NCBI RefSeq assembly: GCF_004010195.1
Contig: NC_057719.1
Span: forward strand, 7,193,060 to 7,238,085
Reading direction: 5' to 3'
DNA from: Chiloscyllium plagiosum
Taxonomy: Eukaryota
DNA length: 45,026 nt
Shown: positions 1 to 45,026 of the stretch, piece by piece
How positions within the stretch are numbered: position 1 is the stretch's first letter
Layout of the letters: each line of letters begins with the position of its first letter
Made by a program: the position numbers and the translations under genes
The notes under the pieces: generated by a model
Databases searched by the model: none
What the model was told of the DNA's origin: nothing
Seen by the model: the letters and a program-made list of their open reading frames with translations, nothing else

Positions 1-157
1 TGAGGCGTTGGGGGCCGGGGAGACGGAAGTCTTGGAGGAGGTGGAGGGCGTGGGTGGTGTCTTGAACGTATGTGGGGAGTTCCTGGACTAGGGGGGATAG
101 GACAGTGTCGAGGTAGGTAGAGATGAGTTCAGTGGGGCAGGAGCATGCTGAGACAAT
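1..157 (-). mobile_element. Penelope-like element reverse transcriptase fragment (cut by the window start)
   Basis: Minus strand translates IVSACSCPTELISTYLDTVLSPLVQELPTYVQDTTHALHLLQDFRLPGPQRL, the PLE RT region that follows the RPIVS motif. Confidence 0.85.
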
Positions 158-618
158 TCCATGGTGTATACTCTCCCTGTATTGTTCTGTTCGTGTCCCT
201 AACCTACTGTAACCTCCAGTGAAAGGAATGTATGTTAATTTTAATTTTCATTTGTTTGTGGAATAAAGGCATCATTTGCATGTCAGAATTTACTGCCCAT
301 CCCTAAATATCATTGATGGGTGAAAGAGGGGCAATAGGATGGAGGGAGGAAGGAATGATGCTATCCTGCCAGCTAGAAGTGGCGATAGTGGTAAGTCATT
401 TTCTTGAGCTGCTGCAATGAAATTTAATCCAACAGACACTAATCCAAAAAAGAGGAATTGCAGACTTTTGCATTTCCACAATGAAGGCAAACCAAATTCA
501 GAGCTTTTCATTTGATTGTAATTATTTATTTGAAAGCTAAAGACTTCTAATAAAAGTACAACCTGTCGTGTTTGATAAGATAGATGGATAGATCCTAATT
601 GGGTAGTGGTGATAGGGT

Positions 619-898
619 AAAACAAGGACTGCAGATGCTGGAAACCAGAGTCTAGATTAGAGTGGTGCTGGAAAGGCACAGCAGGTCAGGCAGCATCCGA
701 GGAGCAGGAAAATCAACGTTTCGGGCAAAAGCCCTTCATCAGGAATAGAGGCAGGGTATCTGCATAGTGGAGAGGTTCTCCACTATGTAGATACCCTGCT
801 TCTATTCCTGATGAAGGGCTTTTGCCCGAAACGTTGATTTTCCTGCTCCTCAGATGCTGCCTGACCTGCTGTGCTTTTCCAGCACCACTCTAATCTAG
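619..898. mobile_element. Non-autonomous Penelope-derived palindromic element (family 1 pLTRs, inverted)
   Basis: 652-773 is the reverse complement of 777-898 with 4 mismatches. The left arm has an extra ~33-nt tail (619-651). Flanks TAGTGGTGATAGGG (604-617) and TAGTGGTGATTGGG (896-909) look like a 14-bp TSD. Confidence 0.9.
808..835 (+). ncRNA. Minimal hammerhead-ribozyme-like motif in PLE pLTR (mirror copy on - strand at 715-742)
   Basis: CTGATGA-A-GGGC TTTT GCCC-GAAA-CGTT: core box, 4-bp stem II with tetraloop, GAAA box, palindromic ACGT and a GTT triplet. Confidence 0.7.
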
Positions 899-1102
899 TG
901 GTGATTGGGGGCTACTATTAGTCTCTGTATTGCTGACGAGGGAGAATGTTTGCTAAAATTCATCTTCTGAATGGTGACTCAATGAGTATGCAAAAGATAT
1001 ACTAGTGATTATGTAACTCCTATTTCCAGGGTGTCCTGAAACATTTTATGCTCAACTTTACAAGATGTTGCTTCAAAGAAGTTGCAAAATTAAGGACAAT
1101 GT

Positions 1103-1630
1103 AATATTGTGCACGGTTTTGGTCATCATGTTTTAGGAAAGACATAGTTAAACTGGAAAGAGTGCAGAGAAGATTTACGAGATGTTGGCAGGGCAAGTAG
1201 GCCTGAATTATAGGGAAGAGTTGGCAGGGATAGGACTTTATTCCTTGGAACTTAGGAGAATGAGGGGTGAGCTTATCGAGGTTTATAAAATCATGAGGGA
1301 CACAGATAGAATGAATGCATATAGTCTTTTTCTCAGGGATGGGAAATTGAAAGCTAGAGGGTGTAGGTTTAAGGTGAGGGGGAAAGATTTAAGAAGGACC
1401 TGAGAGGCAACTACTTCACGCAGAAGGTGATACATATATGGAATGGGCTGCCTGAGAAAGTGGTTGAGGCAAGTGCAATAGTAACATGTATAAAACATTT
1501 GGGTAGGTATATGGATGGGAAGGGTTTAGCAGGATATGCAGGCAGTTGGAAGTAGCTGAGTGGGCACTATGGTCCGCATGGACCAGTTTGGGCCGAAGGA
1601 CCTGTTTCCATGTTGTATTACTCTGACTAT
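1103..1630 (+). mobile_element. CR1 LINE, 5'-truncated (RT C-terminus plus 3' UTR)
   Basis: KDIVKLERVQRRFT...GLYSLELRRMRGELIEVYKIMR motif, followed by the 3' UTR GGGCCGAAGGACCTGTTTCCATG shared with other copies. Confidence 0.9.
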
Positions 1631-2282
1631 CAGGTGGCAACCTGTTGCAGCCTCTATCCTGCTAGACAATTAACAATTCAAGTCAGGCCCCTTAATGTTC
1701 CTGATTAAGGGTGTATGCAGGAAATAATCCATAGGACTGAGATGCTATTACCCTCCAGGTGTGATCATCATTTAAATATTGGCCTTCTAAAACTGGTAAT
1801 TTATTTTCACACGCCAGTCCCACCATCAAATGAAGAATTTTTACCCAAGGCCTATATTAAAGATACCAAAGGATATGGAGGTGATGCAGGAAAATAACAT
1901 TGAGTTTAATAATCTGTCTCAATCTTGTTCAATGGAGGAGTGGCCCAAGGAACCTAACAGCCGACTTCTGTTCCTGTTTCCTACATTGCTGTTTGTTCAT
2001 TTGCTCATGAAAAGAAATTAGAAGCTCTTTTTGTTAACTTCACAAACTAATTTACTCAATTATTTTATGACGTTTGTAACTGTTTCTGTTCAGAGTTGGT
2101 ATACTTCACCAAATCTGTTCAATGACTTTGTAATTAGAAATGCCTGTAGTCAGTGTGTTATTAAAATCTTATTGGTGAATAGGTTTTCATTTTTGTTTTG
2201 AGGAAAAGGAATTTTTATCAAAGACATTTAAAAGCTTCTTTACCTCAGTGTACAAAATTGTTACGTGTGCAAACCTTCACAG

Positions 2283-2450
2283 TTTTCCCTGCCTGGGGGT
2301 TCAAAGATCAGGGATAAAATGTCAAAGTAAAGGGCACTTTGGACTGTGATGAGGAATTTCTTTACTTGAAGAATAGTGAATCATTAGAATTCTCTACCTG
2401 AGAGAGCTATGGATCTCAGTCAGAGTACATTCAATACAAATATTCCCTCC
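2283..2450 (+). mobile_element. Decayed CR1 LINE fragment
   Basis: GGACTGTGATGAGGAATTTCTTTACT...AATTCTCTACC resembles the RT C-terminal (R.NFFT...WNSLP) region of other copies. Confidence 0.5.
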
Positions 2451-3423
2451 ACTGTTTTTAGCATTCTGGCGATCATTTATTGTTTGGGATTGCTTCCATA
2501 ACCAAAACCTTTGATTTTCATGTGTACATCTGTGTTTGACTTCAACCTCCAGGACTGGTGTCAATGAAATACCGTTTATATTACTATCAGAGGTGATACC
2601 CACCTGATGAGCAACAATGATGGGGAGAAAAGTACTCTGCTATAAGTCGCTTCTGTGTTATGAGACTAGAATTCACCTTTGTTCCCTGGACTGTTGTTGA
2701 AGTGAGATTTGAATTCATGACCACTTGACTTAGAAATGGAAATGCTAATACTGTGGTAAGGTTAGTCTCCTTGTGACATTCTGTCTTGATCAGGAAGACA
2801 GAAGATACTTAAGAGTGCTTCAGTTTAGAGAATCAACATAAACATTTTTTAAAATCTTCATCTTTTAACACAAAACCCCAAGTCCCATTTCAATTATTTC
2901 CTTTCTCATTGTCTTCATACAACATATTATTTTGCCAATCTATTCTTAACTGCTTCAAAAAGGGCACACTCAAATTTTGTCTTTTAATGTAATGTTGGAA
3001 CTTCGGTAAAACGTTAACAAACTTTTTTTATTTGAATCAATTGATTGTACCAAGTGTTTATACAGCTAACAGAGCAGACAATCAGGTGATAAGGCTGGTG
3101 TGAGTTATTTTACTATCCGATCAATTAAAATCAGAGCTGGGAAAGAAGATTGTTTCTAATGAAAAATGTCTGCAAGTTGTGCCACTTTCTGATCTTGAGT
3201 AAATCTTGCTAGAAGATTCCTAGTTAAATGATCAAACTGCTTTTCTAATAGACTTGGTGCTGCTTTGCTGTTGATTGTAGCCAGTCTGTACTATTATGGG
3301 CAACATTTTTCCATGCTTCTAAATCCCACCTCTCTTCCACATTGGACTCCTCCAATTAATTCATGGATTGAAGCATAATCTTGATTGTTTGGGTGATAAG
3401 GTTTGACAGTATTTCTTGTCGGT

Positions 3424-3639
3424 AACAAAGCAGACATTGCTGGAAAAACTCAACCGGTCTGGCAGCATCTGTGGAGAGAAATCACAGTTAACGCTTTGGG
3501 TCGAGGGACCCTTCCTTAGAACACGACCTAAAACATTAACTCTGATTTCTAGCCACAGATGCTGCCAGACCTGCTGAGCTTTACCGTGAATTTCTGTTTT
3601 TATTTCTGATTTACAGCATCCGTGGTTCTTTTGGTTTTT
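3424..3639. mobile_element. Penelope-derived inverted-repeat element (family 2)
   Basis: GGTCTGGCAGCATCTGTGG..AGAAATCACAGTTAA is mirrored by TTAACTCTGATTTCT..CCACAGATGCTGCCAGACC. The minus strand has a degenerate core CTAAGGA-AGGGTC CCTC GACCC-AAAG. The right arm carries the tail extension. Confidence 0.8.
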
Positions 3640-4920
3640 CTTGTTCGTAAATCTGCAGTGGGGCAAAAAATGAACTTTTCTTTTTACTGTAATAATGTAA
3701 GAAACGGAATAATTTGGTGTGAAGCAGAATCTGATATCAATGCTTATATTTTGTTGCCCCATTAACACCCAAGGAAGATCTCTTGACAAAGAAATTGGCT
3801 TTGGCCATCAAACTTGGACAAGAGCTTGAAATAAGGTTAGACTGTTGAAACAAAGTTTAAACCAATTTAATGAACTGATTTTTTTTTACTTAAATGGTTT
3901 ATTGATACTGGGTATAAGATCAGTTAATTATGGAACCACGAATTGCAGTAACTATGATTGGTGAACTGGTAGCAGATTGAATGCAGATGCTGTGTTGGTT
4001 TTTGCTTGAGTGGCTATAATGACAGCCTGAAGGCAACATCTAAAAACCTCCTGTGGTTTGTTTTCCTCCACCATTTTGTGGAAATCAATTATATCTTAAT
4101 AGTTTGTAGACTATCAGCAGCATTTTTTTACTAAAGGAGTGCACAAGTTTTTTTTCTGAAAAAACTCTGTACACTTCGATCCATTACTGCATCAACTTGG
4201 GGTTGATTTACAACAGCTGGATTCATGTTCTTCAGTGAGAACAATAGAGCAACACAATTGCTTTAATCAGTAAATGTGCATTGCAAATGAATTTGTTTAA
4301 ATAGCTTAGTTCCAACTTGTGTACTTTGTATGAAGCTGAAGCTGCCAATTGCATAAAGAAGGTGGGGAGATCTTGATAATTACTTAAAACACCCTGTTAC
4401 TGTGGCAATAGTTTAATATCTCAACCACCTGTAGGGCAAGTCTGTTAAATAGCAGGCAAGCTGGATGGCACATTTCTGTATTCAATGTTTCTGTGACTTG
4501 AAACAACTTGGTTGTAGACTAATGAATGGAACTAACTGAGAGATTCGGGTTTGTATTTTCAGCAGGCACATATCCTTATGCTTAGTGTTCCAGTTATTGC
4601 ATTGAACTGCTGTTATGTTGGCTACATGGATAAGTTTATGGTGGAAATGATTATCTGCAGTGGACATGGCCAGCATCAAAGATCAATGCAGAGATCAATG
4701 GAGCATTTTTGCCCCTTTATTAACATGTCTTCAAGGCACTAATCAATTACTACTGTCAAAAGTTCTTCCTTGCATGTTAATGAATCTCAAAGTTAAAAGA
4801 CCCCTCTAAATAAATATTAACATCAGATTCTGTGTGTCTCCAAGTTTTTAAGTATCTCGACATTTTGTACAAATCTTAAAAGCACAAAATATTTTCCTTT
4901 CACTCATTGTTTCATTGCAG

Positions 4921-5700
4921 TTAGAGTCTTAGATGTAGAGGTCAAAAACAGGCACCACCTATTCTAATCATGTTTCCCACCATAAACTTGCATGTCTTGA
5001 CTTTGCAAGTGTACAACTAATACTTCCTCAATGTTGAGAGTTCCATATTCCCATCACACTCTGGGTTAAAAAACTTTTCCTCACATCCCCTCTAAACCTC
5101 CTGCCTTTTACCTTATATCTATATCCCTGGTCATTAGTCCCTGCTCTAAGGGGAAAGGATTTTCCTATCTACTCTGCCTATGAAGCTCATAATTTTATAC
5201 AACTTAATCTTGGCCACTTCAGTCTCCTCTGCCTCACGGAAATCAACCTCCGTCTAACCCAGCTCTCTTTGTAACTAAAACTCTCAGCCCGGGCTAATTA
5301 CCTCTTTATCTAGTGCTATTACATCCCTCATATAATATGGATTCCAGAGCTTCACCCAACATTTTAACTGTAGTGTAACCAACTTGTTCATACAATTCCA
5401 GCCTAACCTCCCTGCTCATCAACACTATACCTCAGCTCACAAAAAGCAGCTGTTTCATATTCCTTAACCATTTTACCTTCCTGTCCAACCTGAAGAGATC
5501 AGTGGACATGGACACCATGGGCCCTCTGTTCCATGGTGTTTCTCAGGATCCTATTGTTGATCATGTGTTACCGTGCCTTGTTTGTCTTGCTCTCATGCAT
5601 CGCTTCATGTTGCATTCAATTTGCCACTGACCAACCTGTCTGCATCCTTTTGTAATCTAAGGCTATCCACCTCTGTTTACCACCCCAACAATTTTCATAT
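4921..5700 (-). mobile_element. Old decayed CR1 LINE
   Basis: CACACTCTGGGTTAAAAAACTTTTCCTCACATC and CTCATAATTTTATAC are reverse complements of CR1 RT C-terminal motifs; many indels. Confidence 0.7.
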
Positions 5701-5859
5701 ATTAGTTGTGAATTGATTCCAGTTTCCCTAGGATAGATTCTTACCAACTGCACTGAAACTGGCCACTCTCCTTTTTGTGTTTTTACTCTAGATTGCTCCT
5801 TGTTCTTTATCCCATGGCAAACCCAATCGTTTGATAGTACAGATTCCCAGCCAGTGATA

Positions 5860-6040
5860 TTTCCACTAACCACCATTTCCTTGTGGATAAACTGTGCTCC
5901 CTTGTTATTGACAAAGTTAGCATAGTAACAATTACCGACACAAGCTTTCAACTCAGATTTATTTATTGAACCTTTTCAATTCCACAAGCTGCCATAGTGA
6001 GATGTGAACCCATGCCATCTGAAGTATTAACCCAGGTCTC
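5860..6040 (-). mobile_element. Decayed tRNA-derived SINE (family B)
   Basis: TTCAATTCCACAAGCTGCCATAGTGAGATGTGAACCCATG...ATTAACCCAGGTCTC is the reverse complement of the SINE head at 20904-20990. Confidence 0.5.
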
Positions 6041-6612
6041 CATATTATCCCTACAAACCCAATTTCCCGCAGAAATCCTGCACTGACATTTGATCCACTT
6101 TATGCAACTCGTTCTCCAGAACCAAATCCATCAATGCATCCTGTTAAGCAAGGGTTTGAAAAGTTATCTGGGATAGGCAGGAATTGAGATTTGAGGTTAC
6201 AGTCAGAATCAGCCAAACTTTTCTTGAATGGTGAAGTAAACCCAAGAGGATGAATGATTCATGTGTTTGGATGTTGGGCTGTAACATACCTAATGAAGAA
6301 AATTTTCCCTCTTCACTTTGTATGCTTGCTATCCTAGTCTGTTATGACATTTTAAGACTCCAGTATAACAATGTATTCATTCTTGCAGCGCTCTAATTTC
6401 CTTGCAAAATTGCTCCTAAATGTTTCCCACTCCATGCCTTATGGAGCATGTCCATTAGTCTAATGGTATCTTTCATGGTTTTTTTGACTGAAATGCATGA
6501 AGTTTTTAGGCTTAATTCCTCCAGGACAACATCTGTTAAACATTGCAATACTCTTCTTGATCAACACAGCTATTCCTCCCTTATATTTCCTGAAAGCAAT
6601 GTATCTAGGGGT

Positions 6613-6789
6613 AAAACAAAAACAGAAATTGCTGGAAAAGCCTAGCAGGTCTGGCAATATCTGTGAAGAAAAATCAGAGTTAATGCTTAAGGTCCAGTGA
6701 CCCTTCCTCAGAACTGATGGTAGCTAGAAAAATGTTGGTTTCTGAGGAAGGGTCACCGAACCTGAAACATTAACTCTGATTTTTCTTCA
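6613..6789. mobile_element. Penelope-derived inverted-repeat element (family 2)
   Basis: Arms 6664-6713 and 6740-6789 are inverted around a 26-nt spacer. The + arm contains CTGAGGA (6742-6748)-AGGGTC ACCG AACCT-GAAA (6764-6767). Confidence 0.8.
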
Positions 6790-6794
6790 TTTGT

Positions 6795-7434
6795 TGTTTC
6801 TACCATGTACAGCTGATACAATAAAAATGAGACAGTGTTCCTTCCTCCAGGACCAAGGTGCTATATGAACAAACACACACTACATGAGAGTACAGGAGAA
6901 AATGAGGACTGCAGATGCTGGAGATCCGAGTCGAGAGTGTGGTGCTGGAAAAGCACAGCAGGTCAGGCAGCATCTGAGGAGCAGGAGAATCGATGTTATG
7001 GGCAAAAGCCCTTTATCAGGGCTTTTCCAGCATAAAGTATACAGAGAAGTGCAAAACATGCAATATAGCGCAGTAATTCCTGACAAGACAAGACAATAGG
7101 CACAGTGGTGGACAAATTACAATGTAACAATGAATGATCATTAATAAAACATTGTTTTAGCAGCAATTCAAAAAGTCATCCAAAAATTGCAAATGGAATA
7201 GGGTGTTATCATACAGTGTTAAGGAGCCTGATGGCTTGGGAGAAGAAACTATTGCAGTCTGATTGTGAGAGATCAAGTGCTTCGGTAACTTCTGCCAGAT
7301 GGCAGGAGGGAGAAGAATTTGAATGAAGGATGTGTAGGGTCATCCGCAATGCTGTTGGCCTTGTGGAGGCAGCATGTGGTGTAACTGTCTGTAATGGAGG
7401 GAAGAGAGACCCCAATGATCATCTTAGCTGCTGT
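6795..7434 (-). mobile_element. Rex1/Babar-clade LINE 3' part
   Basis: AAKMIIGVSLPSITDSYTTCCLHKANSIADDPTHPSFKFFSLLPSGRSYRS...CNSFFSQAIRLLN is a typical Rex1 ORF C-terminus. Confidence 0.85.
6896..7032 (-). mobile_element. Penelope family 1 pLTR with tail and a 12-nt inverted stub, inside the Rex1 3' UTR
   Basis: Homologous to 619-742. Ends CCCTTTATCAGG, then GCTTTTCCAGCA, which is the inverse of the internal TGCTGGAAAAGC. Confidence 0.85.
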
Positions 7435-8076
7435 CAGAGCACCACAGCTATCCCAAAGCCCTGAGGGCAGTTTCACAACCCAGCAATACCATAGCCACAC
7501 AAAGAACAGGTCAGACAGAGAGGCCACCAGCAAGAGCACTATTCCCAGAACAGGACAATGGAAGCACCTCACCGCTTCAGGGAAGACATTAGTACCTACC
7601 TGGCAGCACCCGCCCCATAACCCTCCAAACCTTCCTATTCATCTCCCCATCCAGATGTCTTTTAAATGTTACAATTGTACTAGTCTCCACCACTTCCTCT
7701 GGCAGCTCATTCCATACAGGCACCACCCTCTGCGTGGAAAAGTTGCCCGTTAGGTCTCTTTTTTTATATCTTGCCCCTCTCACCTTAAACATATGCCCCC
7801 TAGTTCTGAAATCCTCCACCCCAGGGAAGAGACTTTGTCTATTTATCTTATCCATGCCCCTCATGATTTAAAAAACCTCCTATAATGTTACCCCTCAGCC
7901 TCCGACGCTCCAGGGAAAACAGTCCCAGACTATTCAACTCCTCCCTACAGCGCAAATCCTCAAACCCTGGCAACATCCTTGTAACTCTCTTCTGAACCTT
8001 TTCAAGTTTCACAACATCTTTCCGATAGAAAGGAGACCAGAATTGCATGCAATATTCCAAAAATGTACAGTAATTT
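7435..8076. repeat. Composite local duplication: inverted copy of 8657-8816 fused to a direct copy of 9043-9518
   Basis: Direct sequence comparison. It shares private variants with the 9043-9518 CR1 copy that are absent from the 27.4-27.9 kb copy, and it interrupts the Rex1 ORF. Confidence 0.85.
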
Positions 8077-8250
8077 TTGTAGGTTTTATAGTCCAAGACC
8101 GTGCAATTCCTGAACTAGGCAGTGCTGCAGCTACTCTTGGTACTCTCAACGAACATTCTGTAGAATGTGATAAGAATGGGGGATGAAAGATGGGCTTTCC
8201 TCAACCGATGCAGAAAGTAGAGATGTTGCTGGGCTTTCTTGACTATGGAA
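8063..8250 (-). mobile_element. Rex1/Babar LINE, upstream part of the element at 6795-7434
   Basis: Minus strand reads SIVKKAQQHLYFLHRLRKAHLSSPILITFYRMFVES...*FRNCTVLDYKT. Confidence 0.85.
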
Positions 8251-8262
8251 CTAAAGTACTCA

Positions 8263-9508
8263 GGTCATAGAGATGTACAGCACAGAAACAGACTGTCGGA
8301 GAAATTAGCCCAATAAAGCAGAGACCACATAAACCAGATCAGGTGAAATTGACAAGCTGTTTATTACAAGCTATATGGCTGGAAGAGAAATTGACTAGGC
8401 TGACACAGCACTGATAGTCTGTGCAGGTAGATCAGAATTGCTCTTCCTCGAGCTGAGGAAGAAGCCAGTTTTTATTATAATCCTGAACAATGAGGCTAAT
8501 TAGAAATGGGGAAAATACAATGTATCTGGAAATGGAGTAATCTAGTTACAATGATGCTAATCAGAAAACAGTTATCAGAGGATGTCCTAATTCTCTACAC
8601 AAAGCAACATCCTGACAGTATTGATGGGTTCAGAGCTTCCATTCCTCTTCGCAGGGAGGTACTAATGTCTTCCCTGAAGTGGTGAGGTGTTTCCATTGTC
8701 CTGTTCTGGGAATAGTGCTCTTGCTGGTGCCTCTGTCTGACCTGTTCTTTGTGTAGCTTTGATATTGCTGGGCTGTGAAACTGGCCTCGGGGCTTTAGGA
8801 TAGCTGTGGTGCTCTGTCATTGTTAGTGGGAGCTTGAAGAGTTTTCCCTTGTCTGCGAGTGCTGTCTAGTTTTGCTCGTCAACATGCTTGGTCCCTGCTG
8901 AGGCATTCTGGATGTTTTTGCTATAGTTTGGCCAATTTTGCTTTTGTGGGCCTATTATAGGCTGGCAGGGTGGCACATCGTTTCCCACACAGACCCTTAG
9001 GTCCAACTCATCCATGCCAACCAGATATCCCAACCTCATCCCACCTGCCAGCACCCGCCCCATAGCCCTCCAAACCTTCCTATTCATCTACCCATCCACA
9101 TGCCTTTTAAATGTTACAATTGTACCAGCCTCCACCACCTCCTCTGGCAGCTCATTCCATACAGGCACCACCCTCTGCATGGAAAAGTTGCCCGTTAAGT
9201 CTCTTTTTTTAATATCTTGCCCCCTCACCCTAAACATATGCCCCCTAGTTCTGAAATCCTCCACCCCCAGGGAAGAGACTTTGTCTATTTATCTTATCCA
9301 TGCACCTCATTTTAAGAATCTGTATAAGGTTACTCCTCAACCTCCGACACTCCAGGGAAAACAGCCCCAGCCTATTCAACCTCTCCCTACAGCGCAAATC
9401 CTCCAACCCTGGCAACGTCCTTGTAACTCTTTTCTGAACCCTTTCAAGTTTCACAACATCTTACCGATAGGAAGGATACCAGAATTGCATGCAATATTCC
9501 AAAAGTGG
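8263..9508 (-). mobile_element. CR1 LINE 3' fragment, split by a solo LTR
   Basis: 8263-8293 (GTCATAGAGATGTACAGCACAGAAACAGAC) joins 8995 onward (CCTTAGGTCCAACTC), matching the uninterrupted copy at 27358. RT motif KLERVQKRVTRTLPGL. Confidence 0.9.
8294..8989 (-). mobile_element. Solo LTR (696 bp) of an LTR retroelement or ERV
   Basis: TG...CA termini with imperfect inverted ends TGTCGGAGAAA / TTTCCCACA; exact 5-bp TSD CAGAC (8289-8293, 8990-8994); on the minus strand a TATA-like TATAATAAAA near 8475 and AATAAA near 8360. Confidence 0.8.
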
Positions 9509-9518
9509 ACAGTAATTT

Positions 9519-10515
9519 CTAAATGTGTGAGATTGGAAAGTGTCCTTGTTCCTAGCAAACTGAAAACTAGCATGCAGATGCAGCAAGCAACCCAGAAAGG
9601 AGATGGTATAATCGCCTTATCACAGGAGGATTTGAGTACGGGAGCAAAGAAATCCTACTTCAACTTCGAGAATACTGGAGATTGCACTTTGAGTATTGTG
9701 TAAAGTACTGGTCCCCTTGCTGAAGGAAGGGTGTACTTGCCGTAGAACAAATTCAGTGGAAGCTCACCAGAGTTTTTAGATTAGTTTCCCTACAGTGTGG
9801 AAACAGGCCGTTTGGCCCAACTAGTCCACACCGACCCTCCGAAGAGTGACCCACCCAGATCCGTTTCCCCTCTGACTAATGCACCTAACACTATGGGCAA
9901 TTAGCATGGCCAATTCACCTGGCCTGCACATCTTTGGATTGTGGGAGGAAACCAGAGCACCCAGAGGAAACCGATGCAGACATGGGGAGAATGTGCAAAC
10001 TCCACACAGACAGTCACCCAAGGCTGGAGTCGAACCCGGGACCCTGGTGCTGTGAGGCAGCAGTGCTAACCACTGAGCCACTGTGCTGCCCTTCATAGAA
10101 TGGTGGAACTGTCCTATGAGAAGAGATTTAGGGGAGTGAACCTGTATTTTCTAGAATTAAAAGAATGAGAGTTGATTTCATATAAACTTGAAAAATTCTT
10201 AAAAGATAACCAAAAGTAGATGCAGAAAGAATGGTTCCCTGGATGTGAGTATTAGAACCAGGAGCACTGACTCCAAATAAAAGGCAAGTCATTAAGGACT
10301 GTGATGAGGAAAAACTACTTCAGTCAGAGATGTGAAGTTTTGCAATTTGGCACTCCCTGGTACTGTGGTAATTCAGATCATTGATAGGTTTCTAGTTTGC
10401 AATCACATCAAGGGGAATGTGGAGAACAGGGAATGTGGCATTGAGATAGTTGATCAGCTATGATATATAATGGAGGAGCATGCTCATGGAACTGAACAGC
10501 CTGTTCCTCCCATGT
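9519..10515 (+). mobile_element. Old CR1 LINE, split by the HE1-type SINE
   Basis: GAGTATTGTGTAAAGTACTGGTCCCC and AGGACTGTGATGAGGAAAAACTACTTCAGTCAGAG motifs plus a 3' UTR ending CAGCCTGTTCCT. Confidence 0.75.
9773..10091 (-). mobile_element. HE1-type V-SINE (tRNA head, V domain, CR1/HER1-like tail)
   Basis: Minus strand: GGGCAGCACAGTGGCTCAGTGGTTAGCAC (A box), GGGTTCGACTCC (B box), V domain GTGTGGAGTTTGCACATTCTCCCC...GGTTTCCTCCCAC, and a tail GGCCTGTTTCCACACTGTAG shared with CR1 3' ends. Confidence 0.9.
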
Positions 10516-12019
10516 CACTAATATTTTGTTCTTCAGTATTATGTGACTGTGCAAATCCTCTGTATGTCTTTTTCTCCTTTTTAATGCCAATTTCATTCCC
10601 GACAAACTCTCCACACAGCACAAGTAAACAGCTTCACAAGGACATTGGTAAGGTTGCATCTCTGAGTCAGATGTATCCTCTAAGTTCCACCTCTCCAGAA
10701 GCAGTCTAGATGTCACAGAAATCCAAAGACATCCATAGGAATTACTATTCAAACTGGTATCTTTGACATTTTTCTGGATGAACTATAACTATTTATGGTA
10801 TCAACTCAAAAGTGTTCTTTGTTCAGCAGCATGAGTATCACAGGATATACCTTCAGCAAAATTAGCTTTTTCAGATGATTGGCTTCTCCACAATAACTCT
10901 TTCCTGACTTGGCGAATACTGTCTTTAAATATAATTTGTTTTCTTGGTGACTTCCCACATTTCTATTTGCAAATTATTAGCTGAGTACAAATGGTTTACA
11001 GATAAATGCTGGGTTATTTCTACTTTACTTTAACTTTAAAAATCCCACTCCATTCTGTTTACAGTACGATAAGATTCTGTATAGCTGCTATTTTTCAGCT
11101 CATGTTTAAATGAAGTCATGACTTTTGTGATTCTTTGTTTTGTGACAAGAACTAATGAACTACAGAAAGGCTTTGAAACTGGTGATAAATTGTGTCATAA
11201 AGTCTTAATTCCGCACTTCTGATCCTCCACAACTATAATTGATGAAGAGAATATCTACCTCTGTAAAAAGACGCTTCCTGTTTGTTTCATTAGTCCTTTT
11301 GTACCAACGGATCTTATTCAACTGGAAAAACACACAACTAGGCATTTCTTCAATCTTTGGAACTTTTGAATGAAGTGCAGCAGTCTTTGCTATTCTGTTC
11401 ACATGGTAACCAAATAAATTTATTCAAAGAACCAAGCATACTTCTGTTTGGTATTAGCAGAGTCTGATCATCCATTCCATTCATTCCTGCATTCTGTTTT
11501 AACTTGTCTTTGAAATCTTCTTTGTCTAGGGTGAGTCAGCAGGATACAAAATAGGCAGTCTAGTCACATGCTTCATTTAAAGATCGTATTCGCATTATTG
11601 TATTTTTCATGCTGTAGTTGGGGAGGCAGAAGGCCTGCAATTTTGACATAATTTTAAGTTATCAGGTTGTTTCGGGCTGAATCAAAGAGCAAAGCGTACT
11701 GTGCACACTTGAAGAGCTCAAGTTGCTATTTGTCTCTTAACTTCCTGTTTTCCTGCGAGTCATTCACAAAAATTAGAATAGAACAGTAGATGATCAATAT
11801 CATAGTGCACTGTATATATGTTTATATTTTTCCTGCTTAACTCCTGAGCAACATTCTCAAACAATTTAGTTCTGTGGTACACTGAGCAGGGTCTCAAGTT
11901 TAACTTGCATTGTCAATGAAGTTTGCTGAGTCTGAATCGGATGATCTGAGACTCAACGGTTGACCTCAACTGCACTGGACTACAGCTGCCATTGCTGGTG
12001 GCATTTTAAGTATGCCCAT

Positions 12020-12650
12020 TTGGGCAAGGGCTCATATTTGTAGAACTGTATGGCAATAGAGTTATTACCTGCAGAAGCAAATCATAGATGTTATTATATG
12101 ATAGCAATGTTAGAAGGACATATAACTTGTGCATCTTTTTTAAAAGATTTAAGTCACTTAGTTCCACATTCCTGTTCTTTCTGTAAGGGCCTGTAAATAT
12201 TTCATTTTCAAGTACATGTTCACTGTTAAAAATGCTTCCACCACCCCCTGTGGGGAAAATGCCTGTTCTTAACTCTCTGTATTTCAGTGAAGAAAGTTTT
12301 GTTTGCCCACCTGCCAATAAAAACAGTTTCTCCTTTTATGCACACCTTGGTGCAACATATCTTTGAACACATTCAATAAATATTGAAAATGTTGGAGAAA
12401 CTGTGTAGGTCTGGCAGCAACTATGGAGAGAGAAACAGAGTTCATTCTGAAGAGTTTCATTAGACTAAAAATGTTAACACGCATTTTCCTCAGTTTCTCC
12501 ATCATTTTCTGTTCGTTTCAGATTTCCAGAATCTGCGGTATTTTACTTTGATTTATTAAATCCCCTCACCTTCCTTGAGAACAAAGAAAGATACCACAAT
12601 TTCCTAATCTCTGCACATAATGGAACCTGGTTAATCCCTGACACCATTCA
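12020..12650 (-). mobile_element. Highly decayed CR1, interrupted by a family-2 PLE remnant (~12385-12550)
   Basis: CTTCCACCACCC...TTCTTAACTCTCTG...GTGAAGAAAG are CR1-like. The PLE remnant has GGTCTGGCAGCAACTATGGAGAGAGAAACAGAGTT, CTGAAGA at 12447 and the tail TTTCAGATTTCCAGAATCTGCGG. Confidence 0.5.
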
Positions 12651-13939
12651 AAAAGGTAAAGGAAAATCAATTAAAAAAAATACACAGGCCATTGATTTTT
12701 AACTTGTTTTGTTTGAACGTGACTAATTGAGCATGCTGATATCATGAAAATTTGTACCATAAAAGTAGATTGGATATCACCAATGTAATCTTGATAGTTG
12801 AAAGATTGTGGTAGCAGGAAAAAATGTACCCAAACACATTTATCCTTTATCTTTTAAGTGTAAACCTTGAGAAATTTCAAATCTCTGGTGATGTTATATC
12901 CACTGTGATCTAGAAATAAGGCCGTCCTAACACATGTTTCAGGTATTACAAGCCTAATAACTACTTCAGCTCTTCAGTGCATTTTTCAAAGCTTTAGTGG
13001 GAAGAGATTTCCTGCTGTGAAAAATAGTACAGACAGAGCAAGGTATAATCTTCCCTAACCAATATCTGTAGGGAGGAACAGCCTCACTATAGGCAAGCAA
13101 TGTAAATGGAGCTTAATAGCGGTCACTCTTTGCTGCTCAGGTGTGCATAAGTTTTGCAGTACATTTCTGTCTTTGAAGGAATACTTTTTTTGTAACACTT
13201 TTCACAATCTCAAAGACTGTGTTTCACTGCATTAAATTGGGAACAATGGCAACTCCTATTTATCATATCAAATACTATTTAAATATCCCAAAGCAGTTCA
13301 AGTGAGAGATAGTGAAATGGAGATATTTAGGAGCACATTCCATAATTTAGGGCATTTAGTTGAAAATGCAACTGCCAGGATAGAGCAGTTTAATTTAAGG
13401 AATGTAAGAGGCCAGAATTAGAGAAAACTGATCAGACTTTATTTAATTTAATAACTTCAATCCAGACTACATGTGAGTGAAACTTCTCATGAGTTGATCA
13501 AGATGGAGAGGCTTCACTGCTAAGATTGCAAATGTTTTGTGCAAAGAAATGCCTTCGTTTTGAAAGAATCACAGTTTATGAAGTGCTTCCTGTTTTTGGC
13601 AAACAAGATTTTCTGTGACCATAATTCCAGTGAGGTGGGGTGTTTAATGAGTATTCATAATATGCTAATGAATGGAAAGCAGATTGGTTGATAAAGCAGA
13701 CCCAGATGAAAGAGCCTGAGAATTTCACAGTAAAAGTTTAACCTGCAATCTGGAAATTCAATTTTTTGCCTCACATGTAATTAAATTCCCTTGCCTGCTT
13801 ATCTAAATGGTTTAGGTGAGTGAGGAAAGTTCTGCCCATAATGTTTACACTATATTTGGAGGATATTTTATTTCTGTCATCCTTTTAGAGGGAGCCATAC
13901 TTTGCAAGAAAGGGTAAAAACCCTGTAATTGGGCTGATG

Positions 13940-14570
13940 AATCATGTTAGTGGAGAAAGAGGCCTTTCAACCCATTATCACTGCAGATGTTTTGGAAGAA
14001 CTATCCAATCTATCCCACATTCCTACTCTTTCTCCTGAGCCCTGCAGTTTTTATCACTTCAGGTATTCACTTGATTCTCTTCTGAAAGTTCTATATTTTT
14101 CCACCATGCCTTCTGCATTCCAGATCACCAAAACTCTCAATTAAAATGTTTATTCTTCATGTAACCTTGGTTTGTCTTGCAATTGTCAATCATGTTGTTA
14201 CTAGAAACTTGTTACTTTGACCCTGTCAAAGTTATTTGTGAATTTGAGTGCATCTGCAAAATTAACTTGTAGCCTTCAAAACTGAGGAGAACACCTGAAG
14301 TACCCCCCCCATCACCACCATAAGTTTATTGCAACTTGCTTGATCACTATTCTAATAAATCATGTTCACCTTCTACAAGGGCTTGACATCCCAACCTGCA
14401 GTGGCCAGAGTTAAGTTCAGTACTCCAGCTAAGTGCTAACTGGTGTTTTACTCATGAGAATTTTCAACACACCACCTAACTTTCATACTCTGTGCTTCTA
14501 GTTATAAAGTCAACAAACCTGTGTGCTTTTTTTTAAATGGCCTTCTCAACTTGTCCAACCAATTTGACCA
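13940..14570 (-). mobile_element. Highly decayed CR1 LINE
   Basis: GAGGCCTTTCAACCCAT (3' end), GCATTCCAGATCACCAAAACTCTC and CAGTACTCCAGCT motifs. Confidence 0.55.
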
Positions 14571-14635
14571 TAAGTCCTGCTCACAAAGTGATCAAACATT
14601 CAACATAAAATATAAGTAACTGTCCCAGATTGCTG

Positions 14636-14732
14636 TATTCCTGATGAAGGGCTTTTGCCCGAAATGTCGATTTTCCTACTCCTCAGATGCTGCCTGAGCT
14701 GCTGTGCTTTTCCAGTACCACTCTAATCCAGA
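14636..14732 (+). mobile_element. Solo Penelope family 1 pLTR with hammerhead-like core
   Basis: CTGATGA (14641-14647)-AGGGCTTTTGCCC-GAAA (14661-14664)-TGTC, then ...CCACTCTAATC as in 808-895. Confidence 0.85.
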
Positions 14733-14789
14733 TCCTGCTCCAAAAAACTGCCAGAACTTACTATGTGAAACACATGAAATACCTAAAAT

Positions 14790-17095
14790 GGCTCATTAAA
14801 AACCAGGAGTTGAAGGAGATCATTTGGCCCTTTGAGCCTGCCCCATCATTGTGTTGATCATTCAACTCCATACCCTATTTCTCCTTTCTCTCTCTACTCT
14901 TTGATCCCCCTGGTTATAAGAATTATATCTAACTCCTTCCTGAAAACATTCAATGTCTTGGCCTCACTACTTTGTGGTAGAGAGTTCTGCAGGCTCACCA
15001 CACTGAGCCATGAAATTTCTCCTCATCTTGGTCCTAAATGGCCTCCCGTATATCCTTAAACTGACCCTGGTTCTGAACCCATTTCATCAGAAAAATTTAC
15101 TGTTAGAATTTGACAGGTTTCTATGAGAACTCCTCATTCTTTGGTAGATATGGTCCAAACAGATCAGTCTGTCTTCATACATCAACCTTACCATCCCAGG
15201 AATCAGTCTGGTAAACATTTGTTGCACCCCTTCCACAGGCAAAACATCCTTCCTCAGATAAGAAGACCAAAACTGCACACAGTATTCCAGGTGGTCTCAC
15301 CGGAGCACTGTAGAATTACTGTAAGATTTCCTTGCTTCTGTACTCAAATCTTATCACTGTGAAGGCCAACGTGCCAGTTATGGCTTGCTGCACCTGCATG
15401 CTTATTGTCTGCACCAGTTGTACAAGGGCATCCACTTCTCTTTGTACCTCCCTTTTTCGTAAACTATCGCCATTCAGATAATCTGCTGCCTTATTTCTGC
15501 CACAAAATTACATAATCTCACAGTTATGCACATTAAATTTTATTTACCATGCATTTGTCCACTCTCACATCATGTTCAAATCACACTGAATCGTATCTTT
15601 GCAAGTCACCTTCCTTCTCAGCCTTGCGTTGTTTGCAAACATCGAGGTAGAGTGAGTGGGGGAGGGGATGAAGGTGATAGGTCAGGGAGGAGGGTGGAGT
15701 GGATAGGTGGAAAAGAAGATAGGCAGGTAGAACAAGTCATGGGGACAGTGCTGAGCTGAAAGTTTGGAACTAGGGTGACTAGGAGGCGTCCAGTCTCCCC
15801 AATGTAGAGGAGACCGCATCGGGAGCAACGGATACAATAAATGATATTAGTGGATGTGCAGGTAAAACTTTGATGGATGTGGAAGGCTCCTTTAGGGCCT
15901 TGGATGGAGGTGAGGGAGGAGGTGTGGGCGCAGTTTTGCAATTCCTGCGGTGGCAGGGGAAAGTGCCAGGATGGGAGGGTGGGTTGTAGCGGGGGCGTGG
16001 ACCTGACCAGATAGTCATGGAGGGAACGGTCTTTGCGGAAGGCGGAAAGGGATGGGGAGGGAAATATATCCCTGGTGGTGGGGTCTTTTTGGAGGTGGCG
16101 GAAATGTCGGCAGATGATTTGGTTTATGCGAAGGTTGGTGGGGTGGAAGGTGAGCACCAGGGGCGTTCTGTCCTTGTTACGGTTGAAGGGGTGGGGTCTG
16201 AGGGCGGAGGTGCGGGATGTGGACGAGATGCTTTAGAGGGCATCTTTAACTGCGTGGAAAGGGAAATTGCAGTCTCTAAAGAAGGAGGCCATCTGGTGTG
16301 TTCTGTGGTGGAACTGGTCCTCCTGGGAGCAGATACGGCGGAGGATTGGGAATACGGGATGGCATTTTTGCAAGAGGTAGGGTGGGAAGAGGTGTCATCC
16401 AGGTAGCTGTGGGAGTCAGTGGGTTTGTAAAAAATGTCAGTGGCTAGTCGGTCATCATTAATGGAGATGGAGAGGTCCAAGAAGGGGAGGGAGGTGTCAG
16501 AGATGGTCCAGGTAAATTTAAGGTCAGGCTGGAATGTATTGGTGAAGTTGATCAACCTCCACGCGGGAGCACGAAGTGGCGCCAATGCAGTCATCAATGT
16601 AGCAGAGGAAGAGGTGGGGAGTGGTGCCGGTGTAATTACGGAAGATCTACTGTTCTACATAGCCAACAAAGAGACAGGCATAGCTGGGGCCCATATGTGT
16701 GTCCATGGCTACCCCTTTGGTCTGGAGGAAGTGGGAGGATTCGAAGGAGAAATTGTTAAGGGTGAGGACCAGTTCGGCCAAACGAATGAGAGTGTCGTTG
16801 GAAGGGTACTGTTGGGGACGTCGGGAGAGGAAAAAACTGAGGGCTTGGAGGCCCTGGTCATGGCAGATGGAGGTGTAGAGGGATTGGATATCCATAACGG
16901 GCATCAGTGTTTAAGAAGCATGATTTCCCTTTCATAAAATTGTGCTGGCTTTTTTCAGGCCTGTCTCTATTTTACACACGTTCTCCTACTAAATCTTTTA
17001 TAATGCACTCTAGCATTTTCCCTGAGACTGATGTGAAGCCAACTGGTCCATAATTCCCTGTTTTCTCCCTACCTCCTTTTGTTTAAATAGTAGAC
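14790..17095 (-). mobile_element. Old CR1 LINE (14790-15643 and 16896-17095) interrupted by a Penelope-like element
   Basis: QFWSSYLRKDVLPVEGVQQMFTRLIPGM ORF; KFAND-like GTTGTTTGCAAAC at the junction; an upstream NY.PV..TSV-like motif at ~17025-17055. Confidence 0.75.
15644..16895 (-). mobile_element. Penelope-like element, RT plus GIY-YIG pseudogene (frameshifted, internally deleted)
   Basis: MDIQSLYTSI, QTKGVAMDTHMGPSYACLFVG, YIDD (16590-16601), LPFLDLSI...IFYKPTDSHSYL and IIYCIRCSRCGLLYIGETGR motifs in successive frames. Confidence 0.95.
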
Positions 17096-18535
17096 AGTTT
17101 TTTCCAAAAACAAATTATCTTAGAGTTGTGTGCTCTTGTAACACTTCTACATCAGCATGCATTTAGCACATATTGCTTATCAATGACTAGAGGAAGAGTG
17201 ACCAGCAAATGAAATAGGCAGCATTTATAAAAATATTAATTCTGAAATAGTCTTACATCATTTTGCCTTGTGCAAGTTGATACTCTTTGCTTTCCAAATA
17301 TGGAATTTGTTCTCTCTCCCTTCTAAATCCTGATTAAAAAAAATCTAGAAATTATAACACCAGGAAGGTCTTTCATCCCAACGCAGTGTTAATACTCCAC
17401 ACAAGCAATAATCATAAACCAATGGACTCATCCATTTCCCATATTTCTTTATCCCATTCACTTGAATAATCTGTTTTTGTTTAAATCTATCTGTTCAAAC
17501 TCATCATCACATGTCTTTGGCAGATGAGACTTGGTTTCAGAGATACAGATTCCTCTACTAGGGACAAGACCCTTAAATTTGAACTGATGCTTGCAGAAGA
17601 AAGGTTGGATTGGAATGTTGGCAATGGTGAGATTAGACTCCCCGACCACAGAAACTCGAACTAAGATCTATTACCTTTAATCACTTGACCGTGCTATGTT
17701 GACAAGATTGTTGCTACAATTGCTAACTCCTGTAATGTCATCCAGAGTGTCTCATCTTATATGTAAAAAGAAATTCTGCTCGTCTGACTAATGTATTTAA
17801 TCAATGTCCCTTCTCCCTAGATCTCCTCATCAACTGGAAGCATCTTATTCATTCTTCATTTTAAACATCCTCAAGTTGCTCTGTATTCTACCCACTTCTA
17901 ATCATGCATCAAAATAAATTCTGAGCTCCTGTGATTAATATCTCTGATAACAGCAGTGAGTTGTGAAAGTACATCGGATCCCATTCTCTGATTCTTTACC
18001 TTGATCACTGAAAGATTTCTTTCCATCCTCTGCCCTTTCTTAGAAAGCATTGATATGTTTCATGACAACTGAGGCAGAGGAAGTAAGATGCAACCCAGCA
18101 TTGCATTAACAAACATTTTAGTACCTCTTGTCACAATTTTGAGTTTTAAAAAAAAATTATTCATGATATATAAGTATTGTTGGTAATTCAAATAATTATT
18201 GTCCTTGAGAAATGGGATGGCTGAAAAAAATATTCTTATTTCTCTAACGCTTTTTCAGTTACACCGAGATTTTCAACTTACCTAATTTCAAACCAAAGGA
18301 CCAAATTTTACTACTGTTACAATTTTACCATAGCAATTTTGTAGGCAATAAAACATTTAGTGATTGGATTTTTTAAAACACCTAATCCAGTGTAGCAAAG
18401 AGTGGAGGCTAGTGAAGTTCTCCACTTCCATTTAATTTTCTCTTTCCCAATTTTTACCACTTCCTTTCTAAACATATTGAACTGAAAATTCCCTCTCTTA
18501 GTCCTTCCTCCCATTTGCAGTTAATTTCTGAGGCA

Positions 18536-18890
18536 GGGGTGGCGGTGGCGGTGTAGTGGTGACATCACTGCTGGAAATGTGTTGCTGGAAAAGCGCAGCA
18601 GGTCAGGCAGCATCCAGGGAACAGGAGAAGGGGGGAGGGGAAGTGAGGAAACTGGTGAAATCCGAGTTCATCCCTTGTGGTTGGAGGGTTCCTAGGTGGA
18701 AGATGAGGCGTTCTTCCTCCAACCGTCGTTTTGTTGTGGTCTGACAATGGAGGAGTCCAAAGACCTGCATATCCTTGGTGGAGTGGGAGGGGGAATTGAA
18801 ATGTTGAGCTACAGGGTGGTTGGGTTGGTTGGTTGACTTACAGCCCCAAACTAATGTTCTGACCACATGGATCGAATCCTACCTCAGCTT
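18536..18890 (+). mobile_element. tRNA-derived SINE head (family B) split by a PLE
   Basis: GGTGGCGGTGTAGTGGTGACATCACTG (A box), then after the insertion GACT...CTAATGTTCTG..ACATGGATCGAATCC (B box). Confidence 0.6.
18571..18834 (-). mobile_element. Penelope family 1 fragment: GIY-YIG C-terminus fused to the distal pLTR (hammerhead region deleted)
   Basis: TNQPNHPVAQHFNSPSHSTKDMQV...RLIFHLGTLQPQGMNSDF, nearly identical to the ORF at 34597-35085. Confidence 0.9.
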
Positions 18891-18929
18891 CTTCATTTTG
18901 CTGACTTTGATGGAAAGATTATTGTCTTT

Positions 18930-19480
18930 AGACCATGCTGCTAAGCACTCAATTTCTTTTCTGTTTTGTTTCATCATTGTTTGAGATCAAACCTACAACG
19001 GTGATGTAATTAGCAAACCTGCAAATAGAGTTCAGGTGGAATTTGGCTGATTGTGAGTATTTGAGTTTAGGGGGCTGAGTGTGCAGTCTTGTGGGACACC
19101 AGTGTTGAGGATTATGGTGGAGGAGGTGTTGTCGCCTATTCTTACAGATTACAGTCTATGGATCCAGAGAGGGGAGGCGAGACCTAGCTCTTGGTGTTTA
19201 GAGGTGAATTTGTATGGAACTGTAGTTATGTAGACAGAGATGTAGGCGATAACTAGGAGCCTGGCATAATTGTTATGGGATGAGTGTAGGGCCAGGGAGA
19301 TGGCATCTGCAATGGAACTGTTGTGCCAGTAGGCAAATTGCAAAGGATCAAATTTGGTAGGCTGGTGTTGATGTGAGTCACGACTACTCCCTCGAAGCAC
19401 TTCTTAATTATGGAGGTCAGAGCCACGAGGCGGTAGTCAATAAGGCACACTGCATGATTTTTCTTTGGCACCACTAACAT
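18930..19480 (-). mobile_element. Rex1/Babar-clade LINE RT fragment
   Basis: VPKKNHAVCLIDYRLVALTSIIKKCFE and DPLQFAYWHNSSIADAISLALHS motifs. Confidence 0.85.
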
Positions 19481-19947
19481 TAGTGAAACATTGTATTTCT
19501 TGGAAGTAATCAAAACAAATTTTGTCACCAGACCACATGGAATATTAGCAAATGTGACCAAAATCTTGGTCAAAGAGCTTTAAGAAATATCTTGATGAAT
19601 GAGAGTTTAGCTGAAAGGTGATGGGGATACACAAGAAGCCAGAGTTGAAGGAACATGAGTTCTAGGAGGATTGAATTATTATGCAAAACATACTTGAAAT
19701 ATGATTGCAAAATCTTGGTTATTTCAATTTTTTCAGACTTTCAAGTTTCATCTCCAGTTTTTTTACAACTTGTATGCAGTTGTAGTTTGTGTGTACACAG
19801 TGTTTTACTACAAAAGTTGTTTTCAACTGTGAATCACATTGATGGGAAGTTCCCCTATTCTGGATGCAGTATTTAGTCAATATTTTAATCATGATCTTAT
19901 TCAACCGATCTATGCTTACAAAACTCTGAATATGGTGTCCAATATTT

Positions 19948-20410
19948 GACTGCAATTCCCTGATTGGACTCCACTTGATAAGCAATCTCAATTGTCCCAA
20001 AAATTTTCCAAGCAACTAATTTAAGATTCTTCATCAGTGTAATAGTGTGACTCAGTTTTATATGTGCTAGATTCTGCAGATATTCACACACACAGTCTTG
20101 TTACTTTATGAACAGAAAGAACATGTCTACACCTTCTGTCTTTCTCAACTAAACACAGGCTTGCAGGACAGACATTCCCCTGATACATTACCCACAGCAA
20201 TGCTTTGATCAATCAGAGTCAACTTGGCAGGTTTGAATTTAAACAAATCTTAATTGATTGTGGAATTCTACACGGCAATGCTTCTACCATTTGGAGTCTA
20301 CCTGCTAGCCGATCAGAACTCTTTTCTCCTACAATATAAATGGTTGTTCCCTTTTGAGATTTGGTATTCTGTGAATCTGTCCTGATCAGTGCAAGACTAA
20401 TACTTCTGTC
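19948..20410 (+). mobile_element. Ancient Penelope-like element 3' end (distinct family)
   Basis: Frameshifted translation DCNSLIGLHLISNLNCPKNF..FKIL...VLDSADIHTH...QKEHVYTFCL resembles PLE GIY-YIG C-termini. A decayed core CTGATCA-GT GCAA GAC-TAAT lies at 20382-20401. Confidence 0.55.
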
Positions 20411-20503
20411 TCTTGTTTTCATCAAAATGCACGTTCTGTGCTGTATGTTGGTTTTTATTAGACTGCAAGTGTCACTGGGGGAGGCAATGGCCTGTTGGTA
20501 ATA

Positions 20504-20901
20504 CAAGTAGAAAATCCTTTATCCAAAATTCTGAAATCCGAAGATTTTTCCTGAGGCTTTTTTCTCATTAGCAAGGTTGTTTGGAGTGCAAGCAGTTAAC
20601 ATAACTCCACACCCACTTGACTCACGTCATTCAGATGTGACATAGTGGTGTGGCCCAGCACTAGAACATAGAACATTACAGCGCAGTACAGGCCCTTTGG
20701 CCCTCGATGTTGCGCCGACCTGTCATACCAATCTGAAGCTCATCTAGAAGGCGTCAATTCTGTGTCCGTGCTCGTAGTAATCACAAGTGGGTCTGTTCTT
20801 CGGTAGTTTACTTTACTATGAAAATGTCATTTAGTCCTTTATCCGAAGAAATCCGTAAGAGAGCTGGTCCCGCGGGTTTCGCATAAAGGATTGCCTACCT
20901 G
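20504..20901. mobile_element. Tigger/pogo-type (Tc1/mariner superfamily) non-autonomous DNA transposon
   Basis: TA target duplication (20502-20503, 20902-20903). TIRs CAAGTAGAAAATCCTTTATCCAAAA and, reverse-complemented, CAGGTAGGCAATCCTTTATGCGAAA, with subterminal ATCCGAA repeats. Confidence 0.85.
20662..20748 (-). mobile_element. Very short CR1-type 3' tail inserted in the MITE
   Basis: A (TAGAACA)2 terminal microsatellite followed by ACAGGCCCTTTGGCCC; CTAGAA occurs on both sides (20661-20666, 20744-20749). Confidence 0.7.
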
Positions 20902-21206
20902 TATTGCGAGACGATTAAACAAGAGAGCAAGGTAATGTTCTGGAAACCTGGATTTGAATCTTGCCACTGCGGGTGATGGAATTTGAATTGTAAAAAACAA
21001 TCTGGAATTAAGAGCCAAATGATGACCATAATGATACCTTTGTCGATTGTCAGATAAACCCATCTAGTTCACTAATGCATTTTGGGGAAGGAGGCTGCCC
21101 CCTTACCTGTTTGGGCCTACATGTGACTCCAGGCCATCAGACTCTTAACTGTCTTCTCCAGTGATACCCTCATCCTGTGAATGAAGAAAAATAAACTGCT
21201 AGTCAT

Positions 21207-22245
21207 TAACCAATTGGATACAAAATTGGCTTGATGGTAGGAGACAGAGTGCAGTAGTGCAAGGTTGTTTTTCAGACTGGTGGGCTGTGACCAGCGGTGT
21301 TCATTTGTTTGTCATTCATATAAATGATTTAGATGACAAGATAGGAGGCATGATCAGTAAATTTGTGGATGACACCAAAATTGGTGGTATACTGGACAGT
21401 GAAGAAGATTATCTAAGATTACAAAGAGATCTTAGTCAATTGGATCAATGGGCTGAGGAGTGGCAGATGGAGTTTCATTTTGATAAATGCGAGGTATTGC
21501 ATTTTGTTAAAACAAACAAGGGCAGGACTTGTATAATTAATGGAAGAGCCCTCGGTAGTGTTATAGAACAGAAATACCTCTGTTCTTTGACATTTGTGTC
21601 ACAGGTGGAAAGAGTGGTTAAGAAGTCGTTTAGCACACTTGCCTTCATTGCTCAGACCTTTTGAGTATAGGAGTTGGGACATCTTGTTAAGGTTGTACAA
21701 GACATTGCTGAGGACTATTCTGGAGTACAGTGATTTAGTAAAGTGATTTCAGAAAAGGTTTACCACTATGATGCCAGGACTTGAGGGTTTGAGCTCTAAG
21801 AGGCTGGATAGGCTGGGACTTTTTTCCATTGGAGCATAGGCAGTTGAGGGGTGCACTTCGAGGTTTATAAAATCATGAGCTGCATAGATGAGTTGAATCG
21901 TTAACTGTCTTTTCCCTTGGGTGAAGGGGGGGGGGGGCGCAGGGGGAGGAGTTCACAACTAGGGGCATATTTTTAAGCAGAGTGGAGAAAGATTTAAAAA
22001 GAATAAGAGGGATAACATTTTGCACCTGAGTGTGGTTAGTGTGTGGAGTGAACTGCCAGAGGAAATGGTAGATGCAGATACAGTTACAACATTTAAAAGC
22101 CATTTGGATAAGTAGATGAATGGAATGGTTTGGAGGGATTGAGCCAAATGCAGGCAAGTGGGAATAGTTTAGTTTGGGAACATGGTCAGTGTGGACTAGT
22201 TGGACTGAAGGGTCTGTTTCCATGCTGTATGATACCAACTCTAAC
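21207..22245 (+). mobile_element. CR1 LINE RT fragment plus 3' UTR
   Basis: LFVIHINDLDDKIGGMISKFVDDTKIGG...LQRDL..L..WAEEWQMEF..DKCEVLHF. Confidence 0.95.
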
Positions 22246-22340
22246 CCAAAACATCTGGTTTAGCCAAAAAATGTTTACTTACAAAAAGAAAGTAGAATGA
22301 AGCAGATGCTAAAAATCTAACAAAGACAGAAAATGTTAGA

Positions 22341-22910
22341 ACATTGAGTATAGGAGTTGGAAGGTCATGCTGTGGCTGTACAGGACATTGGTTAGGCCAC
22401 TTCTGGCATATTGTGTGCAATTGTGGTTTCCCTCCGATAGGAATGATGTTGCAACACTTGAAAAGGTTCAGAAAAGCTTTACAAGGATGTTGCCAGGGTT
22501 GGAGGGTTTGACCTGTAGGGAGAGACTGTATAAGCTATGGCTGTTTTCCCTGGAGTGTCAGAAGCTGAGGGGTGACCTTATGGGTTTATAAAATCATGAG
22601 GGGCATAGATAGGGCAGACAGACAAGGTCTTTTCCCTGGGATGGGGGTGTCCAGAACTAGAGGGCATAGGTGTAGGGTGGGGGGGGGGTGGAGGTGTGAG
22701 TGTATGGAATGAGCTGTCAGAGGAAGTAGTGGAGGTTAGTACAATTACAAAGTGTAAAAGGCATCTGGATGGGTATGTGAATAGGAAGGTTTTGAGGGAT
22801 ATGGACCAGGTGCTGGCAAATGGGACTAGATTAATTTAGGATATCTGATCGGCATGGACAAGTTGGGTCTAATGGTCTGTTTCTGTGCTGTACATCTCTA
22901 TGACTCTGTA
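22341..22910 (+). mobile_element. CR1 LINE 3' fragment inserted in a decayed family-2 PLE end (22295-22340, 22911-22970)
   Basis: LYRTLVRPLLAYCVQLWFP...LEKVQKSFTRMLPGLEGL; flanks GCAGATGCTAAAAATCT and GAGAGAGAAACTGAGTTAATG are PLE-like. Confidence 0.9.
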
Positions 22911-23494
22911 ACTACTGCAGAGAGAGAAACTGAGTTAATGATGCAGACACAGAACTTACTTCAGATCTGTAAAGGTGTTGTTTGAAGTATTAATATCGTC
23001 AGAACATACATTGCTTTGTATTGCTGTTCTTGGCCTCTCTTGCATGTTATAATCAAACTATTTTAAAATTTTAGTAAGTTTAGAATTTGGAAACTTCATG
23101 CTTAATTGTGAAAAGGCCAATTGCAGTTTGTAGAAAATCTAAAGGTGCCTCTTGTTTTGTTTTTCTATTGTGAAATTATTTAATGTATTTTGTGTATTAA
23201 TTTGTGATATTTTCAGGTATTTAATTTTACTGTTGAGCATGTATATCATATAAATAGACTTCACACCATAGTTTGTATAAATGTTGGGAAGTGTTGGAGT
23301 AAACTGACTTAATGTCATTTCAATTTGAAGCTATTTAATAGTGATCTGAGAGAATGTTTCATTGTCCAATAATTTTTTTAAACTAAAATTTTGTTTTGGG
23401 TGTTAAGGGGAAATAATGATAGATCAAAGCTGCAGTGTGTGAAGTACATAATACAGTTGTAATCTTTGTTGAGCTAAACTGTTAATGGACACTG

Positions 23495-23585
23495 CTGAAA
23501 ATGTGTTGCTGGAAAAGCGCAGCAGGTCAGGCAGCATCCAGGGAACAGGAGAATCGACGTTTCGGGCATAAGCCCTTCTTCAGGA
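23495..23585 (-). mobile_element. Solo Penelope family 1 pLTR (91 bp) with an intact hammerhead-like core
   Basis: Exact 11-bp TSD AATGGACACTG (23484-23494, 23586-23596). Minus strand CTGAAGA-AGGGC TTAT GCCC-GAAACGTC at 23583-23556. Confidence 0.92.
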
Positions 23586-24665
23586 AATGGACACTGTCTT
23601 TTGTCACCAGGTTTATTTATTAGATGTCCGGTATTTACTGAAAGAAAGTACACTTCAACTGGCATGTTGCTTCTGTGACATTCTTCATTTTTTTGCTGCA
23701 AATCCTTCTACCAATGGCCTGTAACTGGCCAAATTCTAATTGAACAGCTCAAAACGTTCTCTTCAGCTCTCACCAAGATTTGGAGTAACAAACCCTTAAG
23801 TGTTCTTGGATGTTCTTTCATATTTCAGATTGACATTTCACACATTCATTATTATCCATTTGCTCAGAGTTGAGCAGCAGAACGACCCCCTTGGTGGTGT
23901 GTGTTTACATGTTGGAGCATTACACAATAACATTATGTAAATGAGCAAAATGTGTATTAAACTCCAAACATTAACAGCCGTAGTGACTCATTTAGTAATA
24001 TCTCAGTAATTCAATATTGTAGATTTCAAATATATCTTCAAATCTGATTGTTTTTATTTCACCTAAAAGGAAGAGCTGGAATGAGTTGGTGTAGATTTCA
24101 AATATTTTGCTTGAAAAAAAGTCAGTGAGGAAAGGTTAAATTGCCAAATGTTTTCAACTTGTTCCAGTCTGGTATACATTGCCAGAACGGATGGGGGGTG
24201 GAGAGATTAAATGGGAAGATTAAATGGGAAATTAAATAATGGCTGAAAAGGAAATAAATTGCAGCATTGATTGGCTAACACATTAATGGAGGTGACACGA
24301 GCATGATGGCATGATATGTGATTTTATCATTTTGGAAAACAGCCATATTTTCTTCAATGGAGTCTATTGGTAATAGGATTCCTGGAGGAAAGGGGTTAAC
24401 CATTTTGAATCTAAACAAGGAATGTTATTTGTTGTTCATGGTAGAATATCTCTATGAAGTCTGTTTAGTAAAATAAATTGAAATTCAAGATACTGCTAGC
24501 AGTTAGAAATAAATAATGGAAACAAGCCTGGACAAAATACTGCATTGCAATGTAAAATGGAAGCATGGGATATTCTGTCTATTTTTTTTCCCCTTCTTGC
24601 TTGTATATCCACTTTCAGAGACCAGCACAAAACTCTTGTGACTTAACTCTTTAAAATGTGATAAT

Positions 24666-25972
24666 TGTTATGGACCAGAGCAAGGTCGTAACTTTTATCT
24701 TATTTAAAGGCAAGTTTGAGGTGCTGTGTTCCAGGTGTGATTGGATTGGTTACACTGCTCGTCTTTAAGCAAAACACACTTTACTTTTGCCCTATAGCTA
24801 AAATGAAAACAAAAGAAAGGAATTGAAATAACTTAACTTTATTGGAAAACGTAATTGAAAAATAGATTATTTAACTACTAAACAGCAATTGTTCCAATAT
24901 AGTAACATCCCATAAACACACCCTTGGCAAAGGTGAAGCCATGGAGTCATAGTCATACAGCACGGAAATAGACCCTTCGCTCCAACTCATTTGCATTAAC
25001 CAGACACCCCAACTGAACAGGATACTGATTAAGGATGATCAGCCATGATCATATTGAATGGTGGTGCAGGCTCGAAGGGCAGAATGGCCTACTCCTGCAT
25101 CTGTTGTCTATAACATTTGGCCCAATGCATCCATGGCAACCAGTTTTCCTAAATTAATCCCTTCCCATTTGCCAGTAAATGGCCCATATCCCTCTAATCC
25201 CTTCCCATTCATATACTCATTCAGATGCTCTGTAAATGTTGTAATTGTATCAGCCTCCACCACCCCCTCTGGCAATTCAATCCATACACACGCCACCCAC
25301 TGCATGAAAAAGTTACCCCTCACATCCTTTTTGAATCTTTCTCCTCTTACCTTAACCTTATGCCCCTCTAGGCTTGGACTCCTCCACACTGGGGAAGAAG
25401 AAAAAACCTTATTCTTTCACCCTATCCATGCTCCTCATGATTTTATAAACCTCTATAAGATCACCCCTCATTCTCCAAAGTGCCAGGAGAAAATGCCCCA
25501 GCCTGTCCAGCCTCTCCTTATAACTCAAAAGTTCCAGCAACATCCTTGTAAATCATTTCTGCACTCCCTCAAGTTTAACAATATCTTTCCGATAGCATGA
25601 TGACCAGAATTGTACACAGTATTCAAAAAGTGGCCTCACCAATATCTTTTACGACTGCAAGGTGATGTCACGAGTCGTTGAAATAGATTGTCTCCCATGT
25701 GATTCTGGGTGAGAGAGAGAGTGTAGTAGGGAGAGTGAGAGTTTCCACTGCCAACTTCCAAATCCAAAAACTACTGAAAGCTAAACTAAAACCCCTGACT
25801 CCACCCATTCATGTAGCTTCCATTGTTCCAACGTTTTCTTTTAAAAACCCCAAGGCACCTCAAGCTGTTTACATTATTGGCTTGGAACAGACCACTCCTT
25901 ACCTCTATCTCAATCTCTCTTTAAAATAAGCCAGGACAAAGTGCACCTGTTTAAATCCAGAATAGCATTACA
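24666..25972 (-). mobile_element. Solo LTR (Gypsy-like), split by CR1 insertions
   Basis: Termini TGTTATG...CATTACA and a 4-bp TSD TAAT (24662-24665, 25973-25976). About 580 bp remains after removing CR1. The strand is inferred from an AGTAAA poly(A)-like signal near 24780. Confidence 0.65.
24944..25669 (-). mobile_element. CR1 LINE 3' fragments inside the LTR, with a + strand CR1 3' tail at 25015-25111
   Basis: GHKVKVRGERFKKDVRGNFFMQWVACVWIELPEGVVEA ORF. 25015-25111 matches the reverse complement of 44097-44195. Confidence 0.9.
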
Positions 25973-26559
25973 TAATTAAAAAGTCTTGACCTGTTGAAAT
26001 GGTGAAACAAATGGTCAAGCAGTAAGTTGAGTAAACTGGACAGTCTGCATCTTTTTTTTTGCATCATAGTTTTTAATTGTTTTGGTAGATCTTGCAGACA
26101 CTTTTTTTCGAAAAAGTTTCTGCTTTTATTCTGGGTGAGACTGGTGAAACTTATTCACCACACTAAGGACCAGTTTTTACCATTTAACTGGTATTATACT
26201 TGTGAAGATTTATGTCTGCAGTAAAAGCATAGAAAAGCAGAGCTACTGAATTCCGAAAGGAAACTTTTATTTTCCATTATTCCAGTCGCCAGAATTTGAC
26301 CAGACTACAACTCCTTGAGGAAGAATAAATTCTGTTCTCAATCTAAATGCTGTTGCTAATTTTCCACAATATAAAATGGGTTCATTATGACTTGTTTTTA
26401 CTTTGTGGTTTCTGGGAACACTAAATTTGGCATGAATGTCAGTCCACTGAGAATATTGATATTTCAACTATAATTATACCATAACGTAGTATTATGCACT
26501 ACAAGCTCCAAGTAAAAGGGAATAAAAAATCAGTTTAAAACCTGTGGCCCCAAATGGGT

Positions 26560-26810
26560 TATCTGGTCCAAATTGCCCTTGCTTGCTTGTAAACCTGATG
26601 TCCCAGCCTCTCCCAATATTACTGCCATCCAAGATCTGTATGCTCCAGTCGGGCCTCTGGTCTATCCTTAGTTTCTTTCGTTCCTCCAAGGCAGCAGAAA
26701 GTATTATTGAAGTTTGTAAATTCCCTCTCTAAACCTCTTCTGGCTCTATGCCCCTCTTCTTTCATTCAAGTTCCTCCTCAACACATCTTTAACATTTTTT
26801 TAGTCAGATC
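26560..26810 (+). mobile_element. Decayed L2-type LINE 3' fragment
   Basis: AATTCCCTCTCTAAACCTCTT...TTCATTCAAGTTCCTCCTCAAACACATCTTT resembles the L2 C-terminal NSLP..LR...SFK..LKT.LF motif. Confidence 0.45.
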
Positions 26811-27233
26811 TCCAACATAAAGGCTGCATAATTGCAAGTTATTGTAGCCGCATGTGAAAGCCATTTGTGGTTCATTTGCTTGAGTTTACTGCTTCATGCT
26901 TGCTGACTGGTATCTGTGACACTCAACAGGTGTATTATTAGATGTTGGAATTTAATCTCGTTTTTGTTCAGTAAATAGTAATTCAAATTAAAGTGAAGAA
27001 AGCAGATATGCATGAAGGTCTAAAAACTTTAAAATATCATTATACCTTCAAAATTACTCCTCTTTGCAACCATCTACAGAGTGACTTTAACCTCTGGCTT
27101 GTCTGCTGCCAGTGGAAGTGTTTGGAAGTACAAGCTTTCAGAGTGCTGTTCCTTTGTCAGCGAATTACCTGACAAAGGAAAAGCGCTCCGAAAGCTTGTA
27201 CTTCCAAATTAACCTGTTAGACTATAAGCTGGT

Positions 27234-27327
27234 TTTCCTGATGAACGGCTTTTGTCCGAAACATCGATTTTCCTGCTCCTCAGATGCTGCCCGACCTGTT
27301 GTGCTTTTCCAGCTCCACTCTAATCTT
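27234..27327 (+). mobile_element. Solo Penelope family 1 pLTR nested in the family 3 element
   Basis: Exact 14-bp TSD GACTATAAGCTGGT (27220-27233, 27328-27341); CTGATGA at 27238-27244 and GAAA at 27258-27261. Confidence 0.9.
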
Positions 27328-27348
27328 GACTATAAGCTGGTGTTATAG

Positions 27349-28158
27349 TGTCAGAGAGTCATAGAGCTGTACAGCACGGAAACTGACCCTTCGGTCCAAC
27401 TCATCCATGCCGACCACATATCCCGACTTAATCTAGTCCCACTTGCCAGTACCTGGCCCATATCCCTCCAAACCCTTCCTATTCATATACATCCATATGT
27501 CTTTTAAATGTTGCAATTGTACTAGCGTCCACCACTTCCTCTGGCAGCTCATTCCATACACGTACCACCCTCTGAGTGAAAAGGTTGCCCCTTAGGTCTC
27601 TCTTATATCTTTTCCCTCTCACCCTAAACCTATGCCCTCTAGTTCTGGACTACCCCACCCCAGGGAAAAGACTTTATCTATATATCCTATCCATGCCCCT
27701 CATGATTTTATAAGCCTCTCGAAGGTCACCTCTCAGCCTTCGACACATCAGGGAAAACAATTCAATCTCTCCCTATAGCTCAAATCCTCCAACCCTTGTA
27801 AATCTTTTCTGAACCCTTTCAAGTTTCACAACATCTTTCCGATAGGAAGGAGACCAGAATTGCATGCAATATTTATGGGCCAATGGGCTGAGAAGTAGCA
27901 GATGGAGTTTAATTTAGATAAATGTCAGGTGCTGCATTTTGGGAAAGCAAATCTTAGCAGGACTTGTACACTTAATGGTAAGGTCCTCGGGAGTTTTGCT
28001 GAACAAAGAGACCTTGGAATGCAGGTTCATAGCTCCTTGAAAGTGGAGTCGCAGGAAGATAGGATAGTGAAGAAGGCGTTTGATATGCTTTCCTTTATTG
28101 GTCAGAGTATTGAGTACAGGATTTGGGAGGTCATGTTGCGGCTGTACAGGTCATTAGT
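27349..28158 (-). mobile_element. CR1 LINE with an inverted 5' segment (27875-28158 on +)
   Basis: The minus part runs from the 3' end up to the YCMQFW codons. The plus part encodes MEFNLDKCQVLHFG...VMLRLYRSL, the adjacent upstream RT sequence. Confidence 0.9.
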
Positions 28159-28859
28159 GTTGTGTGATTTTTAACTTTGTCCACCCTAGTCCAACACTGG
28201 CACTTCCCATATCTATTGTTGGGCGATATTGCAAACATGGCTTTTAAATTTGGGAAGTCAGTGGGTAGGTGCTGGTGGATGGAATCAAGTTTTAGTTCAC
28301 ACTAACATCACGAGGCAAATTATCACTTGTTTAAAATTGTTAGTTAAATTAACTTGGATGTAGAATCTTTTCATTTATAATCAAGTTTATTTTTTTAAAA
28401 AAACTACACCTTGCTGAAGGCAACTGTATTAACATGTGAGCAAATGTTACAATTGAGGAACATCAATATTTCAAATAGCTGTGCGCGTAACTGCTTTGGA
28501 ATAGTTCAAATCACGAGTGGAGAATTATACTGCATTTGCACCTTGCTTTCTGGTCAGAAGCAGTAGAGCTCACATATTTCAGTTACATATCCAAACATAA
28601 CTCTTTCTCATCCAGTTACCATTGCAGGAAATTGCTGTTTGAGAGCTCTATCTTCATTAGCTTTGGAAGTTCCCTTTGTCCTGGTAACCATTATGCAGTT
28701 ATACTTGAGTTTGATCCAGATATGAAAACTTGTTGCATTGTTACCCCACAATTTTATGTTGTATTATGAAAATGAAGCACTTCAACTTGAAATGTTGATA
28801 TATTACTGTATTAATTAATTAAACCTTTTATCTTTTTTCATGTTATTGCATATCTGTAC

Positions 28860-29190
28860 AAAAGCAAAATACCGAAGATGGTCGAAATCTGAAATTTTTT
28901 AAAAGTGCTGGAAAACCTTGTTGTTTCTCTCCATAGTTGCTGGCTGACAGAGTTAACAATTCAAGTTGATTGAAGGTCACTTGACCAGAAATGCTACAGA
29001 AAGCAGAAGCTTTCTGACATGCTGAGTTTTTCCAGCATTAAAATTAAACCTTGTTTTTGCATGCTCTTTCTGCCTATAAAACCTCACTGCCTGCTGTTGC
29101 ATTTTTGTAGACAAACAGGAGGCTGGAAGAACACAACAAGTCAGGCAGTATCAGGAGATGGAGAAGTCACCGTTTCAGGTGTTAAGCTTT
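28860..29190. mobile_element. Cluster of decayed PLE pLTR remnants
   Basis: GAAATCTGAAA..GTGCTGGAAAA is mirrored by GCTGAGTTTTTCCAGCA; also CAGAGTTAAC and GCTGGAAGAACACAACAAGTCAGGCAG motifs. Confidence 0.55.
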
Positions 29191-29443
29191 TTGTAGTAAC
29201 CTTTATAATGGACTGATTGTACACCTTCTGTCATATGTGGTTGTTTTAAAGTACATTGGTTTTGCACTGTCCAGTTTTTCAGTACTGTGGAGAACCTCGT
29301 AAAATCCAACAATCTCTGTCCCACAAATTGATTATTTTACATTGAATTCAAAATGCAAAGTATTACCTTAAAAGAAGAGAATTTAGTTTAGAATGGGAAT
29401 TGAATTACTGATTTATGATGTGCTTTTACCCTGTAGCTGAAGA

Positions 29444-29698
29444 CTCAAAATGTGTGACGCTGGAAAAGCATAGTTTACCTTTTCTTCAGTATCTGTTTTC
29501 AGGATGGCATGGAATGTCTTTTCATCTCGAGAGAAAACTGAATAGGGAACTATAGTTTCAGCTGCCACAGCTGATTCCATCAGAAGAGCTCATGTTCGCA
29601 ACCTCAATTGCCCTGCTGCTCGGATGCTGCCTGACCAGCTGTGCTTTTCCAGTGCCATACTTTTTGACTGATATCCAGCATCTGCAGTCCTCGTTTCT
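29444..29698 (+). mobile_element. Penelope family 1 inverted-pLTR insertion carrying captured local DNA
   Basis: Exact 14-bp TSD CCTGTAGCTGAAGA (29430-29443, 29699-29712). Short inverted arm 29444-29470, filler 29471-29581 matching 30631-30740, then a pLTR with tail. Confidence 0.9.
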
Positions 29699-32439
29699 CC
29701 TGTAGCTGAAGATTGCCATGTTACTACCTGACACACCTTTGGCATGGCACAGAAAATAAACTGATATTAGAACAAAATGTACTCATTGTATGTGAAAATA
29801 AGGCAGATACGTTGTAACGTGGAGATGAAAATCTGCAAGCACTTCTCAAAGTTAGAAAAGCTCATTTAAATACATATTTTATCTGGATCTCCTCAATTAA
29901 ACAAGGAATCTTATTTTATGTTTGCAGTATTAAAATACGTTTATAATTCTCAACTAAGGTCTGAGCATTGTTTCTTGTTTGAGTTATTCTGATGCTAACT
30001 GCATCAATTGCAACAAAATGACCGCATCTCACTGGATGTGGAAAATTACGCAATAGCCTACTTTGCTTGTAATTTCAACATTTTGGGGGTTATTGTCCTG
30101 TTGGGTTTTTAATTTTCTTCAAAACTTAAAAGTGCCAGATATGTTACGTGATTCAGCAGTGTCCTTGTACAGCTGTCATAAACAGTGTGGTCAGGTTTCT
30201 GAAAGCCAGACTCCAAGTTCTTTTGTAACTGTGTCAATAGGATCTTTTTCCTACTTTTAAAAAAAAAACAGTCACAAAACCTTTTGAAAGTTGGATTTCT
30301 TTTATCACTTTTTATTTGGGAACATTCACTTTCTAAAACAAAGCTCAGTGAACCGAGCGAGTGAAAGATTAAACATGAAAGGTTGGTTCTGAGTAGCAAT
30401 TTGTTATGCAGCCATCAGCTTACAGCAGTTATCTGATCTCCTAATGTACTTAAGTTTGAAAAAAAGGCTTTGCATGACAGCAGTGCTATAGCACTCCTTG
30501 TGGATCACCATGCAAAAGTTCTTCTCGCAAAGCCCCAAAATCTTCAGCTTCTCTATCTACATAAGCAAGTCTCATTGTCTGCAAAGGACTGAGGACAGAT
30601 TATCTAGTGCACTACTGGGACTCGTCCCTGTAGTTTACCTTTTCTTCAGTATCTGTTTTCAGGATGGCATGGAATGTCGTTTCATCTCGAGATAAAATGA
30701 ATAGGGAGCTATAGTTTCAGCTGCCACGGCTGATTCCATCCTACCACTATCAGGATAGCTGATTGTAAACAGCGCAGTGGTCTCTTAATGGGAGCCAGTA
30801 ATGATGCAGATGTGCCATCTGTGGCCTCCCACAGGCTGTATTGGCCTCTTTGTTGCCTTCCTTGTTAATGATTATTTCTATATTAATTCAATTTTCACAC
30901 AGAAGACTGAACATATTTTCACTTATGTACATATGTATATTTTTAAAATCTGCTGAAGTTTAAAATGACAGCTGTTCTATGTATACAGTAGAAGATTATC
31001 ATATGATCTGAGAAAACAATGATTAAAGCCCATTGACTACATTTTTATATACTGTGAAAACTGGAGTGCTGCATTAGATATCCGTAATAGGAATTAAGAT
31101 ATGATGTAACCCTCCTTCTATCCCTTCCAAGCATAAAGTCACTTAGTTAAGAGATTCATTTCCTTATTTGGGTTACATGATATTTTCAGTCTCCCATGAT
31201 ATTGAGAGATTTAAATCTAAAATCTGTGAAATAAGGTACTCTACAGTATTCTGTTTTTAAAAAGGGGGGCTAATTCCATAAGATGGTCAGTAAGCAGAAG
31301 CAAACTCATTCACTAGAGCCCCTGAAATATAATGTACATTTCCATTACTTTAGGTCATGTGCTAGTGAGGAGTGCAGTTTTTCGATCTGCCTGCAACCCC
31401 CACTATTTTCTCAGTCCATGGAATGAAGCTTACAGCTGCTTGTGTCCTGCTGCGCCTTTCATGAATGCCAAGCTGTATGCACAATGGCTGTAATTGGCTT
31501 GTAGTTGCTGTTTAGTTTCCTCACAATCATTCTGGCTTGTGGTTGCTAGGGTATGCAGGTAAATCTGACAGGAACAACGGCAAGTTTCCTGATTGTATAC
31601 ATGATGATTAACCTCATGTTAGGAGTGTCCAGGTTCATGGGATAAAACTACTGGCCTTGGATTTTCTTTAATAAGAATCATTGGTGGCCTGTCAATGATA
31701 GAAGGTACGGTGCATGACAGCTGGATAATCTTATTTATAAGTATGGTAGCTTCTGCTCAAGACAGTAAGATTTTTCAATTTATTCAATTTCTTCTGAAGG
31801 GTGGATGCAAGGAGGCTAAATTTCTTTAATTCTATAAACAATAATAGCTTGCATAATGACTACAAGCAAATGTTTTCATTAGTCTTTAATCCTTTAGCAC
31901 TGGTGTTCCACCATTTTAACACATGAAAGCATATTTTTCTCTGGCATGGTCAGTGCAGTATGATATTTGACCCAGGAAAACAAAATGCTCAGGGATTAAC
32001 TCAAGCCAACAATCTGCTAGATTGATGACCTGACAAGAGTCCACTTTCCAACCATTGCTGACCACGTGTTCAGTCAATGTGATGTTTTGTGAAAACAGAT
32101 GAAGCTCACTGAGGTCACATTAAAACAGCCAGACAGAAGGTATTAAATGGTCAAATTGTAATGCGTCCTCCATATCCATGCTCATAATGTTAATAACCAT
32201 GTAATTTTTAATTATTTTCAAGTAAATTTATGTAAAATACCATGTAGATTTTACTTAGACTTAGTTCACCAAAACACATTTACCAATGAGGAAGAACGTG
32301 ATTCTGGGAGATTGGTAAATGGAGTCCACATCTATGTTTGCACTGTTGCTTTTACCTTTTTGGAGAAGGCTTGAATCCGGAACAAAGTTTTGGGTTCTGA
32401 TCTGCCTCCGTTGTCAATGTAACGTTCTGCATTGCGACA

Positions 32440-32550
32440 TGGAGACCTATAGCACAGAAACATGCTTTGGCCCAGCTCGTCCATTCTGACCAGGTTTCCA
32501 AAACTGCACCAGTTCCATTTGGTCCATATCCCTTTCACACTTTCCTATCC
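32440..32550 (-). mobile_element. CR1 3' tail fragment
   Basis: ATAGCACAGAAACATGCTTTGGCCCAGCTCGTCCAT...CCATATCCCT matches other CR1 3' ends. Confidence 0.75.
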
Positions 32551-32744
32551 ATGTCTTTGATATATGGTAAGCTGGCTAGAGTCTCTAGGTGTGTTGTGGT
32601 TTCCTGTTCAGAGAGCAAGCTTTCAACCTGATCCACATTTGAGCTGCAAATCTTCTCAAATCCCAAACACTTATGGGTGCAATACCACTCAAACTAGTCT
32701 AAAGATGGGAAACCAATGTCATCTGATTGAGCGCCACCTGCCAA

Positions 32745-33345
32745 TAACAGGAAGATGTGACATGCCCAAAGACACTATCCACGCTGCGAACATCAAAGAC
32801 ATCTCAGAGATGATGACCAATTTAAAGGACCCCATACCAACAATCAGCAGAAAGAATGCCATATACAATATACCCTGCAAGGACTGCAAAAAACACTATA
32901 TTGGACAAATGGGCAGAAAGCTAGCCACCAGGATACACATGAGCACCGAGTAGCCACCAAAAGACATGACCAGCTATCACTGATATCCATACAACAGACG
33001 AAAAGGGACACCAGTTCGACTGGGACAATACTTCCATCCTGAGACACGCTAAACAATGACATGCATGGGAATTCCTAGAGGTCTGGCATTCAAACCAGAA
33101 CTCCATTAATAAACATATTGATTTGGACTCCATTTACCAACCTCTCCAAAACAGAACGGGAAATGGTATCACCTACCACAACAAACCAAGACAAATAAAT
33201 AGCAAGCGGGACAGAATACCAACGCTTCACTGGAGGCTCACTGATGATGTTATCTAGTATGGTGAAGAAATGTCTTGAGAACAAATCTATCAGCTCAGAA
33301 AGCAAATTTACAACCTGATCAACAAATCTTTTCCAAAATCTCAAT
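32745..33345 (+). mobile_element. Penelope-like element (family 4): GIY-YIG remnant plus pLTR
   Basis: KDPIPTISRKNAIYNIPCKDCKKHYIGQMGRKLATRIH, followed by GHQFDWDNTSIL and EFLEVWHS-like motifs. A short inverted related fragment (LPYIKD) lies at 32551-32606. Confidence 0.9.
33237..33279 (+). ncRNA. Hammerhead-ribozyme-like motif of PLE family 4
   Basis: CTCA-CTGATGA-TGTTATC TAGTAT GGTGAA-GAAA-TGTC-TTGAG: both core boxes, an imperfect longer stem II, a GTC triplet and a CTCA/TGAG stem I with one extra T. Confidence 0.65.
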
Positions 33346-33640
33346 CTCAGCTCTGTCTATATTGGGAAATATTACACTGCATGAAATTTTCCATTTAATA
33401 CATTTTGGTGCTAATTTCTAATGAGTACTGTTAATGTGCTAAAATGTCACTGGTCAAATTTATACCCTGGCAGAACTGGATTGTTCATATTGTAACAGGA
33501 CACTTGTGCTTTGACTGCAAGTTTGAAATTCAGAGTCTAGGTTTAAAATATGTTGGCTATCTTTCCTAAAGCCAAACCTTGGAGAAGTCTAGGTACAGTG
33601 ACACTACTGATTGTCCCCAGCCTCTGACCACCTTATTCCA

Positions 33641-34383
33641 TCAGAAGGCACATGACACCAGGTTATAGTCTAACAGGTTTATTTAATATCTCAAGCTTTT
33701 GGAGCATTGCTCCTGACTTCACCTGATGAAGGAGCAGCACTCTGAAGTGTAGTGGACAACGAAGAGGGTTACCTCAGATTACAACAGGATCTGGACCAGA
33801 TGGGCAGAAAAGATTTACAAGGATGTTGCCAGGGTTGAAGGATTTGAGCTATAGGGAGAGGCTGAACAGGCTAGAGCTGTTTTCCCTGGAGCGTCGGAGG
33901 CTGAGGGGTGATCTTAGAGATGTTTACAAAATTATGAGGGGCATGGATCGGGTAAATAGACAAGGTCTTTTCCCTGGGGTGGGGGAGTCCGGAACTGGAG
34001 GGCATAGGTTTAGGGTGAGAGGGGAAGTATATAAAAGAGACCTAAGGGGCAACTTTCTCACGCAGAGGGTGGTACGTGTATGGAATAAGCTGCCAGAGGA
34101 ATTGGTGTAGGCTGGTACAATTGCAACATTTAAGAGGCATTTGGATGGGTATATGAATAGGAAGGATTTGGAGGGATATGGGCCGGGTGCTGGTAGGTGG
34201 GACTAGATTGGGTTGGGATATCTGGTCGGCATGGACAGGGTTGGACCGAAGGGTCTGTTTCCATGCTGTACATCTCTCTGACTCTGACTCTTGTGATTTC
34301 AAATATACCTGTTGAACTATAACCTGGTGTCATGTGACTTCTGACCTTGTCCACCCCTGTCCAACACCAGCACCTCCACATCA
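33641..34383. mobile_element. Penelope-derived inverted-repeat element (family 3) split by CR1
   Basis: CACATGACACCAGGTTATAGT..AACAGG is mirrored at ~34308-34337. The core CTGATGA (33723-33729)-AGGAGCAGCACTCT-GAA is cut at 33746. Confidence 0.85.
33747..34290 (+). mobile_element. CR1 LINE fragment with an internal deletion
   Basis: LRLQQDLDQM jumps directly to QKRFTRMLPGLKDLSYRERLNRL; intact 3' UTR and (CTCTGA)n tail. Confidence 0.92.
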
Positions 34384-34556
34384 CATTTTATTCTGTATTG
34401 GGCATTACTAGGCTCCAGAACACAACTAAAGAACACACAAACTCATTGTTCACTGCAACTCAACAGGGAGGTTTTATTCCATAGATGTGCACCCTAGAAG
34501 AGCTCAAAACAAGCTGAGAAATTTGCTTCATCAGTTTGACTCATCTCTTAAAGAGG

Positions 34557-35328
34557 GGAAAGTGCGGCCTACAGATGCTGGAGATCAGAGCTGAAAATGT
34601 GTTGCTGGAAAGCCGCAGCAGGTCAGGCAGCATCCAAGGAGCAGGAGAATCGACGTTTCGGGCATGAGCCCTTCTTCAGGAGGTGTGGAGGTGCGGAGGT
34701 GCAGGTGAATTTGTTCCATATTCGCCACAAATTCACCTGCACCTCCACACACATCATTTACTGCATCCGCTGCACCCGATGTGGTCTCCTCTATATTGGG
34801 GAGACAGGTCGCCTACTTGCGGAACGTTTCAGAGAACACCTCAGGGACACCCGGACCAACCAACCCAACTACCCCGTGGCTCAACACTTCAACTCCCCCT
34901 CCCACTCCACCAAGGACATGCAGGTCCTTGGACGACTCCATCGCCAGACCATAGCAACACGACGGCTGGAGGAAGAGCGCCTCATCTTCCGCCTAGGAAC
35001 TCTCCAACCACAAGGGATGAACTCTGATTTCTCCAGTTCCCCCTTGTCTCAGTCAAATCCCTCAAACTCAGCACCGTATTCCTAACCTGCAATCTTCTTC
35101 CTGACCTCTCCGCCCCACCCCCACTCCGGCCTATCACCCTCACCTTGACCTCCTTCCGCCTATCACATTTCCAACGCCCCTCCCCAAGTCCCTCCTCCCT
35201 ACCTTTTATCTTAGCCTGCTGGACACACTTTCCTCATTCCTGAAGAAGGGCTCATGCCCGATACGTCGATTCTCCTGCTCCTCAGATGCTGCCTGACCTG
35301 CTGCGCCTTTCCAGCAACACATTTTCAG
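34557..35328 (+). mobile_element. Penelope family 1 element: inverted pLTR + GIY-YIG domain + pLTR
   Basis: Exact 17-bp TSD CTCATCTCTTAAAGAGG (34540-34556, 35329-35345). Open IIYCIRCTRCGLLYIGETGRLLAERFREH...QPQGMN. Hammerhead-like cores at 34652-34679 (-) and 35240-35267 (+, GAAA mutated to GATA). Confidence 0.95.
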
Positions 35329-36044
35329 CTCATCTCTTAAAGAGGCATTGTCCCAGCATAGCATGCTCAAAACAACAGAGGTGGCTAGTTGGGATTGAAT
35401 GGCCTTTGCTATAAATTAATCAATGTAATGTAAACCCAATTGTTTTCCATACAAGCATTAATTAGTTCGTACCACCTTTCAGGACTGGTTTTCAGGTATG
35501 TCATTACAAGTATCAATGAGGAAGATTGGCATTTGTAAGTCAAAATATGGAATAATATGCAATACACTGTGGAAAAGCCACTTGTGAAATAGAATCTAGA
35601 CACCAGATTCATGGACTTGTAAATTCTACCCTCATTTAACTATCTACTGTCATTCTCATTATCAATATCACATGAAGAATGCTAATGTAACATGCTTCCT
35701 TCCTGTAACTTGTAACCCTCTTTTTCTAAAGTTTTTTTGTCTCATTCCTGCACAGAGGGAAATAATTGAAATAGATATTAAACCTCATCAAGAGTGGCCT
35801 TTGCTAAATTTGAGAGAAATAAATTTGTGTCTATTTTGGGAAAATGTAACTTTTTATCCACTTTTTTTCTCTGGCCATGTGCTGCATGCTTCAGAGTCCA
35901 AGAAAGAAGAATGGATGCTGGCACTCTGAAATTAGAACACAAATTCTGGGAATTCTGTGTCTGTGGGCAAGGTGCTGCCAAACTTAATATTTCAGCATTT
36001 TTGCTTTTATTTGCACTAAAGAGCTTTTATAAAGAAAATACATG

Positions 36045-36115
36045 ACCTCGGGAGATCCCAAAGCATTTTATAGCGTGGTGATAGTTTTGAAGTACATTAA
36101 TGTTGTGGTGTAGCA
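36045..36115 (-). mobile_element. Decayed Deu-SINE (SacSINE1-like) or L2 tail
   Basis: ATCCCAAAGCATTTTATAGC...TTTTGAAGT..TGTTGTGGTGTAG resembles the reverse complement of the tail at 40480-40530. Confidence 0.4.
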
Positions 36116-36524
36116 TGATCTTTTCAAATATTACATTTAAAAATTGCTTAAATGTAAAGGTTCCTTGCAGTGCAGAAATGGTGTCTCATATTTTCCCTGC
36201 CTTCTTGCAAAATTAGTGAGTCAGTACATTAGAGTGTCAGTAAATTGCTCCATCTAGTGGTGTTGATGAAAATTAGTGGATGATTCCCATGAGTAAGTTT
36301 GACTTCAGAAAAAAAGTGTAGATTTCTGGTGACCAACTGGTTTGAGGTTTCAGGATTTTTCTATTCAAACTGAAGGGTTAACTTAAGATTTTTCTTTCTA
36401 AAATAGTACTGTGTGTGAATTGTATACTGAATTCAACGTGAGACTATTTTTCCTCAGGTGTTTGGAACTCTAGTTAATGAAGGGAGGAGAGTCTGCATTT
36501 TTTTTAGGTAGAGCTGGAATCATA

Positions 36525-36670
36525 GTAAGCAAGGGTTGAAAAATTATCAAAATTAGGCAGGAGTGAGAGTGTGGAGTTTGAGGTGACAATATGATCACCC
36601 GTGATCTGCTTCAACATGGGAGTAGCCTCGAGGAACTGAATGGCCTACTCCCCCGGTTTGTTTGGTCATA
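36525..36670 (+). mobile_element. Decayed CR1 3' UTR
   Basis: CTCGAGGAACTGAATGGCCTACTCC terminal motif; related to 6145-6260. Confidence 0.6.
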
Positions 36671-37215
36671 TGTATTTTTTTTTCGTAATGGCTGTCAGAC
36701 AATTTATTTTATTCTGACAAGTCTATCATTTATTTGCATTGTTTGGAACCTTACTGTGATTTGAACTGCTGTAATTCAACCAAGGGTGAGCCAGCAAATG
36801 TTGTTAAATTAACTAATATAATCTATGATGTGAACCTTGAGTATGCAAAGCAGAGTTGATAATAGATAGTAACTGCAATTGATAGTTCCTTCCTTTTTAC
36901 TGAAGCATGAGAGTTACAATTTTTGATTTTAGCCTCAGTTCTTGGGTAGGAATGTTTCTGAATGGACCTGGTCATTGCTTCAATGTAGAAGCAGTCATTA
37001 GTTGAAACCAAGCAAAGGTCAAAATCTGAGTAAGTTAGTGTCTGTATGTCAGTAATGACTGTACACTTTCATTTGTTCAGGCCTAGCATGATCAGCTGTG
37101 CTGTCATCCAGCATCACTGCGTCCCTTAGCAGTTTCGCTCCAGGGCAGTTGAGATGGTCTGTCAGGGCAGATGTTCCATTCAGCTAGTTCACTGGTGGTC
37201 GGAAGCGTATTTACT

Positions 37216-37247
37216 GTTGCTATGTCAACCTCTGTTGCCACGGCAAT
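37216..37247. promoter_or_regulatory. Pair of RFX X-box-like sites
   Basis: GTTGCTATGTCAAC (37216-37229) and GTTGCCACGGCAAT (37234-37247) each differ at 2 positions from GTTGCCATGGCAAC and lie in a CpG-enriched non-repeat segment. Confidence 0.45.
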
Positions 37248-37327
37248 ATTACTGCTTAATGGGTGATGTTGAATATAGTTATAAAAAGATCATTTTTCCT
37301 TTTCCTTGAGTGTACCATCTGTTTCAG

Positions 37328-37424
37328 ATTATTTGTCAACCGACAGAACGTTGCATGAAAAGTCTCGCATTGTCCCTCAAACGGACGTGGACGTGACTGT
37401 TTTATCTGATTGTAGAATTAACAG
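37328..37424 (+). other. Possible host exon (gene unidentified)
   Basis: Pyrimidine-rich acceptor ...CATCTGTTTCAG, one open frame (YLSTDRTLHEKSRIVPQTDVDVTVLSDCRIN) and 6 CpGs in 97 nt; the donor CAG/GTGCTG is weak. Confidence 0.3.
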
Positions 37425-37784
37425 GTGCTGATGCAGAATTTATTGTGCGGATTAAGTTTGTTTTTTGTTTCTGGAGTCTGAATGCTAACATTATAACTGG
37501 CTTTCAGTGACTATTCTCATTGGTGCTGACAGGCAAGTAAAAAGAGCACGTGTGCTTTTATAGAACTCACAAGTGAAGACCATTTGTGTAGTTGGGGGGG
37601 ATGGGGAAGCAATAGTGAATAGTGCCCTCTAGTCTATCTGAGCTGTTATGTATGGGCAACTAATTAATTTTGCTCAGGCTAGGTTATGCAAAACTGAAAT
37701 AGAACATTTCGGATCAAGTTCAACAAAAGGAACAGCACTCAAGATAGTAAGATCCAAAGAGAGTTGAGGATCATTGTGTAATCA

Positions 37785-37905
37785 AAGCAGAAATATTATG
37801 GTTGCTCTGAAACAAATGCAGAGATGCTGGAGAAACTCTGGTTTAGTAGCATCGACAGAGAGAGAAAGAGTTAACATTTGAATCCAGTTTGGCCCTTCAG
37901 AGTCT
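37785..37905 (-). mobile_element. Decayed family-2 PLE pLTR
   Basis: GATGCTGGAGAAACTC..AGCATC..GAGAGAGAAAGAGTTAACATTTGAATCC...CTTCAGA. Confidence 0.6.
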
Positions 37906-38277
37906 GGGTTTATTGAGGATCTGTGTGTAATTGGAGTCTGACACAAACTCCATCTCTCAGGCAAATGTGTATTATCCATGGAAATTAAAAATAAGGATGT
38001 GCTTATATTCTGAAATGCTTTCAAAACAATTTCCACAAAGAGAATCAATCTTTTGAAAAATTGATAATGGTTTTACGAAGATGAAAAGTGAAGGTCGTTT
38101 CCATTATTGGTGAGTAAATCAATAAAAATGACAGACTGAGGAAGAATGGAGAAATTAGTTGTACAGTACAGAAACAGACCCTTTGGACCAAATTCAACAA
38201 TGGAACAGGGCTTTTCTTCCCAAAACTCACTGAAGATACATCGAGAAGTGGATCACTCATTGACAATTGCATTTAAT

Positions 38278-38500
38278 TTTTTTTTTGTGAAATCTGGATA
38301 TCGCTGGAAAGGCCAGCATCTGTTGTCCATCACAATGCGCTCGAGCATTAAAGAGTCAACGAAATTGCTGTGGGTTTGGAGTCGAATGCAGACCAGAGAA
38401 TTTAAGTTTCAGGTTCATGGTGGGATTTGAACGCATGTCCCCAGAGCATTATCCTGTAGATTACTAGTCTAATGACATAGTCACAAAGACATTGTCTCCT
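38278..38500 (-). mobile_element. tRNA-derived SINE (family B), internally deleted
   Basis: GGTGGGATTTGAACGCATGTCCCCAGAGCATTA...GATTACTAGTCTAATGACAT is the reverse of the head; a T-rich tail lies at the left. Confidence 0.7.
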
Positions 38501-38519
38501 CTGGACTACTCCACGCAGA

Positions 38520-38655
38520 CATATTACTTTTGCCTCTAAGTTCTTGGATTCAAGTTCTATTTCAGAGACTTGGGCCCACAATCCAGGCTGATTGTCCAGC
38601 ACCATTCTGAGTGAGTTTAATCAAACCCCAATCTGATCTTTAAAATGGATGTAAC
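38520..38655 (+). mobile_element. Decayed Deu-SINE (SacSINE1-like) head
   Basis: GCCTCT...GGATTCAAGT...CAGAGACTTG...AATCCAGGCTGA...TGGATGTAA follows the recalled SacSINE1 layout; related pieces at ~2695-2765 (-) and 40375-40560 (+). Confidence 0.5.
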
Positions 38656-38866
38656 ATTTTTTTTTAGTTTGATGTATTGTTGTCACATGTATCTAGGTAA
38701 AGTGAAAAGTTTTGTTTGAATGCAGTGCAGGCAGATCATACCATACAAAGTGTGTTAGGGTAATAAAACAGAGCGAGGAATACAATGTTACAATGCAACG
38801 AAGGTGCACAAAGAGTGAGATCAACATTTAAATTTAGAATTTGAGGTCCATTCAGAAGTCTGATAA

Positions 38867-40035
38867 GCAATCAGTGACGAGTGGTGTGTTGGAACCACGT
38901 TTATTGACAATTCATAGCGATGATTTAGAGTTGGGGACCATGGTGTAGGGTGTCAAACTTTGCAGAGGAACGTAGATACATTGAATGAGTGGGCAAAGGT
39001 CTGGCAGATGGAATACAATGTTAATAAATGTGAAGTCATCCATTTTGGCAGGAGTAACAGTAAAAAGGATTATTACTTGAATGGTAAAAAGTTGCAGCAT
39101 GCTGCTATGCAGAAGGTCCTGGGTGTCCTTGTGTATGAATCATAGAGCGTTGGTCTACAGGTACAAGAAGTAATTAGGAAGGCAAATGGAATTTTGTCCT
39201 TCATTGCTAAATGGATTGAGTTTAAAGACAAGATTATGTTGCAGATGTACAGGGTGCTGGAGTACTGCATGCAGTTTTAGTCTCCTTACTTGAGAAAGGA
39301 TGTACTGGCAGTGGAGAGGGTGCAGAGGAGGTTCACTAGGTTGATTCTAGAGTTGAGGGGGTTGACTTATGAGCAGAGATAGTAGACTGGAATTATATTC
39401 ATTGGAATTCAGAAAAATGGGGGGATTTCTTATTGAAACATATAAAATTATGAAGGGAATAGATAAGAGGGAGTAGAGAGGATGTTTCCACTGGCAGGTG
39501 AGTTTTAGTCTCCTTACTTGAGAAAGGATGTACTGGCAGTGGAGAGGGTGCAGAGGAGGTTCACTAGGTTGATTCTAGAGTTGAGGGGGTTGACTTATGA
39601 GCAGAGACAGTAGACTGGAATTATATTCATTGGAATTCAGAAAAATGAGGGGGTATCTTATTGAAACATATAAAATTATGAAGGGAATAGATAAGAGGGA
39701 GTAGAGAGGATGTTTCCACTGGCAGGTGAAACTATGACAAGAGGGCACAGCCTCAAGATTAGAGAGAGCAGATTTAGGACTAAATTGAGAAGGAACCTCT
39801 TCACCCAGAGGGTTGTTAATCTGTGGAACTCCCTGCCAGTGAAGTAGCTGACGCTACTTCAGTAAACGTTTTTAAAGCTAAGGTAGATTTACTTTGAACA
39901 ATAAAGGAGTTAAGGGATACAGTGAGAGAGTGGGTAAGTGGATCTGAGTCCATGAAAAGATCAGCTATGATGTAACAGAATGGTGGAACAGGCTCGAAGG
40001 GCCAGATGGCCTACGCCTGCTCCTAGTTCTTGTGT
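38867..40035 (+). mobile_element. CR1 LINE fragment
   Basis: LQRNVDTLNEWAKVWQMEYNVNKCEVIHFG and a 3' UTR ending GATGGCCTACGCCTGCTCCTAG. Confidence 0.92.
39273..39728 (+). repeat. Tandem duplication, 2 x 228 bp, inside CR1
   Basis: 39273-39500 and 39501-39728 both run AGTTTTAGTCTCC...CACTGGCAGGTG with only a few differences. Confidence 0.95.
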
Positions 40036-40899
40036 ATAACAGTGAGGAAGAAGTTGTTGTTGAATCTGTTCATGCGTGTGTTAAAGCTTTTGTATCTTCT
40101 GTCTAATGGAAGAGGTTGGAAAAGCTTATAATTGGGGTGGGAGGAGTCTTTGATTAGGTTGGCTGCCTTCCCAAACAGCAAGAAGTATCATTGGAGTCCA
40201 TGGATGGAAGCTTAGCTTACATGGTGAACTGGTCTGTGTTCACAACTGTCCGCAATTTCTTATGGTCCTGGGTAGACCAGTTACTACACCAAGCCATGAT
40301 GCATCAGATAGCTGAATTTCCTTAGCCTCCTGAGGAAGTAGAGGCATTGTTATCTTTTCTTGATCCTAGGATATCTTTGCACTATTCCAAAAAGAGTTGA
40401 TATTCTTGAAAATATTTTATCCTTCATCGACAAGACATAATGCTATTCTTGGAACCTTCTGTGCACATTGTCTGCTATGTTTGTGACATTACAAAACAAA
40501 TATTGATTGTGCTTTGGACATCTTGTTGAAGGGAGGTGCAAAAATAAGTAGAATTTCATACAGCATCTAAAGCACTGCTACTGAACACATGGCAAAATGC
40601 TAGCTAGTTTTTGAGTTGATAGTCTTTAAGTTAACCCCTTACCTACATATATAGTTTAACAGTGAAAGATGTTAATAGATCATTTTTCAACGAGAAGCCA
40701 CAATCGTGAAGTTTCAGTACTTGATCCAAAGAATTTCCAACCAGCATTCAATTTTCTTGTGGCAAGCTTCATGTCAGAAAATCTTCAAATGTTAATTTCT
40801 TAGTTTTATCTTGTTGGTCATCAAGTGAGGTGCAAGTTGAAGATAGGTGCTTTTCAATGAGTAGAAAATCTCTTGCAGAGTTTATAGCTGCTTGTATAA

Positions 40900-41250
40900 A
40901 ATAGTACCGGAGGAGATCATTCAACCCATCATGCATGTGCCAGCTCTTTACAACTATCCAATTAGTCTCACTGCCTTGCGCTCTCCCGATAGACCTTAAA
41001 ATTTATACTTTTTAAGTATTTATCCAGTTCTTTTTGATCATAATTTGCGGTGTTCATTAAAACAAAATCTTCTCCCGTAGTTCTTTTTAAGGAGTTGCCT
41101 TAAAACCAGGTCCTGTAATCACTGATGTGACTTTGAAAACAGTTTATCCTTATTTACTTTATCAAGTCTTCAGTTCAAACCCTTCTATTAAATCTTCTTT
41201 TAACCTCTTCTATAAACAATTCAGGCTTCTTCTATGCAAAACTGAGGTTT
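40900..41250 (-). mobile_element. Highly decayed CR1
   Basis: GGAGATCATTCAACCCATCATGCATGTGCCAGCTCTTT 3' motif, related to 13950-14030. Confidence 0.5.
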
Positions 41251-41294
41251 CCTGAGAGTGATAGTATTTTCAAGTTGCAATATGGTTATTCCAT

Positions 41295-42005
41295 GGAAAC
41301 ATAGAAAATAGGAGCAGGATTAAGCCAATCACTTCTGCAAGCCTGTTTTGCCATTCAATATGACCATGCTGACCATCCAATTCCGTACCCTGCTTTCCCC
41401 CTTTCTCTCCATACCCTTTGATCCCTTCAGCCTTAAAACTGTTTCTTGAAAGCATTCAATGTTTTAACCTCAACCACTTTGTGATTGAAAGAGTGGTCAG
41501 TATGTGGAATTTTCTGAGAATGCCCGACCATGTATCCTGAGGCTGTGTTCCCTGGTTCTGAAGTACCCAGTCATCAGGAACATCCTGCCTGCATTAACCC
41601 TCTCCAGTCCTGTTAGAATTTTATAGGTTTCTATGAGATCCCAACCCCTCATTCTTCTAAATGTCCTAGCTAATCCAATTTCCTTGCCTATGTCAGTTCT
41701 GCCATCCAGGGATCCGTCCGGTAAACTGCATTTGCACGAACTCCATAGCCAGAGCCGCCTCCTTCATTTAAGGAAACCAAAACAGCACACAATACTCCAA
41801 GAGTTGTCTCACCAAGGCCTTTTGCAACTGCAGCAAGTCATCTCTGCTTCAGTATTCAAATCCTTTCACTGTGAAAGCCAGCATACCATTTGCCACCTTC
41901 ATCGCCAGCTGCAGCTTAATGATTAATTTCAGCAACTGATGTACAAGGACAACCGGGTCCCTATCTCAATCTGTCACCATTCAGATATAATCGACCTGTC
42001 TGTTT
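41295..42005 (-). mobile_element. CR1 LINE fragment
   Basis: GAAACATAGAAAATAGGAGCAGGA terminal repeat; AAACAGCACACAATACTCCA (LEYCVLF). Confidence 0.8.
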
Positions 42006-42162
42006 AAAATCTCAAATACTGGTGAATAGCACACAATTGGAAATCCTTAAATAGCATTGTAAGGCATAGTGGGTGATAGACCAAGTCTAAGTTTATTTAA
42101 ATTTAAAAATGGTGAATAACATGTTCAAAGACATTGCACGGAAATAATCTGGCATTTTAAAA

Positions 42163-42330
42163 AGAGAAACAAAAACAGAAACTGCTGGAAAAGCTCAGCA
42201 GATCTGGCAACACCTGTGGAGAGAAATCAAATTTGAAGTTTTGGGTCTAGTGAGCCTTTCTGAGAAGTGATGGTAGCTAGGAAAAAAAGGGTGGGGGAGA
42301 ATGGGTAAGGAGTAAATGATAGCTGGAAGT
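42163..42330 (-). mobile_element. Family-2 PLE pLTR remnant
   Basis: Homologous to 6613-6735, including GATGGTAGCTAG. Confidence 0.75.
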
Positions 42331-44090
42331 AGATTCATAGAGTCACACAAAATGGAACCAGATCCTTCGGTCTAACCAGTCCATGCTGACCATATTCCCA
42401 AGCTAATCTAGTCCCACCTCCCTGCACTTGACCCATATCCCTCCAAACCTTTCCTATTCATTAACTTATCCAAATGACTTTCAAACATTGCAACTGTACC
42501 AGCATCCACCACTTTATTTGGCAGTTTATTCCACACATTAACCATTTTCTGTGTTTTAAAAAAAAGCCCCTCTCATTCTTTTCAAATCTTTCTCCTATCA
42601 CCTTAAAAATATGTCCCTAGTTCTGAATTCCCCCACCCGAGGGAAATGACCCTTGTCATTCACCTCATCTATGCCCACGTGATTTTATAAACCTCAATAA
42701 GGTCACCCCTCAACCTCCTACACTCCAGTGAAAAATGTCCTAGTCTTTCCAGTCTATTTTTATGTAATAAACCCTCTGTTCCCAGCAACATCCTGGTAAA
42801 CCTTTCCTGAACCCTCTCCAGTTTAATAATAATTTTCCTATGACATGGCAACCAGAACAGCACACAACATTCCACAAGAGGTATCACCAAAGTCCTGTAC
42901 AACCTCAACATTACAGTCCAACTCCTATACTCAAAGGTCTGAGCAATGAATGCAAATGTGCTAAATGCCTTCTATCTCTTAGACAAATTTCAATGAATTG
43001 TGTACCTGAACCCCTAGGTCTCTCTCTCTTCTACAGCACTACCCAGGGCCTTACCAATAATTGTACAAGCAATGTCCTTGTTTGTATTAATATCTGAATT
43101 AAACTCCATCTGCCACTTCTCAATCCATTGACCCAATTGGTGAAGATCTCTCTGTAATCTTAATAACCTTCACTGTCCACGATAGTATCAATTTTGGTGT
43201 TACCTGCAAACTTACGAACCAGGCCTCCTATATTTTCATCCAGATAATTTATACAAATGACAAACAAAAGTGGGCCCAGTACTGATCCCTTTGAAACACC
43301 TCTGGTCACAGGCCTCCAGTCCAAAAACCAGCCTTCGATCACTACCCACGTCTCCTATCATAAAGCTAATTTTGTATTCAATTAGCAAGCTCACCCTGAA
43401 TCCCATGTGATCTAACTTTACTAATGAGTTTACAATGTGGACCCATGTCAAAGCTTTTATGAAAGTCCAAGTAAATGACATCTACCACTCTGCCCTCATC
43501 AATCTTTTCAGTTGCTTTATTTAAAAACTCAATCAAGTTTGTGAGACATGACTTTCCTTGCTGATTGACAAAACCATGCTGATTATCACTAATCAACCCT
43601 TGTCTATTCAAATGCATGTAAATCATATCTTTTCAGAATCATCTCCAACAACTTACCCACTATTGATGTCAGACTCACAGATGTGTAGTTTCCAAGCTTC
43701 TCCTTTCAGCCTTTCTTAAACAATGACATATACCCATTGTTAATTACAATTAGGTGCCCTCCAGTTCTTTACCCATGTTTAGAGATTATACAAATATTTC
43801 TGCCAGGGACCCCGCTATTTCTTTCCCAACTTCCCACAACATCCAGGGATACACTTGATCAAGGTCCTGGAGATTTATCTATCTTTGTTTTCTAAGACCT
43901 CCAGCATTTCCTCTTACGTAATGTGAACTTTTCAAAACATTAATATTTATTTCCCTGAGTTCTCGAACCTACATTTCTTTCTCAACAGTAAAAACTAACA
44001 AAATATTCATTTTAATATTTTTCCCATATCCTGAGATTCAAAGCAAAGATTACCTCATTGATCTTTCAGGGGTCCTACTCTCTCTGCAGT
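42331..44090 (-). mobile_element. CR1 LINE, long RT pseudogene
   Basis: NQHGFV..KSCLTNLIEF...VDVIYLDFHKSFD, GVSKGSVLGPLLF, KFAGNTKI and LYRTLVIPLVECCVLFW motifs. Confidence 0.95.
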
Positions 44091-44095
44091 TGCTT

Positions 44096-44951
44096 AATAG
44101 ACAATAGGTGCAGGAGTAGGCCATTCTGCCCTTCAAGCCTGCACCTCTATTCAATATGATCATGGCTGATCATCCTTAATCAGTATCTGTTCCTGCCTTA
44201 TCTCCATAACCCTTGATTCCACTATCCTTGAGAGCTCTATCCAACTCTTTCTTAAATGAATCCAGAGACTGGGCCTCCACTGCCTCTGGGGCAGAGCATT
44301 CCACACAGCCAACACTCTCTGGGTGAAGAAGTTTCTCCTCATCTCTGTCCTAAATGGTCTACCCCGTATTTTTAAGCTGTGTCCTCTGGTTCGGCACATA
44401 CCCATCAGCGGTATGTTTCCTGCCTCCAGAGTGTCCAATCTTAATAATCTTATGTCTCAATCAGATCCCCTCTCAGTCTTCTAAACTCAAGGGTATACAA
44501 GCCCAGTCGCTCCAGTCTTTCAGCGTAAGGTAGTCCCGCCATTCCAGGAATTGACCTTGTGAACCTACGCTGCACTCCCTCATGTCTTTCCTCAAATTTG
44601 GAAACCAGAACTGCACACAATACTCCAGGTATGGTCTCACCAGGGCCCTGTACAGCTGCAGAAGAACCTCTTTGCTTCTATACTCAATTCCTCTTGTTAT
44701 GAAGGCCAGCATGCTATTAGCCTTCTTCACTACCTGCTGTACCTGCATGCTTACCTTCATTGTCTGGTGTACAAGAACACCCAAATCTCTTTGTACTGCC
44801 CCTTTACCTAAATTGATTCCATTTAGGTAGTAATCTGCCTTCCTGTTCTTGCCACCAAAGTGGAAAACCATACATTTATCCACATTAAACTGCATCTGCC
44901 ACTCACCTAACTTGTCCAGGTCACCCTGTAATCTCCTAACATCCTCATCAC
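44096..44951 (-). mobile_element. CR1 LINE fragment (different subfamily)
   Basis: LQGDLDKLGEWQMQFNVDKC...LYRALVRPYLEYCVQFW and TRGHSLKIRGRPFRTEMRRNFFTQRV; AATAGACAATAG tail. Confidence 0.95.
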
Positions 44952-45026
44952 TTTGAGGCCTTCGTGATGGGGGATGGAGGTGTACAGGGACTGGATGTCC
45001 ATGGTGAAGATAAGGCATTGGGGGCA
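44952..45026 (-). mobile_element. Penelope-like RT fragment (cut by the window end)
   Basis: Minus strand reads CPQCLIFTMDIQSLYTSIPHHEGLK (RT motif A). Confidence 0.9.

Follow-up and report, generated by a model that had tools for sequence, protein, structure and literature searches.

The near-perfect palindrome at 652-898 of the window (the whole stretch of 45,026 nucleotides analysed here) is, judging from its sequence, the hammerhead-bearing end (pLTR) of an EN+ Penelope-like element (PLE). When all readings of it as an integration product are taken together, such an origin is very probable. The single account that we favour, with somewhat more than even confidence, is that of a one-off, heavily 5'-truncated EN+ PLE insertion, built at integration by twin priming and head-to-head joining.

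The inverted arms, at 652-773 (left, element sense on the minus strand) and 777-898 (right, element sense on the plus strand), are 122 bp long each and surround a 3-nt loop, GGT, at 774-776. They mismatch at four sites (675/875, 698/852, 750/800 and 762/788), all of them transitions and one a CpG-type change, and Met-started frames within 604-909 reach at most 14 aa; arm length, mismatch number, loop and lack of coding sequence were all as originally described. The loop differs by one base from the next three letters of the family, as read from a loose-end consensus behind position 754 that was obtained from DNA run X9 and drawn from a related subfamily, and is probably templated rather than filler. 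When folded as plus-strand RNA, 600-915 reached -258.4 kcal/mol (z -30), a stability equalled by none of 100 shuffles, with 121 of the 122 arm pairs formed, three of them as G-U. In this predicted structure, the ribozyme core would be masked by its own complement, as had been proposed. For the minus-strand hairpin, three A-C mismatches and one G-U pair are inferred.

A tail was present on the left arm only, at 618-651 (34 nt, in line with the approximately 33 nt reported before). It may begin at 613/614, which would give 38-39 nt with the ambiguous bases; in this longer form (614-651, minus strand) it aligns with the tailed copies at 6899, 29573 and 34552, with 613-617 assignable to either target or element. 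The minus-strand tail is pyrimidine-rich, and the family consensus past it ends in TAG, which gives the distal start site of reverse transcription the look of a splice acceptor. The flanking target-site duplication (TSD; plus strand) comprises 604-617 and 896-909, which are identical at 13 of 14 positions and match exactly over 10 bp (604-613 and 896-905). Among 400 trials with random flank pairs, a 14-mer with at most one mismatch occurred once and an exact 10-mer five times. The duplication that had been predicted is thus present, yet its length of 14 bp holds in part: the right copy overlaps the right arm by 3 nt (896-898) and 613-616 fit the family's own continuation past the tail (loose-end consensus from public contigs), so that it is better read as 10 exact bp plus junction microhomology, the other 4 bp being ambiguous. 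At both junctions, 3-4 nt are compatible with target and element alike.

The arm shares 82-89% identity with the pLTRs at 34566-34681 and 35232-35320, which belong to the copy at 34552-35330 and enclose a GIY-YIG remnant with a Pfam match above the cut-off; the tie of the arm to a GIY-YIG/RT element goes through this sister subfamily. The best protein relatives of the remnant bear the names of Chiloscyllium punctatum, at 85% and 80%, and of Rhincodon typus, at 64%, which makes a carpet shark the probable host; RT and GIY-YIG occur together in one relative of 902 aa. By a Cys-x4-Cys-x2-Cys linker in the proteins P0002 and P0010, the one motif used for the clade assignment, the shark element looks Neptune-type. 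The locus combines what characterizes EN+ PLE inverted-pLTR insertions, namely a GIY-YIG/RT family, a head-to-head inverted 5'-truncated copy, a one-sided tail of 30-40 bp and a TSD. Family alignment and motif positions are therefore in agreement with the original prediction, in which a tailed inverted-pLTR structure bears one minimal hammerhead per strand. A MITE or foldback DNA transposon was rejected on account of the one-sided tail, the PLE homology and the variable structure. Apart from the palindrome, the window holds broken remnants of PLE RT and endonuclease at 15640-16907 and at 14-157 (minus strand); such remnants were 80-86% identical to P0002, and 14-157 was 54% identical to P0010.

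The predicted minimal type I hammerheads lie at 711-746 in the left arm (minus strand) and at 804-839 in the right arm (plus strand). In the former, CUGAUGA starts at 742 and the predicted cut falls at 715/714, as numbered after PMC4209133. In the latter, CUGAUGA (808-814) is followed by an extra A (815), helix II (816-827) and the remainder at 828-836, with GAAA (828-831), CG and UU (834-835), and a predicted cut at 835/836. Core boxes, extra base, helix II and palindromic positions 15.2-16.2 of a minimal type I motif were all found, but helix I, inspected by eye, comprises 2-3 pairs and a U-U mismatch compared to the 4-5 bp expected, and the hammerhead fold differs from the predicted minimum-energy fold. 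An Rfam search returned 12 matches at E <=5, all under the gathering score and miRNA-like on hairpins, and no hammerhead. The NUH rule permits U at the cleavage position, and the GTT found there was consequently rejected as the sign of a dead ribozyme. Scanning of viral contigs for the minimal-hammerhead motif gave 0 matches. The sole match in metagenome contigs (L001, 1501-1524) has the same 24-nt motif with unrelated flanks, possibly the PLE end of another animal, and was set aside since only the motif is held in common.

The hammerhead's 5' edge coincides with what we take to be an initiator-like sequence (801-808, plus strand; consensus YYANWYY), whose A at 804 mirrors 746 on the left arm and is a hot spot of 5' ends in the family, both in loose ends and in joints. 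From this sequence, we infer that transcription may start at 804/746. Initiators (Inr) in pLTRs have precedent among PLEs (PMC2377424, PMC3846280). The left-arm segment 747-773 (minus strand) is element sequence and lies upstream of 743-747, where 5' ends of the family usually fall.

The palindrome is real. To examine its support, four of the 24 listed public runs (DNA runs X1, X5 and X9 and RNA run X21) were compared with 380-776, covering the left flank, one arm and the loop. In X1, a contig over 380-643 contains the left junction with two differences (567 and 571) and is hence not a copy of the assembled haplotype. In run X9, from organism B, a contig over 380-635 (flank, TSD and first 18 nt of the tail) contains it with 13 differences, and run X5 has a hole at 594-605. 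As the left junction is common to organisms A and B, the insertion predates their split. A fold-back artefact of assembly or library preparation would have been compatible with direct read support that extends to the left junction and to neither the loop nor the right junction. It is hardly credible, given arms that differ at four sites, one of them CpG-type, a one-sided tail, a TSD exactly at both ends (1/400 by chance), a left junction present in contigs of two organisms and several older fold-backs of other families in the same window.

GAAACGTT is found in both arms, where GAAACGTC stands in the copies at 23490 and 34552. This GTT had been regarded as evidence that the arms were copied from one template or homogenised; as proof it is too weak, since the replacement of GTC by GTT falls at a CpG and occurs in about 19% of the family depth in X1. 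The arms, however, have four bases in common that differ from the family majority (715, 758, 759 and 765, the last three within 747-773), and the X1 family depth without the majority base is about 19% at 715, 1.9% at 758, 1.9% at 759 and 0.7% at 765. With 98-99% of the family depth differing at 758, 759 and 765, these three positions make a stronger case than GTT, and both arms were probably derived from one template. The second half of the claim became unnecessary: given that organism B differs by 4-5%, the divergence between the arms (4/122) is not unexpectedly low (P = 0.26-0.39), so that no later homogenisation is needed. An origin of the arms from different templates, followed by homogenisation through conversion between the inserted arms, would fit the position of three of the four shared minority bases, which are no more than 16 nt away from the loop; we nevertheless hold this to be quite unlikely, since the arm differences at 750 and 762 fall in the same loop-proximal stretch and the divergence is as expected for an insertion whose left junction is already found in organism B.

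With regard to the mechanism favoured here, a GIY-YIG/RT protein would nick both target strands approximately 10 bp apart, and each target 3' end would prime a cDNA on element RNA, growing inward. The tailed arm would be primed at a distal start site and the tail-less arm at a proximal site about 35 nt further in, priming being aided by the 3-4 nt of microhomology. Both cDNAs, templated by RNA of a single source copy, would halt at most 3 nt apart, and head-to-head joining would be followed by fill-in. For a PLE protein of Anolis, cutting and extension of both strands, with starts at two sites bracketing the tail, were reported in vitro (PMC11167929). The solo copies at 14633, 23490 and 27233, which have no inverted partner, end at positions that align with the tail-less end of the right arm, and this end is thus a start site in its own right. 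What speaks against twin priming is where the near-perfect symmetry of the arms falls, namely 27-30 nt farther upstream than the 5' end usual in the family. Two independent cDNAs would need a shared stop there, and a snap-back explains the symmetry more simply. In that alternative, a cDNA primed at the tail would fold back at the 3' end and be extended with itself as template, after which it would switch to the opposite target end via the 3-nt TAG overlap. The 3-nt loop and the four minority bases common to both arms agree with it, as do the joints 709/746 and 711/746, which have 1-2 shared letters, and self-priming has been proposed for Penelope junction palindromes (PMC3846280). Conversely, it does not predict that the tail-less end coincides with solo-copy ends, the commonest joints (713/746 and 714/746 among the best 15 listed) have no shared letters, and long spacers between inverted arms, such as one of 556 bp, would require an extra step. 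Twin priming is favoured, and the snap-back is considered rather unlikely, while being the stronger of the other accounts.

Eight loci of the family, including the palindrome, were found in the window, a count that leaves out four weak matches of a related family (3438, 3558, 29122 and 42183). None of the other seven has the palindrome's fold-back: two have an inverted partner at different breakpoints (6899 and 34552), four are solo ends and one is a fusion with an endonuclease fragment. The locus at 34552-35330 follows the same plan, with a tail, an inverted arm, a 556-bp spacer holding the GIY-YIG remnant, a sense arm and a 17-bp TSD. Over 34540-35345, this longer member also retains a 3' UTR and shows a short purine-pyrimidine palindrome at the inverted junction (34691-34750). 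At 6899-7032, a tailed inverted arm is followed by a 12-nt sense remnant, near the recurrent joint 674/746 (seven contigs per DNA run). At 18566-18833, the pLTR portion begins about 2 nt past the predicted cut and is fused directly to an endonuclease 3' fragment. Of the seven other short arms in the window, six stop at positions matching 743-747 and the seventh near 712 (by eye).

Other hammerhead-type families in the window likewise form fold-backs, with spacers of 8, 20 and 26 nt. These were taken from a survey of 11 candidate regions, in which 12330, 28880 and 42100 (arms <=23 nt) went uncounted and 7432-8819 proved to be a different repeat. A second hammerhead family is represented at 27121-27345 by 40-bp arms around an 8-nt loop, its tail having been hit by a solo copy of the first family with a 14-bp TSD. 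Two older fold-backs of a third family, at 3427-3600 and 6614-6800, have spacers of 20 and 26 nt, and in both of them one arm begins at the hammerhead's 5' edge. Further repeats in the window comprise an inverted 171-bp pair (7432-7602 and 8652-8819, 1049 bp apart), a 1.44-kb direct duplication of LINE-like 3' ends (7595-8093 and 9040-9535) and a 228-bp tandem pair with 98% identity (39273-39728).

The family is very abundant in the three DNA runs, with 85,044, 87,306 and 100,696 contigs. In X1, depth fell from 26.3 million at the family peak to 18 thousand at 772-776 (<0.1% of the peak). At 765, the family base accounts for 99% of the depth, and the base of the palindrome for at most 0.7-1.0%. 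Expressed in single-copy flank depths, the depth without the family base at this position was about 45, 13 and 19 (X1, X5 and X9) compared to the two arms present here, a crude measure that includes other letters and gives no copy number, being a ceiling that leaves room for a few copies. Among the 15 best-supported joints (68 more lie beyond these, and some X1 and X9 joints are uncounted), 12 change strand, at 12 different position pairs, and none lies at 773-776, although a fold-back at 776, the query end, could have gone unnoticed in the 129, 83 and 121 contigs overrunning the ends. Three joints that go back along the same strand (695 to 625, 746 to 662, and 751 to 619 with 30 letters between) indicate short head-to-tail pLTR tandems elsewhere in the genome, in which tandem hammerheads could dimerise as in retrozymes.

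These counts bear on the original prediction of a minimal, self-propagating non-autonomous unit (an 'inverted retrozyme'), an element that is transcribed whole as a hairpin and re-inserted as a palindrome. The excess depth at 765 would allow such a unit at low copy number, and a family fold-back joint (709/746) was seen in nine RNA reads, with nine different starts, which shows that some inverted family copies elsewhere are transcribed. The fold of the palindrome, however, recurred in none of the seven other window loci and in none of the 12 strand-change joints listed, and depth over the loop was below 0.1% of the peak. The locus flank (380-603) had zero depth in X21 and 13 of 14 of its reads at 765 carry the family base, a weak sample of 2% of one run, and the insertion is old, its left junction being common with organism B. 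Self-copying is thus very unlikely; loop position and arm length, whose recurrence it had called for, differ between copies, both in the window and among the best 15 joints listed. In addition, read-through RNA would form a 122-bp hairpin that masks its single sense hammerhead, which would also be without a dimer partner, so that no cleavage would follow, while a transcript starting internally would contain one arm only and yield ordinary solo copies. The palindrome would accordingly have no easy route to copy itself.

The joints elsewhere in the family follow a pattern. Among the strand-change joints listed, one end lies at 742-746 in 77 of 78, 54 of 57 and 60 of 63 contigs in the three DNA runs, and the other end at 709-714 in 65, 42 and 48 of them, 40, 20 and 24 being at 713-714. 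These counts come from the 15 best-supported joints of runs that share loci, and one locus may give several contigs. Solo 5' ends pile up at 745-746 (1055, 831 and 1142 contigs at 746), the latter being the A of the initiator-like sequence, and the joints at 713-714 sit at the first bases past the predicted cut, with no microhomology. Tentatively, the fold-back junctions of the family could be a fossil map of template RNA 5' ends, produced by transcription start and by hammerhead cleavage in vivo. If so, minimal PLE hammerheads would cleave in vivo and the cleaved RNA would serve as template, something that RNA-seq in Anolis did not detect (PMC11167929), and both arms would be run-off cDNAs. 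This reading is doubtful: 714 is absent among the 24 loose-end rows listed, and helix I complementarity offers a snap-back account for the joints at 709-711.

Regarding expression, the RNA data represent 2% of one single-cell poly(A) run, a weak sample in which the left flank (380-603) had zero depth. Reads matching the family, on both strands, numbered 2,720, and 98% of them continue into other sequence. No claimable signal of A-to-I editing was obtained in X21: A>G and T>C changes were found at 33 and 18 places, compared to 18-19 and 5-6 in the DNA runs, but transversions were also raised (A>T 13 vs. 3-5; G>T 15 vs. 7) and the reads come from many loci. A host gene was sought by comparing 121 of the 134 non-repeat open frames of at least 55 aa with Pfam, the 13 others being PLE frames scanned earlier or frames overlapping those; this gave three weak matches, none convincing, and no host exon.

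Taken alone, the palindrome locus matters little, PLE stumps of this sort being very numerous. Considered together, these stumps could be informative: junction counts could separate twin priming from snap-back, and could show whether minimal hammerheads cut in vivo.

The architecture of an inverted truncated PLE copy with a tail is already published. In the portions available of PMC3846280, PMC8557442 and PMC2377424, complex EN+ PLE insertions likewise have head-to-head inverted pLTRs and a tail at one end, with a tail of 30-40 bp, a TSD of 8-10 bp, a palindrome at the inverted junction and variable arms, as seen here. Unlike them, the present locus has nothing between the arms, no ORF and almost exactly symmetric arms. 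Within the open-access literature, no account of the present shark family, or of junctions peaking at a hammerhead cut site, was found, and PMC12910113, PMC8969392 and 10.1101/2024.12.14.628481 contributed no decisive point. The hammerheads match those of metazoan PLEs in core boxes, the extra base after A9, the G-C opening helix II and the palindromic ACGU for helix III, and differ in a helix II of 4 bp, a very weak helix I and a U at position 17 (PMC4209133). The same source, in the text accessible, mentions no shark minimal hammerhead, and describes a 2-bp helix I in D. virilis and, in Schistosoma, pairs of minimal hammerheads about 100-700 bp apart on opposite strands.

The Poseidon element PAc of Anolis resembles the scheme proposed here in having two start sites of reverse transcription that bracket the tail and in extension of both target strands; it differs from the Neptune-type-looking shark family in clade, and inverted products were not reconstituted in what PMC11167929 reports in its available part. 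Non-LTR retrozymes are likewise non-coding, hammerhead-bearing, PLE-related and of similar size (PMC7229834; 10.64898/2026.07.22.740005, both in part). They consist of direct tandem repeats with two hammerheads on the same strand, from which a monomer is freed for circularisation. The palindrome, in contrast, has one hammerhead per strand, both masked, and lacks the two or more direct tandem units with same-strand hammerheads that define such elements. Abundant retrozyme-like RNA was not apparent either, as 2% of one poly(A) run, a library type blind to circles, contained no reads specific to the locus. Nor was the uniform structure over many loci of a hairpin or MITE-like family seen (0/7 window loci and 0/12 listed joints, which leaves room for a handful of copies). 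Finally, for inverted Penelope copies in Drosophila, dsRNA was considered possible and siRNAs were mapped to the inverted regions, as far as the available text of PMC3681739 goes; by analogy, dense short fold-backs would be a plausible source of dsRNA in shark transcripts.

What the first reader, a model, noticed from the sequence alone, without database searches (positions are those of the whole stretch)
808..35267. Minimal hammerhead-like core conserved across four PLE families with co-varying stem II
Seen: family 1 CTGA(T/A)GA-A-GGGC(TTTT/TTAT/TCAT)GCCC-GAAACGT(C/T) at 808, 14641, 23583(-), 27238, 34679(-) and 35240, some with point mutations; family 2 CTGAGGA-A-GGGTC-N4-GACCC-like at 6742 and ~3518(-); family 3 CTGATGA-A-GGAGC..GCTCC-GAAAGCT composite from 27169 and 33723; family 4 CTGATGA-longer stem-GAAATGTC at 33241. 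In the best copies the core varies mainly at the free position 7, stem II sequence changes while pairing is kept, and helix III is reduced to a 4-nt palindrome (ACGT or AGCT). Known: CUGANGA and GAAA form the hammerhead catalytic core, and minimal PLE hammerheads have been described as cleaving as dimers via palindromic loops. Inference: these families keep an extremely reduced motif with almost no stem I in family 1. It may need trans or dimer partners, or may now serve as an RT recognition signal rather than a ribozyme.
Basis: partly seen in the sequence, partly recalled or inferred. Interest (0 to 1): 0.7.

Follow-up and report, generated by a model that had tools for sequence, protein, structure and literature searches.

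The report
Penelope hammerheads at capped transcript start
These are mostly decayed copies of the miniature hammerhead RNA motif already known from Penelope-like jumping genes, present over 100,000 times in this genome, and in three families the copies' left ends show that the element is likely copied from an uncut, capped RNA that begins right at the ribozyme.

Summary
All 11 motifs are at the stated places (one is 1 nt off), but only 3 of 11 have an intact core; a fourth at 742(-) was missed. Exact patterns give 93,870 / 380 / 18,531 / 18,176 genomic matches for families 1-4 (reversed controls 0-3). They are minimal type I hammerheads in the pLTRs of Neptune-type (F1, F3, likely F2) and Poseidon-type (F4) Penelope-like elements, a kind described in 2014. 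Covariation holds in helices I, II and III; one stem II pair change is 27-fold over chance, though it is one subfamily event.

Added here: 76 of 103 F1 and 25 of 34 F3 copies begin within -13..+7 of the core (F4 1 of 17), about 30 nt behind a TATA-like box. An excess G precedes the inferred +1 (F3 88 of 100; F1 2,638 of 4,571). The template is therefore likely capped, sense and uncut RNA starting at helix I. No unique peak lies at the cut site, and cleavage itself is untested. The scan reported this same reading before on other windows and genomes.

The parts
604..909 (.). Family 1 head-to-head fold-back insertion with 14-bp target-site duplication (604-617 / 896-909, 1 mismatch)
711..746 (-).
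804..839 (+). Family 1 minimal hammerhead, intact core (C3 at 808)
3418..3600 (.). Family 2 fold-back; hammerhead C3 at 3519(-), decayed (G5 to A)
6619..6789 (.). Family 2 fold-back; decayed hammerheads at 6711(-) and 6742(+)
6936..7020 (-). Family 1 short pLTR copy, decayed hammerhead at 7019
14636..14731 (+). Family 1 short pLTR copy, hammerhead at 14641 with broken helix III palindrome
15618..16654 (-). Frameshifted Neptune-type PLE RT-thumb, linker and GIY-YIG fragment (motifs read by eye; no Pfam hit)
23495..23585 (-). Family 1 solo short insertion, intact core (C3 at 23583), 11-bp target-site duplication
27121..27233 (.). Family 3 fold-back; decayed hammerheads at 27160(-) and 27169(+)
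27234..27327 (+). Family 1 solo short insertion (C3 at 27238, decayed) inside the family 3 pLTR, 14-bp target-site duplication
29574..29657 (+). Family 1 copy, likely of the subfamily with the A-U stem II pair, strongly decayed
32561..32953 (+). Poseidon-type GIY-YIG endonuclease fragment upstream of the family 4 hammerhead (motif read by eye; no Pfam hit)
33238..33277 (+). Family 4 minimal hammerhead (C3 at 33241), decayed
33657..33755 (.). Family 3 fold-back remnant; hammerhead at 33723(+), decayed
34540..35345 (+). Family 1 insertion with 17-bp target-site duplication: inverted pLTR plus tail (intact hammerhead at 34679 on -), GIY-YIG fragment, 3' region, pLTR (hammerhead at 35240, GATA)
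35204..35240 (+). Inferred core promoter: TTTTAT box at -32 and initiator-like A at 35236, the inferred capped +1 and first base of helix I
   Evidence: inference
42172..42266 (-). Family 2 pLTR copy, decayed hammerhead

Best explanation
These motifs are minimal type I hammerhead sequences in the terminal repeats of several Penelope-like retrotransposon families, and in families 1-3 they likely form the first 35-40 bases of a capped transcript that is likely reverse-transcribed uncut. Shown: the motif anatomy, its position 3' of GIY-YIG coding sequence, covariation, copy numbers, the pile-up of copy 5' ends at the motif's front edge, the excess G there, and two preferred 3' ends. Inferred: a TATA/initiator promoter in the pLTR starts RNA 4 nt (F1, F2) or 8 nt (F3) before C3. 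The element's RT primes at one of two internal 'tail' sites about 90 or 125 nt downstream, runs through the intact cut site and off the cap, adding a C opposite it. This yields 90-135-bp stubs, alone with a target-site duplication or joined head-to-head as fold-backs. Inferred from the literature: the ribozyme cuts weakly, as a dimer through the ACGU/AGCU palindrome and probably with help from the element's protein. A cut 32 nt from the cap would decap the RNA or allow circularisation; that step is untested.
For: Copy counts with controls. GIY-YIG upstream in the same sense. Helix I TTC/GAT or GAA, GTT/AAC, CAC/GTG, GCA/TGC and helix III ACGT or AGCT by family. Stem II pair 10.2-11.2: G-C 93,870, A-U 546, single changes 1,535 and 1,235, so about 20 doubles expected. 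5' ends within -13..+7: F1 76 of 103 (76 of 99 without the 4 reference copies), F3 25 of 34, against 2 of 27 and 0 of 9 in the next 21 nt upstream. 16 of 34 solo edge-starting copies have a target-site duplication (shuffled mean 1.9, maximum 6) and their flanks are unrelated. G before the inferred +1: F1 2,638 of 4,571 against about 20% expected; F3 88 of the first 100 listed against 30-32%; F2 42 of 100 against 23-30% (searches counted by eye). L307 and L325 read duplication, one G, then ATTCC. TATA-like boxes at -27 to -33 in 13 of 13 copies checked. Untemplated G as a cap mark in L1 and SVA (PMC4859970, passages). Internal RT initiation, tail and uncut template in an anole PLE (PMC11167929).
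Against: No RNA 5' end was seen directly: the single-cell RNA run X20 had no start or end pile-up, X21 laid no reads, and both strands were covered alike. F4 shows no such barrier (1 of 17) although it has a TATA-like box about 55 nt upstream. In F1 the box is TTTATC-like, not a consensus TATA. In 4 of 30 G-junction loci the G belongs to the duplication, and most of the rest are fold-back junctions where G cannot be assigned with certainty. 42 of 76 F1 edge copies have an inverted partner, so they are not all independent events. Isolated natural copies do not fold into the active shape by minimum free energy, as monomer or dimer. The 546 A-U copies look like one subfamily, so they count as about one compensatory event.
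Confidence: 0.75

Rival explanations
1. Known minimal hammerheads, but the common 5' boundary is made at the DNA level, by the element's endonuclease cutting its own pLTR or by an RT stall at a structure, not by an RNA 5' end.
For: The anole PLE endonuclease cuts an ATT motif at its own ORF-pLTR junction (PMC11167929), and the F1 boundary reads ATT. Many copies end a few bases inside the core.
Against: The boundary moves with the promoter-like motifs (-4 in F1 and F2, -8 in F3), F2 and F3 lack ATT there, and a DNA cut or stall does not predict an added G.
Confidence: 0.1
2. The motif is kept as a protein-binding or structural signal and no longer cuts.
For: Inserted copies come from uncut RNA. 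Catalytic mutants did not change insertion in vitro, and no RNA-seq ends were found at the cut site, in the anole element (PMC11167929). Naiad elements spread without canonical hammerheads (PMC8557442, passages).
Against: All catalytic positions and non-G at position 17 are kept across Neptune-type and Poseidon-type families with unrelated flanks. The anole motif does cut when its protein is present. RT start sites lie well downstream of the motif.
Confidence: 0.1
3. The short copies are a separate SINE-like non-autonomous element with its own master genes.
For: Discrete 90-135-bp insertions with target-site duplications dominate.
Against: Short copies occur in each F1 subfamily and in F2 and F3, match the pLTR of long EN-bearing copies, lack the promoter-like box that would let them be transcribed again, and end at the PLE tail sites.
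Confidence: 0.05

Closest known systems
Minimal hammerheads (min-HHR) in pLTRs of metazoan Penelope-like elements, Cervera and De la Pena 2014 (PMC4209133; parts 1-2 of 4 read, 2 of 3 supplement files searched)
   Same: Type I core, unpaired base before helix II, G10.1-C11.1, palindromic 15.2-16.2 without helix III, many families per genome, mostly single truncated copies, opposite-strand pairs; reported in fish Xena, Poseidon and Neptune elements.
   Different: Copy number is far higher here (over 130,000 exact matches against about 4,000-9,000 in coelacanth and Xenopus); helices I (2-4 bp) and II (4-5 bp in F1-F3) are shorter than their schistosome examples; no shark row in the two searchable supplement files; they did not relate the motif to the transcription start.
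Poseidon element of the green anole, Frangieh et al. 2024 (PMC11167929; parts 1-2 of 4 read)
   Same: Two adjacent internal RT starts that define the tail, uncut RNA as main template, both target strands extended, protein-assisted hammerhead. F4 has the same two 3' ends in an AC-rich stretch.
   Different: In vitro and Poseidon clade. The cap-end run-off seen here is in Neptune-type families and absent from F4.
Drosophila virilis Penelope promoter, Schostak et al. 2008 (PMC2377424; part 1 of 4 and passages)
   Same: Promoter and transcription start inside the pLTR.
   Different: TATA-less internal promoter with an intron 46 bp after the start, whose end abuts helix I (PMC4209133). Here a TATA-like box lies upstream and helix I itself is the inferred start; no shared upstream exon was found.
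Adineta vaga Penelope insertions, Arkhipova et al. 2013 (PMC3846280; passages)
   Same: Inverted pLTRs, head-to-head palindromes, tail, TATA and initiator-like motifs in the pLTR.
   Different: They favoured self-priming on an antisense template; the sense-strand G at the inferred start points to sense, capped templates for these families.
Non-LTR retrozymes (bioRxiv 10.64898/2026.07.22.740005; part 1 of 5 and passages)
   Same: PLE-related type I hammerheads, also reported in one cartilaginous fish genome.
   Different: Retrozymes are head-to-tail tandem arrays; the copies here are solo or head-to-head, and the window has no such array.

Membership tests
PLE minimal hammerhead (min-HHR) | Core CUGANGA ... 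GAAA ... UH with H not G | tested here: met
   (G at position 17 in 4 of 237 copies, never a family majority)
PLE minimal hammerhead (min-HHR) | Helix II with G10.1-C11.1 and one unpaired base before it | tested here: met
   compensatory pair
PLE minimal hammerhead (min-HHR) | No helix III, palindromic 15.1-16.1 | tested here: met
   ACGT in F1, F2, F4 and AGCT in F3
PLE minimal hammerhead (min-HHR) | Short helix I closing a type I topology | tested here: met
   2-4 bp, differing by family
PLE minimal hammerhead (min-HHR) | Located in the pLTR of a GIY-YIG-bearing element, sense to the ORF | tested here: met
PLE minimal hammerhead (min-HHR) | Self-cleavage as a dimer | not testable with these tools
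   needs in vitro assay; genomic cut-site footprint inconclusive; RNA reads uninformative
Rfam hammerhead families | Match to a covariance model | tested here: not met
   no hammerhead hit at E up to 10; expected for motifs that lack helix III (inference)
Neptune-type PLE (F1, F3) | CX2-5CxxC linker between RT and C-terminal GIY-YIG | tested here: met
   F3 linker CHGKRCKTC; F1 linker seen decayed or frameshifted; criterion from PMC8557442. Not seen for F2; does not separate Neptune from Nematis
Neptune-type PLE (F1, F3) | RT phylogeny within the clade | not tested
   no intact RT found: long frames were assembly gaps
Penelope/Poseidon-type PLE (F4) | GIY-YIG without the cysteine linker, two tail ends | tested here: met
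   no tree built
Non-LTR retrozyme | Head-to-tail tandem array of hammerhead units | tested here: not met
   tested for the window and sampled loci only

The most novel reading that the evidence does not exclude
In Neptune-type Penelope-like elements the hammerhead is the capped first 35-40 nt of the mRNA, and tens of thousands of genomic stubs are strong-stop-like cDNAs that ran off that cap. This gives in vivo evidence that PLEs copy sense, uncut RNA, explains head-to-head palindromes as two joined run-off products, and recasts the ribozyme as a dimer-triggered decapping or circularisation switch rather than a step needed to release the template.
Probability: 0.65. Interest if true: 0.62.

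Novelty: new member of a known kind. Interest (0 to 1): 0.45.

Why it matters
The motif itself is known. What PLE hammerheads do, which strand PLEs copy and how their inverted repeats arise are open questions (PMC8557442 and PMC3846280, passages). The junction pattern fixes a predicted start site to the base in three families, so cap mapping and a run-off assay can test it directly, and the genome supplies natural helix I variants of 2 to 4 bp for cleavage assays.

Tried and rejected
Rfam at E up to 10 on the window and on one copy: no hammerhead. Search for a full-length element: the long frames were runs of N, and the tandem F2 pair in L140 is a segmental duplication, so no RT tree was built. 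Cut-site footprint, a lead from finding e1-9123830: apparent starts at +27, +28, +29, +30 were 311, 559, 116, 663 (patterns pass 25-35% of random flanks; many +27 hits look like 1-nt deletions and many +30 hits like fold-back overlaps). Most of 30 loci at +28 are fold-back junctions with possible GA microhomology, 3 still hold the core, and only 2 are solo copies with an adjacent duplication; the random sample had 5 of 151 F1 copies at +26..+30, level with neighbours. Inconclusive; at most a minor class. RNA: no RNA holder listed; read lay showed no start or end pile-up. A splice junction or a hidden subfamily as cause of the boundary: rejected, flanks are unrelated. Pair counting on alignment A1 (79% paired, 0 of 500 shuffles as high) is not relied on, since the F3 rows and the helix III pair were one column out of register; R-scape was not available and no covariance model was built. 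Minimum-energy folding did not give the active fold. F2 breakpoints were not mapped on the random sample, and some F2-like copies are among the F1 rows with late starts. Dropped before counting: F1 11 of 162 rows (10 beside N gaps, 1 off the probe), F4 1 of 19. Lunse et al. (PMC5785218) is not held; I saw only its title and a review's summary (PMC6765202, passages). Searches that found no paper on a cap-marked start at a PLE hammerhead, or on shark PLE hammerheads: (listings only for most); the library lacks most subscription journals and one supplement file of PMC4209133 was unreadable.
Full report
Observation. Three have an intact core (808+, 23583-, 34679-); 742(-) is a fourth. The rest are decayed copies. 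A descriptor for the minimal type I hammerhead found 48 hits in 990 kb of evenly spaced genome stretches and none in reversed or shuffled controls. Exact patterns match 93,870 (F1), 380 (F2), 18,531 (F3) and 18,176 (F4, looser pattern) times in the 3.56-Gb genome, with reversed controls of 0, 0, 0 and 3. Rfam gives no hammerhead hit.

What carries them. Each motif lies in the pLTR, downstream of and in the same sense as GIY-YIG coding sequence (Pfam PF01541 for 34552-35085). F3 has the CX4CxxC linker and F1 a decayed form of it, which marks Neptune or Nematis (PMC8557442, passages). F2 shares its downstream pLTR and endonuclease with F1. F4 lacks the linker and is Poseidon-type. No RT tree was possible. 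The insertion at 34540-35345 shows the known PLE layout: inverted pLTR with tail, ORF fragment, pLTR, and a 17-bp duplication. Earlier scan notes call the genome shark-like; I did not determine the organism.

Covariation. Across families helix I reads TTC/GAT or TTC/GAA, GTT/AAC, CAC/GTG and GCA/TGC; helix II GGGC/GCCC, GAGC/GCTC, GGGTC/GACCC, GGAGC/GCTCC and a longer stem in F4; helix III ACGT or AGCT. For pair 10.2-11.2 in F1 the double change occurs 546 times where the single changes predict about 20; these copies share loop and position 7, so this is probably one fixed event. Position 17 is C, U or A by family and G in 4 of 237 copies. Keeping all catalytic positions across unrelated pLTRs argues for selection on the ribozyme fold in the active lineages (inference). 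Individual genomic copies decay neutrally.

What is known. Cervera and De la Pena (PMC4209133, parts 1-2 of 4) defined exactly this motif, found it in fish Neptune and Poseidon elements, and saw no monomer and low dimer activity. Frangieh et al. (PMC11167929, parts 1-2 of 4) showed protein-assisted cleavage, internal RT initiation at two tail sites, and uncut RNA as the main template.

What the junctions add. Copies were found by a probe downstream of the cut site and aligned to long reference copies. Of those reaching +7 (C3 = 0), 76 of 103 F1 and 25 of 34 F3 copies begin within -13..+7, against 2 of 27 and 0 of 9 in the next 21 nt upstream; F4 gives 1 of 17 (Fisher p about 1e-7 and 4e-6 against F4, not corrected for paired arms). 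The 3' ends cluster near +84-94 and +121-131, the tail sites. Of 34 solo edge-starting copies 16 have a target-site duplication (shuffled mean 1.9), and their flanks are unrelated; 23583(-) and 27238(+) in the window are examples. About half of the edge-starting copies have an inverted partner directly upstream (42 of 76, 18 of 25).

Why there. TATA or TATA-like boxes stand 27-33 nt before an initiator-like A at -4 (F1, F2) or -8 (F3) in 13 of 13 long copies checked. At non-native junctions the base before that A is G in 2,638 of 4,571 F1 matches (about 20% expected), in 88 of the first 100 F3 matches (30-32% expected) and in 42 of the first 100 F2 matches (23-30% expected; searches counted by eye). 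L307 and L325 show duplication, one G, then the element. In L1 and SVA such a G is taken as a copy of the cap (PMC4859970, passages). I infer capped, sense, uncut templates that start at or just before helix I. In the F1 subfamily with a 4-bp helix I the inferred first four bases are that helix's 5' strand.

Against, and open. No RNA start was observed. F4 does not behave this way. Some Gs belong to the target duplication or to ambiguous fold-back junctions. Starts at the predicted cut (+28, 559 matches) exceed +29 (116) but not +30 (663) and are mostly fold-back junctions with possible microhomology, so in vivo cleavage is neither shown nor excluded. Natural copies do not reach the active fold by energy minimisation, in line with reported weak activity.

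Mechanism. Transcription starts in an upstream pLTR just before the hammerhead (inferred). The element's protein nicks the target and primes at a tail site (known for the anole element, inferred here). On the 5' copy of the pLTR the RT has only 90-135 nt to go and runs off the cap, giving the stubs; two such products, or one plus a longer cDNA from the 3' pLTR, join head-to-head and give the fold-backs (inferred). The ribozyme likely cuts only when two RNAs pair through the 4-nt palindrome, with protein help, removing the capped 32 nt or opening the way to circular RNA (untested).

Earlier scan results. The look-up came after the breakpoint and extra-G tests. It listed several unreviewed notes with the same reading on this and other genomes, which is not independent support, and one note claiming a cut-site footprint, which I tested here with an inconclusive result. 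My literature searches found no paper stating the cap-marked start, within the limits of the library.

Verdict. Real feature, known kind; interest 0.45, carried by the junction evidence on how PLEs are copied.

Noticed in passing
window 1200-1530, 7595-8090, 9030-9520, 21200-22910, 24960-25660, 27350-27870, 33730-34240, 41770-42970, 44470-45026: Many fragments of a LINE family (RVT_1 hit at 21203-21664; repeat families); CR1-like by my recall, not tested.
   Followed up: no
window 39273-39729: Two head-to-tail copies of a 228-bp LINE-like unit, 98% alike.
   Followed up: no
window 27220-27341: A family 1 stub inserted into a family 3 pLTR with a 14-bp duplication; similar nesting of one family in another is seen in L037, L087 and L104.
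   Followed up: partly
   Followed up: partly
L091-L120 (family 4): TATAAA-like box about 55 nt before C3, yet no pile-up of copy starts behind it; Poseidon-type copies behave unlike the Neptune-type ones.
   Followed up: partly
L241-L250: Long family 1 copies are nearly all outward-facing inverted pairs with an assembly gap between them, so full-length elements are probably under-assembled.
   Followed up: partly
families 1-3, across the predicted cut site: A second palindrome overlaps the cut site (TCGA, GTTAAC, CTAG) and could compete with the helix III pairing in dimers; it appears in some predicted dimer folds.
   Followed up: no
window 9821-10150: Repeat on the minus strand that resembles a tRNA-derived SINE head also seen in L068 and L140 (recalled resemblance; ARAGORN found no tRNA).
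   Followed up: no

What the first reader, a model, noticed from the sequence alone, without database searches (positions are those of the whole stretch)
29430..30740. Penelope insertion that captured about 110 bp of unique DNA from 1.1 kb downstream
Seen: between exact 14-bp TSDs lie a 27-nt inverted pLTR stub, then 29471-29581, then a pLTR starting within the hammerhead core. The filler is a near-identical copy of 30631-30740 (about 5 differences), which is otherwise non-repeat DNA. Target (CCCTGTAGCTG) and donor (CCCTGTAGTTT) share CCCTGTAG right where the copied tract begins. Inference: during integration the nascent strand switched onto nearby genomic DNA or nascent RNA and returned, so PLE integration itself duplicated host sequence in cis. 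This differs from ordinary 3' transduction and could be an under-recognised route for packaging host DNA between pLTRs.
Basis: partly seen in the sequence, partly recalled or inferred. Interest (0 to 1): 0.75.

Follow-up and report, generated by a model that had tools for sequence, protein, structure and literature searches.

The report
Penelope insertion patched with neighbouring DNA
A small, dead Penelope-type jumping-gene insertion carries, inside its own insertion scar, a 111-base copy of otherwise single-copy DNA from 1 kb away, and three more such copies sit at the front ends of related insertions nearby, likely because repair copied neighbouring DNA while the insertion was being sealed, much as already seen for human LINE-1.

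Summary
Observation confirmed. An exact 14-bp TSD encloses a 27-nt inverted pLTR stub, a 111-bp filler (106/111 identical to 30631-30740; two genome-wide hits) and a 117-nt direct pLTR. Two related species carry insertion plus filler, so it is old and not an assembly error; no empty site was seen. In a 1.85-Mb survey plus 35 loci, 4 of 496 pLTR 5' junctions (this one included) abut a local low-copy copy, donors 0.6-1.4 kb away, all same-strand; 0 of 450 3' sides do. Two of the three new cases have filler and element of matching age; one has a clean 16-bp TSD. Best reading (0.6): host repair synthesis copied nearby DNA at the unsealed 5' junction during integration. Rivals: later repair-mediated duplication into an older palindrome (0.22), RT jump to nascent RNA (0.15). 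It resembles L1 templated insertions and Pace et al. repair-mediated duplications; the PLE link with kb-range donors was not found in four searches. 'Packaging' for later mobilisation is unsupported: the ribozyme core is broken and no third copy exists. This scan noted the same kind before on other DNA of this genome (unchecked notes).

The parts
29430..29443 (+). left target-site duplication (14 bp)
   Evidence: 14/14 identical to 29699-29712, not extendable
29444..29470 (-). inverted pLTR stub (27 nt), likely second-strand (twin) primed; lacks the ~30-nt tail
   Evidence: reverse-complement match to 29639-29667; 58 of 93 TSD-bounded family members under 1.2 kb have an inverted arm, 9 of them 40 nt or shorter
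29471..29581 (+). filler: copy of local unique DNA
   Evidence: 106/111 to 30631-30740; 2 hits genome-wide; present in organism C over 29471-29579 and in organism B at least to 29501
29582..29698 (+). direct pLTR arm, 5'-truncated inside the hammerhead core, with the family's 3' tail; core GAAA changed to GCAA
   Evidence: 84-87% over most of its length to the best genomic relatives; alignment; a family member carries an ORF with a GIY-YIG match
29699..29712 (+). right target-site duplication; first CCT shared with the element's 3' end
30626..30633 (+). CCCTGTAG, 8-nt match to the target site at the donor's left edge
   Evidence: chance 0.2-0.7%
30631..30740 (+). donor segment, single-copy apart from the filler, no pLTR next to it
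   Evidence: intact in organisms B and C

Best explanation
The insertion holds a 111-bp copy of DNA from 1 kb downstream exactly where its two Penelope-derived arms meet, likely because a host repair polymerase copied nearby genomic DNA while the insertion's unsealed 5' junction was being closed. Inferred steps: the PLE endonuclease cuts both strands 14 bp apart; the bottom-strand end primes on the RNA 3' end (CCT microhomology) and RT makes the 117-nt arm; the top-strand end primes internally and makes the 27-nt inverted stub; the two cDNA ends cannot anneal, so one free 3' end invades the duplex 1 kb away (AG/TAG match at the left edge, helped by the 8-nt CCCTGTAG match to the single-stranded TSD, or by a second nick at that look-alike site), copies 111 nt, is released and joins the other end (in-register ATTCC match). 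Shown: anatomy, low copy number, presence in three species, recurrence at 5' but not 3' junctions. Inferred: timing, enzyme, DNA template.
For: Filler sits exactly at the arm-arm junction inside one intact TSD. Survey: 5 of 496 5' junctions flagged, 4 real after inspection (1 was a 277-bp flanking duplication), against 1 of 450 3' sides (that same duplication, so 0 real) and 6 of 2316 random points. Excluding the focal case, 3 of 495 lie within about 6 nt of the PLE edge, expected 0.32, P=0.004 (narrow window chosen after inspection). Case 2 (C10:6680593-6680953) has no inverted arm, so no palindrome to break later, a 16-bp exact TSD, a 191-bp filler from 632 bp downstream (171/179) and an arm 95.5% to its nearest relative; its 21-nt linker reads like repeated short primings on the donor edge (read by eye). 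Case 3: filler 102/105, arm 96.8% to nearest relative, 2 hits genome-wide. TSD-based calibration puts neutral divergence for this subfamily at roughly 4-10%, which brackets filler-donor values of 4.5% (A) and 7/110 (C) (noisy). Donor distances match the 0.1-1.8 kb of 20 of 24 local duplications in the region and the about 1.2 kb peak of repair-mediated duplications. A PLE protein cuts and extends both strands in vitro.
Against: With the pre-set 48-nt window the 5' enrichment is not significant (Fisher P 0.08 with, 0.20 without the focal case; 5' vs 3' P 0.13). The focal arm looks older than the filler: 9 non-CpG changes in 104 sites (7 of them in the 29 sites next to the junction) versus about 3.5% per lineage for filler/donor (Poisson P 0.012; 0.16 if three variants shared with other copies are dropped), and stub vs arm 5/28 (Fisher P 0.02-0.07 against 5/111). 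Case 3 has no TSD within 3.4 kb and case 4 only an imperfect one with a filler (47/55) more diverged than its arm (92-95%). 18 of 20 short-range local duplications have no TSD-bounded pLTR around them, so such patches also arise without these elements. No empty site was observed.
Confidence: 0.6

Rival explanations
1. The PLE inserted first as an ordinary inverted-arm palindrome; a later break at the hairpin centre was repaired by SDSA-like copying of DNA 1 kb away (a repair-mediated duplication inside a transposon), trimming the left arm to 27 nt.
For: Size (111 bp), distance (1.05 kb), single donor and microhomology fit Pace et al. (mean 162 bp, peak about 1.2 kb, found inside TEs). The arm is among the most diverged in the region (third lowest nearest-neighbour identity of 58). 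18 short-range duplications without a pLTR scar occur in 1.445 Mb, one of them 52/52 bp interrupting another PLE-like ORF.
Against: Short stubs need no deletion (8 other elements of 58 have arms of 40 nt or less and no local filler). Cases 2-4 have fillers at the 5' junction without any inverted arm, two with matching ages. Filler and donor may have been homogenised: in organism A the donor matches the filler at 29515 and 29520 where B and C donors differ. TSD is 14/14. TSD calibration removes much of the age gap.
Confidence: 0.22
2. The PLE reverse transcriptase itself jumped from its RNA to a nascent host transcript of the locus, copied 111 nt and was then joined to the other cDNA end.
For: One L1 case with co-inserted nearby pre-mRNA is reported. 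Other elements here hold non-local repeat-derived fillers at the same junction (elements 55, 60, 83), which suggests RT template jumps occur. All 4 local donors are same-strand as the element.
Against: No host exon was identified in the window (150 of 153 non-repeat ORFs scanned, no credible host-gene domain), so no transcript is tied to the donor. Donors lie both downstream (3) and upstream (1). The 8-nt target-donor match and the iterative linker of case 2 are easier to explain by DNA microhomology priming. Same-strand in 4 of 4 has P 0.125 by chance.
Confidence: 0.15
3. Assembly artefact, dispersed repeat, or ordinary 3' transduction from a source element beside the donor.
For: The pLTR family is extremely abundant and can confuse assembly (depth table).
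Against: Contigs from other individuals and two other species cross the TSD-stub-filler joint and carry their own filler variants; 2 hits genome-wide; nearest pLTR to the donor is this element, 926 bp away; the filler lies 5' of the arm, not 3'. The filler-to-arm joint itself was not covered by any laid contig.
Confidence: 0.03

Closest known systems
L1 'templated insertions' (bioRxiv 10.1101/2024.08.27.596794, passages; PMC11702581, passages; bioRxiv 10.1101/2022.05.18.492429, passages)
   Same: Non-element DNA from near the target copied into the insertion during integration; template under 250 bp; can accompany twin priming; proposed SDSA-like pairing of the nascent strand.
   Different: Element is a PLE, germline and fixed across species; donors 0.6-1.4 kb away, whereas the 22 L1 cases typically lie within 15 bp (their Supplementary Fig. 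4d was not visible).
Repair-mediated duplications, Pace, Sen, Batzer, Feschotte 2009 (PMC2671141; parts 1-2 of 8 and passages)
   Same: 50-600 bp copy, one donor within 5 kb (peak about 1.2 kb), microhomology, no poly(A), sitting in a transposon.
   Different: RDs were defined as interrupting a pre-existing collinear TE; here the copy joins two opposite-facing arms at the integration junction inside the element's TSD. Sharks and PLEs were not among the genomes or features in the parts read.
Canonical EN+ PLE insertion with inverted 5'-truncated pLTR, tail and TSD, and PLE capture of host DNA in Adineta vaga (PMC3846280; parts 1-3 of 5); PAc biochemistry (PMC11167929; parts 1-2 of 4)
   Same: TSD, inverted arm, one-sided tail; unrelated non-coding DNA between solo pLTRs inside a TSD was reported; both strands are cut and extended in vitro.
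   Different: There host DNA is taken as mobilised in trans to a new site between pLTRs on an RNA; here the donor is local, has no pLTR beside it, and nothing was re-mobilised.

Membership tests
EN+ Penelope-like element (non-autonomous fragment) | pLTR homologous to copies joined to an RT plus GIY-YIG ORF | tested here: inconclusive
   A TSD-bounded family member (L132:2650-3681) has a 253-aa frame with PF01541 GIY-YIG at E 1.9e-4, 22.1 bits, just under the 22.6 cut-off; an RT-thumb-like frame in L101 had no Pfam hit
EN+ Penelope-like element (non-autonomous fragment) | TSD with inverted 5'-truncated pLTR and one-sided 30-40-nt tail | tested here: met
   structure as described in PMC3846280
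EN+ Penelope-like element (non-autonomous fragment) | hammerhead ribozyme in the pLTR | tested here: inconclusive
   Core motifs CTGA(T/A)GA...GAAA seen in relatives (motif recalled); no Rfam hammerhead hit in the window; MFE folds did not give the ribozyme; the focal copy has lost CTGATG and has GCAA
Repair-mediated duplication (Pace 2009) | at least 50 bp, one donor, same chromosome, under 5 kb, not tandem | tested here: met
Repair-mediated duplication (Pace 2009) | microhomology or filler at junctions, no poly(A/T) | tested here: met
   AG/TAG left, in-register ATTCC plus one extra base right
Repair-mediated duplication (Pace 2009) | interrupts a pre-existing TE (orthologue has the TE without the insert) | tested here: inconclusive
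   both relatives available already carry the filler; no more distant outgroup was listed
L1-type templated insertion | local template under 250 bp inside the element's TSD | tested here: met
L1-type templated insertion | template typically within 15 bp of the site; element is L1 | tested here: not met
   1,049 bp away; PLE-type arms
3' transduction / pLTR-flanked trans-mobilisation | source element adjacent to the donor; carried DNA 3' of the element or between two complete pLTRs | tested here: not met
   no pLTR beside the donor; filler is 5' of the direct arm; stub is 27 nt

The most novel reading that the evidence does not exclude
Penelope integration breaks are a steady source of repair-mediated local duplications in this lineage: about 0.6-0.8% of 5' junctions are sealed with 50-200 bp copied from the same strand 0.6-1.5 kb away, which would mean several thousand such duplications genome-wide (3 in 1.74 Mb extrapolated) and would tie the kb-range duplications of Pace et al. 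to a named, datable cause.
Probability: 0.45. Interest if true: 0.55.

Novelty: new variant of a known kind. Interest (0 to 1): 0.4.

Why it matters
How PLEs finish second-strand synthesis and seal their 5' end is unresolved (PMC11167929 calls these steps unvalidated). Junction fillers are fossil footprints of that step, and with roughly 260 pLTR hits per Mb this genome could yield thousands, enough to test DNA versus RNA template, donor side and strand, and timing. They would also give a cause for part of the kb-range repair-mediated duplications in vertebrates. The single locus itself is dead DNA with no sign of function.

Tried and rejected
Rfam scan of the window: no hammerhead, only chance miRNA-like hits. 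First TSD-anchored survey needed an intact 3' tail and found only the focal case (1 of 99), with 5-8 of 99 hits in each of four 300-bp flank controls, mostly repeats or segmental duplications; the first junction test (4 of 348 5', 5 of 314 3', 20 of 1381 random) did not require an edge and was replaced. A genome-wide search for foreign fillers between two arms could not be run, so the rate rests on one region of one contig plus 35 loci. Search for a closer sub-subfamily of the focal arm: 7 matches including itself, the 6 others sharing only part of its variants. Donor as a coding exon: all three frames on each strand of the donor are closed when read by eye; no host gene found in 150 of 153 ORFs (three hits: two below or near noise, one PF09004 likely a retroelement remnant, recalled). 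Strand skew was too weak to give a transcription direction. No empty site among 6 laid runs. TSD-based age calibration is noisy: young copies also score 0.59 mismatches because of short TSDs. Literature searches for PLE-coupled local capture listed nothing beyond the papers cited; some searches gave the L1 and repair parallels. The library lacks most subscription papers, and bioRxiv supplements were closed.

Full report
Observation. The sequence and alignments confirm every coordinate: a 14/14 direct repeat at 29430-29443 and 29699-29712, a 27-nt reverse-complement stub of the pLTR, a filler 29471-29581 that matches 30631-30740 at 106 of 111 columns, and a direct pLTR 29582-29698. A genome-wide search with the donor region returned exactly these two places. 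The TSD's first CCT is also the family's 3' end. The 8-mer shared by target and donor edge arises by chance in 0.2-0.7% of 20,000 random donors (post hoc).

What the element is. The arm belongs to a very abundant family: 458 pLTR hits in 1.845 Mb, of which 0.10 Mb is N. Its best genomic relatives among 40 scored of 3,061 candidates are 84-87% identical over most of its length. TSD - inverted arm - direct arm - TSD is the usual build: 58 of 93 TSD-bounded copies under 1.2 kb have an inverted arm, 9 of them 40 nt or shorter. A longer family member has a frame with a borderline GIY-YIG match. This fits the canonical PLE structure in PMC3846280 (parts 1-3 of 5 read) and the two-strand cutting and extension shown in PMC11167929 (parts 1-2 of 4). 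The focal arm has lost the first part of the hammerhead core and has GCAA for GAAA (core motif recalled; Rfam gave no hammerhead hit). That the host is a shark is my recollection from the repeats and is echoed by earlier scan notes; no call names it.

Other species. Runs of three organisms hold the region. In B, a contig runs from the left flank through TSD and stub 31 nt into the filler; in C, one contig covers 29446-29579 with its own variants; both have the arm's 3' end, right TSD, spacer and donor. Flank divergence is 31/981 (A-B) and 41/1064 (A-C). No laid contig covers the filler-to-arm joint and no empty site appeared in the 6 runs laid. Site states (read by contig depth; two near-end sites inferred from counts and contig breaks): three filler-donor differences predate the split (29520, 29538, 29549); C's filler has 4 private changes, so C filler-donor is 7/110; in A the donor agrees with the filler at 29515 and 29520 where B and C donors differ, a hint of gene conversion or parallel change. 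Filler-donor identity is therefore a soft clock, about 3-4% per lineage.

Age. Against the majority of 29 relatives the arm has 7 non-CpG changes in the 29 sites next to the junction and, by hand recount, 2 in the other 75 (the script's 8 is inflated by a misplaced end gap). Overall that exceeds 3.5% per lineage (P 0.012; 0.16 if three shared variants are dropped), and stub versus arm is 5/28. But over its 3' 105 nt the arm's neighbour identity, 0.93, is typical of the searched loci, and TSD mismatches in them (7 of 16 scorable perfect; 43 hits examined) imply roughly 4-10% neutral divergence (noisy). So dating neither confirms nor excludes simultaneity.

Recurrence. In 1.845 Mb around the window plus 35 search loci, 5 of 496 pLTR 5' junctions were flagged; 4 are true local copies and 1 is a 277-bp duplication flanking a PLE end. 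That duplication is also the only hit among 450 3' sides; 6 of 2,316 random points were hit. Case 2 (C10:6680593-6680953, minus strand): 16-bp exact TSD, 21-nt linker, 191-bp filler from 632 bp downstream (171/179 plus a 12-nt insertion), single arm 95.5% to its nearest relative; part of the filler is an old repeat, but only the local donor matches its whole length. Case 3 (filler C10:6422823-6422927): 102/105 to DNA 1.4 kb downstream, 2 hits genome-wide, arm 96.8% to nearest relative, no TSD found. Case 4 (about C10:6429330-6429384): 47/55 to DNA 1 kb upstream, imperfect TSD by eye. All four donors are same-strand. Enrichment is not significant with the pre-set 48-nt window (P 0.08-0.20) and is with a 12-nt window chosen after inspection (P 0.004). 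Background: 24 distinct low-copy local duplications in the first 1.445 Mb (30 rows merged; some partly repeat), 20 with donors 0.1-1.8 kb away, only 2 inside a pLTR scar.

Mechanism. I favour capture by host repair synthesis at the unsealed 5' junction (0.6): the filler is exactly where two cDNA ends had to be joined; single-arm cases with age-matched fillers cannot be explained by later palindrome breakage; distances equal those of repair-mediated duplications. Later repair into an older palindrome (0.22) stays open for this copy because of the old-looking junction-proximal arm and the local background of such duplications. An RT jump to nascent RNA (0.15) has an L1 precedent and non-local fillers at the same junction in elements 55, 60 and 83, but no transcript could be tied to the donor.

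Known relatives and novelty. L1 templated insertions (22 cases, under 250 bp, typically within 15 bp; passages; three more in PMC11702581, passages) share the timing but not the distance or the element. Pace et al. 2009 (parts 1-2 of 8 and passages) share size, distance and junctions but were defined as interrupting older TEs. PMC12016303 (passages) covers twin priming only. PLE capture of host DNA in Adineta is described as mobilisation to new sites. Four searches listed no paper on PLE-coupled local capture; subscription papers and preprint supplements were out of reach. Five earlier notes of this scan report the same kind elsewhere in this genome; they carry no coordinates and I did not test them. 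I file this as a new variant of a known kind, interest 0.4. The idea of packaging for onward movement is not supported: two copies only, a 27-nt stub and a broken ribozyme core.

Noticed in passing
window 7432-7602 and 8652-8819: 171-bp low-copy inverted local duplication (157/168), 1,049 bp apart, one end abutting a LINE-like fragment at 7595-8076; no TSD found.
   Followed up: partly
window 39273-39729: Tandem duplication of about 229 bp at 98% identity.
   Followed up: no
L171:7534-7894 (C10:6680593-6680953): Second clear case: 16-bp TSD, 191-bp local filler, linker that looks like repeated abortive priming on the donor edge.
   Followed up: yes
L210, C10 about 6400330-6400940: 56-nt PLE 3' end flanked by a 277-bp direct duplication at 98% (a giant TSD-like structure).
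   Followed up: partly
L015:2860-3251, L080:5828-6179, L112:4392-4622: TSD-bounded PLEs with non-local fillers between the arms (one looks like LINE RT DNA, one like another PLE family's ORF, both by recollection): possible RT jumps to other element RNAs.
   Followed up: no
L098, C10 about 7595934-7595985: 52/52-bp copy of DNA from 1,019 bp upstream interrupting a PLE-like ORF: a recent repair-mediated duplication.
   Followed up: partly
L077, C10 about 7386581-7386632: 29-bp inverted copy from 354 bp away flanked by a 12-bp direct repeat inside another repeat, with no pLTR.
   Followed up: no
window 29583-29612: Cluster of 7 non-CpG changes in 29 sites of the arm right beside the filler joint; could be error-prone synthesis at the junction.
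   Followed up: partly
window 8118-8264 (-): Pfam PF09004 match, E 2.8e-14; likely a retroelement-associated domain remnant (recalled).
   Followed up: no
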